Origin: Thermoplasmatota archaeon
Lineage (GTDB): Archaea; Thermoplasmatota; E2; JACPAO01; JAHFTW01
DNA: 64,000 nt
Reading direction: 5' to 3'
NCBI GenBank assembly: GCA_041601615.1
Contig: JBFIHX010000001.1
Location: forward strand, 352,001 to 416,000
The notes below the pieces were generated by a model. That model was not told where the DNA came from, made no database searches, and saw only the letters and a list, made by a program, of their open reading frames with translations. Numbering within the stretch: position 1 is the first letter of the stretch; each line of letters opens with the position of its first letter. Position numbers and translations under genes: made by a program. Positions 1-64,000 of the stretch are shown piece after piece.

Positions 1-265
1 TTGCTCCAGTCGAGTCGTTGGACTTCGAGGGGTGCTTCGTGGTAGACGAGTTGCAGCACTTCGTCGAGGCCTTCCCAGGCAAATGCGGTGCGCAGAATGT
101 CGTGGCGGGTGACGAGGGTGCGCCAGGCGGCTTCGAGGGCGTCGAGGTTGATGGGTCCGTCGAGGTGGAAGGCGCTTTGTTCGACGTAGACGCCGGTTTC
201 GGGTTCACGCAGGGAGTGGAAGAGCATGCCTTCCTGCATGGGGGTGAGGGGGTAGGCGTCGGCGA
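1..265 (-). other. NRPS domain: start of the fourth condensation domain (DCL-type, after the E domain)
   Basis: DAYPLTPMQEGMLFHSLREPETGVYVEQ...RHDILRTAFAWEGL, the typical start of a C domain downstream of an epimerase. Confidence 0.85.
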
Positions 266-3200
266 CTTGGCTGGTGCGGCCGGCGAGGGCGCGTTGCAGT
301 TGGGCGGCTGGGGCGCGTACGAGGGGGAAGCGGGCGGCTTCGTTGCTGCCTTGGCGCTCGGCGCGGGCTTTCCAGGTCTGGGCCATGTCTTGCAGGACTT
401 GTTGGAATCGGTCGGCGACGCGTTGGATGGTTGCTTCGTGGTGGATAGAGTCCGCATACGAAAATCGCATGGACAATTGGCCGTGGGTGACGGCGCCGTT
501 GAGTTCCAGCACGCGGTTGCGGGCGCCGACTGGTGCTACGTCGTCGCCGTGGGCGTCGTCGAGCATGCGCAGTTTGGCAGGGGGCCCGTCGCTGGGCGCG
601 TCGTCGAATCGGCCAAGATAATTGAAGGAGACTTCGGGCGCGGCGAGGGCCGCAAGTTGGGCGCGGGCTGCGTTGGGTCCGAGGTATTCGAGGAGGCCGT
701 GTCCGATTCCTCGGTTGGGGACGGCGCGTAGGGTTTCGCGTACGGCGTCGAGGGTGGCGTCGTTGCTGGTGCCGGGCAGGTCGATGCGCAGGGGGTAGGT
801 GGTGGTGAACCATCCGACGGTGCGGTTGGTGTCTACGTCGTCGAGGATGTCTTCGCGGCCGTGGCCTTCCATGTCGACGAGGACTTGGTTTTGGCCGGTC
901 CATTCGGCAAGGGCGGTGGCGAGGGCGGCGAGGAGGGCTTCTTCGGTGCGGGCACCACTGGCGCGGGGTAGGTCGCGAAGGAGTGCTTCGGTGTAGTCGC
1001 GGCCCAAGGTGACGTGGATGTGTTGTTCGTGATCGGTGGTGTTTTCGCCGTCGCTGTCGCGGGGTAGGCGGGTGTCTAGGGTTTGTTGGGTCCAGTAGGG
1101 CAGTTGTGCTTGGAGTTCCTCGTCGTGGGTGGCGTGGTCGACGAGTTTGGTTGCCCAATCACGGAAAGCCGTGGATTTGGGGGGTAGTTCGGCTTCGGGG
1201 TCGGCAAACAGGGTTTCGAGGTCTTCGAGGATGATGCGCCACGAAACGCCATCCACGACCAAGTGGTGCACGGCGATCAGCAGTTTGCGAGGACGTTCGG
1301 CGCCGAGGTCGAAGAGGACGGCGCGCACGTTGTGGCCGGTGGTGGGGTCGAGACTGGCTTGGGCTTCTTGGCAGGCTTCGAGCATCGCGGCGTCGGCGGC
1401 GGCGGCCGAATGGTCTCCGAGTCCGATGCGGGCGTAGGCGTCATGACTCGCGGCGTCGGGGGAAACGTGGTCTTGGGTCCAGCCATTGGCGCCGGATTGG
1501 AAGCGCAATCGTAGTGCGTCGTGGTGGGACAGGATGCGTTGGATGGCCTGTTCTATGGCGGTGTCCGGAACCGAGTCGGCGACTTCGAGCAACACGGACT
1601 GGTTGAAGTGGTGGCGTGCGGGCAGGTCGCGGGCAAAGAACCAGTGCTGAATGGGGGTGAGCGGCACGGTTCCTTCGACGAGTCCTTGCTCGGCTTGCAC
1701 TTCCTTTTCCGTGGCAGCCACGGCGGCGAGGGCGGCTACGGTTTGGTGGTCAAACAGGGCGCGGGTGGTGATGGCGAGGCCGCGTTTTTGGGCCCGGGCG
1801 ACCACTTGGATGCTCAGAATGCTGTCGCCGCCAAGTTCGAAGAAGTTGTCGTGGATGCCGACGCGGGGCACGCGCAGCACTTCTTGCCAGACTTTGGCAA
1901 GTTCCGCTTCGCGGGGGGTGCGAGGTGCTACGAAGGTGGCGCTGCTGGTGAGGGCCGAGGCGCTTGGGTCGGGAAGGGCGCGGCGGTCGACTTTGCCGTT
2001 GGGTGTGAGCGGCAGGGCGTCGAGGACCACGAACGCAGAGGGGACCATGTGGCCGGGGAGCCTAGTTTCGAGGTGTTGCCGGCAGGTGGCTGCGTCGGTG
2101 TTGCCGGTGAGGTAGGCGACGAGTCGTTTGTCGCCGGGTACGTCTTCGCGCGCCATGACGATGACCTCCGAAACGTCAGGGTGTTCGAGGAGCGTGGATT
2201 CCACTTCTCCGAGCTCGATGCGGTAGCCGCGGATCTTGACTTGGTGGTCGATGCGGCCCAAGAATTCCAGTTGGCCGTCGGCCAGGCGGCGTACGAGGTC
2301 GCCGGTGCGGTAGAGTCGAGCACCTGGTTTTTCGGGGTGCGGGATGAATCGGTCGGCGGTGAGTTCGGGGCGGTTGTGGTAGCCTCGTGCGAGGCCTGCT
2401 CCGCCGGCGTGCAGTTCGCCGGGGACTCCGATGGGCACGGGTCGGCCGTTGGCGTCGAGTACGTGGGCTTCCATGTTGGGAAGTGGGTGGCCGATGGGCA
2501 GGACGCGGCGTGGGGGGTCTTCGGCAAAGTGCGCGGTGACGCAGACGCTGGTTTCGGTGGGTCCGTACGCGTTGACGAATCGGCGGCCTTTGCTCCAGTG
2601 TTGCACGAGGGGCGGGGCGCAGGCTTCTCCGGCGACGATGAGGGTGTGGAGGCGAGGAAAATCGGTGTTGGTGTCGAGGGTGGCAAGTGCCGTGGGAGGG
2701 AGTGTTGCGAGGGTGATGTGTTGGTCTTGGAGCATGTGGGCCAGGTCGTCTCCGGCGAGGGTTGTGCCGGCGGAAGGGAGGACGAGGGCGGCGCCGTGTG
2801 TGAGGGCCATGAGCCATTCCCAGACGCTGGCGTCGAAGCTTGCGGAGGCAAATTGTAGGACGCGGTCGCCTGGGCCGGGGGCAAATAGGACGCCGTGGGA
2901 CATGGCGAGGTTTGCGGCTCCCAGATGCTCGAGGAGGACACCTTTGGGTTGGCCGGTGCTGCCGCTGGTGTAGATGATGTACGCGAGGTCGTCGGGCGCA
3001 ACGACGGGGAGTGCTACGGCTTCAGCGGGATCATTGGATCCGGGTCCGTCGAGCAGGTACAATCGGTCGCCGTCCACGGGCAATCGTTCGGCGAGGTCTG
3101 TGTGGGTCAAGACGAGGCGGGGGGCTGCGTCTTCGATCATGAATGCGAGTCGTTCGCGGGGGTAGGACGGGTCGAGGGGAATGTAGGCAGCACCGGCTTT

Positions 3201-6200
3201 CAAGACGGCGAGGACTGCAATGGTGGTGTCGAGGGAGCGCCTGGTGGAGATGCCGACGAGGTCGCCGTGGCGAATGCCGAGGCCGATGATGCGGTGGGCA
3301 AGGTGGGTGGATGCGGTGTCCAATTCTGCATACGTCAATTCGGCGTCGCCTTGGATGAGGGCGGGCGCGTCCGGGGTGGCTTGTGCTTGGGCCGAGAACA
3401 TGGTGTGCAACACGGCGGGCTCAGGCAGTGCGCGTTTGGTTTGGTTCCAGGATTCGATTTGTGCTTCTTCGGCGGCTTCCAGCATGGATGCATGGGCCAC
3501 GGCGCGGTCGGGTTCGGCCACCATGGCAGCGAGGAGAGCCGTGAAGTGGGTCGCCATGCGCTCGGCGGTTTCGGGGGCAAAGAGGTCGGTGCTGTATTCG
3601 AGGAATCCGTCCATTTCTGCCGCGTCGTCGCCGTCGGTGAGTGCGAGGGTGAGGTCGAATTTTGCGGTCTCGGCGGGGACATGGAAGTGGCTCCATTGCA
3701 GTTCGTTGGGGCCCGGTTCGCTCGGGGTTTGGGCGCTGGCTTGGAGTAGGAAGGCAACTTGGAACAGGGGGGTTCGGTCGAGTTCGCGGGCGATGCCGAG
3801 TTCTTCGACGACGTGTTCGAGGGGCGCTTCTTGATGGGCGTAGGCGTTCAGTGCTGTGGTTTTTGCCTGGGCAAGCAGGGTGCGGAAGGAGGGCGTGTCG
3901 GAGAAGTCGGCGCGGAGGGCGAGGGTGTTGACGAAGAATCCGATGAGGTTGTGGGTTTCTTCGTGGTCGCGTCCGGCGATGGGGGTGCCGACGGCGAAGT
4001 CCTCTTGGCCGGAGTAGCGGTGCAGGAGGGATTGCCATGCGGCGAGGAGGCCCATGTGCAGGGTTGCTCCGGTGTCGTTGCAGAGGGAGCGGAGGCCGTC
4101 GAGGACGGTGCCGGGGATGCGAACGGGTGTTGTTGCGCCGTGGTTGGTGGGGGCGGCAGGCCGTGCGTGGTCGGTGGGCAAGTCGAGGGGCGGTAGGCTA
4201 GCTAGTTGTTGTTTCCAGTAGGCGAGTTGGTCGTCGAGTGTGCCGGCTTCGAGGCGGCTGCGCGTGGCGGCTGCGTGTTGTGCGTAGGTGCGTGGGAGGT
4301 TTTTGAAGCGGGGCGGGGCGCCTTGGATGCGTGCGTGGTAGGCGAGGCGTAGGTCGGCTAGGAGTACGTCTTCGCTCCATTCGTCGAAGGCGATGTGGTG
4401 GACGCCGATGAGCAGGATGTGGTGTTCGGGGGCGAGGGTTACGAGGGTGGCGCGCACGATCGGGCCGGTGGCGAGGTCGAATGGTTCGTGGGCGGCGTCT
4501 TGGAGGATGCAGCGGGCGTCTTCCTCGTCTTCGGCTTTGATGATTTGGAGGGGGATTTGGTCTTCGGCTAGGAGTTTGGGAGTGGGTATGCCGTGGTCGT
4601 TGCGGGGGAATATGGTGCGCAGGGTAGGGTGGCGGTGGATGACTTCGCCCAGTGCTTGTTGTAGGACGGCGGTGTCGAGGGGGCCTTGGATGCGGCGCAG
4701 TACGGCCATGTTGTATGCGGCGCTTGCGGGGTCCAGGTCGTGCAAGAACAGCATGCGTTGTTGTTGGAAGCTGATGCTGCCTGTTGCGTCCGAGGCGTCG
4801 TTTGCGTCGTTGGCTTCGTGTAGGCTGTCTACGAGGGCGGCTTGGGCTTCGAGAGTCAAGGCCGCAAGGAGGTCGCGCAGAGGTACTTCCACGGCGAGAA
4901 CGCTGCGGATGCGGCTTGCGAGTCTGGTGGCAAGCAAGGAGTGTCCGCCGCGTTGGAAGAAGTGGTCGTGGACGGTTACGTTGGAGACTTGCAGGAGATC
5001 TTGCCAGAGTTCGGCCAGTGCTTGCTCGGTGTCGGTGCGGGGCGCTACGAGTTTGGCGTCGTATCCGGGGGCGGTGGCGGGGTCGACGGATTCGGGCGCG
5101 GGGAGTGCTGCTAGGTCGATTTTTTTGTTCGGGGTGAGGGGCAGTTCGTCCAGGGTGACGAAGGTGGACGGGACCATGTGTTGGGGTAGTCGCTTGCCGA
5201 GGGCTTTGCGAAGGCCGCTTGCATCAAAGCCTGGTTCCATGGCGACGTAGGCGACGAGCCTTGCGCTGCTTCCGGCTGTGCTGTGGGCGACCACGGCGGC
5301 TTGTTGGACTCCGGGTTCTTGGCGTAGGGCGTGTTCGATGTCGCCGGGTTCGATGCGGAAGCCGCGTACCTTGAGTTGGCGGTCCATGCGGCCGTGAAAC
5401 AGCAGCGTTCCGTCGGGGGCCCAGCTTGCTAGGTCGCCGGTTCGGTACATGCGCTTGCCGGGTTCGAATGGATCTTCTACGAATTTCTCGGCGGTCAATT
5501 CGGGTCGTTCGAGATAGCCGGCGCCAACGCCTGCTCCGGCAAGGCACAGTTCTCCGCGTACACCCACGGGGGCGAGTTGGTTTTGGGGGTCGAGGATGTA
5601 GGCGCGGGTGTTGGCGAGGGGGCGGCCGATGGGCATGGCCGCTTCGTCTCCGGTTACGGGGTGGATCGTGGACCAAATGGTGGTCTCGGTGGGTCCGTAG
5701 ACGTTCCACAGGGAGGCTGTTCGTGATCGAAGCGATTGGGCAAGGTCCATGGGGAGGGCTTCGCCGCCGCACAGGGCGCGTAGGTTGGGATTTCCGCCCC
5801 AGTCTTCATCGACGAGCATGCGCCAGGTTGCGGGGGTTGCCTGCATCAGGTTCGCGTTGTCGGCAAGCGGTGCAAGGTACCGTGGGTCCGTGGCTTGTTT
5901 CTTGGTGGCGAGGACGATGGTGGCGCCGCTTACGAGGGGCAAGAACAGTTCCAGTGCGGCGATGTCGAAGCTGATGGTGGTGACGGCGAGCAGTCGGTCC
6001 GTGGATTGTACGTCGAGTTGGGCGCGGAAGGCTCCGAGGAGGTTGCGCAGTGCTTCGTGGCCGACCATGACGCCCTTGGGGGTGCCGGTGCTGCCGCTGG
6101 TGTGCAGGACGTACGCTAGGTCGGTGGAAAGATCCGTGCGGGGGGCAATGTGGACGTCGTTGTCGGTTTCGGGGGCGTCCACGGCGAGGCGGATGCAAGA

Positions 6201-9200
6201 GGACGGCAGCGCGTTTCGAGTGGATGTTGTGCAGAGGACGAGTTGGATGTCTGCGTCGGCGAGCACGAGGGCGGTGCGGGAGGCGGGGTGGTCGGGATCC
6301 AGGGGAACGTAGGCAGCACCTACGCGGTGGACGGCAAGCAGGCTGGCGACTAGGTCGAATCCGCGCGGCATGCAGACGGCGACCATGGTTCCGGGTCCGG
6401 CGCCTCGTGCTTGGATGCGTGCGGCGATGGCGTCCACGCGGGTGTTCAGGGCTTGGTAGGTGCAGGGGATGCCTTCGCATTCGATTGCGACTGCATTGGG
6501 GGTTTGTGTTGCGTGGTTGCGCACGGCGGCCTCGGCGGATACGGCCATGATGGGCGTTGCATCGGGGTTGAAGGCAAGCAAGCTCGATGCTTCAGCGGGG
6601 GATTGGAGGGGCAGGTTGCCTACGGGGGTGTTGGGTTCTGTGATGGCGGCGTCTAGGAGGTGCTGGAAGGATGCTGCGAATCGTTGGGCCCATGCGGCGT
6701 CGAAGAGGTCGGTGCTGTATTCGAGGCTGGCACGGATTCCGGCGGGGGTGTCTTGCACGAACAGCGATACGTCGAATTTGCTGGTTGGTGTTGGCACCAT
6801 CCATGTTTCCATGTGGAGGCCGGGGATGGCGTCCATGTTGGTGTTGGCGTGTTCGAAGGAGAAGAATGCGTGCGCGAGTTCGCCCGTGGCGTGGGGGCGT
6901 TGGGCGTGTATGTGGCTGGCTAGTTCGGCGTAGGCTACGTCGTGTGCGTAGGCTTCGCTGCATGTGGCTCGGACGTTTGTGAGGTGGTTTTGGAAGGTTT
7001 GCGCTGCGTCAAGGTGGGCGGGAATGGCGAGGGTGTTGACGAACATCCCCACGACGTTGTTCCAGTGCTCGGAGGGTCGGCCGGAGCTTGGGGCGGCGAC
7101 GGCAAAATCGATTTGTCCGCTGAATCGATGCAGGGTCGCTTGGAAGGCCGCCAGGAGCGTCATGAAGGGGGTCGCGGAGGCGGAGGCAGAGACTGCTTGG
7201 AGTTGCGGGCGGGGAACTTGGAGTTTGAAGTGGTGGTGGGCGCCGTGGAACGTGCGGGTGGCGGGCGCTGCATGCGTGGTGGGAAGATCGAGGGGCCGAG
7301 CGGCAAGGAGCCTTTGGCTCCAGGATTCGAGCGCGGCTCGCTTTGGGGCGGGGTCTTGGTGGGCTTGCCAGTGGGCGAAGTCTCCGTATTGTAGCTCGGC
7401 GGGGCCCATGCTTGGCTCGCCGTTGCGGGCGGCTGTGTATGCGGCGCCGAGGTCGTTTAGGAGGACCTGGTGGGAGTGTTCGTCGAAGGCAAAGTGGTGC
7501 AGGACCAGCAGGAGTACGTGGTCGTCGTCGGCGCGGCACAGGAGGGTGGCTCGAAGGACGGGGCCGTGTTGTAGGTCGAAGGGCTGGGCGGCCGATTCGT
7601 CCATGATGGCATGGAGCCGTTCGGTTTGTGGGTCCGTTTCGAGGGTGCGAAGGTCGTGGAATGCGAGGTCCACTTGGGCTTCGCTGGCGTCGAGTACGAC
7701 TTGCACGGGGGCGCCTTCTGCCTCCAAGACCACGGTGCGAAGTGCTTCATGCTTGGTGACGACGGCTTGAATGGCGGCGCCGAGGGCGTCTCTGTCGAGG
7801 CTTCCCGTGAGTTGGTGCGCGAAGGCCATGTTGTAGGCGGCGCTTGTGGGGTCCATTTGGTGCAGGAACCACATGCGTTCTTGTGCCGGGGAGAGCGGGA
7901 GTCCGGTGCGGTTGGCGAGGGGTTCGGGACGGGGTTCGTCGGGGCCTGCATCGATGGCGAGGGCCTGGTCGATGGCGGTGGCGAGGTCTCGTAGTTTTGG
8001 GGTTGCGAAAACGTGGCGCAGGGGCAGCGTGATTCCTTGGTCTTCGCGGATGCGGGCGACTAGACGTGTTGCTAGGAGGCTGTGTCCGCCGAGTGCAAAA
8101 AAGTCGTCTGCTCGGCCTACGTTTTCGACGCCAAGCACCTCTTTCCAGAGGGCCGCGAGCGCGTGTTCCGTGGCGGTTTGAGCCGGTTCGTGGGTGGCGG
8201 TTCGTGCCAGGTGGTCTTCGTCGGGGGCGGGGAGTTTCGCGGTGTCCACTTTGCCGTTGGGCAGAAGCGGAATGGCGGGGAGGGTCACGAAGGCTGCCGG
8301 GACCATGTGGCTGGGCAGTTGTGCCGCAAGGTGCTGGCGAAGGAGGGCCGGGAGCTCCGGTTCGTCGGGCGTTTTGGCGACGACGTAGGCAACGAGGCGT
8401 GGTTCTGCTTGACTCCGATGGACGCTGACGACGGCGTTGGTGACTTGTTTGTGGCTGCGCAGGGCTACTTCGATTTCGCCGGGTTCGATGCGGAAGCCGC
8501 GGATTTTGACTTGGCGATCGATGCGGCCCAGGTAGTCGAGGGTGCCGTCGGGCAGCCAGCGCACGAGGTCGCCTGTGCAGTAGGTGCGGGTGCCGTCGGG
8601 AGCCGTCAGGAATTTTTCGGCGCTGAGCTCGGGCCGTCCCAGGTAGCCAGTGGCAACACCGTGGCCTTGGATGCGCAGTTCGCCGGGAACACCGGGCAGA
8701 GTGAGGTTGCCGTGGCGGTCGACGACGGTCAAGGTTGTGCCGGGTACGGCGGTTCCGATCGGGATGCGTGGCGCGTCGAGGTCTTGGGGCCGGACACGGT
8801 GCGCGGTGCTGTAGATGGTGGTCTCGGTGGGGCCGTAGCCGTTGTAGAGCTGGGCGGCGCGGGCGAGGATGGCGCGCGATAGGTCTGGTGCGAGGGGTTC
8901 GCCGCCGCTGAGTGCCCGGAGTCGCCGGTGGGATTCGGGGACTTTGGGCCAGCCGGCGTCCACGAGCATGCGCCAAGTTGCGGGGGTTGCCTGCATCAGG
9001 GTCGCGGTGGGAACGAGTGCTGCGAGGGCTTCGGAGTCGCGGGCGGTTTCGCGCGAGACAAGCGAAAGGGTTGCGCCGGTGATGAGGGGCAGCAAGAGTT
9101 CCATGGTGCCGATGTCGAAGCTGAGGGTCGTGATGCTCAGCAAGGTGTCCTCGGGGGTTACTTCGAGGCGGTTTTGCATGGCCGCGAGGAGGTTGCAGAG

Positions 9201-11219
9201 GGCGCCGTGGTGGATGGGGGTGCCTTTGGGTTGGCCGGTGCTGCCGCTGGTGTAGAGTACGTAGGCGGTGTCTTCGGACGCGACGGCCGCGGGCGCAAAT
9301 TCGTTGCCTACCTGCATCGTGGAGTCGGCGGCGGGCATGGGGACGCGGCGGGCGTCGCTGGCGGGCAGAACGTCGTCGAGTCCGGTGCCCATCAGGACGT
9401 GGCTGGCGCCGCTGTCTTGGAGCATGAACGCGAGTCTTTCTTTCGGGTACGCGGGGTCGAGGGGGAGGTAGGCGGCGCCGCATCGCAGGACGGCGAGGAC
9501 GGCGGCGACGAGATCCGGGCTGCGTTCGGAGCAAAGGCCCACGAGTGCACCGGGGCGGACGCCGGCTGCTTGTAGGGTGGCGGCGAGGACGGTGGCTCGC
9601 TCGTCCAATTCCTGGTAGGTCCAGGCTTCCGGCGCCATCTGGATGGCGATCTTGTCCGGGTGCTGCTGGGCTGTCTGGGCAATCCATTCGTGGACGGTGT
9701 GCGTGGGTGTCGGAAGGGCCGGTGTGGTTCCTAGGGCGAGGAGCCGGGCTTGTTCATCCTCATCCAGCAGGGCCAACTGAGCGAGGGGGGCGTCGGGAGA
9801 TGCGCAGGCGCTTTTCATCAATTGTTCCAAGTGCTGGGCCATGCGAGCGATGGTGGATTCGTCAAACAGGTCGGTGCTGTATTCGATCCAGCCCTGGAAT
9901 CCATCCGGGTCGTCGAGCATGTACAGGGACAAGTCGAATTTGCTTGTGGGGCTGACGACGAATTGAGCTTCCATGTCGAGGCCGTGCGGCTTCGGGGTTT
10001 CGTCGAGGGTGTTTTGCAGCGAAAACAGGGCCTGAAACAGGGGCGTCCGGCTTGGGTCGCGTTCGGGTTGGACCGCTTCGACGACGTGTTCGAAAGGAAC
10101 ATCTTGGTGGCTGTAGGCTTCGAGGCAGGTGCTGCGGGTGCGGGAAAGGAATTCTCGGTAGGAGGGCGCTCCCGTGAAGTCGGCGCGCAGAACGAGGGTG
10201 TTGACAAAGAATCCAATCAAGTCCTCGGTGTCTTTGTGGGTGCGGCCGGAAACGGGAGAGCCCGTGGCCAGATCATCTTGTCCTGAGTACCGGTGCAGGA
10301 GCGATTGGAAGGCGGCAAGGAGCCCCATGTAGACCGTGACGTTTTCGCTTCGACACAGGTCCCGGAACCGCTGGCTGACCGTGGCGGGCAGCCGGAACGA
10401 ATGCATGGTGCCCTGGGAGCCGTGCACGGCGGGCCTAGGGCGATCCGTGGGAAGATCGAGAGCTGGGAGGCCCGACAATTTGGTCTTCCAGTAGTTCAAG
10501 TGCGCTTCGGAGCCGGTTTTGGGTAGGTTGCGTTGCCAGGCGGCGTAGTCGGCGTATTGAATCCGGGGCTCGGGAAGGGGTGCGGTTTCCTTTTGGGTCG
10601 CGGCGGCGGTGTAGTGGGCCGCGAGTTCTTGCTGGAATCGCAGTTCGCTGCCTTCGTCGAAAGCAACGTGGTGGACGGTGACGAGTAATTCGTGGTCTTC
10701 GGCGCCGAGACGCAGCAACCGAGCCCGGAGGACGGGTCCGGTCGTGGGGTCGATGGGCTCTTGGGTTTCCTCAAGTCCGTGCTGGTTGCGGGCTGCTTGT
10801 TGCGCTTCCGGGGCCAGGTCTTGCAGATCATGCAGGGGCAAGGGTACCGAAGCGGCGGGATGGACTACCTGGACGGGACCGTTTGCACCTGCCTCGAACG
10901 TGGTGCGAAGGACACTGTGGCGGCGCACGATCGCGGCAAGTGCCTGCTCGAGTGCCGGGATCTGCAAGGGGCCGCGCATGCGGTAGGCGTTGACCATGTT
11001 GTATGCAGCATTTTTTGGGTCCAATTCGTGCAGAAACCAGAGCCGTTGCTGCGCGTAGGACAGCGGCGCTGGAGCTGCAGGGTCGATCCGTGGAATCGAA
11101 AGCAACGCCGGCTTTGGGCCCTTTTTTTGCACCCATTTTGCCAGCAATGCCGCCTTTGCCTCCGAGAGGACGGACGGGTCAGATGCGGGTTTTTTTGACA
11201 CTTGGTCGGTTGGGTCCAT
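1..11219 (-). CDS. Multimodular nonribosomal peptide synthetase (C-A-T-C-A-T-C-A-T-E-C...), 3' end beyond the left window edge, >3739 aa
   Basis: Translated by hand from ATG at 11219 (MDPTDQVSKKPASDPSVLSEAKAALLAKW...PLSYAQQRLWFLHELDP). Every NRPS motif sampled down to position ~3 is in the same frame: three (Y/H)TSGSTGxPKG, three YGPTE, GGHSL x2, GGDSI, HHLVVDGVSW, EGHGRE, RTVGWFT and YPLTPMQEGMLFH. The ORF track lists no minus-strand ORF in this frame, consistent with no in-frame stop inside the window. Confidence 0.95.
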   Translation of the reverse strand, partial: MDPTDQVSKKPASDPSVLSEAKAALLAKWVQKKGPKPALLSIPRIDPAAPAPLSYAQQRLWFLHELDPKNAAYNMVNAYRMRGPLQIPALEQALAAIVRRHSVLRTTFEAGANGPVQVVHPAASVPLPLHDLQDLAPEAQQAARNQHGLEETQEPIDPTTGPVLRARLLRLGAEDHELLVTVHHVAFDEGSELRFQQELAAHYTAAATQKETAPLPEPRIQYADYAAWQRNLPKTGSEAHLNYWKTKLSGLPALDLPTDRPRPAVHGSQGTMHSFRLPATVSQRFRDLCRSENVTVYMGLLAAFQSLLHRYSGQDDLATGSPVSGRTHKDTEDLIGFFVNTLVLRADFTGAPSYREFLSRTRSTCLEAYSHQDVPFEHVVEAVQPERDPSRTPLFQALFSLQNTLDETPKPHGLDMEAQFVVSPTSKFDLSLYMLDDPDGFQGWIEYSTDLFDESTIARMAQHLEQLMKSACASPDAPLAQLALLDEDEQARLLALGTTPALPTPTHTVHEWIAQTAQQHPDKIAIQMAPEAWTYQELDERATVLAATLQAAGVRPGALVGLCSERSPDLVAAVLAVLRCGAAYLPLDPAYPKERLAFMLQDSGASHVLMGTGLDDVLPASDARRVPMPAADSTMQVGNEFAPAAVASEDTAYVLYTSGSTGQPKGTPIHHGALCNLLAAMQNRLEVTPEDTLLSITTLSFDIGTMELLLPLITGATLSLVSRETARDSEALAALVPTATLMQATPATWRMLVDAGWPKVPESHRRLRALSGGEPLAPDLSRAILARAAQLYNGYGPTETTIYSTAHRVRPQDLDAPRIPIGTAVPGTTLTVVDRHGNLTLPGVPGELRIQGHGVATGYLGRPELSAEKFLTAPDGTRTYCTGDLVRWLPDGTLDYLGRIDRQVKIRGFRIEPGEIEVALRSHKQVTNAVVSVHRSQAEPRLVAYVVAKTPDEPELPALLRQHLAAQLPSHMVPAAFVTLPAIPLLPNGKVDTAKLPAPDEDHLARTATHEPAQTATEHALAALWKEVLGVENVGRADDFFALGGHSLLATRLVARIREDQGITLPLRHVFATPKLRDLATAIDQALAIDAGPDEPRPEPLANRTGLPLSPAQERMWFLHQMDPTSAAYNMAFAHQLTGSLDRDALGAAIQAVVTKHEALRTVVLEAEGAPVQVVLDASEAQVDLAFHDLRTLETDPQTERLHAIMDESAAQPFDLQHGPVLRATLLCRADDDHVLLLVLHHFAFDEHSHQVLLNDLGAAYTAARNGEPSMGPAELQYGDFAHWQAHQDPAPKRAALESWSQRLLAARPLDLPTTHAAPATRTFHGAHHHFKLQVPRPQLQAVSASASATPFMTLLAAFQATLHRFSGQIDFAVAAPSSGRPSEHWNNVVGMFVNTLAIPAHLDAAQTFQNHLTNVRATCSEAYAHDVAYAELASHIHAQRPHATGELAHAFFSFEHANTNMDAIPGLHMETWMVPTPTSKFDVSLFVQDTPAGIRASLEYSTDLFDAAWAQRFAASFQHLLDAAITEPNTPVGNLPLQSPAEASSLLAFNPDATPIMAVSAEAAVRNHATQTPNAVAIECEGIPCTYQALNTRVDAIAARIQARGAGPGTMVAVCMPRGFDLVASLLAVHRVGAAYVPLDPDHPASRTALVLADADIQLVLCTTSTRNALPSSCIRLAVDAPETDNDVHIAPRTDLSTDLAYVLHTSGSTGTPKGVMVGHEALRNLLGAFRAQLDVQSTDRLLAVTTISFDIAALELFLPLVSGATIVLATKKQATDPRYLAPLADNANLMQATPATWRMLVDEDWGGNPNLRALCGGEALPMDLAQSLRSRTASLWNVYGPTETTIWSTIHPVTGDEAAMPIGRPLANTRAYILDPQNQLAPVGVRGELCLAGAGVGAGYLERPELTAEKFVEDPFEPGKRMYRTGDLASWAPDGTLLFHGRMDRQLKVRGFRIEPGDIEHALRQEPGVQQAAVVAHSTAGSSARLVAYVAMEPGFDASGLRKALGKRLPQHMVPSTFVTLDELPLTPNKKIDLAALPAPESVDPATAPGYDAKLVAPRTDTEQALAELWQDLLQVSNVTVHDHFFQRGGHSLLATRLASRIRSVLAVEVPLRDLLAALTLEAQAALVDSLHEANDANDASDATGSISFQQQRMLFLHDLDPASAAYNMAVLRRIQGPLDTAVLQQALGEVIHRHPTLRTIFPRNDHGIPTPKLLAEDQIPLQIIKAEDEEDARCILQDAAHEPFDLATGPIVRATLVTLAPEHHILLIGVHHIAFDEWSEDVLLADLRLAYHARIQGAPPRFKNLPRTYAQHAAATRSRLEAGTLDDQLAYWKQQLASLPPLDLPTDHARPAAPTNHGATTPVRIPGTVLDGLRSLCNDTGATLHMGLLAAWQSLLHRYSGQEDFAVGTPIAGRDHEETHNLIGFFVNTLALRADFSDTPSFRTLLAQAKTTALNAYAHQEAPLEHVVEELGIARELDRTPLFQVAFLLQASAQTPSEPGPNELQWSHFHVPAETAKFDLTLALTDGDDAAEMDGFLEYSTDLFAPETAERMATHFTALLAAMVAEPDRAVAHASMLEAAEEAQIESWNQTKRALPEPAVLHTMFSAQAQATPDAPALIQGDAELTYAELDTASTHLAHRIIGLGIRHGDLVGISTRRSLDTTIAVLAVLKAGAAYIPLDPSYPRERLAFMIEDAAPRLVLTHTDLAERLPVDGDRLYLLDGPGSNDPAEAVALPVVAPDDLAYIIYTSGSTGQPKGVLLEHLGAANLAMSHGVLFAPGPGDRVLQFASASFDASVWEWLMALTHGAALVLPSAGTTLAGDDLAHMLQDQHITLATLPPTALATLDTNTDFPRLHTLIVAGEACAPPLVQHWSKGRRFVNAYGPTETSVCVTAHFAEDPPRRVLPIGHPLPNMEAHVLDANGRPVPIGVPGELHAGGAGLARGYHNRPELTADRFIPHPEKPGARLYRTGDLVRRLADGQLEFLGRIDHQVKIRGYRIELGEVESTLLEHPDVSEVIVMAREDVPGDKRLVAYLTGNTDAATCRQHLETRLPGHMVPSAFVVLDALPLTPNGKVDRRALPDPSASALTSSATFVAPRTPREAELAKVWQEVLRVPRVGIHDNFFELGGDSILSIQVVARAQKRGLAITTRALFDHQTVAALAAVAATEKEVQAEQGLVEGTVPLTPIQHWFFARDLPARHHFNQSVLLEVADSVPDTAIEQAIQRILSHHDALRLRFQSGANGWTQDHVSPDAASHDAYARIGLGDHSAAAADAAMLEACQEAQASLDPTTGHNVRAVLFDLGAERPRKLLIAVHHLVVDGVSWRIILEDLETLFADPEAELPPKSTAFRDWATKLVDHATHDEELQAQLPYWTQQTLDTRLPRDSDGENTTDHEQHIHVTLGRDYTEALLRDLPRASGARTEEALLAALATALAEWTGQNQVLVDMEGHGREDILDDVDTNRTVGWFTTTYPLRIDLPGTSNDATLDAVRETLRAVPNRGIGHGLLEYLGPNAARAQLAALAAPEVSFNYLGRFDDAPSDGPPAKLRMLDDAHGDDVAPVGARNRVLELNGAVTHGQLSMRFSYADSIHHEATIQRVADRFQQVLQDMAQTWKARAERQGSNEAARFPLVRAPAAQLQRALAGRTSQVADAYPLTPMQEGMLFHSLREPETGVYVEQSAFHLDGPINLDALEAAWRTLVTRHDILRTAFAWEGLDEVLQLVYHEAPLEVQRLDWS
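340..1675 (-). other. NRPS domain: epimerization (E) domain
   Basis: PLTPIQHWFF, HHFNQSVLL, HHLVVDGVSWRIILEDL, DMEGHGRED, RTVGWFTTTYP and FNYLG. Boundaries approximate. Confidence 0.92.
1720..4785 (-). other. NRPS module 3: C(HHIAFDE)-A(Phe-type)-T(GGDSI)
   Basis: A domain reads FDASVWE..TLATLPP..LIVAGE..NAYGPTETSVC, giving code DAWTIAAVCK (GrsA PheA is DAWTIAAICK). T domain DNFFELGGDSILS is the variant that precedes E domains. Confidence 0.88.
4835..7905 (-). other. NRPS module 2: C(HHFAFDE)-A(Gly-type)-T
   Basis: A domain reads FDIAALE..MQATPATW..ALCGGE..WNVYGPTETTIW, giving code DILQLGVIWK (Gly-type). T domain is DHFFQRGGHSLL. Confidence 0.88.
7975..11075 (-). other. NRPS module 1: C(HHVAFDE)-A(Gly-like variant)-T
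   Basis: A domain reads FDIGTME..MQATPATW..ALSGGE..YNGYGPTETTIY, giving code DIMQLGGIYK. T domain is DDFFALGGHSLL. Confidence 0.85.
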
Positions 11220-11322
11220 CCTACGACTCTGCTCGAATCCGCTGACCTCTTTAGCGGTTCGGGACGCCGCGTTCGCTGCAAATGCGCCGTGGGGCCCGGC
11301 CACAAGGCAAAAGAGCGCGCCC

Positions 11323-12267
11323 GTGTCGGGCCTGATTGGAGCTCCGGACGTGGAAGACGAACCTTTGGTTGTGGATGGTCTTGTGAAGCGCTACGGCAAA
11401 CTGGTCGCGGTGGACAACGTCTCGTTGCAAGCCAAGCGCGGCCAGGTGCTCTGCGTCCTGGGCACCAATGGCGCCGGCAAGACCACGACCTTGGAGGTTT
11501 CGCAAGGGGTTCGAAAGGCGACCGAGGGGCATGTGCGCATTTTTGGCGAGGATGCCTGGGGTGCCGCCAAGAACCTCAAGCGCCGCATGGGATTCCTTCC
11601 CCAGCAGTTTACAGGCTTTCCCATGCTGACCGTGAAGGAAAACTTGGATTACTTCAGTGCCATCTATGATGCGCGACCCGACACGGAGGGTCTGTTGGCA
11701 AGCCTTGGATTGGAGCACTGCACTCATCAGCGGTTTGGAACCTTGAGCGGGGGCACCATGCGCCGGGTGGCCATCGCGACGGCGCTTGTGAACGACCCTG
11801 AGCTGTTGTTTTTGGACGAACCGGCCGCGGGCGTAGATCCGGCCAGCCGCCGACATTTGTGGGGCATCGTGGAATCGCTTCGCAGCCGGGACCGCGCCAT
11901 TGTCTTGACGACCCACGCCATGGATGAGGCAGAGCGCCTTGCCGATGAAGTGGTGGTGATGCACAAGGGCCGCATTGTTGCCCGTGGCCCCCCGGCACAG
12001 GTTCGCTTGGAGCACGGCGGCGGCGCCATGCTTCGATTGGCGGGAGTGCCCGAGCCGATTCCTGAAATTCTTGCCCGTCGCACCGGTTTGCTCCGAGACG
12101 AGGACGACGCCTTGCTCCTGCCCCTGGCGAGTGCTGCAGAAGGTTCGTCCATCATGGCAAGCCTGGTCCAAGCCGGCGTTCCCTTCCATGAGGTTTCCAT
12201 TCGAGAGCCGAGCCTAGACGACGCCTTCGTTCGACTGGTGGGCACCGGCGCGGAGGCACGCGCATGA
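11323..12267 (+). CDS. ABC transporter ATP-binding subunit (DrrA/NodI-like exporter)
   Basis: Walker A GTNGAGKTT, signature LSGG, Walker B LFLDEP, H-loop TTH. Divergent from the NRPS. Confidence 0.93.
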   Translation: MSGLIGAPDVEDEPLVVDGLVKRYGKLVAVDNVSLQAKRGQVLCVLGTNGAGKTTTLEVSQGVRKATEGHVRIFGEDAWGAAKNLKRRMGFLPQQFTGFPMLTVKENLDYFSAIYDARPDTEGLLASLGLEHCTHQRFGTLSGGTMRRVAIATALVNDPELLFLDEPAAGVDPASRRHLWGIVESLRSRDRAIVLTTHAMDEAERLADEVVVMHKGRIVARGPPAQVRLEHGGGAMLRLAGVPEPIPEILARRTGLLRDEDDALLLPLASAAEGSSIMASLVQAGVPFHEVSIREPSLDDAFVRLVGTGAEARA

Positions 12268-13337
12268 ACCGCCGTGCCGTCGGCGCCGAGTGTCAGTACA
12301 TTTTGCGCATCTGGACGCGCTCCGGTTCCCACATCGTCATGTCGGTGGTGATGCCGGTGATTCTCTTGCTTGCCCTGGGATTCTTCTTCGGCGCGTCGAG
12401 CACGCCAGCACCCCATGTGTTCGTCGAAGATCGAGCCGACTCCGAAGCATCCCATGACTTGGTGGCCAACCTCACCCAATCCAGCTTGTTTGAACTCCAA
12501 TCGGGCAAGGCCCCCGCGCAAGACACCGCCACCATTTCGTCGTGGATGCACGCCCAGAACCTAGACGCATACGTGCACATCCCCGCAGGCTACGGCAACG
12601 CCTCAGCGCCCGAAACCGTGCAGGTCTTTGTGGTGGACGCCGATTCCTACGCCGGCAAAACACTGCTTGCATCCATCCAGCACGCGCTTGCTGCGCCCAC
12701 CGAAACAACCAGTCCCCTTGCCGTGTTGCCCATTGCGCCCGCCCCCGCCTACCGCGCCATGCTGCTTCCCGGCATCATCGGCCTCTCCATCGTCACTACC
12801 GGCGTCTCCGTGGGCTTTGCCAGCATCTCCGAATTGCGCCACCATGGCCTCTTGCAGCGCCTCGCTGCCTCCCCGCTTGGAAAAGCAGAATGGCTCCTGG
12901 GCCGCATGATGGGCGTTGGCGTCGTAAGCCTCGTCTCCGTGCTCGTGCTCCTCGTCGTGAGCCGCATCGTCTTCGGTGCCACATTCACCCTTGGCATCTG
13001 GACGCTCCCGCTCGTCTTGGGAGGAACCTTGGTGTTTGCAGGCCTAGGAACCCTGTTGGGTCTCGCCGTAGAGCGCCCCGAAGCGGGAGCCGCCGTGATG
13101 AACCTCGTGCTCATGCCGCTGATTCTGCTTTCCGGCGCGTTCTTCGACCTCTCCAACAGCCCCGTCGTGCTGCAATGGATCGCCTTGGCCTCGCCCTTGA
13201 CACACCTCGTGGACGGACTACGCGCCGACATGCTCGGCATCGGCGACGCGGCAGTGCCGGCCCTCGCCATGGTCGGATTTGCACTCCTGCTCCTCGTCGG
13301 TGGAGCACGCCTCATTCGGTGGACGGAACGCCCGTAG
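12264..13337 (+). CDS. ABC-2 type exporter permease
   Basis: N-terminal TM helix, an extracytoplasmic loop and further TM helices; motifs LSGAFF..L and SPLTHLVDGLR. ATGA overlap with the ATPase gene. Confidence 0.9.
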   Translation: MNRRAVGAECQYILRIWTRSGSHIVMSVVMPVILLLALGFFFGASSTPAPHVFVEDRADSEASHDLVANLTQSSLFELQSGKAPAQDTATISSWMHAQNLDAYVHIPAGYGNASAPETVQVFVVDADSYAGKTLLASIQHALAAPTETTSPLAVLPIAPAPAYRAMLLPGIIGLSIVTTGVSVGFASISELRHHGLLQRLAASPLGKAEWLLGRMMGVGVVSLVSVLVLLVVSRIVFGATFTLGIWTLPLVLGGTLVFAGLGTLLGLAVERPEAGAAVMNLVLMPLILLSGAFFDLSNSPVVLQWIALASPLTHLVDGLRADMLGIGDAAVPALAMVGFALLLLVGGARLIRWTERP

Positions 13338-14100
13338 AATCCTGCGGCCACGGGAATACTCGAACCAAAGCCGGCTCCGGTCCATCCAAGGCCAACGCCA
13401 AACCGACGCTCGAATGACCCGGAATCGCGGGCCGCTGAAGCCGAAACGACAAGCCTGGCCCCAGCGGATCCGGCACCGCCTCGCCCTGCCACGTCGCCGT
13501 GTCCACTTGTTCCAATGCCAGAGCCAGTCCATGGCCACGCAACTTGCCGTATGCTTCCTTGGCGCTCCAAGCCTGCAAAAACGCCGAACGCCACTCCGAT
13601 GCAGACCCGGACGCAGCAAGCAATGCCTGCTCAGCCACGGAGAAAAACCGCAGCGAAACGTCCTCCACATCCTCGGCGCGTTCAGGAACCTCCACATCCA
13701 CCCCAACTTCCCGATGCCACGCCACCGCAACCACACCCAAGCCGCCCGCGTGGCTCGTGTTGAACTGCAAGGGCGAAGGCTGCAAGGGCTCCTGGTTCTC
13801 CATCAATCGAGGCTTGCCGTGGGACTTGCCACAATGGCGACAGGTTCGATCAAATTGCAGCGCCGACGGATCGCGCCGCGTGTATCCGGCAAGGATGGCT
13901 CGAAGTGCTCCGCGACGGGCGCGGAATCGGGCCGCATCCACGGGATCTCGAAATCGCTTGGCCGCGCTTCGTTCCGCATCCTCCAGGACTTCTTCCGGCA
14001 CGATTGCGGCCTCCGTATCGGTATCGAACCACCATAAATGCACGGCGCCAGCGCGAAGGTCCAGAAGATCCAACAACCCCACACTTGGCCCATGGCTCAT
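13312..14100 (-). CDS. Sfp-type 4'-phosphopantetheinyl transferase
   Basis: HGKP, FNTSHAG, VGVDVE and WSAKEAYGKLRGHGL motifs. Start could be 14100 or 14127. Confidence 0.93.
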   Translation of the reverse strand: MSHGPSVGLLDLLDLRAGAVHLWWFDTDTEAAIVPEEVLEDAERSAAKRFRDPVDAARFRARRGALRAILAGYTRRDPSALQFDRTCRHCGKSHGKPRLMENQEPLQPSPLQFNTSHAGGLGVVAVAWHREVGVDVEVPERAEDVEDVSLRFFSVAEQALLAASGSASEWRSAFLQAWSAKEAYGKLRGHGLALALEQVDTATWQGEAVPDPLGPGLSFRLQRPAIPGHSSVGLALALDGPEPALVRVFPWPQDSTGVPSTE

Positions 14101-14147
14101 GTGCCTGCCGCCGCCACGGCTAAGCACACCCCCACTTCGACCCCCGG

Positions 14148-14900
14148 GTGCCCGCCGTACCAGCGCGACGCATCACGCAAATTCCTGGCTCGTTGCCGAC
14201 CCGGTTGCAGTTGTTTGTGGTTCCCCACGCGGGCGCGGGTGCGTCCGCCTACCGAGGCTTCCGGTCTCTGCTGCCCGAGGACGTGGAGCTCTGCCTCGTG
14301 CATCTGCCGGGCCGAGAAGGCCGCATCCAAGAGCCACTGCTTCGGGATATGCTGGACTTGGTCGATGATTTGCTGCCGTCCCTGCAAGCAGCCACTGCGG
14401 GCCCCTATGCGTTCTTTGGCCACAGCATGGGCGCTATACTTGCCTTCGAAGCAACCATGCGAATCTTGGCCACGGGCGGCCAAGCCCCGCGCCGCCTCTT
14501 CGTCAGTGCCCACCGCGCCCCGCACCTGTCCGATCCGCGAGGGCCACGGCACATGGCCACGGATGAACAACTCCTCGAAGAACTGGCGCGCCTTGGCGGA
14601 ACTCCCCCGGAAATCCTCGCCCACCCCGAACTGATGGCCATGGTCTTGCCCGTGTTTCGAGCCGACTTGGAAGCACTCCATTCCAGGACCAACTCCCGAC
14701 TCGAGGCCCTTCCCGTGCACATCACCGCACTTGGCGGCACCCAAGACCCCACCGTAGGCGAACCGGGACTCGCCGCTTGGCAAGCACTGGCGCCCGCACA
14801 CGGGTTCCAACTTCATTGGTTCGAAGGCGGCCATTTCTACTTCCAAGACAACCCCGCCTTCGCCTCATTCTTGACCAAGCAGCTCCAGGCCCTTTACTGA
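14148..14900 (+). CDS. Type II (editing) thioesterase, GrsT/RifR-like
   Basis: PHAGAGASAY, LPGREGR, FFGHSMGA nucleophile elbow and GGHFY. Confidence 0.94.
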   Translation: MPAVPARRITQIPGSLPTRLQLFVVPHAGAGASAYRGFRSLLPEDVELCLVHLPGREGRIQEPLLRDMLDLVDDLLPSLQAATAGPYAFFGHSMGAILAFEATMRILATGGQAPRRLFVSAHRAPHLSDPRGPRHMATDEQLLEELARLGGTPPEILAHPELMAMVLPVFRADLEALHSRTNSRLEALPVHITALGGTQDPTVGEPGLAAWQALAPAHGFQLHWFEGGHFYFQDNPAFASFLTKQLQALY

Positions 14901-14901
14901 A

Positions 14902-16026
14902 TTAGACCGGCGACGCGACGCGAGATTTTGCAACCTTGGCCACGCGCTTGACCGCAAGGACACCCTTGGGATTAGCCAAAATCTGCCAGAGCTTGGGCTT
15001 GTCTCCCACGTGGCGTCCATGCCAAGCACCGGCCGCATAGCAAATCTCTTCGTCGTTGAGCTTCAGCATCGCCTCGTTGGAGTTGCGCAAATGGACGTAC
15101 TTACCAAGCCACTGCTTTTTCCAGCGCTTCTCGTACTCCTCAAGGCTCGTTTTTCCCTGCAAGAATCGAGCCGCAACATCGCCAGCAAGCCAACCCGAAT
15201 GCAGCCCCACCTCGAAGCCACCCTGACCCGCCGCGCCGCCCGTGGCCATGACGCGATCTTTGTACAATTGATTCGGCAACGTGTACAGCGGATCGGCGCC
15301 GACGCCACAGTACCGCGCATCCACATCCTTCCAACCCATCAAACCTGCGTCAATTTCTAGGGCACGCCGAGCCATCGCTTCGGCGCCTTCGCGGTCTCCT
15401 CGAAAAAACGTCCAGTGGATCCATTTGTCCTTGCCAAGCGGATTCAACTGCGAGCGCCCACCAGGTGCATGAGTGCCGATGGTGTTGTACACACGCCCGT
15501 CCGACTCTGGCTCCGGCGCCTCGAACTCCATGACGCCCACCCACTGCATCGCGTCGGGGTTCTGCGTCGCCTCGAAGAAACGAGACACTTGCGAACGGGC
15601 ACCGTCGGCAAAAATCAGCAACTCGGGTTGGATTTCGAGGCCCTTGGCCACAAGCCGCAGATCCGGATGCGCCTCCACGCCCTCCACTCCGGTGTGGATT
15701 GTGACGCCTTCCGCCCTTGCAAGCTCGGCAAGGTGCTGGTCAAATGCCGTCCGATCCATCAAAGACAATCCGCCATCAATGAACGGGCCCCGGCCGTCGC
15801 GGCCGCGCAGCCGCGTTCCCGCGAGTCGCCGGGTAATCGTGTGTTCCGGTTGCTCGATTTGCTTGGGCCAGAGAAAATCCATGGCCGTAATGGCAGGTGC
15901 CGCCGGCACGCCAATTTCCTTTTTTGCTTCGATCAGAACCACGCTGGCGCCGGCTCGGGCCGCCGCGATGGCCGCCGCCAGACCCGCAGCACTTGCTCCT
16001 ACGATCGCGATCTGCGTTTGCTGCAC
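14902..16026 (-). CDS. Geranylgeranyl reductase family FAD-dependent oxidoreductase
   Basis: IAIVGASAAGLAAA Rossmann start, EAKKEIGVP, DRTAFDQHLA and IFADGARS. Start uncertain (16026 or 16053). Confidence 0.75.
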   Translation of the reverse strand: MQQTQIAIVGASAAGLAAAIAAARAGASVVLIEAKKEIGVPAAPAITAMDFLWPKQIEQPEHTITRRLAGTRLRGRDGRGPFIDGGLSLMDRTAFDQHLAELARAEGVTIHTGVEGVEAHPDLRLVAKGLEIQPELLIFADGARSQVSRFFEATQNPDAMQWVGVMEFEAPEPESDGRVYNTIGTHAPGGRSQLNPLGKDKWIHWTFFRGDREGAEAMARRALEIDAGLMGWKDVDARYCGVGADPLYTLPNQLYKDRVMATGGAAGQGGFEVGLHSGWLAGDVAARFLQGKTSLEEYEKRWKKQWLGKYVHLRNSNEAMLKLNDEEICYAAGAWHGRHVGDKPKLWQILANPKGVLAVKRVAKVAKSRVASPV

Positions 16027-16264
16027 GGAGCGTCGAGCCCGGCCGGGGTCCAAGAAGTTTTTCAGCCGGACTCCAAGGCGTCATCGGGGGTTTTGGACAG
16101 CGGATGGATGATGAGCCACGATCCACGGAAACGACATTTGCCTCAAAATAACCACGCGCTCCGCCTCCGATGGGCCCTCAAACCATCATTTCCACTCCAG
16201 GGGACAGAGTACTTTTTATGACCTCCCCCGAAGAGGTTTACTGGACCTCCCCATATCGCCGTTC

Positions 16265-16405
16265 ATGCACAATGGGAGGGTAGTGGAAGCCTACTGCGAC
16301 AACTGCAAAGAAGTCCGGACCCACAACATGAAAATGGCCGATCCCGGTTCCTGTACCTGCCAAACCTGCGACAAAACGCAGCAATTGATGGTCCCGCTGG
16401 CCTAG
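16265..16405 (+). CDS. Small zinc-ribbon protein (46 aa), not in the ORF track
   Basis: MHNGRVVEAYCDNCKEVRTHNMKMADPGSCTCQTCDKTQQLMVPLA, with two CxxC pairs; TTTTTATG upstream at ~16213. Confidence 0.65.
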   Translation: MHNGRVVEAYCDNCKEVRTHNMKMADPGSCTCQTCDKTQQLMVPLA

Positions 16406-16545
16406 CCAATCCATCCAAGGTCCAAGTCCTCGTCCGGCGCCTTTTCCTTTTTCTTGTCCACCTTTTTGTCCAAGCCCGCCGCACGACGCTCCTCCAAATC
16501 ATCCATGTCATCGAGGACACTGCGACGCTTGCGTTCTTCAACCAT
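16402..16545 (-). CDS. Small charged hypothetical protein (47 aa)
   Basis: MVEERKRRSVLDDMDDLEERRAAGLDKKVDKKKEKAPDEDLDLGWIG; TTTATC box ~27 nt upstream on the minus strand. Confidence 0.55.
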   Translation of the reverse strand: MVEERKRRSVLDDMDDLEERRAAGLDKKVDKKKEKAPDEDLDLGWIG

Positions 16546-16618
16546 GCATCCGCCAGCACCCCCCGTTCGATAAATCTGCGCTCCGAAACCCTCAACGCAG
16601 AGGCGACGTGGCGCCCCC

Positions 16619-17275
16619 GTGGACGGGGTGGTCTTCGACTTCGATGGCGTCATTGCGCAAAGCATGGAACAACACGCCGAGGCCTACCGGCGGATACTGG
16701 GCCCGCTTGGAGTCGAAGTGCATAACGCGGATGTGTTTGCACGGGAAGGCGCACGCAGCGAATCCATCATCCGGGGTTTCCTCGAAGACGCTGGACAAAA
16801 CCCTTCTGCCGCCGAAGTAGCACGACTGGCCAACGAGAAGCAAGCCGTGTTTCGTGCGCTCGGGACACCACCCTTGTACCGGGGCGCCGAAGCCATGGTG
16901 CGCGCCGTGCAAGAAGCGATTCTTACGGGACTCGTCACCGGCACGCGCCTACAGAATCTCGAGCACCTGATTCCCAATCTCCTGCCTGGATTCGGCGCAG
17001 TAATGAGCCAAGAAACCTACACCCACGACAAACCCCACCCAGAACCATACCAGAAGGCCGCCGAGGCCATGAACGTGGACCCGAACAGCTTGGTGGCCGT
17101 GGAAAACGCCGTACGAGGCATCCAAAGTGCCCGCGCCGCCGGCTACGGACTCGTGTACGGCATCGCCACCACCATGGAGGCGGAAGCGCTCCAGGCCGCC
17201 GGGGCAGATCAAGTGTTTTTGGACCACAGCCAGCTCGCCACTGCCCTGCTTCAACTGGCCGCTTTGAACAAGTAG
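16619..17275 (+). CDS. HAD-superfamily phosphatase (beta-PGM/CbbY-like)
   Basis: VVFDFDGVI motif I, KPHPEPY and VENAVRGIQSARAAG. Confidence 0.9.
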   Translation: MDGVVFDFDGVIAQSMEQHAEAYRRILGPLGVEVHNADVFAREGARSESIIRGFLEDAGQNPSAAEVARLANEKQAVFRALGTPPLYRGAEAMVRAVQEAILTGLVTGTRLQNLEHLIPNLLPGFGAVMSQETYTHDKPHPEPYQKAAEAMNVDPNSLVAVENAVRGIQSARAAGYGLVYGIATTMEAEALQAAGADQVFLDHSQLATALLQLAALNK

Positions 17276-17296
17276 TCCACGCACCCATACAATCGC

Positions 17297-17770
17297 ATGA
17301 GAAAACGCGTCGTCGGCGTCATGGGCGGGCACGAACACGACCCAGAAGCCGAGGCCCTCGCACAAGAAGTCGGCCGCCAGATCGCCAAACGCGATTGGAT
17401 CCTTCTCAACGGCGCCCGCAACGAAGGCGTCATGGCCGCCAGCGCACACGGAGCCCACGAAGCCGGAGGATTCGTCATTGGAATCCACCCCGGCGACCGA
17501 CACAGCCCCGATGTCGCCCCCGGCCTCGACCTCGTCATCTTCAGCAACGTCGGCTACGCCCGCAACGCCATCAACGTCATGAGCAGCGACGCCATCATTG
17601 CGCTGCCCGGCGGACCCGGCACCCTATCCGAGGTCGCCTACGCGCAGACCTACCGAATCCCCACGGTCCTGCTTGGCTTTGACGACAAGGGCTGGTTCCA
17701 AGACAACGTGCGCCGCGCCAAGGACGTGTACGAAGCGATGAAGATGCTGGAAGATATCATGTCCAATTGA
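17297..17770 (+). CDS. LOG/SLOG family nucleotide-binding protein (TIGR00725-like)
   Basis: VGVMGG, GVMAASAHGA, ARNAINV and PGGPGTLSEV. Confidence 0.88.
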   Translation: MRKRVVGVMGGHEHDPEAEALAQEVGRQIAKRDWILLNGARNEGVMAASAHGAHEAGGFVIGIHPGDRHSPDVAPGLDLVIFSNVGYARNAINVMSSDAIIALPGGPGTLSEVAYAQTYRIPTVLLGFDDKGWFQDNVRRAKDVYEAMKMLEDIMSN

Positions 17771-17857
17771 TCCACCACCCAAGCTCCCGCCCCCCAAAGC
17801 TCTGCAAACATCCCCAGGAACCTTCAATTTGCCATCCGCATCTTCATGCCCGATTCT

Positions 17858-18172
17858 ATGAAGTGGATCATCCCCCTCCTGCTCCTAGCCAGCCTCCTTT
17901 CCATCGCCCCCGCCAGCGCGGAGGACGTTTGCGTGGGCAAAACATTGGCCAGCGCTTGCTACCACGGCCAGACATGCACAAGTGGCCAAGTGGCCGGCAT
18001 TGTCGAATGGCAACCCGGACCCAACTGCAACAACATCAGCATCGACCCCTTCCCGGACCCTCCCTGCTACGGCATCGAAACCAGCAAAGGCCTCACCGGG
18101 TACTGCCAATTCCAGAACTGCCAATACTGGTACGTCCAAGGCATCTACATCGAGAAGACCTGCTGGATCTAG
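17858..18172 (+). CDS. Secreted cysteine-rich small protein, paralog 1
   Basis: Signal peptide MKWIIPLLLLASLLSIAPASA; C-terminal CYGI..TGYC..CQYWYVQGIYIEKTCWI. Confidence 0.75.
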   Translation: MKWIIPLLLLASLLSIAPASAEDVCVGKTLASACYHGQTCTSGQVAGIVEWQPGPNCNNISIDPFPDPPCYGIETSKGLTGYCQFQNCQYWYVQGIYIEKTCWI

Positions 18173-18248
18173 GCACGCACAACCAAGCGCTCCGAGCTTT
18201 CTGGACATCCCGAGAAACACCCTTCCACAGGGAACGGAATCGCACACC

Positions 18249-18554
18249 ATGCGATGGACATCCATCCTGCTCGCAGTCCTACTCCTGACTCTCTTCCTGC
18301 CCGCCTCCGAGGCCCGGCCCGGCATCCTCGTCGATGACGGAACTTGTTTCGGCGTCAATCCAGGAAACCTAGAGTATCCCGCCGCTGTCCAAGGACTCCT
18401 CGAAGACCTCGAGGAGCCACCCACCAACATCGAGGACCCCCCTGAAATCCCCGATTCTTTCACCGGCTACTGCTGGAAAGCCTGGCCCTGCATCTGCCCC
18501 AACATGTGCCAACACTGGTACATCCACGGCATCTACGTCTTCCAGTTGTGCTGA
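18249..18554 (+). CDS. Secreted cysteine-rich small protein, paralog 2
   Basis: Signal peptide MRWTSILLAVLLLTLFLPASEA; VDDGTCFGVN..FTGYC..CQHWYIHGIYVFQLC. Start placed at ATG 18249 within track ORF 17982. Confidence 0.78.
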   Translation: MRWTSILLAVLLLTLFLPASEARPGILVDDGTCFGVNPGNLEYPAAVQGLLEDLEEPPTNIEDPPEIPDSFTGYCWKAWPCICPNMCQHWYIHGIYVFQLC

Positions 18555-18621
18555 GCCGGATGACCGCGGCTCTCCGGATGTCCCGAGTTAACCTCAATGA
18601 TCTCGGGCCGAATGACGGGGC

Positions 18622-18867
18622 ATGCGATGGAACGCAATCCTTCTCGCTGCCTGCTTCCTGACCGTACTGATCCCGACAGGAGCCGCCAAGCCCGACATCA
18701 TCGTCGATGACGGCACATGCTTCGGCGTAAACCAAGGGAATACCAATCCGCCGATCTTTGCCGACAGATTCACGGGCTACTGCAACGCGCCCTGCTACTG
18801 CCCCGGCTACCCATGCCAAGACTGGTACGCCTACGACATCTACCTGTTCCACGCCTGCTGGGTCTAA
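18622..18867 (+). CDS. Secreted cysteine-rich small protein, paralog 3
   Basis: Signal peptide MRWNAILLAACFLTVLIPTGAA; VDDGTCFGVN..FTGYC..CQDWYAYDIYLFHACWV. Confidence 0.78.
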   Translation: MRWNAILLAACFLTVLIPTGAAKPDIIVDDGTCFGVNQGNTNPPIFADRFTGYCNAPCYCPGYPCQDWYAYDIYLFHACWV

Positions 18868-18949
18868 CCTCGCCACAGCACCAGCATCTTCCTCCTTGCC
18901 CGCACCCTCCCCCTTCCCCCTTTTTGAATCCCCTCACGCTCGCCGCCCC

Positions 18950-20008
18950 GTGGCCCACCGAACCTCCCTCTGGGACGCCCACGCCAGCCTCGGCGCGACC
19001 ATGACGGAATTTGCCGGCTACGACATGCCCGTCGTCTACGGCAGCATCAAAGACGAACACGCCGCCGTGCGCGAACGCTGCGGCCTCTTCGATGTCAGCC
19101 ACATGAGCAACTTGTTCTTGGAAGGCCCCGGCGCCACCGCAGCAATCGCCGCCGTAACCACCCGCGACATGGCAGGCCTCGAAGTGGGCAAAGGCCAGTA
19201 CGGCGTCATCCTTCGTCAAGACGGAACCATCGTGGACGACGTGTTCACATTCCGCCTCGAAACAGACCGCTGGATGATGGTGCCCAACGCCGGCATGAAC
19301 GAAATCGTCGCCGCCCACCTCACCATGCACGCACCGGAGCCGTTCGAACTGCACGACGCCACCGCAGACTGGGCGATTCTCGCCCTCCAAGGCCCCGCCG
19401 CCCGCGCCGTGCTTGCCGAAGCTGCTGAAGGAACGGCCCCCAAATTCCACCGCATCACCACCATGAAGATTCAAGGCGAAGAGTGCCTCGTATCAGGCAC
19501 CGGCTACACGGGCGAAAAGGGCGTAGAAATCTACGTGCGCGCCACCGAAGCCGCCGCCGTCTGGTACCACTTGCTCGCAGTCGGCGCCGCGCACGGCATC
19601 GCACCCGTAGGCCTAGGGGCCCGCGACACACTGCGCCTGGAGAAGGGGTACTGCTTGGCGGGCAACGAGTTTGCCGGCGGCCGCACGCCCCTCGAAGCAG
19701 GCCTCGGCTGGCTCATCAACTGGGACCACGAATTTCTAGGCAAGGCCGCCCTCGTAGCCCAACGCGACGCAGGCGACCATGACGTTCTGGTGGGAATCGT
19801 GCAGGAGAAAGGCATCCCCCGCCACGACTACAAGGTCCTCAGGGACGGGGATCCCATCGGAGTCGTCACCAGCGGAACACTCAGTCCCGTTCTTGGAAAA
19901 GGCATCGCGCTTGCATATTGTCGCGGCGTCGGACCCGGCGACGAAGTGCAAGTGGACGTGCGCGGTAGGCCACAAACGGCCACCATCCAAGCGCCTCCTT
20001 TCGCCTAG
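18950..20008 (+). CDS. gcvT: Glycine cleavage system aminomethyltransferase T
   Basis: FAGYDMPVVY, GLFDVSHM, TGYTGEKGVE and GLGARDTLRLEKG. Start moved to GTG 18950, after a TTTTTGAA box. Confidence 0.95.
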   Translation: MAHRTSLWDAHASLGATMTEFAGYDMPVVYGSIKDEHAAVRERCGLFDVSHMSNLFLEGPGATAAIAAVTTRDMAGLEVGKGQYGVILRQDGTIVDDVFTFRLETDRWMMVPNAGMNEIVAAHLTMHAPEPFELHDATADWAILALQGPAARAVLAEAAEGTAPKFHRITTMKIQGEECLVSGTGYTGEKGVEIYVRATEAAAVWYHLLAVGAAHGIAPVGLGARDTLRLEKGYCLAGNEFAGGRTPLEAGLGWLINWDHEFLGKAALVAQRDAGDHDVLVGIVQEKGIPRHDYKVLRDGDPIGVVTSGTLSPVLGKGIALAYCRGVGPGDEVQVDVRGRPQTATIQAPPFA

Positions 20009-20086
20009 CCACAAGGAGAAAAATAGCCCGGAAAGGGGGCCGGTTATGACCGCTTCCAAAATCCGATTGCATTATCAAGCGGAGCC

Positions 20087-21451
20087 ATGACTGGACGGAA
20101 GTCCATGTACGTGATCGTCGGAGGTGCCGGGGAGGTCGGGTTCCATGTAGCCCGCGCATTGCGAGACGAAGGTCACGACGTAGCCGTGGTCGAATCCGAT
20201 CCGCGACGACTGGAACGCGTAAGCGGCCTTGACGTGCTTGCCATCGAAGGCAACATCGCCAGCCGCCGCGTGCTGGAAGAAGAAGCCAACATCGGCCAAG
20301 CGCAACTCTTGATCGCTTGCACGGGCGTGGACGAAATCAACATGGTCGCCGCAGCCCTTGCCAAAACCTACGGCTTGCGCACCATCGCCCGCATCAACGA
20401 ACCCGAGTACCTCAACGTCCCCTACAGCGACGAGTATGCCGGCATGGGCATCGACGTAGCCGTTTCCCCCGAAATGGTCGCCGCCATCCGCATCCGGCGC
20501 CTCCTGAACCAACCGGACCTTGTCAACACCGACGTATTTGCCCAAGGAAAAGTCGTCGTGGCCGAGGGCCGCGTTTCCGAAGACGCATTCGTCGTAGGCA
20601 AGCGCGTGGCAGACGTGGAGCCCCCCGCTGGCTTCAATCTCTTTGCCATCTACCGAGGCGACGACGTCATCATCCCACGGGGCCACACGCGCTTCCAAGC
20701 CCACGACCGCCTCCTGATGGCAATGAAAAACAAGGACGTCCTTGCGGAAGTAGAACCCTATATCGGCCGCATGAAAGCTGTGCAGACGCCCAAAAAAATC
20801 CAGCGCGTGATGATCGCAGGCGCCACCCGTGTCGGCGTGCACCTAGCCCGCCTGTTGGAGCAATCCAAGCGCGACGTGGTCCTCGTAGATGCCGACGCCG
20901 AACGCTGCCGCCGCGCCGGAGAACGCCTCCAAAAAGCCCTCGTCGTGCACGGAGACGCCACAGACCGTGACGTATTGATCCAAGAGAACGTCGACACATT
21001 CGACGCATTCGTCGCCGCCACCCGCGTCGAAGAATACAACGTACTCGCCGCCCTCATGGCCAAAGAACTCGGCGTGGAATTGACCGTGGCCGTCATCAAC
21101 CAACCCGAACTCAAGCAATTTCTGGAAACCCTCGACATCGACCTCGCCGTAGCACCCCGCCTCAGCACCGTCGGCGCCATCCTCAAACACGTTCATGCCG
21201 AAACCGAAGAGGTAAGCCTCCAAAACATGGGTGAAGAGCGCATCATCATCATGAAAGTACACGACGGCTCCGCCGCCTCCGGCAAACCCGTCAAAAAACT
21301 CGCCATTCCAACCCACAGCATCCTGGCCGCCGTCGTGCGCGGCGAAGACGTCATCCTCCCTCGCGGCGACGACATCTTGCATCCCGGCGACACAGTCGTC
21401 GCCTACGCCTTGACCGAGGCCGTGGAGAAACTGGAGCGACTGTTCCGATGA
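20087..21451 (+). CDS. trkA: Trk potassium transporter NAD-binding subunit
   Basis: Two RCK_N (GAGEVG, GATRVG) plus RCK_C pairs. Confidence 0.93.
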   Translation: MTGRKSMYVIVGGAGEVGFHVARALRDEGHDVAVVESDPRRLERVSGLDVLAIEGNIASRRVLEEEANIGQAQLLIACTGVDEINMVAAALAKTYGLRTIARINEPEYLNVPYSDEYAGMGIDVAVSPEMVAAIRIRRLLNQPDLVNTDVFAQGKVVVAEGRVSEDAFVVGKRVADVEPPAGFNLFAIYRGDDVIIPRGHTRFQAHDRLLMAMKNKDVLAEVEPYIGRMKAVQTPKKIQRVMIAGATRVGVHLARLLEQSKRDVVLVDADAERCRRAGERLQKALVVHGDATDRDVLIQENVDTFDAFVAATRVEEYNVLAALMAKELGVELTVAVINQPELKQFLETLDIDLAVAPRLSTVGAILKHVHAETEEVSLQNMGEERIIIMKVHDGSAASGKPVKKLAIPTHSILAAVVRGEDVILPRGDDILHPGDTVVAYALTEAVEKLERLFR

Positions 21452-22953
21452 ACCTCGGGCCCCGGCTCCTGTCGGGACTTGCAGACGTAGTCGTCGTCAC
21501 CAGCCTCGTGCTTCTTGTCCCCGTCGTCTTTTCCCTCCTCTTTGACCCATGGAGCGCCACCTACGCCGGCATCCACTACCCGCCCGCTGCGGTCGCGTTT
21601 CTTGCCTCCAGTGTTCTCGCCATCTTGTTCTGGCTCCCGGCCAAAATCCTCACCCGCAACGTACCCACGCACCTCAACGAACGCGACGCCCTGCTGCTGG
21701 CCGGCACCGCATGGCTGCTCACCGCAGCGTTCGCCTCCGTGCCGTTTCTGATTTCGGGCACCTTCGCACGCCCCGAAGACGCCTTCTTTGAAGCCATGAG
21801 CGGACTCACCGCCACCGGCGCAACCCTCCTTGCCCGGCCCGAATCCGCCGCACCCAGCATCCTGCTGTACCGAGCCTTGTTGCAATTCGTCGGCGGACTA
21901 GCCATCATCGTCCTCAGCGTCGCCTTGCTCTCCCGCATCGCACACACAGGAGCCCGACTCCTTGGCGAAACCGGCCGAGGAGTCGCACGCATGCGCCCAA
22001 AAGTCGGACAAGCCGCCCGCGCCCTTTGGAAAATCTACGCAATCTTTGCCGGGCTCCTATTCGCCATCCTCGTGCCCGTGTTCACCTTCCACGTCGGCTT
22101 ACCCTGGAAACTTGCGGTTTTCGAAGCCCTGGCCCACGCCATGGCAACCATAAGCACCGGCGGCTTCACCACCCACGCCACCAACATCTCCTTCTTCGAC
22201 AGCGGACTCCTCGAAGGCATCCTCGTCGCCTTCATGCTCCTATCCGGCATGAACTACACCCTCCACCATCGACTCTGGAACGGCGACTGGAAACGAATGG
22301 TGCGCGATGCCGAATGGCGCATCTACCTCGCCGTGGTGGCCATCACCGCCGCCGGACTCACAGGAAGCCTCTGGTGGGCCGGCGAAGGACTCGCCGAAGC
22401 ATTGCGCCACGGGCTATTTACCACCGTCAGCTTTCTGACCAGCACCGGCTACGTCATCGCCGACACTGACCAATGGAGCCAGGCCGCCAAACTCGTACTC
22501 GTAGCACTCATGTTCGTGGGCGCCTCCGCCGGCAGCACAGCAGGCGGCATGAAACTCCTACGCGTCCTATTGCTCTGGCGCGTCGTACAACGAGAACTAC
22601 GCAGGCTCCTGCACCCCCGCGCCGTCATCCCCGTGCGCCACGCAGACCGCATCGTCCCCGAAACCGCCGTCCTCACCGTCGTGGCTTTCTTCTTTGCCTT
22701 CCTCACCGTCTGGATGGTCGGAGCACTTCTGTTGATCCTCCTCGACCCCGCCCTAGGCCTGTTTGACGGCTCCGTGGCGGCAGCAGCAGCCATCGGCAAC
22801 ACCGGCCCAGCCCTCGGCGTCGTCGGCCCCACCGAAAGCTACGCCGCACTCGCACCCGCAAGCCGCATCATCATGGCGGCGCTGATGTTTGTCGGACGAC
22901 TGGAAGTGTTTGCCGCCCTCGTCGTATTCCATCCGGCAAGCTGGAAGAACTGA
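21448..22953 (+). CDS. trkH: Trk potassium uptake membrane protein
   Basis: FFEAMSGLTATGAT, STGGF, GASAGSTAGGMK and GNTGPALG pore motifs. Confidence 0.94.
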   Translation: MNLGPRLLSGLADVVVVTSLVLLVPVVFSLLFDPWSATYAGIHYPPAAVAFLASSVLAILFWLPAKILTRNVPTHLNERDALLLAGTAWLLTAAFASVPFLISGTFARPEDAFFEAMSGLTATGATLLARPESAAPSILLYRALLQFVGGLAIIVLSVALLSRIAHTGARLLGETGRGVARMRPKVGQAARALWKIYAIFAGLLFAILVPVFTFHVGLPWKLAVFEALAHAMATISTGGFTTHATNISFFDSGLLEGILVAFMLLSGMNYTLHHRLWNGDWKRMVRDAEWRIYLAVVAITAAGLTGSLWWAGEGLAEALRHGLFTTVSFLTSTGYVIADTDQWSQAAKLVLVALMFVGASAGSTAGGMKLLRVLLLWRVVQRELRRLLHPRAVIPVRHADRIVPETAVLTVVAFFFAFLTVWMVGALLLILLDPALGLFDGSVAAAAAIGNTGPALGVVGPTESYAALAPASRIIMAALMFVGRLEVFAALVVFHPASWKN

Positions 22954-22979
22954 AGAGCCACCCCCGCCTCGGCGACCCC

Positions 22980-24677
22980 GTGGTCCACTCCGAGGTCGCA
23001 TTGCATGTCGCCCAAGGCGTGGAAGCGGCACTGCGCGCCGGCAACATCACCGACAAAGACGGCATCCAGCGCGTCAAGAAGGTCCTCCTGCGCGGCCAAC
23101 ACGCCGCCGTGACCCCAACCGACGCAGACCTGCTTGCCCTGATCGCTCCCGACGCCGCAGCCACTTGGGGCCACCTCTTTTTGAAAAAGCCCATGCGCAG
23201 CCAATCCGGCGTCGCCGTCGTCGCCGTCATGAGCAGCCCCGCATCCTGCCCCCACGGCAAGTGCATCTACTGCCCCGGCGGCCCCGAAGTCAACTCACCA
23301 CAGAGCTACACCGGCTTCGAGCCCAGCACCATGCGCGCCAAGCGCAACAACTACGATCCCTACCGCATCGTACGCGGCCGCCTCGAAGGCCTCGAACACA
23401 ACGGCCACGCCATCGACAAAGTCGAACTCATCGTCCAAGGCGGCACCTTCCCCGCCCGCGACGACGCCTACCAGGACTGGTTCATCGCCGGGCTATACGC
23501 AGGCTGCAACGAAGGCCCCGGCAAAGGCCTCGATCCATGGGAAGACATCGAAGACTGGGAAGCAATGCCGGAGGCCCAACGCACCGCCCGCCTCGAAGCG
23601 CTCCAAGCCACCAACGAATCCGCCCGCTGCCGCGTGGTCGGCCTCACGATCGAAACCAAGCCAGACTGGTGCATGGAGCCCCACGTCGACCGCATGCTGC
23701 GCCACGGAGCCACCCGCGTCGAACTGGGCATCCAATGCCTCGACGAAGAAACCACCAAGCGCACCAACCGAGGCCACACGGTGCAAGACGGCATCGACGC
23801 CATGCGCATCGCCCGCGACGCCGGCTTCAAAATCTGCATCCACCTCATGCCGGGCCTGCCCCGCGTCGTCACCGAAACCGGCTGGGCCGTGGACGGCGAC
23901 GCCGACGCCCGCGACATGCAACAAGTGTTCGAAGACCCCGAGTGGCGTCCAGACATGCTCAAAGTCTACCCGACGCTCATCGTCGAAGAAGGCGAAACCA
24001 CCCTCAAACGCTGGTGGAAAGAAGGCCGCTTCGAGCCCATGGACACCCAAGCGGCTTCCACCGTCATCTCCAAGGGCCTCCAATTTGTTCCTGAGTGGTG
24101 CCGCATCCAGCGCATCGACCGCGACATTCCCACCACACACGTGCTTGCGGGCGTCCAGAACTCGAATCTGCGCCAAATCGCCGAGGCCGAAGCCCAAGAC
24201 GCCGGCACGAAGCTGCGCGACATCCGCAGCCGCGAAGTCGGCATGAGGCTCCGCGAGGGCCACACCATTGAACCCGACCGCCTCGTCGTCGTGCGCCGCG
24301 ACTACGAAGCCGGAAACGGCCTCGAAACCTTCCTTAGCCTCGAAGACCCCGAAGTGGACGCACTCGTTGGATTCCTACGACTACGCCGCGTCGGCCCCGG
24401 TGCCCACCGGGCTGAATTCCAAGTCGAGGGAGGCGCTGCCGTCATCCGCGAATTGAAAGTGTATGGAGCGGCACTCGGACTTGGCGAACACTCAGAATCC
24501 GCCTGGCAGCACCGAGGATTCGGCGCGCAACTCGTGCGTGAGGCGGAGGCCATCGCGTTTGAGGAATGGAACGTGGGGCGGCTGCTCGTGATTGCAGGTG
24601 TTGGGGTGAAGGAGTACTACCGGAAGCTTGGGTACGGGGATGAGGGTGTGTTTGTGGCTCGCGACCGCCTGATTTGA
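22980..24677 (+). CDS. elp3: Elp3 tRNA uridine(34) acetyltransferase (radical SAM plus GNAT), archaeal type
   Basis: CPHGKCIYCPGG, QSYTGFEP, ETKPDW, LKVYPTL, RELKVYG and QHRGFG. Confidence 0.95.
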   Translation: MVHSEVALHVAQGVEAALRAGNITDKDGIQRVKKVLLRGQHAAVTPTDADLLALIAPDAAATWGHLFLKKPMRSQSGVAVVAVMSSPASCPHGKCIYCPGGPEVNSPQSYTGFEPSTMRAKRNNYDPYRIVRGRLEGLEHNGHAIDKVELIVQGGTFPARDDAYQDWFIAGLYAGCNEGPGKGLDPWEDIEDWEAMPEAQRTARLEALQATNESARCRVVGLTIETKPDWCMEPHVDRMLRHGATRVELGIQCLDEETTKRTNRGHTVQDGIDAMRIARDAGFKICIHLMPGLPRVVTETGWAVDGDADARDMQQVFEDPEWRPDMLKVYPTLIVEEGETTLKRWWKEGRFEPMDTQAASTVISKGLQFVPEWCRIQRIDRDIPTTHVLAGVQNSNLRQIAEAEAQDAGTKLRDIRSREVGMRLREGHTIEPDRLVVVRRDYEAGNGLETFLSLEDPEVDALVGFLRLRRVGPGAHRAEFQVEGGAAVIRELKVYGAALGLGEHSESAWQHRGFGAQLVREAEAIAFEEWNVGRLLVIAGVGVKEYYRKLGYGDEGVFVARDRLI

Positions 24678-24691
24678 TAGACCCCATATTC

Positions 24692-24714
24692 TGATAGGGT
24701 CCCTATCATTTATC
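24692..24714 (+). promoter_or_regulatory. Palindromic operator TGATAGGG-T-CCCTATCA next to a TTTATC TATA-like box
   Basis: Perfect 8-bp inverted repeat at 24692-24708 directly followed by TTTATC, ~35 nt upstream of the ATPase start. Confidence 0.5.
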
Positions 24715-24745
24715 TGATATAGGTCGTGTTCCAATAGGCTTTCCC

Positions 24746-25909
24746 ATGGAGCCACCCTTTCGCGTCGGCGGCGGCGAAGTTGAAAGCCCTTACTTCATCG
24801 GCCGTTGGAACGAGTTGAACGATCTCGTGCACACCCTTGGCTCCATGAGCGAGAACAAAGTGGTGCTCGGAATCCGCCGCGTGGGCAAATCATGCCTCAT
24901 TCACAACGCACTCCGAGCCATCCGAACCACCTATCCTGGCGTTTTGTGTGGCAAAATCAATTGTCGCGGAATCGGCTCCCATCGCAGCCTCGCAGATGAG
25001 ATTGTCCTCGCAGCCCTCCAGGCATACAAAGATGAGGCCCTCGTTCGCGGCTGGACGCGGCTTCGAGGGCACCTTGCAAGTCGACGAATCGCCCAAGCCA
25101 TCGACGCCGTGAACGCCATTGAATTTACGGCCGTCCAGGAGTTGTTTCGGGCGCGCATCGAACTGCACGAGCGGAGCTTGTCCGAGGAACAATTTCTGCG
25201 CCGCGCCTTTCAATTCCTTCGCGAGTTCACAACGGCCGACCGGCAATTGGTCCTTGCCCTAGACGAGTTCCAGGAACTCGAAAAGCTCCCGGGCGACATT
25301 TTCCAGCATTTCAAAGCGGCAAGCGACAGCCTACCGAATGTCCGTTTCGTGTTCAGCGGCAGCAGCCTCGGCTTGCTGGAGAAAGTGTTTCTTCGTCCCG
25401 ACAGCCCCCTCTACCTCATGGCGGGAAAAATGCACTTGGCGCCCTTGCCAGACCTCGCCGTGGAAGCATTCGTCGGCGACCGACTTCAGCTTGCAGGCAT
25501 TGAGGCAGACAAGGATACCTGTCTGCATGTCCACACGCGCACCGGCGGCATCCCGTACTATGTCCAGAAGCTTGGTTTACTCATGTGGATTCGAGCGCTC
25601 CAGAGCAGAATGCTGCAAGTCACGACTGACGATGTGGACGCGGCGTTCGAGGAAATGTTGCGGGAAGTGGGCGGCGAGTTTGAGTCACGCCTTGAACACA
25701 AGTATGGGCCGCTACAGAAGGACATTCTTCGAGCCATTTCAGAAGGATTCCACCGCCGCCGAGACATCGCCACCGCCATCGACCGACCGGAAGGGCAACT
25801 AAGTGCGGCGCTTCGCAGCATGGAAGCAGGGCAAGTGATTTTCAAGGCGGGGCGAGGAGTCTACGAAATTGCAGATCCGGTTTTCCAGGAGTGGCTTCGA
25901 AGGCTGTAA
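24746..25909 (+). CDS. Archaeal ATPase family P-loop NTPase with C-terminal winged HTH
   Basis: FIGRWNEL, Walker A GIRRVGKS, Walker B LALDEFQ, SGSS, TGGIPYYVQ and YEIADPVFQEWL. Confidence 0.85.
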   Translation: MEPPFRVGGGEVESPYFIGRWNELNDLVHTLGSMSENKVVLGIRRVGKSCLIHNALRAIRTTYPGVLCGKINCRGIGSHRSLADEIVLAALQAYKDEALVRGWTRLRGHLASRRIAQAIDAVNAIEFTAVQELFRARIELHERSLSEEQFLRRAFQFLREFTTADRQLVLALDEFQELEKLPGDIFQHFKAASDSLPNVRFVFSGSSLGLLEKVFLRPDSPLYLMAGKMHLAPLPDLAVEAFVGDRLQLAGIEADKDTCLHVHTRTGGIPYYVQKLGLLMWIRALQSRMLQVTTDDVDAAFEEMLREVGGEFESRLEHKYGPLQKDILRAISEGFHRRRDIATAIDRPEGQLSAALRSMEAGQVIFKAGRGVYEIADPVFQEWLRRL

Positions 25910-25937
25910 CCAGATTTGCCCTAGCGCGCAGGATTGC

Positions 25938-27590
25938 CTAAAGATCCCCACCCGCAACGTATTCTCCCCACGCCTCGCGCATGACGCCACAAATCTCTCC
26001 GACCGTCGCATAGCTGCGAACCGCGTCGAGAATGAACGGCAACACGTTCTCGCTTCCGGCGGCGGCACCCCGCAGCGCCTCTAGTTTCTGGGCCACCACG
26101 TCCGCGTCTCGTTCCGCCTTCAGGGCTGCGAGTTTGGCCAGTTGGGCTTTCTCGGCGGAATCGTCGAGCTTCAGGACCTCGAAATGGTCCTCGTCTTCCA
26201 TGACGTAGTCGTTGACGCCCACGACGGTGCGCTCATTTCGCTCCACTTCGCGCTGGAAGCGGAAGGCGGCATCGTGGATTTGGTGCTGGACCCAGCCCTT
26301 TTCGATGGCGCGAAGCACTCCGCCCATGTCGTCGATTTTCTGGATGATCTCGAATGCTTCTGCCTCCAGTTCATCCGTGAGTTTCTCGACGGCAAAGCTG
26401 CCGGCGACGGGGTCGATGGTGTTGGTGACGCCGGACTCTTCGGCGATGATTTGCTGCGTGCGCAGGGCGATGCGGGCGGATTTTTCCGTGGGAAGGCCGA
26501 GCGCTTCGTCCATGGCATTGGTGTGCAGGCTCTGGGTGCCGCCAAGAACCGCCGCGAGTGCCTGGAGTGCGACGCGGACTACGTTGTTTTCCGGTTGCTG
26601 CGCCGTGAGCGTGGAGCCGGCCACTTGCGTGTGGAATCGAAGCATGGCGCTTTTTGGGTCCTTGGCGCCAAACCGCTCGGTCATGATGGTGTGCCACATG
26701 CGGCGGGCGGCGCGGAACTTGGCGATTTCCTCCAAGAAGTCGTTGTGTCCGTTGAAGAAGAAGGCAAGGCGGGGGCCGAAGGTATCCACGTCTTGGCCTG
26801 CGTCCACGGCGGCTTGCACGTAGGCGATGCCGTCGGCCAAGGTGAATGCGAGTTCCTGGGCTGCGGTGCTGCCGGCTTCGCGGATGTGGTAGCCGCTGAT
26901 GCTGATGGTGTTCCACTTCGGGACGTTCTCGGCACAGTACGCAAAGGTGTCCGTAATGAGACGCATGCTGGGTGCGGGCGGGAAAATGTAGGTGCCGCGA
27001 GCGACGTATTCCTTGAGAATGTCATTCTGGATCGTGCCCGAGACCTTCGCCATGTCGACGCCTTGCTTTTCGGCGACGGCGAGGTACATACAGAGAAGTA
27101 CTGCGGCGGGCGCGTTGATGGTCATGCTCGTGGTGACCTTGTCCAGCGGGATGCCGTCGAAGAGAATCTCCATGTCGCGCAGGCTGTCGATGGCAACGCC
27201 CACTTTGCCCACTTCGCCTTCGCTCATGGGGTCGTCCGAGTCCATGCCGATTTGCGTAGGCAAGTCGAAGGCGACACTGAGGCCGGTGCTGCCTTGCTCT
27301 AGGAGCATCTTGTAGCGCTGATTGGATTCCTCAGGCGTGCTGAAGCCGGCGTACTGGCGCATGGTCCAGAAGCGGCCTCGGTACATGGTGGGCTGGACGC
27401 CGCGGGTGTAGGGCGCCTCGCCGGGATAGCCAAGCTTTGCGTCCGGATCGAAGCCCGCAAGGTCGTCGCCTGCGTACAGCGCCTCCAATTCGCGGCCGCT
27501 GAAAGCCGAAAAGGATTCCTTGCGTTCGGGACGCTTGGCCGTGAACGGCTCGTACGTCTCGCGTTCCCAGTCCCGCTTGGACCGCACCAT
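25938..27590 (-). CDS. Methylmalonyl-CoA mutase family, large (substrate-binding) subunit, split type
   Basis: [35 protein letters not shown] and [11 protein letters not shown]; no C-terminal B12-binding domain. Confidence 0.93.
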
Positions 27591-27693
27591 GAGTCGTTCG
27601 GAGGCGGGCGCCGGTTACAAAGGCGGCGGCCTGCATCGGCGGCATTTTGATCAAAACCCCCCAAGTGCAAAGCGAGACGCAGAAACCGATAGA

Positions 27694-28182
27694 CTAGGTG
27701 ACTTGTTCCCGCTCTGCTTCCATCACGGCCTCTTTGGCCAATTCTAGGCATTTTTGTACAGAGTCGCGCCGGATGTCGTCGCGGTCGCCGTCAAAGTGGT
27801 ACTTGTGGACCGACAAGAGATCCACTGGGCCAAGCACCGCGATCCAGACGGTCCCGACCGGTTTTGCCTCGGTTCCCCCATCGGGCCCTGCGATGCCGCT
27901 GACGGCGATGGCCACGTCCACTGCGAACCGTGTGCGCAACCCGCGAGCCATCGCTTCCACGGTTGCGCCACTGACCGCGCCGTGGGTTGCCAATTGGGCC
28001 TTGGTGACCCCGAGGATGTCTCGTTTGACATCGTTGTGGTACGCAAGGATGCCGCCGCGAAAAACGGCGCTGGCACCCGGTACGGCGGTGATGGCAGCCC
28101 CCAGGAGGCCACCCGTGCAGGATTCAGCAACGGCCATGCTTAGGCCGCGCGAACGAAGAGAATCAAGGATTTCGTGCACCAT
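27694..28182 (-). CDS. pncC: CinA C-terminal domain / NMN deamidase
   Basis: AVAESCTGGLL, GAVS and SGIAGPDGG...KPVGTVW. Confidence 0.88.
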   Translation of the reverse strand: MVHEILDSLRSRGLSMAVAESCTGGLLGAAITAVPGASAVFRGGILAYHNDVKRDILGVTKAQLATHGAVSGATVEAMARGLRTRFAVDVAIAVSGIAGPDGGTEAKPVGTVWIAVLGPVDLLSVHKYHFDGDRDDIRRDSVQKCLELAKEAVMEAEREQVT

Positions 28183-28190
28183 GGCCCGTG

Positions 28191-28694
28191 TCAGGCGGGC
28201 ACCCCCGATTCCAGGCTACGAATCCTCTTGTCGGCGCCCATTTCGTCCAAGATGGACACGATGGCTGGGGGGACGGCGTCGCGCCAAGCACGGTCGCCCG
28301 CTGCAAGCCGCATGCGGACGGTGGCGCCTTTTTGGTCGTCGCGTGCAACGAGTCCGGTTCGGCGAATGGGAATGCCGGCGTCCTCGAAGAGGTCGAGGGT
28401 CCGTTCATCGTTGCCGAAGACACGATCCACAGGACCGACGGTTTTCATCACGTGGTCTGCCCAGTTGGGCGGGTCGTGAATATCAGGGACAGACAGCACC
28501 TCCACGGTGTCGCCGAAGACGGCGCGAACCATGCGCTCCCGTTCTTCGAACGTGAACGGGTTGCGCACGCTGACGGGGGCGTTGCTGCTTCCGATGCCGA
28601 CGACCACGTGGACACAGTCCTCGATGGCGGCTCGGATGACACTGGCATGTCCCTTGTGGAGGGGTTGGAAACGTCCGATGACGAGGCCACGCAC
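28191..28694 (-). CDS. nadM: Nicotinamide-nucleotide adenylyltransferase (archaeal NadM type)
   Basis: GRFQPLHKGH and GIGSS..RNPFTFEER. Confidence 0.9.
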   Translation of the reverse strand: MRGLVIGRFQPLHKGHASVIRAAIEDCVHVVVGIGSSNAPVSVRNPFTFEERERMVRAVFGDTVEVLSVPDIHDPPNWADHVMKTVGPVDRVFGNDERTLDLFEDAGIPIRRTGLVARDDQKGATVRMRLAAGDRAWRDAVPPAIVSILDEMGADKRIRSLESGVPA

Positions 28695-28757
28695 GCATTC
28701 AGATGCGCACCGCCTGCTTATGCCTCTTTCCCTGGGAATTGCCAGCCCGGAAACGGC

Positions 28758-30785
28758 CTAGAAGTCGTTCTTGGTTGGGACGTTTTCCATGGGTATGGCC
28801 GCAGTGGGCCCGCCTTCCAGGGACTCTTCGAGCACGCTGAGTTTCTCCAGGAGTTCCTGCTTGGCGGGGCTGTCCACGAGCGCGTGGCGCACCACGTCGT
28901 GGATGGTGTCGCAGGGGATGACCTTGATCTTGTCCGCGTAGTCGTCCTCGATGAGCACGTCGATCTCGTTGGCCTTGGGAATCAAGACGGTCTTGATGCC
29001 AATCTTGGCCGCTGCTTCGATCTTGGCCGTGACACCGCCGACGGGGAGCACGAGGCCGTGCACGCTGAGGCTACCGGTCATGGCGACGTCTTGGCGCACG
29101 CGGGTCTTGGTGAGGGCAGAAAGCACGGCGGTGGCCACGGTGACACTTGCGGAGTCGCCTTCAACGCCTTCGTGGGCCAAGACGAACTGAACGTGGATGT
29201 CGTGGTTGCTTACGTCCTCGCGCAGGAACCGCTTGACGATGGCGCTGATGTTCTGGACCGATTCCTTGGCGATCTCGCCGAGTTTTCCGGTGGCGATGAT
29301 CTTGCCCTCGCCGCGGGAGCTTGCGGGGGCAATCTGGGCGTCGATCTCCATGACGATGCCGCTGTGTTCGTTCATGCCGCCGCCGGCGGAGAAGACGGCG
29401 AGGCCGTTGACGACGCCGATGAGGGCGCCGGTGGTGCGGATGAGGTTGTATTGTTCCTTGTATTCGATCTGCCGGTCGTAGATCTGCTGTTCCAGAGAGC
29501 GGGCCACACTCTTGGCACGCAGGACGTGGTCTGCGGTGGCAAATTCGGCTTCTTCTTCCTTGGCAAGGTCCCCGGCGACGCGCACGAGGCCGCCGAGTTC
29601 ACGCAGGCGCAGGGTCAGGGTGCCTTTGCGGCCGGCGCGTCGTTGGGCCTCGTGGATGATTTCGGCGACTCCGGTGCGGTCGAAGTGGGGGATTTTGTCG
29701 GCTTCCTTGGCGACTTCTTGGGCGACGAACCGCACGAGTTTGTGGCGGTTTTCGTCCGTGTCTTCCATGTGGTCCTTGACGTAGACTTCGTAGCCGTAGC
29801 CTCGGATGCGGCTGCGCAGGGCAGGGTGCATGCCTTGCAAGGCGTCGAGGTTGCCGGCGGCGATTAGAATGAAGTCGCAGGGTACGGGCTCGGTCTTGAC
29901 CATGGCGCCGCTGCTGCGTTCGCTCTGGCCGGTGATCTGGAATTTCTTGTCCTGGATGGCCGTGAGCATGTGCTGTTGGCTTTGCAGGTGCAGCGTGTTG
30001 ATTTCGTCGATGTACAAGACGCCTCGGTGGGCCTTGTGGATGGCGCCGGCTTCGACGCGGTCGTGGGCGGGGGTTTCGAGGCCGCCGGCTTGGAACGGGT
30101 CGTGGCGCACGTCACCAAGCAAGGCACCGCTGTGGGCGGCGGTGGCGTCGATGAAGGGTGCGGTTTCGTCTTGGTCATGCCCGACGAGTAATTTGGGAAC
30201 GACTTGGTTGGGCCGGTTCATGCCCATGGAGCGGAAAATGAAGAAAACGAGGAGGATGCCAAGAAGGCCGAACAGGATGAAGCTGTATTCTTTGGTGGTG
30301 AATGCGATGAATACGGCGAGGCCGCCGAGGGTCATCATGAGGATCATCATCAGGAAGCCGCGTTGTTCCTGTTTCTTGCGCGCTTCGAATTTTTGAGCGT
30401 CGACGATTTCTTTGCCCTTGCCGGCGGGCACGACGCGGATGCGGGGAGTGTTTTGATCCTCCACGTTGGGGTAAGCGATGACATCTTCCAGTTCCTCTTT
30501 GGGCAGGAATTCAGTCATGGCGCGTGCGAGCATGGATTTGCCCGTGCCGGGGTCGCCGACCATCATGACGTGGCGTTTTTGGACGGCGGCTTTGCGAACG
30601 ACGGTGACGGCGTGGTCTTGGCCGATGACTTGGTCTAGGAGCCGCTTGGGGACCTCGATGTCGGCGGTGGTTTGGATGTCCACCATTTCCATCCATTCGT
30701 TGACAGGAGGCAGGGGTGCTGCGGCCTCCCTGGGCGCCTTGCCCTCGGTGCCGTTGCTCGGGGCCTCTGGTCCATCGTCCGACAT
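28758..30785 (-). CDS. lonB: Archaeal membrane-anchored ATP-dependent protease LonB
   Basis: [15 protein letters not shown], a two-TM insertion, [16 protein letters not shown], catalytic EGDSAS and [10 protein letters not shown]. Start moved to ATG 30785, which has TTTTATC ~30 nt upstream. Confidence 0.96.
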
Positions 30786-30980
30786 GGGTGTCTGGTACCA
30801 CCGAAGTCTCCGATAAAAGCACGGGGTTAGGGGGCGGCGGGCTGCCTTCTGTGGGCGCGGGGCAAATTGGGCCTTGTACAGGAGGACGGAGGGGCAGGGG
30901 CCCAAACTGCACCGTTTTAGAGAATCGCCAAAGTGGCTAAATAGCTACCAAAGCGCAGCAAGTGTTTGGGTGTATCCCAA

Positions 30981-31466
30981 ATGAAGCAGAAGACCCTCCT
31001 CCAACTCGTTCCTCCCCCCAACGAACGGGACTACTTGGAGCACTTCCAGAGCCTCGCAAGCGTGAACCTGGAGATTCGACAGCGGGGACCCACGGCAGAA
31101 CGACTGCTTCGCAAGTCCATCCTTGAAATGGATCTCGGTAACTTTTCGGCAAGCTTGGATGCCGCACGAGACGCGGCCGAGTTGCATCACAAGGACCCGG
31201 AGGCGCGCTACCAAGAAGCAATGGCACTCGTGATGCTGGCCTTCACCAAGGCTGGCGTTCTTGCGGGTGCTGCGGGCATGGAGTCGCCGCTGGCGTCCAC
31301 GCAGACGCTGATGAAGCAGGCAACCCAGGCGTTCGCCGAGGTCGTCAAGTACAATCCTGAAGACGAGGAGGCAGCGGAGGACCTTGCGGCCCTGTCCCGC
31401 TTCCTCATGGAGCATCCAGCCGAGAAGGACCTGGATGCCGGCCTACAGTCCCTGTGGGCCAACTGA
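30981..31466 (+). CDS. Hypothetical TPR-like helical protein
   Basis: Helical repeat pattern ending VKYNPEDEEA; coding-like composition. Confidence 0.6.
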   Translation: MKQKTLLQLVPPPNERDYLEHFQSLASVNLEIRQRGPTAERLLRKSILEMDLGNFSASLDAARDAAELHHKDPEARYQEAMALVMLAFTKAGVLAGAAGMESPLASTQTLMKQATQAFAEVVKYNPEDEEAAEDLAALSRFLMEHPAEKDLDAGLQSLWAN

Positions 31467-31623
31467 GGAAATCCGATCAACATGGGTATCTCCTTTCTCC
31501 TCTTTTCTCCCTTGCAGTTTCGAAGATTGGATGCGAATGGCTGCCAGCATCAGTGAACCATCTTTTTGGCGAACCATACATGCATGGCGATTTGTTTTCT
31601 GATTATTGCGCGCGATGGTTGCG

Positions 31624-32091
31624 TCACGGGCGCTTCCGTCGATACACATCGATTTCACCGCGCAGGCTGGTGGCGGTTCCGATGGTTTGCCAATCTCGAA
31701 CCAGAAAGGACTGGGCTTGGGATTCGTCCACGCTCGTGTAGAGCGCCTCCGCCCCTCGGTTCCAGGCTTCCGTTTCGATGGCGGCGATGAGACGCTGCCG
31801 AATTTGCTGGGTGTGTGGCGCCTCGATTTCGGGCAGCATTCCAGTCAGCCACGGCCCCAAATCAGGGTGGCTGATGGAGGAATCTCGCAGGCATGCGGTT
31901 CCGCGCTGGGTGTCGTTGTCCAGTGCTAGGACACAGTACGGGGCTCCTTTTTTGGCATCGAGACGAGCTTCTAGGTCTCGCTTGGCGTCGCCTGGACCGT
32001 CTTTGTAGTATGGCGCCCAGGCCTTTTCGTACCACGCCACAAGCTCAGGCAGACGTGCGGGGTGAAGTGATAGAGGCTCGATGCTGATCAT
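31624..32091 (-). CDS. GNAT-family acetyltransferase-like protein
   Basis: GTACL..HPDLGPWLTGM..LIAAIETEAWNRGAEALY; acetyl-CoA loop degenerate. Confidence 0.65.
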   Translation of the reverse strand: MISIEPLSLHPARLPELVAWYEKAWAPYYKDGPGDAKRDLEARLDAKKGAPYCVLALDNDTQRGTACLRDSSISHPDLGPWLTGMLPEIEAPHTQQIRQRLIAAIETEAWNRGAEALYTSVDESQAQSFLVRDWQTIGTATSLRGEIDVYRRKRP

Positions 32092-33479
32092 GCAAAGCTG
32101 GTGTGCGTTTCCTTGCCGGCGGGGTCGGCGTTGTGGTGCAGAATGTAGAATCCGCCGTGTGCGTCGCCGGTGATCATGTAGCCATTCCAGACGACCACGT
32201 CCCAGGCTCCGACGCTGTAGTTAGCGCCGTCCATGCGGGGTTCGTGGGGCATGTAGCTGCCGACGGGTTCGGGAGCGGCGAGGTTCGCGTCGCTGTCTAC
32301 GTCGAGGACCCAGAGGCCGCCGTGGTACATGGCGAGGTACAGTTTTCCGTCCACGAATTGGAAATTGTGCATTGAAAAGCTGCCACTTTCGCCTTCAAAG
32401 TCCTCCAGTGCGGTCCATTCGGCCAGCAGTTCCGGGGCGGAGTAGTCGGTGGTGTCGAGGATGAAGAGAGCGGGCGGGTTGGCGCCTTCGGGAATGGTGG
32501 CGGTGATGCGGCGGTCGCCGCCGGGTGTCTCGTGTTTCCAGCTCATGGAGGTGTGGAGGACTCCGTCGTATTTCGTCGCCCCTTCGCCCATCCAGGAACC
32601 TATTTCGATGGGCACTTCGGGGATGCTGACGTCTACGAAGCGGACGCCGAGGTTCCAGAAGCTGACCATGAGCATTGGGGTGCCGGTGAGTGGGTCTTCT
32701 TGGTAGGTCATGTCCTGGTGGCCGCTGACAAAGTGCGTGGGCCAGCCGCTCGGGTTTTCCTGTAGCAGATTCACTTCTTGACCTACGTATTTGGTGGTGG
32801 CGGGGGTCCAGCGGGCGACCGTGAGCACCTCGCGAACACCGTTGACTTCGGGCAAGAGTTGGCCGACGTAGATGGCGTTGTCCAGGGGGGCGCAGAAGAG
32901 GTATTCTTGTTCGTCGATGATGGCGTACTCGACCATATGGCAGCCTGCTAGGAGGCCGGGTACGGGCCAGAAGCCGGCGAGCACCGGGTTTTGCTTGTCT
33001 CGGGTGTCGTAGATGAGGAGGCCAGGGGTGGCGCTCAATTCCATGCCGAGAAAGACCCAGTCTCCTGTGCTGTCTACTTTCAAGTCGGCGGTGTATTTGC
33101 CCAGGACGAGGGATTCGGGTGCGACGGTTTCGGTCAGGCTGACCAATTCGGGGTTGGCGGAGTCGGCGAGGTCGACGATGGCAAAGCCGTAATCGAACAA
33201 CGTGACGAAGGCGTAGCCGCCTGCCACATCGATTTCACCAATGCGGCCGGGGGGCCCGTTGGCGCCGAGGGGGTTGTGGCCGATGAGGTCCACGTTGTTG
33301 CTGAGTGTGTGCGCGGAAAGGTCGCCGTGTTCGTGGCCGTCTCCTGAAAGAACGACGGGATTGACGAAGGGTTGCAGCGCGTTGTCTACGAGCGAGTCGG
33401 CGGGGTCTGGGGTGTCTGAATCCAAGCATCCGGAGAAGCCGAGGCCAACAAGCAGGAACGTCAGGAGGAGGACGCGCAT
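32088..33479 (-). CDS. LVIVD-repeat lipoprotein (secreted beta-propeller)
   Basis: MRVLLLTFLLVGLGFSGC lipobox; repeats GFAIVDLAD..P, GLLIYDTRD..P, GVRFVDVS and GLWVLDV. Confidence 0.82.
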   Translation of the reverse strand: MRVLLLTFLLVGLGFSGCLDSDTPDPADSLVDNALQPFVNPVVLSGDGHEHGDLSAHTLSNNVDLIGHNPLGANGPPGRIGEIDVAGGYAFVTLFDYGFAIVDLADSANPELVSLTETVAPESLVLGKYTADLKVDSTGDWVFLGMELSATPGLLIYDTRDKQNPVLAGFWPVPGLLAGCHMVEYAIIDEQEYLFCAPLDNAIYVGQLLPEVNGVREVLTVARWTPATTKYVGQEVNLLQENPSGWPTHFVSGHQDMTYQEDPLTGTPMLMVSFWNLGVRFVDVSIPEVPIEIGSWMGEGATKYDGVLHTSMSWKHETPGGDRRITATIPEGANPPALFILDTTDYSAPELLAEWTALEDFEGESGSFSMHNFQFVDGKLYLAMYHGGLWVLDVDSDANLAAPEPVGSYMPHEPRMDGANYSVGAWDVVVWNGYMITGDAHGGFYILHHNADPAGKETHTSFA

Positions 33480-33658
33480 CGAGCACGAGGCTGGGACGGG
33501 CAACTTTAGGTTTGGGGTGATGCCACGAGCGTTCCAAAAGTCCCAGCGGCTTCCATAACTAGGGGAACCAATTGCTAAATGGGGGGCCCTAAGGAGAGGG
33601 CGTTCAAGGGGTGAGGTGGGGGAGTAGGTTGCATAAGTGGGGGAGTCTGCCAGGGGCG

Positions 33659-33952
33659 TTAGTCTTGATGGGGTGGCTCCCGCCATCCTTCATCGCGTCG
33701 TTGCCTCCACCGGGCTTCGCGTTCTTTCCGCCATTGTTCGACTCGTTGGTGTTGATTTTCGAGTTCTTCCCGAGTGGGGCGGCGGAACGTCACAACCACA
33801 TAGTCGCCTTGGTCAATGCCTAGAGCTTCTGAATCATTTTTGGAAAACGGCACATAATGGACGAATCCCGTTCGGCGGATTCTCTTCGTGCGTTTCAGGG
33901 TCAGAGACTCAATCTCTGGGCAGTCTTCATGCGTCGTGTTTGTCGGGGTCAT
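33659..33952 (-). CDS. AbrB/SpoVT-like DNA-binding protein
   Basis: KRIRRTGFVHYVPFSKNDSEALGIDQGDYVVVTF; ATGA-coupled to the upstream ORF. Confidence 0.6.
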   Translation of the reverse strand: MTPTNTTHEDCPEIESLTLKRTKRIRRTGFVHYVPFSKNDSEALGIDQGDYVVVTFRRPTREELENQHQRVEQWRKEREARWRQRRDEGWREPPHQD

Positions 33953-34296
33953 AGTTTCACTTCCATTCGTGGTTTTCTTTCCTGGTGTTTGGCCCAAGGT
34001 GGGCCGTCTAGTACGACCTGGATTTCTCCTGTAAACAGGGTTCCGAGGTCTTCGTAAAGGGCAGGGTAAGTAGTGCGAAGGTGATCCTCCAATTCTCGAA
34101 GGGCGGTGGAAACGCGATTTATGGCGCAGATTTCGGATTCGTCGAGATTGATGACGTACCCACCCATGACACGGGCAACGCGCAACTCTCGAAGGTCTGC
34201 CAAAGAACTGTGAATGTGTGTTCCGACAACGGTTCCCAAAGTCCCACTTGTCCAAGCACCGTGGCGAATTGGTGCAAGAACACGAATTACAACCAC
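33949..34296 (-). CDS. Hypothetical protein
   Basis: ORF whose stop overlaps the next start; start uncertain. Confidence 0.45.
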   Translation of the reverse strand: MVVIRVLAPIRHGAWTSGTLGTVVGTHIHSSLADLRELRVARVMGGYVINLDESEICAINRVSTALRELEDHLRTTYPALYEDLGTLFTGEIQVVLDGPPWAKHQERKPRMEVKL

Positions 34297-34368
34297 CCCC
34301 GCAAAGCTGGCCAGATTCGAGGCTCAAATCCAGGGATACGGTTGATTGAGCATCTTTGATTGTCGGTG

Positions 34369-34614
34369 CTACTTTTCACGGCGACAGCCCCCCATTTCAA
34401 TGATGACAAGTGACCCACAGGCTGGACAAGACGCCGACCAGATGCCTACGGGGCCTGCATCTGGATCTTCGACTTGCCCCCATTGCGTGATGGGGGTGTT
34501 GCAGCCTCGGCACTCGACCGGAGATCTTGTGGGCCGCTGCTGGCAAACAAAATCGAAGCGGGGAGATTTTGCCTCCGATTCGCCGGAGAACCTGTTTGAG
34601 GCGTTTTGGGCCAT
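34369..34614 (-). CDS. Small zinc-ribbon protein
   Basis: CRGC...CPAC pairs; ATG at 34614 lies just downstream of the palindrome cluster. Confidence 0.5.
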   Translation of the reverse strand: MAQNASNRFSGESEAKSPRFDFVCQQRPTRSPVECRGCNTPITQWGQVEDPDAGPVGIWSASCPACGSLVIIEMGGCRREK

Positions 34615-34623
34615 GTGGGCCAA

Positions 34624-34725
34624 TAGCCCACTTGGGCTACTTATCATCTGCCCCAAATAGGCTGTTGACCCATATGGGCCATTTATATTGCGCGGGCTTT
34701 TAGCCCTGGGCCGACATCTGGCCCA
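34624..34725. promoter_or_regulatory. Divergent promoter with four GCCC/GGGC palindromes around a TTTATA box
   Basis: TAGCCCA-CT-TGGGCTA (34624), CCCATATGGG (34669), TTTATA (34682), GGGCT-TTT-AGCCC (34694) and TGGGCC-N7-GGCCCA (34707). Confidence 0.55.
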
Positions 34726-34727
34726 AC

Positions 34728-34901
34728 GTGGACGCGCGACCGAAGCCAGATGTAGCCCGGAGCATCGACAGCACAGGTCGATTGCGGCTACCGCCAGAAG
34801 TCAAGAAACGACTCAAACTTGACTCCGGGGATTCCGTTGGGTTCTTCTTTGAGGACGACCGAATCTGGATCAGTAAAGTCGAATTTGTGGCGACCGACTA
34901 G
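34728..34901 (+). CDS. AbrB/MazE/SpoVT family regulator (57 aa), not in the ORF track
   Basis: GTG start; ARSIDSTGRLRLPPEVKKRLKLDSGDSVGFFFEDDRIWISK is a clear swapped-hairpin pattern. Confidence 0.8.
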   Translation: MDARPKPDVARSIDSTGRLRLPPEVKKRLKLDSGDSVGFFFEDDRIWISKVEFVATD

Positions 34902-34905
34902 AGCC

Positions 34906-36360
34906 CTAAACGGTTCGCACCAATTCCGCGTCAGGCATTAGGGCCGCCGCTGGCTCCAATGGTCGCCATTCCATGCGTTGGTTGAACTCGATCATCCGAC
35001 CTCGGGCCCCATCCACCGTTTGCGGGACGCATTGGTCGAAGAACGGACTAAGCCCTTCGATGGCGGCTTCTTCTCGTGGCTCGTCTCCGAGCCGGTGGTG
35101 CATTGCGTATACGTTCCGCCAAAACGCCGTCAGAATCATTGGATCGTCTGCCGACAATTCGAGTGCTGCTAGGAGCAACTGGCTTGCTTCCTGATTTCCG
35201 GCAGGGCCCCCCAATGACTCGGCCAGATTGATTCGAGACAATACGCGCCTGTAATTGTCGAGTGTTTCGTCGAATGCGGCAAGGGAACGGCGCATATGAG
35301 TCTCAAAATCAGAGATTCGGTTTACCCGACGGAAGTGGATTGCCGCGTTTTCGAGTAGGTGTCCACGTTGAATGTCATTCAGCCCTTTCATGTCGGCGGC
35401 GATGCCAAGAGGAAGCCCTGCTTCGCGTTCCGTATCCCATCGCACAAGCCCTATGCTAGCCCTCTGGAGCAATATTGACCCGTACCGGCCCCACTCTGGG
35501 TCTTTCTCTGCCAATTCGAGCCAGAGCTTTCCTGCGGCCTCTGCGTCGTGCTTCGTATAATTGAAAACGCGAGGTGTTCGCAGGAGGGCTTCTTGGAGAT
35601 CGGGGCCCTTGGAGCGCCACCAGTCGTTGACCAGGATACTTGAGACATGATTCGCTAGAACAGTGACTGCTAGCGGATGAACCAAAGTTTGAGCTTTGAT
35701 GGATTTCTCCCTAGTGCCGTTTGAAAGTCGTGAAATTGCCATATGAACCTGTTCTCTGACTAGCCCCCATACTCGAAGGGTTTCAGGGTAAGTCCCCAGA
35801 ATAAGGCCGTTAACCTCGATCCAGTCCAGGGCGTCCTTGAAGCGTTTCTTTGGAGCATCAAGCCAGTCCATAATGTCTGGTTCGGGATATTCGCCGGAGT
35901 GCCATTTCGTTTCGGACGTTTGGTCGAAAACGGTGGAGATTGTCGCCTGCCGTGCATCGTTGGATTTTGAGTGCTGGTCAATGGAGATTGCATCAGAGAG
36001 ATACTTCTTCGCCATTCGGGCCTGTTGGCGACCGATATTTGCATCGCGACGACCCCCGGTTTCTGCCTTTGACCAATCTTGAAGAGATCCTTCTTCCGTG
36101 AGGGCCTTCGCGACAACGGCTGAAACTAGGGACTTGATGCGATTGTCATACTTGTTGGATTGCATTTCTCGGGCCACATGGCGGTGCAATCCGGGGTAGA
36201 AGCAACGACGGTTGAGAAATTCATTGTGAGGGCTGTCCTCGGTGATGACAAAATTTGGTGCTTGTTCTCGCTGGCGGTCCTGATCGGCTAAGGCGTACTG
36301 GATGTACCCATGAGTGATGGCTGCAAGCGTGCTCCAGTCCAAATCTTCTGGTTTGTTCAT
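34906..36360 (-). CDS. Hypothetical 484-aa protein with helical/TPR-like C-terminus
   Basis: Long ORF with lower GC than the flanks; GAGGT just upstream of the ATG; no recognised motif. Confidence 0.75.
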   Translation of the reverse strand: MNKPEDLDWSTLAAITHGYIQYALADQDRQREQAPNFVITEDSPHNEFLNRRCFYPGLHRHVAREMQSNKYDNRIKSLVSAVVAKALTEEGSLQDWSKAETGGRRDANIGRQQARMAKKYLSDAISIDQHSKSNDARQATISTVFDQTSETKWHSGEYPEPDIMDWLDAPKKRFKDALDWIEVNGLILGTYPETLRVWGLVREQVHMAISRLSNGTREKSIKAQTLVHPLAVTVLANHVSSILVNDWWRSKGPDLQEALLRTPRVFNYTKHDAEAAGKLWLELAEKDPEWGRYGSILLQRASIGLVRWDTEREAGLPLGIAADMKGLNDIQRGHLLENAAIHFRRVNRISDFETHMRRSLAAFDETLDNYRRVLSRINLAESLGGPAGNQEASQLLLAALELSADDPMILTAFWRNVYAMHHRLGDEPREEAAIEGLSPFFDQCVPQTVDGARGRMIEFNQRMEWRPLEPAAALMPDAELVRTV

Positions 36361-36398
36361 GATTACCTCGGGGGAAGAGGGGGATGAGGATTGAAGCC

Positions 36399-36524
36399 TT
36401 ACTTGCGATTGGCTTCTGCTTTGGTTTGAGCCCCGGTGGGCGATTCACCACTCGATCGCCAGTGCGTCGGGTGCTGGGGGTTCAGTTGGTTGCTGCGGTT
36501 GTCGTTTTGCGCTTTGTCGGGCAT
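36399..36524 (-). CDS. Small hydrophilic protein with DNRSNQLNP motif (41 aa), not in the ORF track
   Basis: MPDKAQNDNRSNQLNPQHPTHWRSSGESPTGAQTKAEANRK; co-oriented just upstream of the 484-aa ORF. Confidence 0.5.
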   Translation of the reverse strand: MPDKAQNDNRSNQLNPQHPTHWRSSGESPTGAQTKAEANRK

Positions 36525-36619
36525 GTCTGTCTTCCTGCGGCGCTTGCCGTGATGGTACATAGCGCGACGAAAGACAAGTGGAAATCGGACAAAACTGGTT
36601 TTCTAGCCGAGATCGGTTG

Positions 36620-38290
36620 GCGAGTCTCGGCGCGAGATGTCTCGAATCTCGAAGTGAAACCCCGGAAGTCTGGGAAATCGAGACCCCTGAAACCAGTCTC
36701 GCGAGTCTCAAATGAAGGGTCCAGGGGAGACCCTTGCAACAGGAGGCCGAATCCGTCTCGCGAGACCCCGCCGAGACCCCCGAGACTCATTGGAGTCTCG
36801 GCTTGAGACCCCGAAATGGGTCACGCAACAGGAGAGCCGAGACCGAAATTGAAACCCCCCAGACCCCACGGACCGGGGAGTCTCAAGGAATCTCAAAAGG
36901 GGTCTCGCAACAGGAGACGGAGACCGAGTTTGAATCTCGTTTGGCTTCACGGGTCTCGTGGGACCTGATTTGGAGTCTCGAATTGGGGTCTCGGGTCGAG
37001 TGAACGGAGTTCATGCTCGGGGCCTCGGGGTCGTCCAGGAGGGGTTAGGATTGGGGTCGATTCAAGCCGTGGATTCGGGTCTTCGGACCCCAACAAACGG
37101 AGTGTCCCGAAGCCGACCCCACCGGGTACCCGGAACCCGACGAAAACGGGTCTCCGACACCCACCCATCGGGTCCCGGAGACCCGACCCAAAACGGGTAC
37201 CCAACACCCAACCCAGCCGGGTACCCGATACCCAATCCATTTTGGACCCTTGCAACAGGAGGCAGGACACCCGTTTTGGGTACCCATGAACCCAACCCAA
37301 AGCGGGTACCCAGAACCCAACCCACGCGCAAACAAGGCCCCAACAGAGGTGGGTCTCGGATACCCACCCAACGGGTCCCAGGGACCCCACCCAAGCCGGG
37401 TACCCTGGAACCCCCATTCCGAATTACCCAGGGCTCAATCCATGAGATCCATCAACCCTGGGAAGGAGCCCCTTGTTTGAGGGGTTCGAGGGTTCGGCAC
37501 AAGGGGTTCGGTTTTGAGGCTCGTTTGAACCCTTGCCGCTCCTGTTGCGGGGGTATGCTCGTGTGGGTTCGCGAAGGGTTGGCTTGTGAACGCTTGCGAG
37601 GGTTCGCGAGGGTAGGCTCGATTGAACCCTCGCGCCTCCTGTCGCAAGAGTAGGCTCGGGAGGGTTCGCGAACGTCGGCTCATGAACCCTGGCGAGGGTT
37701 CGCGAGGGTTCATTTTTCCGAGCATCCCAGGTGTTCGAGGGTTCGGAAATCGAACTCCGAGGATGTTCAGCTAGGGTTCAGGTTTGAGGGCTCGGGAGGG
37801 TTCGTGGGGTCGCTCTTACGGGGTTTGAATCGGGGTCGAATCTTGCCATGAATTCGGGCCTCCGGACCCCGGCAAACGGGGTACCCCGAACCCACCCCAA
37901 ACGGGGTACCCCAAAGCCGACCCCACTGGGGTACCCCGCGACCCCGCCCTGATTCGGCCCCGCCAACGGAAGGAATCGACCCCACTTTGACCCCGGCACA
38001 CGGGGTACCCCGATTTGGAACCCCAAAAACGGGGTCTGTCCCTCCTGTCAAATTGGGGTGGATTGGGTGGGGTCAAACGGGCCCCGAGCGGGGTACCCCG
38101 GCAAAAAACCCCAAAAATCACCCCTTCCTCTCCTGTTAGATTGGGGTTGTTCTGGGTGGGGTCCAATAGACCCCACGCGGGGTAACCCAGAATTGACCCC
38201 GCTGGCACCCCCACCGACCCCCAGATGGGCACCCCGAATCCGACCGCACGGAGAAATTCGGACCCTGCCTATCTGGCGCCGAACGGGTTC
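36620..38290. repeat. Non-coding array of short motifs in four blocks (GAGAC/GTCTC; GGGTACCC; GGGTTC/GAACCC; GGGGTACCCC)
   Basis: About 20 GAGAC/GTCTC in 36620-37000; six GGGTACCC in 37124-37405; over ten GGGTTC/GAACCC in 37480-37805; five GGGGTACCCC in 37878-38099 (counted by eye). Confidence 0.85.
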
Positions 38291-38341
38291 CGATCTGGGA
38301 TTTTGGCCCCCGCCGATGGTGGTTGGATCGGCGGGTCGTGT

Positions 38342-41300
38342 TCAGGCACTTGCTTGAAGAATGCAGGTTTCGAGGTCTGTAATTTGGCGTTCATCGAACA
38401 AGGCATCCCATCCCTTCGGAGCCAGATCGGTAAACGGCGGCTCGTAGAGCGCCTTGATCTGAATGGACCCATGCTCGACGATGTAGTCCACGACCATGTT
38501 GAGGAATTGGATTTGGTGCGAGTTCATGTTCCGTTCATTCAGGAATTTTCCGAATGCTCGTTTTGCTACGTCGCGATCCAAGCCGACGAGGGAACGCACG
38601 AACCCGGCCGTACCGTTTGCGGCCTCTCGGACTTGCTTTAGCATGGAATTGTCTGATCCGGCGATGCCTTCCAGGAGGGATTCGAGGTGTGCCAGTCCCT
38701 CTGAATTGAGGGGTTCACCACGTCGAACGCACTGTACCACGGGGTCTTCGTCGAGGCTTCGCAAGTGATACTTGGCCTTCTCGCGGAACCGCTGGAAATC
38801 ACCATTTGTAGTCGTGCCGGGGAGAGTCAAGGGAACTGCCATACCAATTTCATCCTCGAAATCAGTATAGAGCGGGGTTCTTACGTGCTTGTCGAGGAGG
38901 TGAATGAGAGTACGCAACTGACGCCGGGCATGTTCCAGCATGGCCGTTGTCACGTCTTCCCACCAAGCGTCGGTTTGGAGGTCTTGAATCAGGTTCAATT
39001 CCTTTTGAACGACTGGAATGTTGCGCTTTTCCTCCAATCGTTCGGCCAGGGATCGCACCTTGTCACGCAAGCCCGGAGCGTTTGGATCATCGCGAAGAAG
39101 TGCAAGTTCAAGCGTGAGCATCATGAGGTCGAACCGCTTCGCCTCCTCCTGCTCTGGTGGCATTTCTGCGGGGAGCGGCGCGACTTTCTTTGCAAGCTCG
39201 GGCGCTTGTTCTGGCTCAAGGAAGCCCCAGGCTTCCTCTTTGCTAAATCGCTCCACGAGTTTTCGCTGGGGGCGCACGACGAAGTTCTCCAAGTTCATGG
39301 AGGCTACCTCGTGGCGCAAGGTCTCGGCAAATTCCCGACGCAAGGGATCGGCTGCATCTGGCTTGTCGCCAGGGGGCCCGCCGTCGCGTTGGTCAAATTC
39401 TTGAACGAGGCCCAAACGGGTTTGGAACAATCGCTCCTTGAGACTTGGCGCAACACTGGCACTTCCTTCGGGAAGGTCGAGGCTGAAGTGTTCCAGGTTG
39501 CGGCAAAAGTCGAAGATGAAGAACGACTTTTTGTCTTGCCCAGGGCCGAACAAGTTCTCGCAGAGGCGGGTTCCTCGTCCGATCATTTGCCAGAATTTGG
39601 TCTTGGATCGAACGACTTTGAAGAAGACGAGGTTGCAGACTTCGGGAACGTCGATTCCCGTGTCGAGCATGTCCACGGAGATCGCCATTCCGGGGTCTGG
39701 GAGGCGTTTGAAGTCCTTGATGAGGGTATCAGCGTACTTGGTCTGGTAAGTGATTACACGGGCAAATTTGCCGGCCAAGTGGGGATAATGGACGTTGAAG
39801 CGTTTGTCGATGAAGTCTGCGTGGGCTTGATTCTTGGCAAAGATGATGGTCTTGGCCAACCGATCGCCGCCCTCGATTTTCTGGCCGTTTGTCATGACAT
39901 GGGCGAGTGCCTTGTCCACCGTGTCGTCGTTGAAGAGCCACTTGTTCACATGGTCGGCGTCCACGTCGCGGGGCGGTTCGTCCTCCTCCCCCCAATCTAG
40001 GTTGTCCCACTGCTCTTTGTCTTCGTCTGGAAGCTCGTCGTAATGGATGCCTTCGCGAGGGAACAGGAGTGGGACAGAGTGGGCCTCTGGCGGAACGAGG
40101 TAACGATCCTTGATGGCTTCATCCAGGTTGTAGGCGTCGGTGGGAACGCCTGCTTCCAAGTCAAAAGTCGAGTACGTGTTGCGTTCAATTTCGTCCTTGG
40201 GTGTCGCGGTGAGGCCGAGCAAGGGCGCGTCAAAGTACTCGAAAATTGCCTTGTATTTTCGGAAAATGGATCGGTGGGCCTCGTCGATAATAACCAAGTC
40301 GAAGTGGCCTACGCTGAATCGACGCTGGCCTTCTTTGACCTCGTCGATGAGGTTCATCATGGTGTGGTATGTGGAAACGTAGATGCGGCCTTCGGTGTCC
40401 TTTTCCTCAAGTAGGTTGACTGGGTTGAAGCTGGGGAGGTGCGTTTTGAAACCCTCACCGGCTTGATTGGCGAGTTCGCGCCGATCGGCCAAAAACAGGA
40501 TTCGTTTGGCCCAATTGGCTCGCATCATTACGTCTGCTAGAGCGATGGCGGTTCGGGTTTTGCCGGTGCCTGTCGCCATGACGAGGAGGGCCTTTCGGCG
40601 CTGGTCGGACTCGAAGGATTCACAGATGCGTCGAATTGCACGATTCTGGTAGTGCCGATCGACGATGGATTTCTTGATTTGGGTCTCTGCAAGGCTGTGG
40701 CGCGTGGTGCGGCGCTGGATGAGGAGTTGAAGTTCGGCCTTGCTGTAGAAGCCCTGAATTTCGCGTGGCGGGTAGCGGTCGTCTTCCCAAATCCAGTGTT
40801 TGTATCCGTTGCTGTAGAAGATCACGGGCCGTTGACCGGTTTCGGCTTCTAGGCAATCAGCGTAGAGCTTGGCTTGCTGTTGCCCAATTCGCGGGTCATT
40901 CTTGGTGCTCTTTGCTTCCACAATGCCCAGTGGTGAGCCGTCGTCGCCCCATAGAACATAATCGACGTAACCCTTTCGCGAGGGATTGGGCATTCCCTGG
41001 ACTTCGTATTCGAGGTCATTGGGGCCATTGAGTTTCCAGCCAGCCTCCTTCAGGAGCAAGTCAATGAAGAAATCCCGCGTTTCTGCCTCGTTGAAGTCGT
41101 GGTCCACGGGGACGGCTTCGTTGGCTTTTCGGGTTTCCTCGATTTGGGCGCGAAGGCGCTTGAGCTCGTCGTTTAATTCGCCGTGAACGACTAGGATTTT
41201 CGTGAGTTTTTCGTCTTGCTCGGCGCGTTGTGCTTGCAAGGCGGCGAGTTCGGCGGCGGTGCTCCTGGATCCTACGGCTTCTCGGGGAAGCAAGGATTTG

Positions 41301-41698
41301 TCGAACTGCATGGGCCCCGGCGGGTCCTTGCTGTAGGTGCAAGCAAACCAGTACAGGATTTGCCAGAGTTCGCGCACGGCAGCGATTCCGTCTTCCTCTC
41401 GAATCGTGGCGGAGCCGTGGACCGCTTCGTTGCCAAGCCGAGCCAAGATTCGGCACTTGGTGAATACAGGTCGCCCCACGACATCCTGGAATGATGGTTC
41501 GTGGATGAGTGCCGAGAGATTGTCATTGTATGGAAGCTTGAGGCGATTGTCGTGCTTGTATGCCCAATGTAAGGCCAATTCCAGCGCACGGCGAGCATGG
41601 AAACAGGCGGTGCGTGGGTCCGGGATGGCCAAGGATTCAGCTTGGAGGGCGGGTTCTTGGACCTCGGGGAATGAATTGAGGAACGGTAATTGATTCAC
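38342..41698 (-). CDS. hsdR: Type I restriction endonuclease subunit R (EcoEI-like)
   Basis: VDYVLW..IVEAK nuclease, MATGTGKT, DEAHRS, LTATP, MLDTGIDVP, QMIGRGTR and C-terminal LYEPPFTD. Confidence 0.95.
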   Translation of the reverse strand: MNQLPFLNSFPEVQEPALQAESLAIPDPRTACFHARRALELALHWAYKHDNRLKLPYNDNLSALIHEPSFQDVVGRPVFTKCRILARLGNEAVHGSATIREEDGIAAVRELWQILYWFACTYSKDPPGPMQFDKSLLPREAVGSRSTAAELAALQAQRAEQDEKLTKILVVHGELNDELKRLRAQIEETRKANEAVPVDHDFNEAETRDFFIDLLLKEAGWKLNGPNDLEYEVQGMPNPSRKGYVDYVLWGDDGSPLGIVEAKSTKNDPRIGQQQAKLYADCLEAETGQRPVIFYSNGYKHWIWEDDRYPPREIQGFYSKAELQLLIQRRTTRHSLAETQIKKSIVDRHYQNRAIRRICESFESDQRRKALLVMATGTGKTRTAIALADVMMRANWAKRILFLADRRELANQAGEGFKTHLPSFNPVNLLEEKDTEGRIYVSTYHTMMNLIDEVKEGQRRFSVGHFDLVIIDEAHRSIFRKYKAIFEYFDAPLLGLTATPKDEIERNTYSTFDLEAGVPTDAYNLDEAIKDRYLVPPEAHSVPLLFPREGIHYDELPDEDKEQWDNLDWGEEDEPPRDVDADHVNKWLFNDDTVDKALAHVMTNGQKIEGGDRLAKTIIFAKNQAHADFIDKRFNVHYPHLAGKFARVITYQTKYADTLIKDFKRLPDPGMAISVDMLDTGIDVPEVCNLVFFKVVRSKTKFWQMIGRGTRLCENLFGPGQDKKSFFIFDFCRNLEHFSLDLPEGSASVAPSLKERLFQTRLGLVQEFDQRDGGPPGDKPDAADPLRREFAETLRHEVASMNLENFVVRPQRKLVERFSKEEAWGFLEPEQAPELAKKVAPLPAEMPPEQEEAKRFDLMMLTLELALLRDDPNAPGLRDKVRSLAERLEEKRNIPVVQKELNLIQDLQTDAWWEDVTTAMLEHARRQLRTLIHLLDKHVRTPLYTDFEDEIGMAVPLTLPGTTTNGDFQRFREKAKYHLRSLDEDPVVQCVRRGEPLNSEGLAHLESLLEGIAGSDNSMLKQVREAANGTAGFVRSLVGLDRDVAKRAFGKFLNERNMNSHQIQFLNMVVDYIVEHGSIQIKALYEPPFTDLAPKGWDALFDERQITDLETCILQASA

Positions 41699-42627
41699 AG
41701 GCGCGGCACCCCATAGATGGCCTCAGAATCAAATTGTCGAAGAGCATACGGCGTTACACCGGCTAGGAGCATAGTAGTTGAAAGCCAGTCTCGAAGCGTA
41801 AGATCACGAGACGGCAAGTCTCGGCTAGTTCCGTGGCGCACCCCGCCATACTTGTTTGCAAATGAAGAAACTTGGATTGCTGCACCTTTTACCTGCCCGT
41901 GCGGCCAGTCCTTGATTTCGGCAAGCATCGCGTTCAAGGTTTGGGCAGCAACGTCGGGGTGCGTTGCACCAAGGGATTCCAAATGGATAATGTGACTTGC
42001 TACACAGTTTTTGACACGTTTTTCGGAAATTCCAAGGCGTAAATCGCGCATTGATTCCTTAAATTCATCAAGGCGTTGCGCTTGTACTGCATCTTGATAG
42101 CAGGAATTCTCGATGTTGCGAACAAATGATGATAATAGGCCCGGCAATGTAGGGTAGATTCGGCCTGACGCCTGCAACTCGTAGCGCAAACTGTAGGTGT
42201 CAATGAAGTGATGCCAAAGAGACAGGTACAGATCCGTTAGCCCAGGGAGCGAAAATTCCTCAAGTGTTTCAAAGACAGACTCCATGAAGCAGATAATTTC
42301 TGACTCTGTCCGGAGACCACGAACTAGTTTTACTTGGAATTTAGCGGGTAGTGCATCAATTGCATCATCGCCCAGATCTTTAGCTAGTTCCGCCCCTCTC
42401 TCTTGACGGGCCTGTCTGACTTTTCGCTCGACTGGAATTTCGGCTGGAGTGCCTGCCACATTGCCTCGTGCCGCCTGCTCTTTAGCACGTTGAAGGCGAT
42501 CCAAATGTGAGTGAAGCAAAGTATACAGGTCTGCTGTCAAACTAGCGGGGGCCCGATCATAGTCCAAAAGGGGTTGCCAGATTTCGTCACTGGATCTTGC
42601 CCATATGGGCTGGAATTCGCCCCTCAT
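41695..42627 (-). CDS. Hypothetical protein inserted in the hsd operon, possible HEPN/AbiJ-like effector
   Basis: ATGA overlaps with hsdS and hsdR; lower GC; helical C-terminus with FANKYGGVRHG. Confidence 0.6.
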   Translation of the reverse strand: MRGEFQPIWARSSDEIWQPLLDYDRAPASLTADLYTLLHSHLDRLQRAKEQAARGNVAGTPAEIPVERKVRQARQERGAELAKDLGDDAIDALPAKFQVKLVRGLRTESEIICFMESVFETLEEFSLPGLTDLYLSLWHHFIDTYSLRYELQASGRIYPTLPGLLSSFVRNIENSCYQDAVQAQRLDEFKESMRDLRLGISEKRVKNCVASHIIHLESLGATHPDVAAQTLNAMLAEIKDWPHGQVKGAAIQVSSFANKYGGVRHGTSRDLPSRDLTLRDWLSTTMLLAGVTPYALRQFDSEAIYGVPRL

Positions 42628-43814
42628 ACACTACCCCTAGAAAACAAATGAAATTGAATGCTTGCTTGAAACGTATTTGCATGTTCCAAGCAATCGCTCA
42701 ACAACTGTCGCTGCCGTTCAATTGCTGCAATCTGAGAAGCAAACTTAAATTGCAGTTCTACCGGGGGCAATGGGATTTTTGCTCGGGCCAGCCGACCCTT
42801 TGAGATGTTTGGCATAGAACCGGCAGATCCTCCGGCCAAATCCTGAATTCGTTCACGCTGGCCAGGGTGCATCAAAAGTGCGGCTAGGTATTCCCCATTT
42901 GTTTTATCATTCTTCAGAATGAGTCGAAATATCAAATCAGGGATTAGCAGTTTGTTTCGAGTTTCCCGGACAACTGCACACGCCCCTACGAGGTCGCGTG
43001 TATTCTTTCGAGTAAAGAGAACGTCGCCTTCCCGCACTTCGTTGGCGCTTTCATAATGTGTGCCCATTGGAAGTGCTTTGTTTTTGGTGGCATTGTATCG
43101 ACCCCATGTTACTGCACCAAGTTTCAGCACGCCCCACTCGTCGGGTTCGGCGGGCCGAGCGTGGCATTTGGGGCTCTTGCCACTGTCTATTTTGTAGATA
43201 ATATCCTGTAATTCCACCACACCCCATCCCTTTTCATTCAGGATGGGATCTCCAAACATCTCCAAAAATAGCGATTGCTCTAACTCGTCAAGCAATGCCA
43301 AGGCACGTTTGCGTTTGGCGAGGAGGGCGTCGGATTGGTCGAGGATTTTGGCGATGCGGCGTTGTTCGGGGAGGGGAGGAAGGGGGATTTTGAGGCTCTT
43401 AACTATGCCTTGACTAATATTGGGTTGGGCACCGCCGACCCCTTTGGCAATTATTGATTTCACTTGGGCAGACAATGCATAATAGAGGTAGTCTCGGTCT
43501 ACGCGATCGTTATTGGGAATCAGGTGACAAACAGCTTGATTTGTCGTAGCTTCAATTCCGAGAATCCCGAGTCGGCCAACTGTGGCCCCATACATTGCGA
43601 GCAGAATAGAATCCGGGGGAATTAGCTTCAGCCTCGCTGCCTTCACCGCAGCCCCTGTTATTTTTTCTTGAGTGTCGAGTATTGTACTTTCGCGTAATTC
43701 GCCTGATTTTACCCAAGGTATGGTGCCCCCATCATAATAATCTGCTAATTTTTTACGTGACGGGGTAGAACCTGAGCCGACTTGACAAATTTCTCCAATT
43801 AATGCCGTTCTCAA
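42624..43814 (-). CDS. hsdS: Type I R-M specificity subunit S
   Basis: Two TRDs; GSTPSR, GGAQPNIS, IPLPPLPEQRRI and IPLPPVELQ. Confidence 0.94.
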   Translation of the reverse strand: MRTALIGEICQVGSGSTPSRKKLADYYDGGTIPWVKSGELRESTILDTQEKITGAAVKAARLKLIPPDSILLAMYGATVGRLGILGIEATTNQAVCHLIPNNDRVDRDYLYYALSAQVKSIIAKGVGGAQPNISQGIVKSLKIPLPPLPEQRRIAKILDQSDALLAKRKRALALLDELEQSLFLEMFGDPILNEKGWGVVELQDIIYKIDSGKSPKCHARPAEPDEWGVLKLGAVTWGRYNATKNKALPMGTHYESANEVREGDVLFTRKNTRDLVGACAVVRETRNKLLIPDLIFRLILKNDKTNGEYLAALLMHPGQRERIQDLAGGSAGSMPNISKGRLARAKIPLPPVELQFKFASQIAAIERQRQLLSDCLEHANTFQASIQFHLFSRGSV

Positions 43815-45349
43815 ACCAACATCCCCTCGAGCTCCTTCAACTCCTTCTGAATCTCATCTTCGAGCGCCTGTAATTCTCGAATAATCTCCAATGGGTCGCG
43901 GTGTTCTACGGGCTCGTAGACTTCCTTCTTGTATCGGTTAATGGACAGGTCGTATCCCTCGGCTGCAATATCGGCCTTCGACACGCAGAAAGATTGGTCC
44001 GTTCGCTCTCGCTTCAGTTCGTCTCCCTCGCGGTTGGACCACCGTTTTAGGGCATCTGGGAGGTTGTTCTTTTCGTGGTCCTCGTCGGAGAGAGGCACCG
44101 CCGGAGCCACACCCAGTTTGCCTTCGTCTAGGAGTTCTTGCCGCTTGTCGTCAAGGCTCCAACCGTCGGCCTTCATGTCGTAGAACCAAACGTGGTCCGT
44201 GCCGCCGCTGTTGGTCTTGGTGAACAACAGAATCGCCGTGCTGACTCCGGCGTAGGGCTTGAAGGCGCCACTGGGAAGGCTCACAATGCCCTCCAATTGC
44301 TGCTCCTCTACCAGCATTTGCCGAAGCGCCTTGTGGGCCTTCGTGGAGCCAAACAAGACGCCGTCGGGGACAATAACGGCCGCGCGGCCGCCGGTCTTCA
44401 ACAAGCGCAAGAAAAGCGCCAGGAACAATAGTTCCGTCTTCTTCGTCTTGACAATCGCCAACAAGTCCTGGGCCGTTGCCTCGTAGTCAAGGCTCCCCGC
44501 AAATGGCGGATTGGCCAGAATCAAGGAGAAAGCATTCGACACGCCCGAATGGGCCTCTTCTAGGGAGTCCCGATACTCGATGCGAGGATTCTCCACGCCA
44601 TGCAGCATCATGTTCATGCTCCCAATGCGCAGCATCGTCGAATCAAAGTCGAACCCGTGAAACAGGTCCGAATTGAAGTGGTCGCGGGGCGCACGGTTCA
44701 GCAACGCATCCGCTTGGTGCTTGCGAATGTACTCCCCCGCCTCCACCAAGAAACCCGCCGTGCCACACGCCGGGTCGCAAATTTCGTCCGAAATAGTCGG
44801 CTCGCGCATGGCCACCATGAGTTGGATGATGTGGCGCGGAGTGCGGAACTGGCCGTTTTGGCCGGCACTTGCGATCTTGCCAAGCATATACTCGTACAAG
44901 TCGCCCTTCGTGTCCCGATCTTCCATTGGAATCTTCTCAAGCAAGTCCACGACCTTCGCCAAAAGAGCCGCCTTGGGAATCGTAAACCGGGCGTCCTTCA
45001 TGTGCTTGGCATACGTCGAATCGTCCCCGCCCATCTCGCGCAAGAACGGGAATACACGATCCGCCACAACCGAAAACATCAGTTCCGGCGCCATATTCGT
45101 AAACCGCGACCAGCGCAAATCCGAGTATGAACGACTAAACTCGTCCTCGCCAGACGGGAACACCGGCCGCTCGATTGGCTCCTTTAGCCGACTCGCCTTG
45201 TTTTCTGCTAAGGTGTGCAAATCATCCAACCGCTTGATGAACAACAGATACGTAATCTGCTCCAAGACCTCCATTGGATTGGCAATCCCACCACTCCAAA
45301 AGGCATCCCAGACCGCATCCACCTTCGATTTAACCTCGCCAGTAATCAC
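43811..45349 (-). CDS. hsdM: Type I R-M N6-adenine methyltransferase subunit M
   Basis: MITGEVKSKVDAVWDAFWSGG, GQFRTPRHII, DPACGTAGFL and NPPF. Confidence 0.96.
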   Translation of the reverse strand: MITGEVKSKVDAVWDAFWSGGIANPMEVLEQITYLLFIKRLDDLHTLAENKASRLKEPIERPVFPSGEDEFSRSYSDLRWSRFTNMAPELMFSVVADRVFPFLREMGGDDSTYAKHMKDARFTIPKAALLAKVVDLLEKIPMEDRDTKGDLYEYMLGKIASAGQNGQFRTPRHIIQLMVAMREPTISDEICDPACGTAGFLVEAGEYIRKHQADALLNRAPRDHFNSDLFHGFDFDSTMLRIGSMNMMLHGVENPRIEYRDSLEEAHSGVSNAFSLILANPPFAGSLDYEATAQDLLAIVKTKKTELLFLALFLRLLKTGGRAAVIVPDGVLFGSTKAHKALRQMLVEEQQLEGIVSLPSGAFKPYAGVSTAILLFTKTNSGGTDHVWFYDMKADGWSLDDKRQELLDEGKLGVAPAVPLSDEDHEKNNLPDALKRWSNREGDELKRERTDQSFCVSKADIAAEGYDLSINRYKKEVYEPVEHRDPLEIIRELQALEDEIQKELKELEGMLV

Positions 45350-45617
45350 GCAAAAGCCCCCAAGAGGGAAGCGAGGGAATCATTAGACGCAAGCGTCACA
45401 CCGGAACAAGTGCCACCAAGCAGGGCCACAACAGGCAAACAAGGGGCCCACATTAGGCGGTTTCCTACCTGGCCTCCCCCGCCCGGACGGCATCAGATTT
45501 CAAAATGGGGGGAGGCGAATTTCAAAATGAGGGGCGCGGCTGGACTTTTGGAACGCTCGTGGTGATGCCCCGACTTTGTCCCGTAAGGTTCGAGTGGCGG
45601 GCGGATTTGCGCAGTCT

Positions 45618-46037
45618 GTGGCCAAGCCAGCGCCCCCCACTGACGTTGATGCACTTCTGGCCGCGGCAAGTCCTCGGTTCCAAGCCGTGCACAAGGCGCT
45701 CGGCACCGCCGTACGCGAGGTATTCTCGGAAGCCACGAAATCGGTTGCGTGGAATATGCCCGGCTGGATCATCCCCGTGCCCCAGCCCCCTGCCGAGGCG
45801 GATTGGAAGGGAACGCTGCCCCGCACGCACTTGACGATCCTGGCAAGCGAGAAGAAGGCAGGCTTGACATTCCACGTTTGGCACCCGAATCGACCTGGCT
45901 TGCTGCAAGAGGAGGCGGCCTGGCTCAAAGCGGCCGGTTTCAAGCCGATGGTGGGTTGCGTGCAGTGGAACCGCAAAGGTGATCCGCCGATGGAGGCCTT
46001 TGAGCGGCTGCTTCGTGTGGCCAGGGATGCGTGTTGA
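45618..46037 (+). CDS. DUF1801/YdhG-like protein
   Basis: DVDALLAA..P..SVAWNMPGW..GCVQWNR pattern; start uncertain. Confidence 0.5.
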   Translation: MAKPAPPTDVDALLAAASPRFQAVHKALGTAVREVFSEATKSVAWNMPGWIIPVPQPPAEADWKGTLPRTHLTILASEKKAGLTFHVWHPNRPGLLQEEAAWLKAAGFKPMVGCVQWNRKGDPPMEAFERLLRVARDAC

Positions 46038-46771
46038 TGGAGGGGCGAGCGGGCCAGGAGCGACTCTGGATCACCGAGCCCCGTCGCGTCACTTGCCTCT
46101 GCACCGTAACGGCAGTCCAAGGCGATCGCTTCGTGGTGGATCGCGCCCTGTTTGCCCCTCGCAGCCGCGCAGTCAGGCACCCGCAGTACGCGGACGCTGG
46201 AACGGTCTGGTGGGATGGCGAAAAGAGAAGGCTCGCCAGCGTCGAGGACCGCGATGGAACGGTTTGGTATCGGCTTCGGGGCACGGTGCCGGAGGTGGGT
46301 GTGGAGTTGCAGTGTCAACTGGACCAAGACATCCGTGATTTGAACGACCGGGCACACACGGCGATGCATCTGTTGATTGCGGCGTTGCAGCAGGCGGGCG
46401 CGCCTCCGATGACGGCGGACCCGGAGGTCAAGGGTGGTGGCAATGCGCGGTTGACGTTCCAGCGCCCGGTGGCGCGCAATGTGCTCGCGGCAGCGGTGCA
46501 GCGCGTGACGCAGTGGATTCAGGCCGATGTTCCGGTGCAGCGGGCGTGGGCCACACGGGCAGAAGCAGAGCGGTTTGCCACCGTACAGAATTTTTCGCCT
46601 TTTGACCCGGTGCCGGGTGGCGATCCGGTGCCACTTGTGCGCATCGAGGGTGTTTGCGTGTTTGGCTGCGATGGCACGCACGCGGACCGGACGGGGCGCG
46701 TCGGGGGGTTCGGCATCGGCCACGCGGCGCAGGGGAAGGAGGGTTTTGTTGTGGTGGGGCGCGTGCTCTAG
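46037..46771 (+). CDS. alaX: AlaX-like alanyl-tRNA editing protein
   Basis: VVDRALFAP..QYADAG and the zinc motifs HTAMH and CDGTH. Confidence 0.8.
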   Translation: MEGRAGQERLWITEPRRVTCLCTVTAVQGDRFVVDRALFAPRSRAVRHPQYADAGTVWWDGEKRRLASVEDRDGTVWYRLRGTVPEVGVELQCQLDQDIRDLNDRAHTAMHLLIAALQQAGAPPMTADPEVKGGGNARLTFQRPVARNVLAAAVQRVTQWIQADVPVQRAWATRAEAERFATVQNFSPFDPVPGGDPVPLVRIEGVCVFGCDGTHADRTGRVGGFGIGHAAQGKEGFVVVGRVL

Positions 46772-46865
46772 GCTCGGCTTTGCGTTGCATGAGCAAAACC
46801 CGGCGCGGTCGTGGCGTCGTTTGGGCCACTCGCGAGGAGAATGAATGTGGGCTATGGGCTGCCGG

Positions 46866-48317
46866 TTAGCCGACCCGGAACAGCAGCACGAGGTCGAGGA
46901 TAAACAAGACCACGATCATCAGTTCCAGGAGAATGCCACGGCGGTGGTTGGTTTCTTCCTGGGCGAGGTGGAACATGTCCTCCAGCACCTCGGTTTTGTG
47001 CGCCACGGCACTTTCCCAGGCGCCGATGCGCATCCGTTCGTGGAGTTTTGCGTGCAGTCGCTCGGTGAAACGGTCGCCGAATGCTTTGCCGGTTCCGTGC
47101 AGGGGGTCGGTGAGACGGGCGACTTCTACGCGCACTTGGGCAAGTTCTCGAAGGGCGGCCCGGGCGGACCGGAAGAGGCCTCCGGCAGCCCAGAGGCGAT
47201 CCAGGGAACGGAAGGAGCCTTCGAGGCGGCGGTCGAGGTAGGAATCGTAGGTTCGAAACTCCAGCAACTCGGCGCGGGCAAGTTCCAGTACGTCTAGGAT
47301 GTCGCGTCCCCCGTCCTCGGCGCACCAGACCACGGCGCGGTCACGGCCTACGAGGATCGCTTCCTTGCCTCGTCGTTGTACTTCGGCGTCGGCGTCGGCG
47401 TCACCAAATACGTAGGCGCGGGCACTTTCTAGGTCCGATTCGGGGCCATGGACGACTCGTACGTCCCAGCGTTCCACGACCGCCGTTACGGTGTAGGTTT
47501 CGCGGACGGCCGCATCCACTTCTTGACGTACTTGGGAGCGCCACGCCAGGGTTCGTGCTTCTACGTCTCCGGCGGATTCCCCCACGGGCCGGGTGATGCG
47601 GATGGCTAGGACGCCGACGCTGTGCAAGCGGGCTTCTATACGGTGGCCTTGGTCCTCGAATGCAACGGCAAGCGGCGCCGAGAATGGTCCAAAACGGCCT
47701 CCTTCGACTCCGTCGACCAGTTCCACGCGGCGAGGGGTGTGTCCGAGCAAGGTCGTGACTGCACCAAGGTCCAATGTGGCACCGAGGTCCACGAGTGCAA
47801 ACGTGACCGCCTCCGTTCCTGTTTCGGCGAGTTTGGCAGGTACGCGGACGGCCAGCAACCAGCGATCCCGGCGCATGGGCACGGAGGAATCGCCGCGCCA
47901 TGCCGCGTCAAACTCTTCGAGGCTCATCGAAGATTCGGGCCCGGTCCACGGATCATGCAAGACAATTTCGCGATTGTTGATACGGGAGACAACCGCGTAG
48001 TGGTCCGTGTTTTCGGACTCCAGCCAGTAGCACACAATCACCACATGGCGGGCCCGCATCAATTGGCCAATCTCTGAGACCTTGGTGGTGCTGTGATGGA
48101 CGACACTCTCCAGGCCTAGATCCTCCACGAATTTGGCGAGGACTTTCTGCCGAGTGCCGATGTGCGCGTCCGTGCCGAGTTGTTCTGCAAGGCTCTGTTC
48201 TTCGATGCGGATGCCCCAGAGGCCATCTAGGACCATCTTGAGGGCGGCGGGCCCGCATGTAAAATCGGTCTCCTGCTCATGGTGCGGGATGTCGATAGGG
48301 GCCGAGTGTTGGACCAC
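46866..48317 (-). CDS. C39-like cysteine peptidase fused to an RMD1/DUF155-like domain with C-terminal TM helix
   Basis: HEQETDFTCGPAAL, DHYAVV and LHDP; the C-terminal half is helical and ends RGILLELMIVVLFILDLVLLF. Confidence 0.7.
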   Translation of the reverse strand: MVQHSAPIDIPHHEQETDFTCGPAALKMVLDGLWGIRIEEQSLAEQLGTDAHIGTRQKVLAKFVEDLGLESVVHHSTTKVSEIGQLMRARHVVIVCYWLESENTDHYAVVSRINNREIVLHDPWTGPESSMSLEEFDAAWRGDSSVPMRRDRWLLAVRVPAKLAETGTEAVTFALVDLGATLDLGAVTTLLGHTPRRVELVDGVEGGRFGPFSAPLAVAFEDQGHRIEARLHSVGVLAIRITRPVGESAGDVEARTLAWRSQVRQEVDAAVRETYTVTAVVERWDVRVVHGPESDLESARAYVFGDADADAEVQRRGKEAILVGRDRAVVWCAEDGGRDILDVLELARAELLEFRTYDSYLDRRLEGSFRSLDRLWAAGGLFRSARAALRELAQVRVEVARLTDPLHGTGKAFGDRFTERLHAKLHERMRIGAWESAVAHKTEVLEDMFHLAQEETNHRRGILLELMIVVLFILDLVLLFRVG

Positions 48318-48442
48318 GAATGTGGAATAGAACCCTCAGGTGGATGAAGTCATGCCCCGACCAGCGGGTTTGGAGACCTCTTGCAAGCTCCAGGTCCACT
48401 ACCACCACCACCACCACCACCAAATACCCCAAGCGCGCATGT

Positions 48443-48658
48443 ATGCTTGTGTCCGTAATCAGCATCCGTATACCCGAGGAGACGACAGAGGTGTATCGGC
48501 GGCTCGGGCTTCGACCGTCCGTGGTCGCCAAGGAGTACCTCATGCAACACGCTCGAGAATTGGAACTGGACGGACGCCTCCAGAGATTTGCCGTCTACCG
48601 AAAGCCATCCACGCACCCCGTCGTGGACGACCTACGCGACGTTCGCGACCATGACTAG
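48443..48658 (+). CDS. VapB-like antitoxin (RHH-like)
   Basis: SVISIRIPEE N-terminal strand; overlaps the PIN gene. Confidence 0.7.
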   Translation: MLVSVISIRIPEETTEVYRRLGLRPSVVAKEYLMQHARELELDGRLQRFAVYRKPSTHPVVDDLRDVRDHD

Positions 48659-49073
48659 AACCGAAGTCGTCGTCGACGCAAGCATCCTCCTGAAGCTTGT
48701 CTTGGAGGAGGCAGACAGCCCCGCTTGCCTCCTGTGGTACGAACGAGCCATCAAGGCCGACCACCGACTCATGGCCCCCGCCAACCTGTACGCAGAGACG
48801 GGGCGCGTGGTGCAGCGGCGATTTCCAGAATTGACCGATGGCGAGAGACAACTTGTGCACGAGGACATTGTCGCCGGCATCGAGTTTCTACCACCCAACA
48901 AGGAGGCAGATTGGGGTGCTGCCCAGCACCTGGAGTTCTTTGACGCGCTCTATCTTGCTGCGGCGCAGGGGCGCAGCCTCGCCACGGCAGACAAGCGTAT
49001 GGCAAAGGCCGCATCAGCGCTGGGCATTCCCCTCGTAGATTTGCCCATCGTGGCAACAACGAACGAAACCTAG
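48651..49073 (+). CDS. vapC: PIN-domain toxin VapC
   Basis: VVVDASILLKLVLEE, FFDALYLAAA and LATADKRM. Confidence 0.9.
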   Translation: MTRTEVVVDASILLKLVLEEADSPACLLWYERAIKADHRLMAPANLYAETGRVVQRRFPELTDGERQLVHEDIVAGIEFLPPNKEADWGAAQHLEFFDALYLAAAQGRSLATADKRMAKAASALGIPLVDLPIVATTNET

Positions 49074-49297
49074 CTCGTCGCCCATTGCAGCGGCCTCGCC
49101 CCGAAAGGGCCCAGAATTGGTCTTGCTTACCGAACAAATCCAGGCAAAAGGCCAACCTCTGATCCCCTGAGGCGGCGTCGTTGCGCACCAGCTTCACTCG
49201 ATGGCAAGGACACCCGGCGCAAGGCAGCTTCAGAGTGGCCTTGCAATGAGCAACGCGGTGCGCTGTAGTGATTCGCTGTGTCGGGATTTCCGTTTGA

Positions 49298-50770
49298 CTA
49301 GTAGGTCCGTGCGAAGCGGATCCACTCGGTCGCCGGCTCCCCGGTGACGGCGCAGACTTGACCCGAGGCGTCCGAGTCCACATCGACTGGAACCCCGAGC
49401 GTCTTGATGTCGAGCGCCTTCTCGACCTCCTGGGCCGCCGCATCGTCCTTGATGGGCATCTCGAAGATGCATTCGAGTTTTTCTTCGGCGTCCACGGCTT
49501 TGGCTTCGTCGAGGGTCTGCACGCGCTTGATGCGTTCGTTGCAGAAGTTGGCCTGGCGCTCGTACATTGCCTCCTGGATGACGCCCAGAAGTTGCTCCAC
49601 GTCTTCTTCGAGTCGAGCCAATTGCAGGGGTTGTTTGCCGTCGCGGCCGGGAATGTCGCGGCGGGCGGCGAACACCGATTCTTTTTCGACGTCCTTGGGG
49701 CCGATTTCGAGGCGCAGGGGCACGCCGCGCACTTCCCAGTGGAAGTATTTCTCGCCAGGGCTCTTTTCGCGGGTGTCGATCTTGACGCGGAGGCCGGCCG
49801 CGATGAGGCGGTCGGTGACGTCCTGTGCATAGCTGCGGATGCGCTCGGCATCGCCCTTGAAGAGGATGGGCACGACGACCACTTGCACCGGCGCAACACT
49901 GGGGGGAAGTAGGAGGCCGTTGTCGTCGCCGTGGCAGCCCACGACGGCACCAACGAGGCGCTCGGACATGCCGTATGTGGTCTGGTGGCAGTGCTTGTGG
50001 GTCTTGTCCTCCGCCTCGTACGTCATGTCGTACGCCTCGGCGAAATTGGTGCCGTAGTAGTGCACCGTCGCGCATTGGAGCACCTTGCCACTGGGCATGA
50101 TGACGTCGGCGGCGTTGCTCTCTACGGCGCCGGGGAACTTGTCCCACTCTGGGCGCCGGGTGCGAATGGTCGGCAGTGCGAGGTTGTCGAACACCTCGCC
50201 GACAATTTCCAAGTCCAAGTCCACATGGGCGCGGGCGTCTTCTTCGGTGGCAAAGACGCTGTGGTCCTCGAAGAAGTGGATTTCGCGTACGCGCATGAAC
50301 GCCCGCGTCTGCTTGGTTTCATAGCGGAAGACATTGCAGATTTGGTAGGTTTGAAGCGGCAGGTCCGAGTGGCTGCGGATCCAGAGCGGAAACACCTCGT
50401 ACATGGCGCACTCGCTCGTGGGGCGGACTACCCAGCGTTCGCCATCGGGGAGGGGGTTGTTGCCAGCTCGGTCGACCCAGAACACCTCGCCGCCGAATCC
50501 CTTGATTTGGTCGGCTTCCTTCATGAACAGTTTTTCTGGAATCATGAGGGGGAACGAAACTTCGTCGTGGCCTGTGTGCTCCATTTGCGTGCGCGTGAAC
50601 TGGTCGATGCGGCTCATGATGGACTGGCCATAGGGACGCCAAATGTTCATGCCCTTGATCGGGTAGCGCTTGTCCGTGAGTTCCGCTTCTTCCACGATGT
50701 GGTTGTACCACTCCATGAAGTCTTGGCTCTTGAGAGGGCGGCGGGTGGGCTCCTCGACGGTCGCGGGCAT
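49298..50770 (-). CDS. proS: Prolyl-tRNA synthetase, archaeal/eukaryotic type
   Basis: EWYNHIVEEAEL..RYPIKG, RPTSE, FRYETKQTRAFMRVRE, HQTTYGMSER and GVPLRLEIGPKD. Confidence 0.96.
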   Translation of the reverse strand: MPATVEEPTRRPLKSQDFMEWYNHIVEEAELTDKRYPIKGMNIWRPYGQSIMSRIDQFTRTQMEHTGHDEVSFPLMIPEKLFMKEADQIKGFGGEVFWVDRAGNNPLPDGERWVVRPTSECAMYEVFPLWIRSHSDLPLQTYQICNVFRYETKQTRAFMRVREIHFFEDHSVFATEEDARAHVDLDLEIVGEVFDNLALPTIRTRRPEWDKFPGAVESNAADVIMPSGKVLQCATVHYYGTNFAEAYDMTYEAEDKTHKHCHQTTYGMSERLVGAVVGCHGDDNGLLLPPSVAPVQVVVVPILFKGDAERIRSYAQDVTDRLIAAGLRVKIDTREKSPGEKYFHWEVRGVPLRLEIGPKDVEKESVFAARRDIPGRDGKQPLQLARLEEDVEQLLGVIQEAMYERQANFCNERIKRVQTLDEAKAVDAEEKLECIFEMPIKDDAAAQEVEKALDIKTLGVPVDVDSDASGQVCAVTGEPATEWIRFARTY

Positions 50771-50835
50771 TGCACCGGCCACTCAGGGGGCTATGAAAAA
50801 ACCGTCCGCCTCGGTTCTCGGCGCGTCATGGGGCT

Positions 50836-51774
50836 TTAGGACCGCCATGTAACAGGTTTGCCAAGTTCTGAAAGCCCGTCTGCGTCGAAAAGCGCCGGGT
50901 CGGTTCCTTGGTCCACAAAGGCGCTCTTGTGATCAATCAGGAATCCCTCCAGTGGCCGCGGCGGCATGCCCGTGAGCCGGCTGACGGCATCCGTCGCCTT
51001 CGCGTGCACTTGGGTCGAAAGCAACGCCGCAATTTCCGTCGCGGCCTCCAGTTCGTGGCCATGATCCATCAAGTGGGCGGTGAATTCCTCTGGATCCACG
51101 CGACGAACTTGCACCGGGTGCCCCACGTTGTAGCCCAACATCTCGGCAACCTCAGGTAGGCCCCAGGCGCGGGGCCCGGTGAGCACATGCTCCTGGCCTC
51201 GGTGCACAATCTGGGTGAGGACGCTGACCAGGGAATCTGCCACGTCCCGCACATCCACATACGGCACACCGGCGCCGTTGGTCGGGTCAAGGATGTCGGT
51301 GCCGGCGCGCACGTCGGCGGCGAACTCCAAGAGGTCCTGGTGGTAGAGGTGCGGAGACAAGATCGTGTGCCGAAGGCCGCTTTGACGCAGCGCTTCGTTT
51401 GCCCTGCCGTGGCGCCGGAGTACGGCGCTTTCTGCGTCCACGCTTGCGCGCACCATGCTCAGGCGCACCACATGGTTGATGCCCACCGCGGAAGCTGCCT
51501 CGAGGAGTACCGATTCGTATTCCTCGTCGACGCGGTGGCCGCGCCCCATGACCAGGAGCACCTTCACATCCCCGAGCATCCGCCGCAATCCCCGCTGTAG
51601 GTGCACGTCCGCGTCCCGTATCTCGACGCCCTGTACGAATGGCACCTCCGCCTCCGCTTCCCCCACTTCCGGGCGAGGATTGGGTGCAAGCAATGCCACG
51701 GGATGGTTGAAAAGAACCAACCTCTGGGCCACCAAGCGACCCAGGAACCCCCCGGGGCTGCTGAACAGAATCAT
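50836..51774 (-). CDS. NmrA-like NAD(P)-binding protein
   Basis: GGFLGRLV, GINHVVRLS, VDVRDVA and LTGPRA. Start uncertain. Confidence 0.82.
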   Translation of the reverse strand: MILFSSPGGFLGRLVAQRLVLFNHPVALLAPNPRPEVGEAEAEVPFVQGVEIRDADVHLQRGLRRMLGDVKVLLVMGRGHRVDEEYESVLLEAASAVGINHVVRLSMVRASVDAESAVLRRHGRANEALRQSGLRHTILSPHLYHQDLLEFAADVRAGTDILDPTNGAGVPYVDVRDVADSLVSVLTQIVHRGQEHVLTGPRAWGLPEVAEMLGYNVGHPVQVRRVDPEEFTAHLMDHGHELEAATEIAALLSTQVHAKATDAVSRLTGMPPRPLEGFLIDHKSAFVDQGTDPALFDADGLSELGKPVTWRS

Positions 51775-52175
51775 GCTTCCCGAACAAACCTTGGATTCGT
51801 GGCTATTTAGTTGCAGGACGTTCCCTCTGCCCCTCCGCCCCAAGAGGGCAACGGGCTGTTTTTCCCTCTGCACGACTTGGGATTGTGCACGCTCAGCGAC
51901 CTAGCCAAGCTCCAAGGGGTCGAGCGGTTGTTGGTGGTGCCGATTGCAGCCGATTCTCCGAAGGTCCCACGCGCACCAAGTGCAGGCACCCAGCCAAGAG
52001 GGGAACCTTGGAGCTGGCTGAAGGGATTGCCAATTGACCGCCAAACTAGAGATTATTCGTCACTTTATTACCCTCAATGGTACAACAAAATGACACATAA
52101 CACTATAATTTCGATGTTAATGGGTTCATTGTGGACTATATGTACACGGGTAACAAAACAACGCATCGAAAATTC

Positions 52176-54089
52176 ATGAGAAGCATCTATGCTCTCTTGA
52201 CCATCTCCCTGTTCCTGGGAGCGACCTCTGCCGGTGCCATCGGAGACAACGGCGGCGACGACGACCAGGACAAGGAAGATCCACGCGTCCATTGCGCAAG
52301 CTCGGCCCGCATCGAATCCTTGGCCAGCTCCCCCACCAACAACCCACGCGCCACCTGCAACGCCGCTCCGCCTTGCAGCTTCGTGCGCGGAGACAATCAG
52401 CGCGCACAGACCGACCCCCAATGCCTCTCGGAGGCACCTTGCAGGGGCCGTTCCTCCGGCGTCGCCACCCGCGCGACCCTAGGCTTTGACAGCGAAGTCG
52501 CTTCGGCCAACTACGATTTCCGCACAGACAGCCGGCATATCGCCACGCCCAAGGCCATCGAATTCGCCACGCCAGCCCGGGGCATCGAGAGCAACCTGCT
52601 CAAGAGCCCCATCCAATTCTTCGAGCACCCCGACCCTTGCAAGACCAGCAGAGGCTCGGACGTGCCTCGATTATGGAACGAGAACGCCGACGAAGGCACC
52701 CCCATCTCGAAGGACGCCGCCGGTCGATTCCGCTGCACCCCACCCACGAGCCTCACCGATCTGGACTACGACAACCCGGCAATCATCCCGTCCTCGACCG
52801 GCTACGGCGCCATCGTCGCATACGCCCACGAACGCGGCAGCAAGTACGAACTGCACGCCCAGCGACTCAGCCTTCAAGGCAACGTCAAGTGGCCCGTTGC
52901 CAACAACGACGCCAGCACGGACATCGCCGTCGCGCCCGGCCCCAGCACTTTCCAGTGCGAACCCGTCATGATTCCCGACGGATCCGGCGGCGCCATTCTT
53001 GCCTGGGAAGACCTCCGCAATGGCGACCTCGACATCTACGCCCAGCGCATTGATCTCAACGGAAATGTGGTCGCGGGCGGCGCCTGGCAAGCATCCGGGC
53101 GCCCCGTCGCCTCTGTGGCGGGCATGCAAAGCAACCCCGCCATCGCATCCGACGACAACAGCGGCGCATTCATCGCCTGGCAAGACAGTCGCAGCGGCAC
53201 CGACCACATCTACGTCCAGCACCTCGATGCCAGCGGAGCCGCCTCATGCGACCCCAATGGCGAACCGGTCTTGAGCACCGGCACCAGCCCCCGCCAGCGC
53301 GCCGTCTCCATCGCCGCCGACGGCAGCGGAGGCGCCTTCCTTGCTTGGGAAGAAAGCGGTGCAGACAAGGACATTTTTGGCATGCACATCGATGCAAACT
53401 GCCAACAAAGCTGGCTCTCCACGGGCCCCGGCCTTCCCATCTCAGAAGCCACAGGCAACGAATGGAGCCCCACCATCATCTCGGATGAAGCCGGCGGCGC
53501 CATCGTGACCTGGAGCAACGATTACTCCGGCGTCCACGCCGCACACATCGTCGGCATCGGCACACGCGACTGGTCCAAGACCCTGAACGGACCCGGCAAC
53601 GTGCACGACCTTCGCGCCATCCCCGACGGCAATGGCGGCGCGGTGCTTGCTTGGACCCAAGTCCACGCCTACACCCAGCACATTGACAGCGACGGCACCG
53701 CCCTGTTTGGCAACCCCGTGGTCATCGCCCAAGGCGATTACCCCACCCGAATCTTCCGAGACCTCGACCTTGCAACCGACGGCAATGGCGGCGCCCTCGT
53801 CACCATGTCCCAGTTCTCCAAGGTCGTCTCTTCCAGCTTCGATGTGGTCGCAAACCATGTCACAAGCACGGGAGCCCTCCCCTGGGGCGCAACCCCCATC
53901 GAAGTAGGCAACGCCGACAGCTACCAAGAGCTGCCCCATGTCTCCTATGTCACCGACCGAGGCACCGATGGCCCTGCCTGGATGGTGGTTTGGTTCGACG
54001 GCCGCGACGAAGCCGCAGACGTCTACGGCCAGTGCATCAGCCCAGACAGCACCCTAGGCAACTGCTGGCCCAACGCCCCCGACCTCTAA
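52176..54089 (+). CDS. Secreted repeat (beta-propeller-like) protein
   Basis: Signal peptide MRSIYALLTISLFLGATSAGA; repeated DG(S/N)GGAxxAW..D..(D/H)IYAQ units. Confidence 0.8.
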   Translation: MRSIYALLTISLFLGATSAGAIGDNGGDDDQDKEDPRVHCASSARIESLASSPTNNPRATCNAAPPCSFVRGDNQRAQTDPQCLSEAPCRGRSSGVATRATLGFDSEVASANYDFRTDSRHIATPKAIEFATPARGIESNLLKSPIQFFEHPDPCKTSRGSDVPRLWNENADEGTPISKDAAGRFRCTPPTSLTDLDYDNPAIIPSSTGYGAIVAYAHERGSKYELHAQRLSLQGNVKWPVANNDASTDIAVAPGPSTFQCEPVMIPDGSGGAILAWEDLRNGDLDIYAQRIDLNGNVVAGGAWQASGRPVASVAGMQSNPAIASDDNSGAFIAWQDSRSGTDHIYVQHLDASGAASCDPNGEPVLSTGTSPRQRAVSIAADGSGGAFLAWEESGADKDIFGMHIDANCQQSWLSTGPGLPISEATGNEWSPTIISDEAGGAIVTWSNDYSGVHAAHIVGIGTRDWSKTLNGPGNVHDLRAIPDGNGGAVLAWTQVHAYTQHIDSDGTALFGNPVVIAQGDYPTRIFRDLDLATDGNGGALVTMSQFSKVVSSSFDVVANHVTSTGALPWGATPIEVGNADSYQELPHVSYVTDRGTDGPAWMVVWFDGRDEAADVYGQCISPDSTLGNCWPNAPDL

Positions 54090-54300
54090 CCACAACACTC
54101 CCACCTTTCCCCCCTCCCCCCCTCATCCAACTCCTTCTCCGCATCCCCCCTGTCCCCTACTGCCCCTCCGCCTCCACCGTCTCCTCCATCCTCTGCATCT
54201 CCCGCCAACCCCATTCCCATTCACCCAACCCACGAGCCGCACGCCCGGCCATCTCACGCCGCTGCGAAACCTCCTTGCCCCAGCCCCCGCTCGCCGCCGC

Positions 54301-55083
54301 ATGTCCCTCTCCGTACGCAACGACAACGGCGTCGCCATCATCACCCTAGAAAACGGCGAACGGATGAACAGCTTCGACCCCGCATTCCTGCGCCAACTGC
54401 GCACCACCTTCCGAGACCTGCTCGAAGACCCAGCCGTCACCGCCCTCGTACTCACCGGCAACGGCAAGGCATTCTCCGTCGGCGCCGACGTCAGCGGCTT
54501 CCACCAAGCCAACCAAGACGGCACCACCAGCGATTTCATCCTCGCCGCCACCGAACAACTCCACCCCATGCTGCGCGACCTCCACCAAAGCGCCAAACCG
54601 TTCGTCGCCGCCGTCAACGGAGTCGCAGCCGGAGGAGGACTCGGCCTCGCACTCGCCGCCGACGCCCGCATCGGCAGCCCCACGGCCCGCTTTGCCGCCG
54701 GTTACTTCGGCATCGGCGCCAGCCCCGACGGCGGCAGCACATGGTTCCTGCCCCGCCTCATCGGATTTGCCCGCACGAAGCGATTTTTCTTGGACAACCA
54801 AGTCATGGACGCCGACACCGCCCACAACCTCGGCCTCCTCGACGAAATCGTTGCCCCCGAGAACTTGCTGGAAACCGCCGTGGCGCTGGCGCGCCGCTGG
54901 AGCCAATGGGCACCCCACAGCATCGAAAGCACCAAACGCCTCCTCGAAAACAGCCTCCAAAGCGACCTAGCCACCCAACTCGACCTCGAACGAGGCCTCA
55001 TCGGCGCCGCCGGAGGCACCGCAGATTTCCGCGAAGGAGTCGCCGCATTCGTCGAAAAACGCAAGCCCAAATTCGGCCCTTGA
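54301..55083 (+). CDS. Enoyl-CoA hydratase/isomerase (PaaG-like)
   Basis: AFSVGADV, AVNGVAAGGG, SPDGGSTWFLPRLIG and DFREGVAAFVEKRKPKF. Confidence 0.92.
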   Translation: MSLSVRNDNGVAIITLENGERMNSFDPAFLRQLRTTFRDLLEDPAVTALVLTGNGKAFSVGADVSGFHQANQDGTTSDFILAATEQLHPMLRDLHQSAKPFVAAVNGVAAGGGLGLALAADARIGSPTARFAAGYFGIGASPDGGSTWFLPRLIGFARTKRFFLDNQVMDADTAHNLGLLDEIVAPENLLETAVALARRWSQWAPHSIESTKRLLENSLQSDLATQLDLERGLIGAAGGTADFREGVAAFVEKRKPKFGP

Positions 55084-55163
55084 TGCCCAAAATAGGTCAA
55101 TCAGGCCCAATTTTCGCGGCCCCACGTGCGTGCTCATAAGTAGGATGGAGGGTCGGAACCCCC

Positions 55164-56639
55164 ATGGACGCCCGAACCACCCTCAGACGCCGCGTCGGCG
55201 ACACTCCGATTCTCAAGGCCCCCCACCTGGCCGCAGCCACGGGCCTCCACAACCTACGCCTCAAAATGGAAGGCGCCAACCCCACCGGCACCCAAAAAGA
55301 CCGCATCGCACGCCTTGAACTAGGAGACGCCGCCGCCCACGGCGCCAAAGGCGTCAGCGTCGGATCATGCGGCAACTTCGGCGTCGCCATGGCCCACGCC
55401 GCCTACGTCCACGACCTCGAATGCCACGTCTTCGTGCCCGAAGACTTCCGCGGCGAACGCATCGCACTCATGAAAGACCTCGGCGCCACTGTCCACCGCG
55501 TCCCCGGCGCCTACGAAGACGCCGTGCGCGAAAGCCGCCGCTACTCCGAAGAAAACGAACTCTTCGACGCCAACCCCGGCGGCCCCAACACCCTCCGAAC
55601 CCTCGCCGGCTACAGCCGCATCGCCGAAGAAATCGTCACCCGACTCAAAGCCACCCCCCGCGCCATCGGCGCCCCCGTCGGCAACGGCAGCACCCTCGCC
55701 GGCGTCCACCTCGGATTCCGCACCGCCTGGGCCCAAGGCCGCGCCAAAGACATGCCCATCTTCTTTGCCGGCAGCAGCCAAGGCCAAAACCCCGTCCTCA
55801 CCAGCTTCTCACGCCAACAAGAACGCTGCAGCCCCCTCGACCCCCGCGCCATCACCGAAACCGAAGTCAACGAACCCCTCGTCAACTGGGACGCCCTCGA
55901 CGGAACCGCCTGCCTCACCGCCATCCAAGACAGCCGCGGCCAAGCCTACGGATTCACCGACGAAGAACTGCTAACCCTCCACACCGCACTCCTCGAAGAC
56001 GGCATCGACGCCCACCCCGCAAGCCTTGCCGCCGTGGCCGCACTCCAGCAAGCGCTGCGCGACGGCCACATCCAAGCCGACGATTTGGTGGTCGCCGTCC
56101 TCACAAGTGGCCGCCCCCAAACCCACGTCGAACAAATCACCCAACCCGAGGACCTCGACGCCTTCATCAAGGGCCTTCAGACCAACCTCGGGCGCTTTGG
56201 CGACCCCAGCAACGAAATGCGCCAAGCCATCCAAGCCGCCTTCACCGACGGCTTCGTCCTCCAAGCCCTCGACCACGAAGGCGTCCTCGGCCACACCATC
56301 CTCACCCCGATGGAACTGTCCGAATTCTTCCCCCGCTACCACCTCAGCTACATCGCCGTGGACCCACGCGCACGCGGCCGAGGCGTCGGAAGCATCCTCC
56401 TCGAAGAAGCGATCCGTGTCACCGACGGAGACGTCAGCCTCCACGTCGACACCGACAACGAAAGCGCCATTCGACTCTACGAGAAATTCGGCTTCCAGAA
56501 AAAATACTACCGCATGCTCTACAAGGGCGCCCGCGCCGCCCAAGTGGACCCCTCCGCCGGCAGCGGCTGGCACGAATCCAACGCCGATCCCACTGAATCC
56601 ACGCTCACGAAGGATCCGCCGCGTACAATTCCGGTCTAA
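55164..56639 (+). CDS. Threonine synthase-like PLP enzyme fused to a GNAT acetyltransferase
   Basis: KMEGANPTGTQKDR, SCGNFG and PVGNGST; C-terminal VDPRARGRGVG..NESAIRLYEKFGF. Confidence 0.85.
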   Translation: MDARTTLRRRVGDTPILKAPHLAAATGLHNLRLKMEGANPTGTQKDRIARLELGDAAAHGAKGVSVGSCGNFGVAMAHAAYVHDLECHVFVPEDFRGERIALMKDLGATVHRVPGAYEDAVRESRRYSEENELFDANPGGPNTLRTLAGYSRIAEEIVTRLKATPRAIGAPVGNGSTLAGVHLGFRTAWAQGRAKDMPIFFAGSSQGQNPVLTSFSRQQERCSPLDPRAITETEVNEPLVNWDALDGTACLTAIQDSRGQAYGFTDEELLTLHTALLEDGIDAHPASLAAVAALQQALRDGHIQADDLVVAVLTSGRPQTHVEQITQPEDLDAFIKGLQTNLGRFGDPSNEMRQAIQAAFTDGFVLQALDHEGVLGHTILTPMELSEFFPRYHLSYIAVDPRARGRGVGSILLEEAIRVTDGDVSLHVDTDNESAIRLYEKFGFQKKYYRMLYKGARAAQVDPSAGSGWHESNADPTESTLTKDPPRTIPV

Positions 56640-57594
56640 CCCGAGGAACGAACGCCATCAACACCGCGGCCCCCGTAAGCGCCGTGCGATCCATCAAGCC
56701 ATCCAGTAGGTACCCAATCGCCCCAGTCGTGCCGCCAATGCGCGGATCGCCCGCCACGGGGCCCAAAATGTCGCTGATCATCTCTCCGGCCTCCGCGCGC
56801 CGCCGCACCCAATCCGGGTAATGGAACCCAGGGCCCCAACCCACGGTTTCGCCCCCGTTTCGATCCACCACCACGCACGCCTGCACATCCACCGCCGCGT
56901 CGTCGCCCGGAAACTGCACGAGCCCCGCTTCCACACCCACCGCGTAATCAGCATCCGGCACCGCAGTCAACGCCGCCCGCGCCCGATTTTTCGCCCCCGC
57001 CAACGTGGCCGCGCCCTGCGGCTGCTCGGAAACACCCGACGGCACCGACACGCCACGAATCTGCACAGCACCCTCGAGCACACGCACCACTTCCGCTTCC
57101 ACCGCCGCAACCTTCACCGGATTCTCACTCCCAACCACCACCAAAACAGGCCGAAGCCGAGCTCCCATGCGGTCGATGCGGCCCTCCGCGACCGCCGTGG
57201 CACTGACAGGAAGCCGATCCTCACCCAGCACATGCGGCACCAAACGCACCGCCAGCCGAGCCAAACCCGCCGCCGCTCGCGATGCATTGATGCGCTCGGC
57301 ACTCTGGGCCGTCTCAGGGCTCGCCACAATCACATCGAAAGGCTCCGTCGCCGCCGGACCCGCCGCATCACGAAGCGCCTCGACGCGCACCTCGCCTTGA
57401 AAATCGAGAGAACCCAGAAAAGCACGCACCGCCTTTGCGCGCTCGCTCCAATCAGGCACCACGCGATTGCGCGCGGCAAGCGGTCCATCCGTGACACCCA
57501 CAAACACCTCGCCCGCCCCCTCCACCGCAGCCCGCAACAACGCCTCATGGCCCACATGGAACGGATGGAACGTGCCACCCAGACACACACGCAT
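56605..57594 (-). CDS. coaD: Bifunctional phosphopantetheine adenylyltransferase / YjjX-like inosine-xanthosine triphosphatase
   Basis: GGTFHPFHVGH, VASPET and VSATAV, then GSENPVKV, SGVSEQP, GAKNRA, GVEAG and GAIGYL. This fusion is known from Thermoplasmata. Confidence 0.9.
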   Translation of the reverse strand: MRVCLGGTFHPFHVGHEALLRAAVEGAGEVFVGVTDGPLAARNRVVPDWSERAKAVRAFLGSLDFQGEVRVEALRDAAGPAATEPFDVIVASPETAQSAERINASRAAAGLARLAVRLVPHVLGEDRLPVSATAVAEGRIDRMGARLRPVLVVVGSENPVKVAAVEAEVVRVLEGAVQIRGVSVPSGVSEQPQGAATLAGAKNRARAALTAVPDADYAVGVEAGLVQFPGDDAAVDVQACVVVDRNGGETVGWGPGFHYPDWVRRRAEAGEMISDILGPVAGDPRIGGTTGAIGYLLDGLMDRTALTGAAVLMAFVPRVRPELYAADPS

Positions 57595-57670
57595 ACACCG
57601 CCCAGCGGCCAAGTCTGGAAAGCCGAACCGGTGCGCAACGTTTCAAGCACCCCCGACAGTCAAGGGCCCG

Positions 57671-58474
57671 ATGAAGTACCGCCTCGCCGTCATCGGATGC
57701 GGCAACATGGGCCAAGCAATCGTACGCGGCCTCCTGCGTGAACACTGGGCCGAACCCAGTGAAATCATCGCCACCAACCCCAGCACCGAAAAGACCCACG
57801 CGCTTGCCACCGAACTCGGCATCAGCGTCAGCACCGACAACGCGCTCGCCGCACGCGACGCCGAAGTGGTCCTACTGGGCGTCAAACCACAAATCATCAA
57901 AGGTGCACTCAAAGACCTGCGCGGCGTCGTCAAACCAGGCCAACTCGTCATCAGCATCGCAGCCGGCATCAGCACTCGCTTCATCGAATACTACACCGAA
58001 AACGCCCCCGTAGTACGCGCCATGCCCAACCTCGCCGTCACCGTCGGCATGGGCGCCACCGCCATTTGCCCCGGCACCCTCTGCACACCCGAGCACCTCG
58101 CCACCGCGGACGGCATCTTCACCAGCGTCGGAACCGTAGAACACGTCCACGAAAGCCTCATGGACGCCGTTACAGGCCTCAGCGGCACCGGCCCCATGTA
58201 CATCTTCCACGTCATCGAAGCACTCAGCGACGCAGGCGTCAAAATGGGCCTGCCACGAGAAACCGCCACGCGACTAGCAACCCAAACCGTCCGAGGCAGC
58301 GCCCGGCTCGTCCAAGAGTCCGGAGAACACCCCGCCGCCCTACGCGACTCCGTCACAAGCCCCGGAGGAACCGCCATCACCGCCCTGCATGTCCTTCGCA
58401 AGCAAGCCTTCGCAGCGATCTTGATGGACGCGGTGGAAGCAGCAACAAGGCGAAGCGCGGAACTCGGAGAATAG
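57671..58474 (+). CDS. proC: Pyrroline-5-carboxylate reductase
   Basis: IGCGNMG, VKPQ, RAMPN, TGLSGTGP and VTSPGGT. Confidence 0.95.
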   Translation: MKYRLAVIGCGNMGQAIVRGLLREHWAEPSEIIATNPSTEKTHALATELGISVSTDNALAARDAEVVLLGVKPQIIKGALKDLRGVVKPGQLVISIAAGISTRFIEYYTENAPVVRAMPNLAVTVGMGATAICPGTLCTPEHLATADGIFTSVGTVEHVHESLMDAVTGLSGTGPMYIFHVIEALSDAGVKMGLPRETATRLATQTVRGSARLVQESGEHPAALRDSVTSPGGTAITALHVLRKQAFAAILMDAVEAATRRSAELGE

Positions 58475-58689
58475 ACCGTTGCAAGGCCAAGCAGAAAAAG
58501 AAGGAGAACACGGGCCAGGACTTCGTTCAAGGCGCTTGGGACCGCGGTGCGACAAGGCCCCAAATCGCCCGACGCGTCACGAATGTCAAATCGGGTGAAT
58601 TCTGCAGCCCGGAACATTCACAAACGACGGGTGGGTCGCACGCCTGTCCGCCCTGGCTTTTCTTCGAGAACCGAGGGTTTGATCGTCTC

Positions 58690-58761
58690 GCCGACGTGGC
58701 TTAGCGGTATAGCAGCTGTCTTGTAAACAGCAGGTCGAGGGTTCAAATCCCTCCGTCGGCT
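58690..58761 (+). tRNA. tRNA-Thr(TGT), CCA not encoded
   Basis: Acceptor GCCGACG/CGTCGGC, anticodon arm GCTGT-CTTGTAA-ACAGC and T arm GAGGG-TTCAAAT-CCCTC. Confidence 0.95.
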
Positions 58762-58800
58762 CTTCTTCTTCCCCCTCGGGGCCTCGATTGCAAACTGAAA

Positions 58801-59109
58801 TCAGATCTGCATCGAGATTGTCTTGGACCAGTCTACGCCCGTCTCCTGCGAGCCGCCGCTGTAGGTCTGGACGCTGCCGCCGGAGGTTACTTTGACCTCG
58901 TATCGGCCGGGGCCGCCCCAGTTGACACCAATCATGGTCAGGTCGTAGGTTCCGGGAGCCAGGACCGCATCCGGGTAGACCGTGATGTCCACGGGCTTGT
59001 TGTAGCCGGACTTGTAGTGCAAGAGGGTCGAGCTACCGGCCGGGGTGGACGCGATGAGCATGATTTCGTTGTCAGCGGCAGTAACTTGGATTTGGGTGGT
59101 TTTCGACAT
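58801..59109 (-). CDS. Hypothetical small beta-rich protein
   Basis: 102-aa ORF with GGAG upstream and an AT-rich promoter (TTATATA at ~59190). Confidence 0.7.
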   Translation of the reverse strand: MSKTTQIQVTAADNEIMLIASTPAGSSTLLHYKSGYNKPVDITVYPDAVLAPGTYDLTMIGVNWGGPGRYEVKVTSGGSVQTYSGGSQETGVDWSKTISMQI

Positions 59110-59373
59110 ATCAGTGTACTCCTTGGTTTACTTTCTATTGGGACATCGTTGTTTCCCAACAGTGAACTTTGGCGAGATAGATACAATATATAATTATGGC
59201 GTGTTGATTTCATCAACTTTGAAACATCAACCCCCAACGATGTAGCTTCCCTGGCCGCCCCTGCCACCTTCTTGAGCCTGAAACCCTCAACACAACCCGC
59301 ATCCTTCGTAGCGCTCATATAGGGGGTCTGGGTCGGCGGACTTGCGCAGCGCCTCGGTACTGCATCACCCGCC

Positions 59374-59445
59374 GCCGCTGTGGCTTAGAGGTATAGCGGC
59401 TCCTTGGTAAGGAGCAGGTCGCGTGTTCAATTCACGCCAGCGGCT
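59374..59445 (+). tRNA. tRNA-Thr(GGT), CCA not encoded
   Basis: Acceptor GCCGCTG/CAGCGGC, anticodon arm GCTCC-TTGGTAA-GGAGC and T arm GCGTG-TTCAATT-CACGC; followed by an oligo-T tract. Confidence 0.95.
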
Positions 59446-59595
59446 TTTCTTTTCCCTTTTTTGACGACCCGGACCACGTTGGTTTCGGGGGCGATTGATG
59501 GCCGATTTTTTTGGGTCCGGGCATCTCCGCCCAACCGTTGGGTAAGGCGATTGACTAAACGCTTATGTCGACGCCGCAAATGGTTCCCAACAACC

Positions 59596-59973
59596 ATGGT
59601 AGCTTCGATCGACGAGATGTTTCAGGTCATCCAGTCGAACCCGTTCATCGACGGCATCGGCTACTTCGTGGAGATCACCACCCAGAAGGAAGTCCCCCAA
59701 GCGGGCTTAGAAACGCTCACCGAGAAGATGCAGCAGAATTTCTGCGACCACTCCCAAGCGACTCTTGAGGGCGAAAACGTCCTAGGGCTGGATTTCCACG
59801 AGCACATCCTGACCCAAGGCGAGGACGCCGACTACTTCATGCAGGCCTTGGAAGGAATGCTGCGCGAAGTGGAGATGCTGTACGGCATCGAACACTTGTG
59901 CATGGAGTTCCAATTCGATTTCAGCCGCGCCAAGGCTGCCCGCGTCCAAATCGACGAATTGCTACAGCCGTAG
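59596..59973 (+). CDS. Hypothetical acidic protein
   Basis: MVASIDEMFQVIQSNPFIDGIG...; host-like codon usage. Confidence 0.7.
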   Translation: MVASIDEMFQVIQSNPFIDGIGYFVEITTQKEVPQAGLETLTEKMQQNFCDHSQATLEGENVLGLDFHEHILTQGEDADYFMQALEGMLREVEMLYGIEHLCMEFQFDFSRAKAARVQIDELLQP

Positions 59974-60044
59974 ACCGCTCGGCCCTTTATCGGCAACTTG
60001 CCCCGACGGCTGGGCCTGGCCTCCTGGGACCGGACCTGCTCGGA

Positions 60045-60371
60045 TTAGTTGAACAAACCAACCAGAAACTGCACGCCGATCCATAGGATCCAGGCCACGA
60101 AACCAATCCCCGCGCCCGCAAGCCAGCGCGCACGGTAGACAAGCGCCGCAACGAGCGCCCACGCAGCAAGCGCCAGGAGACTGCCGAGCCAGCCAAATCC
60201 GGCGCCAAGCAACACGAGGCCCGCCAACAAGTTGCCAAGGAAAGCCACGACAATCGCTTGCAAGTAGCGGCCGTGCCCGGTGACAATCTTGGCAGCCACA
60301 TGCACAAACAGCGCGGTGATCAAAAGCGAGATGACGCCGCCGATGAGCGCGTCGGAAATTTGGAACTCCAT
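60045..60371 (-). CDS. Small membrane protein (about four TM helices)
   Basis: Hydrophobic ORF throughout. Confidence 0.75.
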   Translation of the reverse strand: MEFQISDALIGGVISLLITALFVHVAAKIVTGHGRYLQAIVVAFLGNLLAGLVLLGAGFGWLGSLLALAAWALVAALVYRARWLAGAGIGFVAWILWIGVQFLVGLFN

Positions 60372-60477
60372 GCACTAGGTTCTATCTTCGTGAGGGATGA
60401 AACTTCCGAGTCGAACCAGACGCACACGCACGGCTCGTGTGGGAACCGTCTTCTCCCGCCAGCGCTGAAGCCCCTTC

Positions 60478-62295
60478 GTGGACTCCCTGCGCGACCGCGT
60501 CGCCCGTCTGCCCCGCTCTCCGGGGGTCTACCAGTGGCTCGGCGCCGACGGCGGCGTATTGTACGTGGGCAAAGCGAAGGACTTGCGATCGCGCACGATG
60601 CAGTACATCCAGGACGGCGCGCACAAACCCGAGATGATGGAGCACGCCCGCGACATCGCCTTCATTGCCGTCCGCACGAACAAGGAAGCGCTTCTGCTGG
60701 AGCAGACACTCATCAAGCGCCACAAACCGCGCTACAACGTTCGCCTCACAGACGACAAGCAGTATCCATACCTCAAACTCACCTCCGGCCCCTGGCCGCG
60801 CCTTCTCAAGACGCACCGACGCCTCGACGATGGCGCCACCTACTTTGGCCCCTTCCCTGACGGCTATGGCGCATACCATGTCCTGCATGTGCTGAACGAC
60901 TTGTTTCCGTTGCGCCGCTGCAAGACCGTGCCGACCCAGAAGTGCCTCTACTACGACATCGGCAAGTGCATCGCGCCCTGCATCGACGCCTGCACCCCCG
61001 ACGAATACGCCACCGTCGTTGCCGAAATCAAGGACGTTCTGAAAGGCCGCAGCAAAAATCTCCTGCGTCGCGTCAAAGCCGACATGGAAACAGCCGCCGC
61101 GAGCCATCGCTTCGAGGACGCAGCCAGGCTTCGCGACCAACTGCGCGGACTCGAAGGAGTGCTCGAAAAGCAACACATGGTCCAAGACCGCCTCCAGGAC
61201 CGCGACGTTGCCGCCATCGAAGCACGCGGAGATCTCGGTGTCGTCAGTCTCCTGCACCAGCGCGACGGCAAAATCGTCGGCCAAAGCCTGTTCACCGTCC
61301 ACGTTGCCGACGAAACGCCCGAAGAAGCGCTCGCCGATTTCCTGCGCGGACACTACACGGACCGCCCTGTGCCGCGCCATGTGGCTGCACTGCTTGCCGA
61401 ATCCGAAGGGCCCGTCCTTGAAATGGACTTGCGCACCCTCGCCGGCCACGCCGTGACGGTGGAAGTTCCTCAGCGCGGTGAGAAAATGCGTTGGCTAGAC
61501 GTAGCAGGCACCAACGCTCGTCTGCGCCTCGAAGAAGAAAGCCTGCGCCGCCAGCGACGTGGCATGGGCGCCGTGGAAGCACTGCAAGCGGCCCTAGGCC
61601 TCGCGGAACTCCCCCGCGTCATCGAAGGATTCGACGTCAGCCACCAGGCCGGCCACCACACCCGTGCTGCGATGGTCCGTTTCGTGGATGGCGAGCCCGA
61701 CAAGAAGGGCTACCGCACGTTTGGAATGAAATCGGTGGGAGAGGACGCCATCGCCAAGGGCCAGACCGTGCGCAAGTACGGCGCGGGCCGGGAAGTGGAC
61801 GACTTTGCCAGCATGGAAGAAGCTGTCAGTCGCCGCTTCCGTGGCCTCGTGGAGCGCGAGGAGCCCTTCCCGGATCTGGTGCTCATCGACGGCGGACCCG
61901 GACAACTCGGAGCAGCAAGGCGGGCCATGGCAGAGCAAGGAGCCGCGCACGTGGCCGTGTGCAGCCTCGCCAAGCAAGACGAAGAAGTGTTCTTGCCGAA
62001 GCGATTGCACCCAGTGAAGCTACGGCGGGACGACATTGGATTGCAATTGCTTCAGAGGGTACGCGACGAATCGCACCGCTTCGGCATCACCCAGGTGCGC
62101 AAGAAGGCCGTCGCAAGCGTCGTGTCTGGGCCACTGGATGAGGTCAAGGGCATCGGGCCGAAGCGCCGGGCGGAGTTGATCAAGGCGTTTGGAGGATTGG
62201 AAGGGCTGAGGGCGGCGAGTGTGGAGGATTTGGCGAAGTTTCCGGGAATAAGCGAGGCACTGGCTAGGCGCGTTGTTGCGGTGTTAAATTCATAG
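60478..62295 (+). CDS. uvrC: Excinuclease ABC subunit C
   Basis: GIY-YIG PGVYQW..LYVGKAKDLRSR, UVR FEDAARLRD, IEGFDVSH, DLVLIDGG, RDESHRF and HhH GIGPKR. Confidence 0.96.
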   Translation: MDSLRDRVARLPRSPGVYQWLGADGGVLYVGKAKDLRSRTMQYIQDGAHKPEMMEHARDIAFIAVRTNKEALLLEQTLIKRHKPRYNVRLTDDKQYPYLKLTSGPWPRLLKTHRRLDDGATYFGPFPDGYGAYHVLHVLNDLFPLRRCKTVPTQKCLYYDIGKCIAPCIDACTPDEYATVVAEIKDVLKGRSKNLLRRVKADMETAAASHRFEDAARLRDQLRGLEGVLEKQHMVQDRLQDRDVAAIEARGDLGVVSLLHQRDGKIVGQSLFTVHVADETPEEALADFLRGHYTDRPVPRHVAALLAESEGPVLEMDLRTLAGHAVTVEVPQRGEKMRWLDVAGTNARLRLEEESLRRQRRGMGAVEALQAALGLAELPRVIEGFDVSHQAGHHTRAAMVRFVDGEPDKKGYRTFGMKSVGEDAIAKGQTVRKYGAGREVDDFASMEEAVSRRFRGLVEREEPFPDLVLIDGGPGQLGAARRAMAEQGAAHVAVCSLAKQDEEVFLPKRLHPVKLRRDDIGLQLLQRVRDESHRFGITQVRKKAVASVVSGPLDEVKGIGPKRRAELIKAFGGLEGLRAASVEDLAKFPGISEALARRVVAVLNS

Positions 62296-62385
62296 TGGTG
62301 GTAGAGCGCGTGGTAAGTTGCCTAAACCAAATATCAAATTGCAGCAGAGTGTTTTTTATAGCTAGATTGTAGTTAAGAAATATCG

Positions 62386-62955
62386 GTGGCTCGAACTATG
62401 GATCCAGAATTTAAAAAGCTTCAATCAATTCAAATAAAACAGGCATATGAATTCGGGAGCATTCTTACCAAAGAATCTGACCGAGGTTGTGCTTTATTCG
62501 CAGCTGCCTTTCTTGATCAAGCATTATTAGAATACCTGACTAATCGACTTGTTGCTAGTAAGGGAAAAACTCGAGATAGCTTTTACAATGGGACGGGCCC
62601 GCTTGCTACATTTTCAGCTAGAATAAACATGGCTTATTTTCTCGGGGGCATCTCAGCCCCCACAAAATCTGATCTCAACATAATCCGTAAAATAAGGAAT
62701 GAATTTGCTCATTCAGTAGAAGTAAATTCCTTTAATGAGAAAACAATTGCAGATAAATGCAAATCTCTGAAACGTTCATATCACGAATCTGATGTGGAGC
62801 CGCGTATGCATTTTACAGCGGCATCATATGGATTATTGGGAGCAATTAATGGAGCTACATTGATGACTAAAAATGAAAATGAGAAACCATGTGATGCACC
62901 AACGAAGGAAACTAAGAAAGAGTTTAAGAAAATTTTTCATCCCGATTCTGAATGA
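62386..62955 (+). CDS. MtlR/MltR-family protein (HEPN-like RxxxxH) in an AT-rich insertion
   Basis: ESDRGCALFAAAFLD, GPLATFSARI and IRKIRNEFAH. Confidence 0.8.
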   Translation: MARTMDPEFKKLQSIQIKQAYEFGSILTKESDRGCALFAAAFLDQALLEYLTNRLVASKGKTRDSFYNGTGPLATFSARINMAYFLGGISAPTKSDLNIIRKIRNEFAHSVEVNSFNEKTIADKCKSLKRSYHESDVEPRMHFTAASYGLLGAINGATLMTKNENEKPCDAPTKETKKEFKKIFHPDSE

Positions 62956-63144
62956 ATTTACTGATTTTACCAGTTAAAATTTTAATAATGAACTTTCTAG
63001 GGCAAATATTTTATAATTATATAATACTTGGACATTAATTATGATCTATTAACAATTTTGAATTTTTGTTCCCAAGGTTTGCTTGTTTGGCAAACTTGAT
63101 CTATGATATTTCCTGATAATAGAAAAATACCACAAAAAATCTTT

Positions 63145-63933
63145 TTAAACTTTGGTTTCCACATCCAAAAACCGATGCTCCACCCCAAATCGCTCCTTGA
63201 CCCATGCCCCAAGCGCCTGCACTCCGCCGCGCTCCGTCAGGTAATGCCCGCCGGCAACGAAGTGAATCCCCGCCTCCTTGGCCAAGTGATAGACCCCTTC
63301 CGTCGCTTCGCCCGTGACGTAGGCGTCGAGCCCCATGTCGATGGCGTCCTGGACCTGGTAGGGGGCGGCGCCGCTGACGAAGCCGATGGATTCGATCTCC
63401 TGCTTGCCGAAGGGCCAGACTTGGAACGGGCCGGTGTCGACATTGCTGCCGGCGCGTAGGTTTTGCTCGAATCCATTGACCCAGGCACCAAACGCGGTGG
63501 GCCGCTCCAGCAGACCGACGGTGCCGATGGTGGGGCCCTTGTACGCGAAGGCGGGCTCGAAGTCGGTGCAGCCGGCGGCGCGTGCCAGTTCTGCGTTGTT
63601 GCCAAGCGTCGGGTGTGCGTCCAATGGCAAGTGGTAGGTGATGAGATTGAGATCCGCTGCGAGCATGCGGGCGAGTCGGTCGCGTCGCACCCCTTGGACG
63701 TGCAGAGGTTGGTTCTTCCACAAGAGGCCGTGGTGGGTGAGCAGGGCGTCGGCGCCCCACGCAATCGCGGCGTCGATGCTTTCGCGGCTGACGCTGACGG
63801 CGGTCGCCACGCGGTGAATCTCTTGCTTGCCTTCGATTTGCAGGCCGTTGTGTTGGCCGTCGCTGAATTCGCCAGCACGCAGTTCCGCGTCGAGGGCGGC
63901 CACCAGATCCCGCGTCAAGGCCGGCGGAGTCAT
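63145..63933 (-). CDS. NIF3/YbgI family dinuclear metal-centre protein
   Basis: NGLQIEG, THHGLLW, YHLPLDAHP..GNN and AGGHYLTE. Confidence 0.93.
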   Translation of the reverse strand: MTPPALTRDLVAALDAELRAGEFSDGQHNGLQIEGKQEIHRVATAVSVSRESIDAAIAWGADALLTHHGLLWKNQPLHVQGVRRDRLARMLAADLNLITYHLPLDAHPTLGNNAELARAAGCTDFEPAFAYKGPTIGTVGLLERPTAFGAWVNGFEQNLRAGSNVDTGPFQVWPFGKQEIESIGFVSGAAPYQVQDAIDMGLDAYVTGEATEGVYHLAKEAGIHFVAGGHYLTERGGVQALGAWVKERFGVEHRFLDVETKV

Positions 63934-64000
63934 TCGAGGCTCAACTCGAAGGCAACGGTGGCGGCTCCGAGGCCGAATTTGATGATGGTGTCCGGGTGCA
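63930..64000 (-). CDS. pheT: 3' end of an upstream gene, probably archaeal-type phenylalanyl-tRNA synthetase beta subunit
   Basis: ...HPDTIIKFGLGAATVAFELSLE* resembles the archaeal PheT C-terminus (HPxVLxxFxLxxPxxAFEL). Only 22 codons are visible. Confidence 0.5.
   Translation of the reverse strand, partial: HPDTIIKFGLGAATVAFELSLE

What the first reader, a model, noticed from the sequence alone, without database searches (positions are those of the whole stretch)
1..14900. Multimodular NRPS biosynthetic gene cluster inside an archaeal (Thermoplasmatota-like) chromosome
Seen in the sequence: a >3.7 kaa NRPS with at least three full modules, an epimerase and a fourth C domain. Beside it are an ABC exporter pair, an Sfp PPTase and a type II thioesterase whose stop is 1 nt from the stop of a geranylgeranyl-reductase-family gene. 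The rest of the contig carries archaeal markers (LonB, Elp3, archaeal ProRS, NadM, CoaD-YjjX). Established knowledge: multimodular NRPSs are typical of bacteria and fungi and are reported only rarely in archaea. Inference: this archaeon encodes a system to activate, edit and export a D-amino-acid-containing peptide, which may be an undescribed archaeal natural-product pathway.
Basis: partly seen in the sequence, partly recalled or inferred. Interest (0 to 1): 0.93.

Follow-up and report, generated by a model that had tools for sequence, protein, structure and literature searches.

The report
NRPS-PKS gene island in marine archaeon
A 28-kb gene cluster for a peptide-polyketide natural product really does sit in the chromosome of a marine Thermoplasmatota archaeon, an uncommon but not unprecedented case of an archaeon keeping bacterial-type assembly-line chemistry.

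Summary
The window starts 352 kb into a 436-kb contig. The NRPS is complete at 5,980 aa: five C-A-T modules, an E domain in module 3 and a terminal TE. A stand-alone A-T gene and a KS-AT-ACP PKS gene follow it, each translationally coupled. A DrrAB-like ABC pair, an Sfp-type PPTase, a type II thioesterase and a GGR-fold flavoprotein complete a ~28.5-kb island. The island lies 3' of tRNA-Arg(GCG), between archaeal Hel308/Cgi121 and HAD-GcvT-TrkAH-Elp3.

It is not an assembly artefact. A second species of the genus carries the same cluster with both junctions. A relative from another genus shows the empty site. Contigs from another sample bridge the 14.9-kb junction at even depth. Tetranucleotide composition fits the genome.

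The closest bacterial NRPSs are at most 47% identical. Closer relatives are an unnamed 5,975-aa orthologue (55%) and an NRPS in a distant Thermoplasmatota bin.

Between the two species dN/dS is 0.16-0.28. In this genome, however, the fifth A domain has lost core residues.

Archaeal NRPSs are already known from methanogens and from bulk surveys, so this is a new member of a known kind. Interest is moderate.

The parts
3..11219 (-). NRPS gene, N-terminal 3,739 of 5,980 codons (ATG at 11219; the open frame reaches a GTG at 11303). The whole gene is G000:C1:345277-363219. Architecture: C-A-T, C-A-T, C-A-T-E, C-A-T, C-A-T-TE.
   Evidence: P0005 is the called gene. Still to the left of the window on the same strand: A-T gene at C1:343409-345280 and KS-AT-ACP gene at C1:340353-343412. 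Each start overlaps the preceding stop as ATGA.
9738..11069 (-). C domain of module 1 (His motif HHVAFDEGS)
   Evidence: 349.7 bits
8190..9662 (-). A domain of module 1 (approximate bounds). Pocket code DIMQLGGIYK, Gly-like.
   Evidence: The extraction rule and the code table are recalled.
7971..8162 (-). T (carrier) domain 1
6576..7904 (-). C domain of module 2 (HHFAFDEHS)
5070..6512 (-). A domain of module 2 (approximate bounds). Code DILQLGVIWK, Gly-type.
   Evidence: recalled rule
4830..5024 (-). T domain 2
3456..4775 (-). C domain of module 3 (HHIAFDEWS)
1935..3392 (-). A domain of module 3 (approximate bounds). Code DAWTIAAVCK, Phe-type.
   Evidence: 1amu (GrsA PheA) matches at E 7e-120.
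1722..1904 (-). T domain 3 (GGDSI type)
375..1676 (-). Epimerisation domain (HHLVVDGVS)
3..263 (-). Start of the C domain of module 4. It follows the E domain and carries HHTLLDGWS just outside the window.
11323..12267 (+). ABC transporter ATPase, DrrA-like, divergent from the NRPS gene
   Evidence: TIGR01188, 206 bits, below its cut-off
12264..13337 (+). ABC-2 permease, DrrB-like
13312..14127 (-). Sfp/HetI-type 4'-phosphopantetheinyl transferase
14148..14900 (+). Type II thioesterase (GHSMG)
14902..16053 (-). Divergent geranylgeranyl-reductase-fold flavoprotein. It lies beside this cluster family in five instances: four assembled adjacencies and one inferred from a shared contig length.
16054..16627 (.). 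Right edge of the island. Homology to the cluster-free relative G010 resumes at window 16628 (C1:368628), at the HAD gene.
16619..17275 (+). HAD hydrolase, first native gene to the right. SLOG, GcvT, TrkA, TrkH and Elp3 follow.

Best explanation
This is a genuine chromosomal ~28.5-kb hybrid NRPS-PKS biosynthetic island in a marine Thermoplasmatota archaeon.

Location and history. The island lies immediately 3' of tRNA-Arg(GCG). On its left are Hel308 and Cgi121; on its right are HAD-GcvT-TrkAH-Elp3. The core enzymes are of bacterial type. The island was acquired before two species of the genus diverged and has been kept under purifying selection since.

Inferred mechanism:
1. The Sfp-type PPTase primes seven carrier domains.
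2. The stand-alone A-T protein loads an amino-acid starter.
3. The KS-AT-ACP module extends it with one malonyl unit. No KR, DH or ER is present, so the beta-keto group is kept.
4. The first C domain of the NRPS takes over this chain.
5. Five modules add, by pocket code, Gly-like, Gly, Phe (epimerised to D-Phe), Phe-like and an unassigned residue.
6. The terminal TE releases the product.
7. The type II TE clears misprimed carriers, and the DrrAB-like ABC pair exports the product.
8. The conserved GGR-fold flavoprotein probably carries out a reductive tailoring step.

Status of the steps. Shown here: gene content, domain order, intact catalytic motifs, genomic location and conservation. Inferred: the order of action, the substrates, the product and the flavoprotein's role.
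For: Location:
- The window is in the middle of a 436-kb contig of a genome that is 93% complete with 0.28% contamination.
- Left flank: Hel308 is found in 40 of 41 relatives. Identity is 83-88% within the genus, 62-74% within the family and 42-55% beyond. Cgi121 (66 bits against a cut-off of 40) and tRNA-Arg follow it.

Independent assembly:
- G002, another species of the genus, carries the cluster on six contigs. They reproduce Hel308-tRNA-PKS, NRPS-ABC-PPTase-TEII-GGR and GGR-HAD-...-Elp3.

Empty site:
- G010 has Hel308-Cgi121-tRNA-Arg, then 1.8 kb, then HAD-GcvT-TrkA-TrkH.

Reads:
- A 17.5-kb contig of X1 covers window 9227-22000 with no differences.
- A 2,577-nt contig of X2, a different sample, covers 13654-16230 across the junction.
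- Depth is flat in all 4 runs.

Composition:
- The island's tetranucleotide distance is 0.0168, the 77th percentile of 297 genome windows.
- All 63 bacterial NRPS loci compared lie farther away (0.0267 or more).
- Codon-position GC matches the flanking genes.

Distribution:
- Condensation domains occur in 2 of 32 family genomes and in 9 of 401 sampled phylum genomes.

Selection:
- dN/dS between G000 and G002 is 0.16-0.28 for the synthetase genes, PPTase and TEII, and 0.05-0.11 for the ABC pair and the GGR-like gene. dS is 1-2.4, as in the flanking genes.

Domains:
-.
- The A-T gene exceeds the cut-off of TIGR01733, the amino-acid adenylation domain model (389 against 317 bits).
- KS has TACSTS, HGTGT and NIGH; AT has GHSLG and RAFH; all carriers keep the Ser.

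GGR-like protein:
- AlphaFold2 model with pLDDT 86.
- Best fold matches are archaeal GGRs 3oz2 and 3atq (TM 0.77-0.78). PHBH-type enzymes and halogenases reach 0.63 at most.
Against: - In this genome the fifth A domain departs from the consensus at core positions: SGSDG for SGSTG, DD for FD, YGLTE for YGPTE, HRTGD for YRTGD, QINIRG for QVKIRG, and HGRVD for NGKVD (loss of the A10 Lys). G002 and P0053 are canonical at all of these. The last module may therefore be inactive here. I could not check reads for that stretch.
- Gene order (NRPS, then A-T, then PKS) is not colinear with the proposed order of action.
- The first C domain looks like an ordinary peptide-bond-forming (LCL-type) C domain by its N-terminal motif. 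This is a recalled criterion, not a subtype classifier.
- Pocket codes were extracted with a motif-anchored rule that I recalled, and compared with recalled code tables.
- dS is saturated, so the dN/dS values are rough.
- No integrase and no att-like repeat of 11 nt or more marks the island ends.
- All four runs come from one study, and X1 may be the source sample.
Confidence: 0.8

Rival explanations
1. The cluster is bacterial DNA joined to an archaeal contig by mis-assembly, or placed in the bin by error.
For: NRPS and PKS enzymes are typical of bacteria. All 80 loci returned from species-representative genomes carry bacterial titles. In run X3 two contigs end at 14846 and 14890, next to the junction. 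That run has only about 6x depth.
Against: - Both junctions are reproduced in a second species, G002, at 62-88% protein identity.
- A relative shows the empty site.
- Contigs of X1 and X2 bridge the junction with no differences, and depth is flat and co-varies across 4 runs.
- Composition fits the genome and is unlike all 63 bacterial NRPS loci compared.
- No protein above 56% identity exists among the 853 candidates scored from a 5.8-billion-protein library.
- The island sits in the middle of a 436-kb contig with archaeal genes on both sides.
Confidence: 0.02
2. The island is real but is a decaying relic in this genome. The NRPS frame is still open, but the last module cannot load its amino acid, so no full-length product is made.
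For: The G000 fifth A domain has 26 unique departures at columns where the four other A domains compared agree. G002 has 18 and P0053 has 12. The G000 departures hit the A3, A4, A5, A7, A8 and A10 core motifs, including the A10 Lys-to-Arg change. The third species of the genus (G001) has no Condensation domain and a rearranged site, which shows that the locus can be lost or is not needed.
Against: - The 18-kb frame has no stop.
- dN/dS of the C-terminal third (0.217) is no higher than that of the rest (0.18-0.20).
- Module 5 is the module best conserved with G002 (69% identity).
- All other catalytic motifs are intact.
- Arg may partly stand in for Lys, and loading in trans is possible.
Confidence: 0.2
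3. The A-T and KS-AT-ACP proteins do not prime the NRPS. They make a separate small product or act after the NRPS. The N-terminal C domain would then take an acyl donor from elsewhere, which would make the product an N-acylated pentapeptide.
For: The gene order is NRPS first, then A-T and PKS. An N-terminal C domain is often linked with N-acylated peptides (stated in PMC2812497, passage read). The genome also has a separate fatty-acid or PUFA-like megasynthase that could supply acyl chains.
Against: - The three genes are translationally coupled by ATGA overlaps.
- They are conserved together in G002, and G145 has a homologous PKS.
- The NRPS ends in a TE, so nothing can follow it on the line.
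- The cluster has no acyl-AMP ligase or acyltransferase.
Confidence: 0.2

Closest known systems
Bacterial hybrid type I NRPS-PKS assembly lines (closest named relatives: NRPSs of Acidobacteriota/Thermoanaerobaculia, Myxococcota, Longimicrobiaceae)
   Same: Same domain families, core motifs and module logic. Same accessory set of Sfp-type PPTase, type II TE and DrrAB-like exporter.
   Different: - Identity is only 39-47% over module 1.
- The host is an archaeon.
- Three C domains carry HHxxxDE instead of HHxxxDG. E occurs at this position in 3 of 781 motifs in the 118 bacterial homologues examined.
- A GGR-fold flavoprotein is a conserved neighbour.
Methanobrevibacter ruminantium M1 NRPSs Mru_0068 and Mru_0351, and the rumen-methanogen NRPS clusters
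   Same: NRPS genes in an archaeal chromosome, attributed to transfer from bacteria, with unknown products and an exporter gene alongside (PMC2812497, PMC8024701, bioRxiv 10.1101/2020.05.19.105130; passages read).
   Different: - Those hosts are host-associated methanogens of other phyla, and the NRPSs have 2-4 modules. Mru_0351 ends in a reductase domain (PMC8024701).
- Here the host is a marine, non-methanogen-type Thermoplasmatota.
- The line has five modules plus a PKS module, with the PPTase inside the cluster.
- I did not compare the sequences directly.
GrsA/TycA-type Phe-activating A-T-E initiation module (PDB 1amu, 9bfd)
   Same: Module 3 has a Phe-type pocket code (DAWTIAAVCK) followed by T and E domains. 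It matches 1amu at E 7e-120 and TycA at 1.7e-140.
   Different: Here it is an internal elongation module with its own upstream C domain, followed by a C domain that comes after the E domain. The code comparison rests on recall.
Archaeal geranylgeranyl reductase (Thermoplasma acidophilum Ta0516, PDB 3oz2; Sulfolobus GGR, 3atq)
   Same: Same fold (TM 0.77-0.78) and an N-terminal FAD-binding Rossmann motif.
   Different: - Only 18% identical.
- 60.8 bits on TIGR02032 against a cut-off of 158.8.
- Patchy distribution: 4 of 41 relatives.
- Always found beside the NRPS-PKS genes rather than lipid genes. Its substrate is unknown.
tRNA-adjacent genomic islands
   Same: A 28.5-kb accessory segment begins about 30 bp after the 3' end of a conserved tRNA-Arg gene and is missing at that site in a relative.
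   Different: No integrase, no flanking direct repeat of 11 nt or more, and no copy of the tRNA 3' half. Composition is already like the host's.

Membership tests
Modular non-ribosomal peptide synthetase | Repeated C, A and T domains above the curated thresholds, in module order | tested here: met
   PF00668, PF00501, PF13193 and PF00550 are all far above their gathering scores. There are 6 Condensation-type, 5 A and 5 T domains in one 5,980-aa protein.
Modular non-ribosomal peptide synthetase | Catalytic core motifs present: C HHxxxD, A-domain cores A3-A10, T-domain Ser, TE GxSxG | tested here: inconclusive
   Present in modules 1-4, in the TE (GWSFG) and in all T domains. The module-5 A domain of this genome lacks several invariant core residues, including the A10 Lys. 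Motif definitions are recalled.
Modular non-ribosomal peptide synthetase | Adenylation, thiolation and condensation activity | not testable with these tools
   Needs enzyme assays.
Epimerisation domain | Condensation-superfamily domain directly after a T domain and before a C domain, with E-type motifs | tested here: met
   Window 375-1676, 235 bits on PF00668. Position is T3-E-C4. The strings PIQHWF, HHLVVDGVS, EGHGRE, RTVGWFTTTYP and FNYLGRF are present. Calling them E-type is recalled; no dedicated E-domain model was run.
Type I modular polyketide synthase | KS with Cys-His-His, AT with GHSxG, and ACP in one protein | tested here: met
   PF00109, PF02801, PF00698 and PF00550 match. TACSTS, HGTGT, NIGH, GHSLG and GGHS are present. 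It is outside the window at C1:340353-343412.
Sfp-type (group II) PPTase | ACPS-superfamily domain, about 230-270 aa, two-lobed, encoded with its megasynthase | tested here: met
   PF01648 scores 51.8 bits against a cut-off of 25. The protein is 271 aa. The HetI model gives 101.9 bits, below its equivalog cut-off of 370. The WSAKEAYGK string is present.
Type II thioesterase | Stand-alone PF00975 protein of about 250 aa with GxSxG, inside an NRPS/PKS cluster | tested here: met
   149.6 bits against a cut-off of 26.4; 250 aa; GHSMG.
Geranylgeranyl reductase family | Score above the family threshold (TIGR02032) | tested here: not met
   60.8 bits against a cut-off of 158.8.
Geranylgeranyl reductase family | GGR fold | tested here: met
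   The model has pLDDT 86.2. The top 7 PDB matches are GGRs, with TM 0.74-0.78 normalised by query length.
Integrase-mediated tRNA-site genomic island | Insertion next to a tRNA gene, absent at that site in relatives | tested here: met
Integrase-mediated tRNA-site genomic island | Integrase gene and flanking direct repeats derived from the tRNA 3' end | tested here: not met
   No repeat of 11 nt or more. No copy of the tRNA 3' half with 6 or fewer mismatches in 30. No integrase among the island ORFs scanned.
Archaeal (Thermoplasmatota) genome | Archaeal rRNA and archaea-specific housekeeping genes on the same contigs; relatives named in that phylum | tested here: met
   RF01959 scores 747.9 bits on contig C2. 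LonB and Elp3 are in the window. Hel308 with its archaeal domain 4 and Cgi121 adjoin the island. Named relatives. No marker-gene phylogeny was run.

The most novel reading that the evidence does not exclude
This is not a one-off bacterial import. It may be one member of an archaea-adapted NRPS-PKS family that moves or persists within Thermoplasmatota.

The C-A segments of modules 1 and 2 from G000, G002, the unnamed 5,975-aa orthologue and a distant, high-GC Thermoplasmatota bin (G145) form one clade. That clade excludes all 118 sampled bacterial relatives.

The members share two features:
- The rare HHxxxDE condensation motif.
- A divergent archaeal geranylgeranyl-reductase-fold flavoprotein. 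It sits next to the cluster in two different gene arrangements, which suggests recruitment of an archaeal lipid-type reductase as a tailoring enzyme.
Probability: 0.4. Interest if true: 0.65.

Novelty: new member of a known kind. Interest (0 to 1): 0.5.

Why it matters
No non-ribosomal peptide from an archaeon had a known structure in the papers I read: the M. ruminantium NRPS products are stated to be unknown (PMC8024701). Archaeal NRPS examples described there come mainly from methanogens.

This case is unusually clean:
- A complete, contiguous cluster with defined insertion edges.
- An empty site in a relative.
- A second species carrying the cluster, with signs of purifying selection.

That makes it a good candidate for heterologous expression. 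It is also a test case for how a bacterial-type assembly line becomes established in an archaeal chromosome. This lineage already carries an order-wide ACP-dependent megasynthase with its own PPTase domain, next to acyl-CoA carboxylase genes.

The conserved GGR-fold partner and the HHxxxDE C domains are concrete, testable oddities.

The cluster does not change any general principle. Bulk antiSMASH surveys have probably already counted it.

Tried and rejected
- Fatty-acyl-AMP ligase reading of the A-T gene: rejected. It exceeds the cut-off of the amino-acid adenylation model (389 against 317 bits). It is 34-38% identical to the NRPS's own A-T segments.
- Lipopeptide with a starter C domain: not supported. 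No acyl ligase is present, and the first C domain has the ordinary N-terminal motif (a recalled criterion).
- Integrase or att site at the island ends: none found.
- Donor lineage: not resolved. The nearest bacterial sequences are 39-47% identical and come from several phyla. Sister relations differ between the two trees.
- The 13-row 'archaeal-only' clade of modules 3-5 is not used as evidence. The bacterial rows were each protein's best match to module 1, so comparators for modules 3-5 were not sampled.
It did not return the genome that holds P0053.
It returned one 1,554-bp locus.
- Context of P0053: only inferred, from the equal contig length (49,164 bp) of P0053 and the GGR-like P0124. No Hel308 on a contig of that length appeared among the 120 rows listed.
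- Expression: no RNA holder was listed.
- Parts of window 3000-22000 without a bridging contig in X3 and X4, and joints with sides under 30 letters, were disregarded.
- Archaeal promoter signals: not assessed. The promoter tool models sigma-70 only, and the 103-bp NRPS/ABC intergenic stretch shows no clear TATA box by eye.
- NadM and CoaD-YjjX were not located among the ORFs scanned.
- Supplementary tables of PMC12144867 and PMC10304266 may already list NRPS clusters per archaeal phylum. Supplements were closed and I did not see them.
- Searches for prior print on this lineage found no paper describing an NRPS-PKS of marine Thermoplasmatota or Marine Group III. These were keyword searches of an open-access library only.

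Full report
**What is there**

The finding's stretch is the right-hand two thirds of a larger cluster. The window is G000:C1:352001-416000 of a 435,996-bp contig. The genome has 2.79 Mb in 30 contigs, at 93% completeness and 0.28% contamination.

The minus-strand frame that fills window 3-11303 continues leftward to C1:345277. It is one open frame of 6,008 codons from a GTG, or 5,980 aa from the ATG at window 11219 as called in the protein library.

Pfam and the positions from the genome search give this architecture: C-A-T, C-A-T, C-A-T-E, C-A-T, C-A-T-TE.

Two more genes follow on the same strand. In both cases the ATG overlaps the preceding stop as ATGA.
- A 623-aa A-T protein. It exceeds the cut-off of the amino-acid adenylation model TIGR01733 (389 against 317 bits), so it is not a fatty-acyl ligase.
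- A 1,019-aa KS-AT-ACP polyketide synthase.

To the right of the NRPS start lie five further genes:
- a divergent DrrA-like ABC ATPase,
- an ABC-2 permease,
- an Sfp/HetI-type PPTase on the minus strand,
- a type II thioesterase,
- the convergent GGR-family gene, whose stop is one base from the thioesterase stop.

**Is it archaeal and correctly assembled?**

Flanking genes:
- On the left: a CheB-CheR-PAS-kinase fusion, a glycerate-kinase-like gene, Hel308 with the archaeal helicase domain 4, the KEOPS subunit Cgi121 and tRNA-Arg(GCG).
- On the right: HAD, SLOG, GcvT, TrkA, TrkH, Elp3, methylmalonyl-CoA mutase and LonB.
- A 16S fragment on contig C2 matches the archaeal model at 748 bits.
- Hel308 occurs in 40 of 41 relatives. 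Identity falls with kinship: 83-88% in the genus, 62-74% in the family and 42-55% beyond.
- Of the 120 listed Hel308 relatives, 11 carry an organism name. Ten are 'Thermoplasmatota archaeon' and one is labelled 'bacterium'.

Four independent lines argue against a chimera.

1. *A second species.* G002, another species of the genus, carries the cluster on six short contigs. These contigs reproduce:
   - Hel308-tRNA-Arg-PKS,
   - NRPS end-A-T-PKS start,
   - NRPS start-ABC-ABC-PPTase-TEII-GGR-like,
   - GGR-like-HAD-SLOG-GcvT-TrkA-TrkH-Elp3.

   Protein identities are 51-88% for cluster genes and 67-94% for flanking genes.

2. *An empty site.* G010, from another genus of the family, has Hel308-Cgi121-tRNA-Arg, then 1.8 kb, then HAD-GcvT-TrkA-TrkH. 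Homology to G000 stops about 30 bp after the tRNA (C1 ~340131) and resumes at the HAD gene (C1:368628). The island is therefore about 28.5 kb.

3. *Reads.* Logan contigs were laid from four marine-metagenome runs of one study.
   - A 17.5-kb contig of X1 covers window 9227-22000 with no differences. X1 may be the source sample.
   - A 2,577-nt contig of X2, another sample, covers 13654-16230 across the junction with no differences.
   - Depth in the NRPS part against the housekeeping part is about 28/27, 6/5.8, 5/4.6 and 3.5/3.3 in the four runs.
   - Against this reading: in X3 two contigs end at 14846 and 14890.

4. *Composition.* The island's tetranucleotide distance from the genome mean is 0.0168, the 77th percentile of 297 nine-kb windows. 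Its parts fall at the 84th-93rd percentiles. All 63 bacterial NRPS loci compared lie farther away, at 0.0267 or more.

**Origin and distribution**

Census of Condensation domains:
- 2 of 32 genomes of the family, namely G000 and G002.
- 9 of 401 genomes sampled from the phylum.

G001, the third species of the genus, is 79% complete and has none. Its Hel308 neighbourhood is rearranged exactly where the tRNA should be.

A module-1 search scored 853 candidates of 3,304-10,514 aa, of which the best 120 are listed:
- the gene itself;
- one unnamed 5,975-aa protein, P0053, 55% identical and collinear over its whole length;
- 118 others at 39-47%. The named ones are Longimicrobiaceae, Myxococcaceae/Corallococcus, Thermoanaerobaculia, Acidobacteriota, Xanthomonas and Streptomyces.

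A scan of species-representative genomes returned 80 loci. All carry bacterial titles, at 37-46% identity.

Trees of C-A segments:
- FastTree, 138 rows. Every G000 module pairs with its G002 counterpart and then with the P0053 counterpart, at support 100. The five-module layout therefore predates these lineages.
- IQ-TREE, 41 rows, agrees with FastTree on one further point. Modules 1 and 2 of these three, plus one module of G145, form a single clade at support 99 in both trees. G145 is a high-GC Thermoplasmatota bin of another family whose Hel308 is 45% identical.
- Caveats: the G145 contigs are 4-9 kb and hold only cluster genes, so their assignment to that bin is unverified. Bacterial sampling was limited to the best module-1 matches.

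dN/dS between G000 and G002:

| Genes | dN/dS |
|---|---|
| NRPS | 0.18-0.22 |
| PKS | 0.16-0.18 |
| A-T | 0.21 |
| PPTase | 0.25 |
| TEII | 0.28 |
| ABC genes | 0.06-0.11 |
| GGR-like | 0.05 |

dS is saturated at 1-2.4, similar to the flanking genes. This fits co-inheritance and purifying selection but gives no dates.

**The GGR-like gene belongs with the cluster**

It is found in only 4 of 41 relatives. G000 and G002 match at 82-84%. G006 and G015 have 39% paralogues.

It lies next to cluster genes in five instances:

| Instance | Identity to G000 | Neighbour |
|---|---|---|
| G000 | - | convergent TEII |
| G002 | 82% | convergent TEII |
| P0053 contig (inferred from the equal contig length of 49,164 bp) | 66% | not seen |
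| L118, a 1,554-bp metagenome contig | 56% | convergent TEII (50%) |
| G145 contig C66 | 55% | convergent PKS C-terminus (53%) |

Three of its relatives carry the name Thermoplasmatota archaeon, at 44-52% identity.

It scores below the GGR family cut-off (60.8 against 158.8 bits). Its AlphaFold2 model has pLDDT 86 and pTM 0.85. The model matches archaeal GGRs best: 3oz2 at TM 0.78 and 3atq at 0.77. p-Hydroxybenzoate hydroxylases and halogenases reach 0.63 at most.

**How it probably works**

Catalytic motifs that are shown:
- KS: TACSTS, HGTGT, NIGH.
- AT: GHSLG and RAFH. Reading RAFH as malonyl-specific is recalled.
- All seven carrier domains keep the Ser.
- TE: GWSFG. TEII: GHSMG. PPTase: WSAKEAYGK.

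Pocket codes:

| A domain | Pocket code | Reading |
|---|---|---|
| Stand-alone A-T | DAFFMGLIWK | unassigned |
| Module 1 | DIMQLGGIYK | Gly-like |
| Module 2 | DILQLGVIWK | Gly |
| Module 3 | DAWTIAAVCK | Phe; the E domain follows, giving D-Phe |
| Module 4 | DAWTVAAVCK | Phe-like |
| Module 5 | DGLLLRAVI- | unassigned |

I extracted these with a motif-anchored version of the GrsA numbering and compared them with code tables. Both are from memory and need a proper predictor.

The most economical order of action is:
1. the A-T protein loads a starter;
2. the PKS adds one unreduced malonyl unit;
3. the five NRPS modules extend the chain;
4. the TE releases it.

This order and the product are inference.

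Two oddities:
- Three C domains (modules 1-3) read HHxxxDE rather than HHxxxDG. The same holds in G002 and P0053 and in two C domains of G145. E occurs there in only 3 of 781 motifs in 118 bacterial homologues.
- In G000 alone, the module-5 A domain has lost several invariant core residues, including the A10 Lys. This copy may be impaired.

**Comparison with what is known**

All of the following come from passages read:
- Archaeal NRPSs were first reported in Methanobrevibacter ruminantium in 2010 and attributed to bacterial origin (PMC2812497).
- A 2014 survey found three clusters in 128 archaeal genomes, and the M. ruminantium NRPS products were still unknown in 2021 (PMC8024701).
- Rumen metagenomics found 687 NRPS clusters in 125 archaeal genomes (bioRxiv 10.1101/2020.05.19.105130).
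- A 2025 antiSMASH survey counted 581 NRP clusters among 7,731 archaeal BGCs, and 1,359 BGCs in Thermoplasmatota (PMC12144867).
- In marine archaea, terpene clusters are the largest BGC class and T1PKS the next largest (PMC10304266).

My keyword searches found no description of an NRPS-PKS in marine Thermoplasmatota.

The finding is therefore real and well documented, but it is a new member of a known kind.

- The search of earlier findings
- The listing of cluster members
- The search of protein representatives
- The look-up of encoding contigs (not called)

Noticed in passing
G000:C2:224430-233981 (- strand; locus L119:6430-15981): A second megasynthase of 3,183 aa. Domains: KS-AT, a second KS-like region, four tandem ACPs, KR, DH and a C-terminal PPTase domain. 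It is flanked by acyl-CoA carboxylase genes (carboxyltransferase, biotin carboxylase, BCCP). A KS of this kind on open frames of about 3,000-3,800 aa is present in 21 of 24 family genomes and 6 of 6 other genomes of the order. It was not found in the 10 genomes from the rest of the class. It looks like an order-wide PUFA- or FAS-like synthase in an archaeal lineage.
   Followed up: partly
G000:C1:345277-349000 (module 5 of the NRPS, left of the window): The fifth A domain of this genome carries SGSDG, DDGS, YGLTE, HRTGD, QINIRG and HGRVD where G002, P0053 and the other A domains have SGSTG, FDGS/FDAS, YGPTE, YRTGD, QVKIRG and NGKVD. This may be an inactive module inside an otherwise intact 18-kb frame. 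It was not checked against reads.
   Followed up: partly
window 3456-11069 (C domains of modules 1-3): The condensation His motif reads HHxxxDE instead of HHxxxDG. It is conserved in G002, P0053 and G145, and occurs in 3 of 781 motifs in 118 bacterial homologues.
   Followed up: partly
window 38342-45349 (- strand): A type I restriction-modification system: HsdR-like 1,118 aa, an unassigned 310-aa ORF, HsdS and HsdM. It sits in the lowest-GC part of the window (0.49-0.57 against 0.62), so it may be another acquired segment.
   Followed up: no
window 46866-48317 (- strand): A 483-aa protein with an N-terminal C39-like cysteine peptidase region. The matches are weak: PA2778 family and a bacteriocin-exporter peptidase.
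   Followed up: no
G000:C1:332162-335443 (locus L001:162-3443, +): A single 1,093-aa protein that fuses CheB methylesterase, CheR methyltransferase, PAS domains and a histidine kinase.
   Followed up: no
L100 (G001:C241) 2575-4910: In the third species of the genus a 652-aa minus-strand ORF lies next to Hel308. Homology to G000 ends just before the tRNA-Arg position, and no tRNA is found on the contig. The tRNA-Arg site may be a recombination hotspot.
   Followed up: partly
G313, G327, G356 (same phylum, family f10; complete or near-complete genomes of about 1.5-1.7 Mb): These small genomes hold other NRPS-like open frames of up to 7,364 aa. They are only 26-33% identical to module 1. NRPS genes therefore occur in at least one more Thermoplasmatota family.
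   Followed up: no
window 16266-16406 (+): A small ORF of about 46 aa with a four-Cys zinc-ribbon pattern lies between the GGR-like gene and HAD. It is conserved in G002, and a match exists in G018.
   Followed up: no
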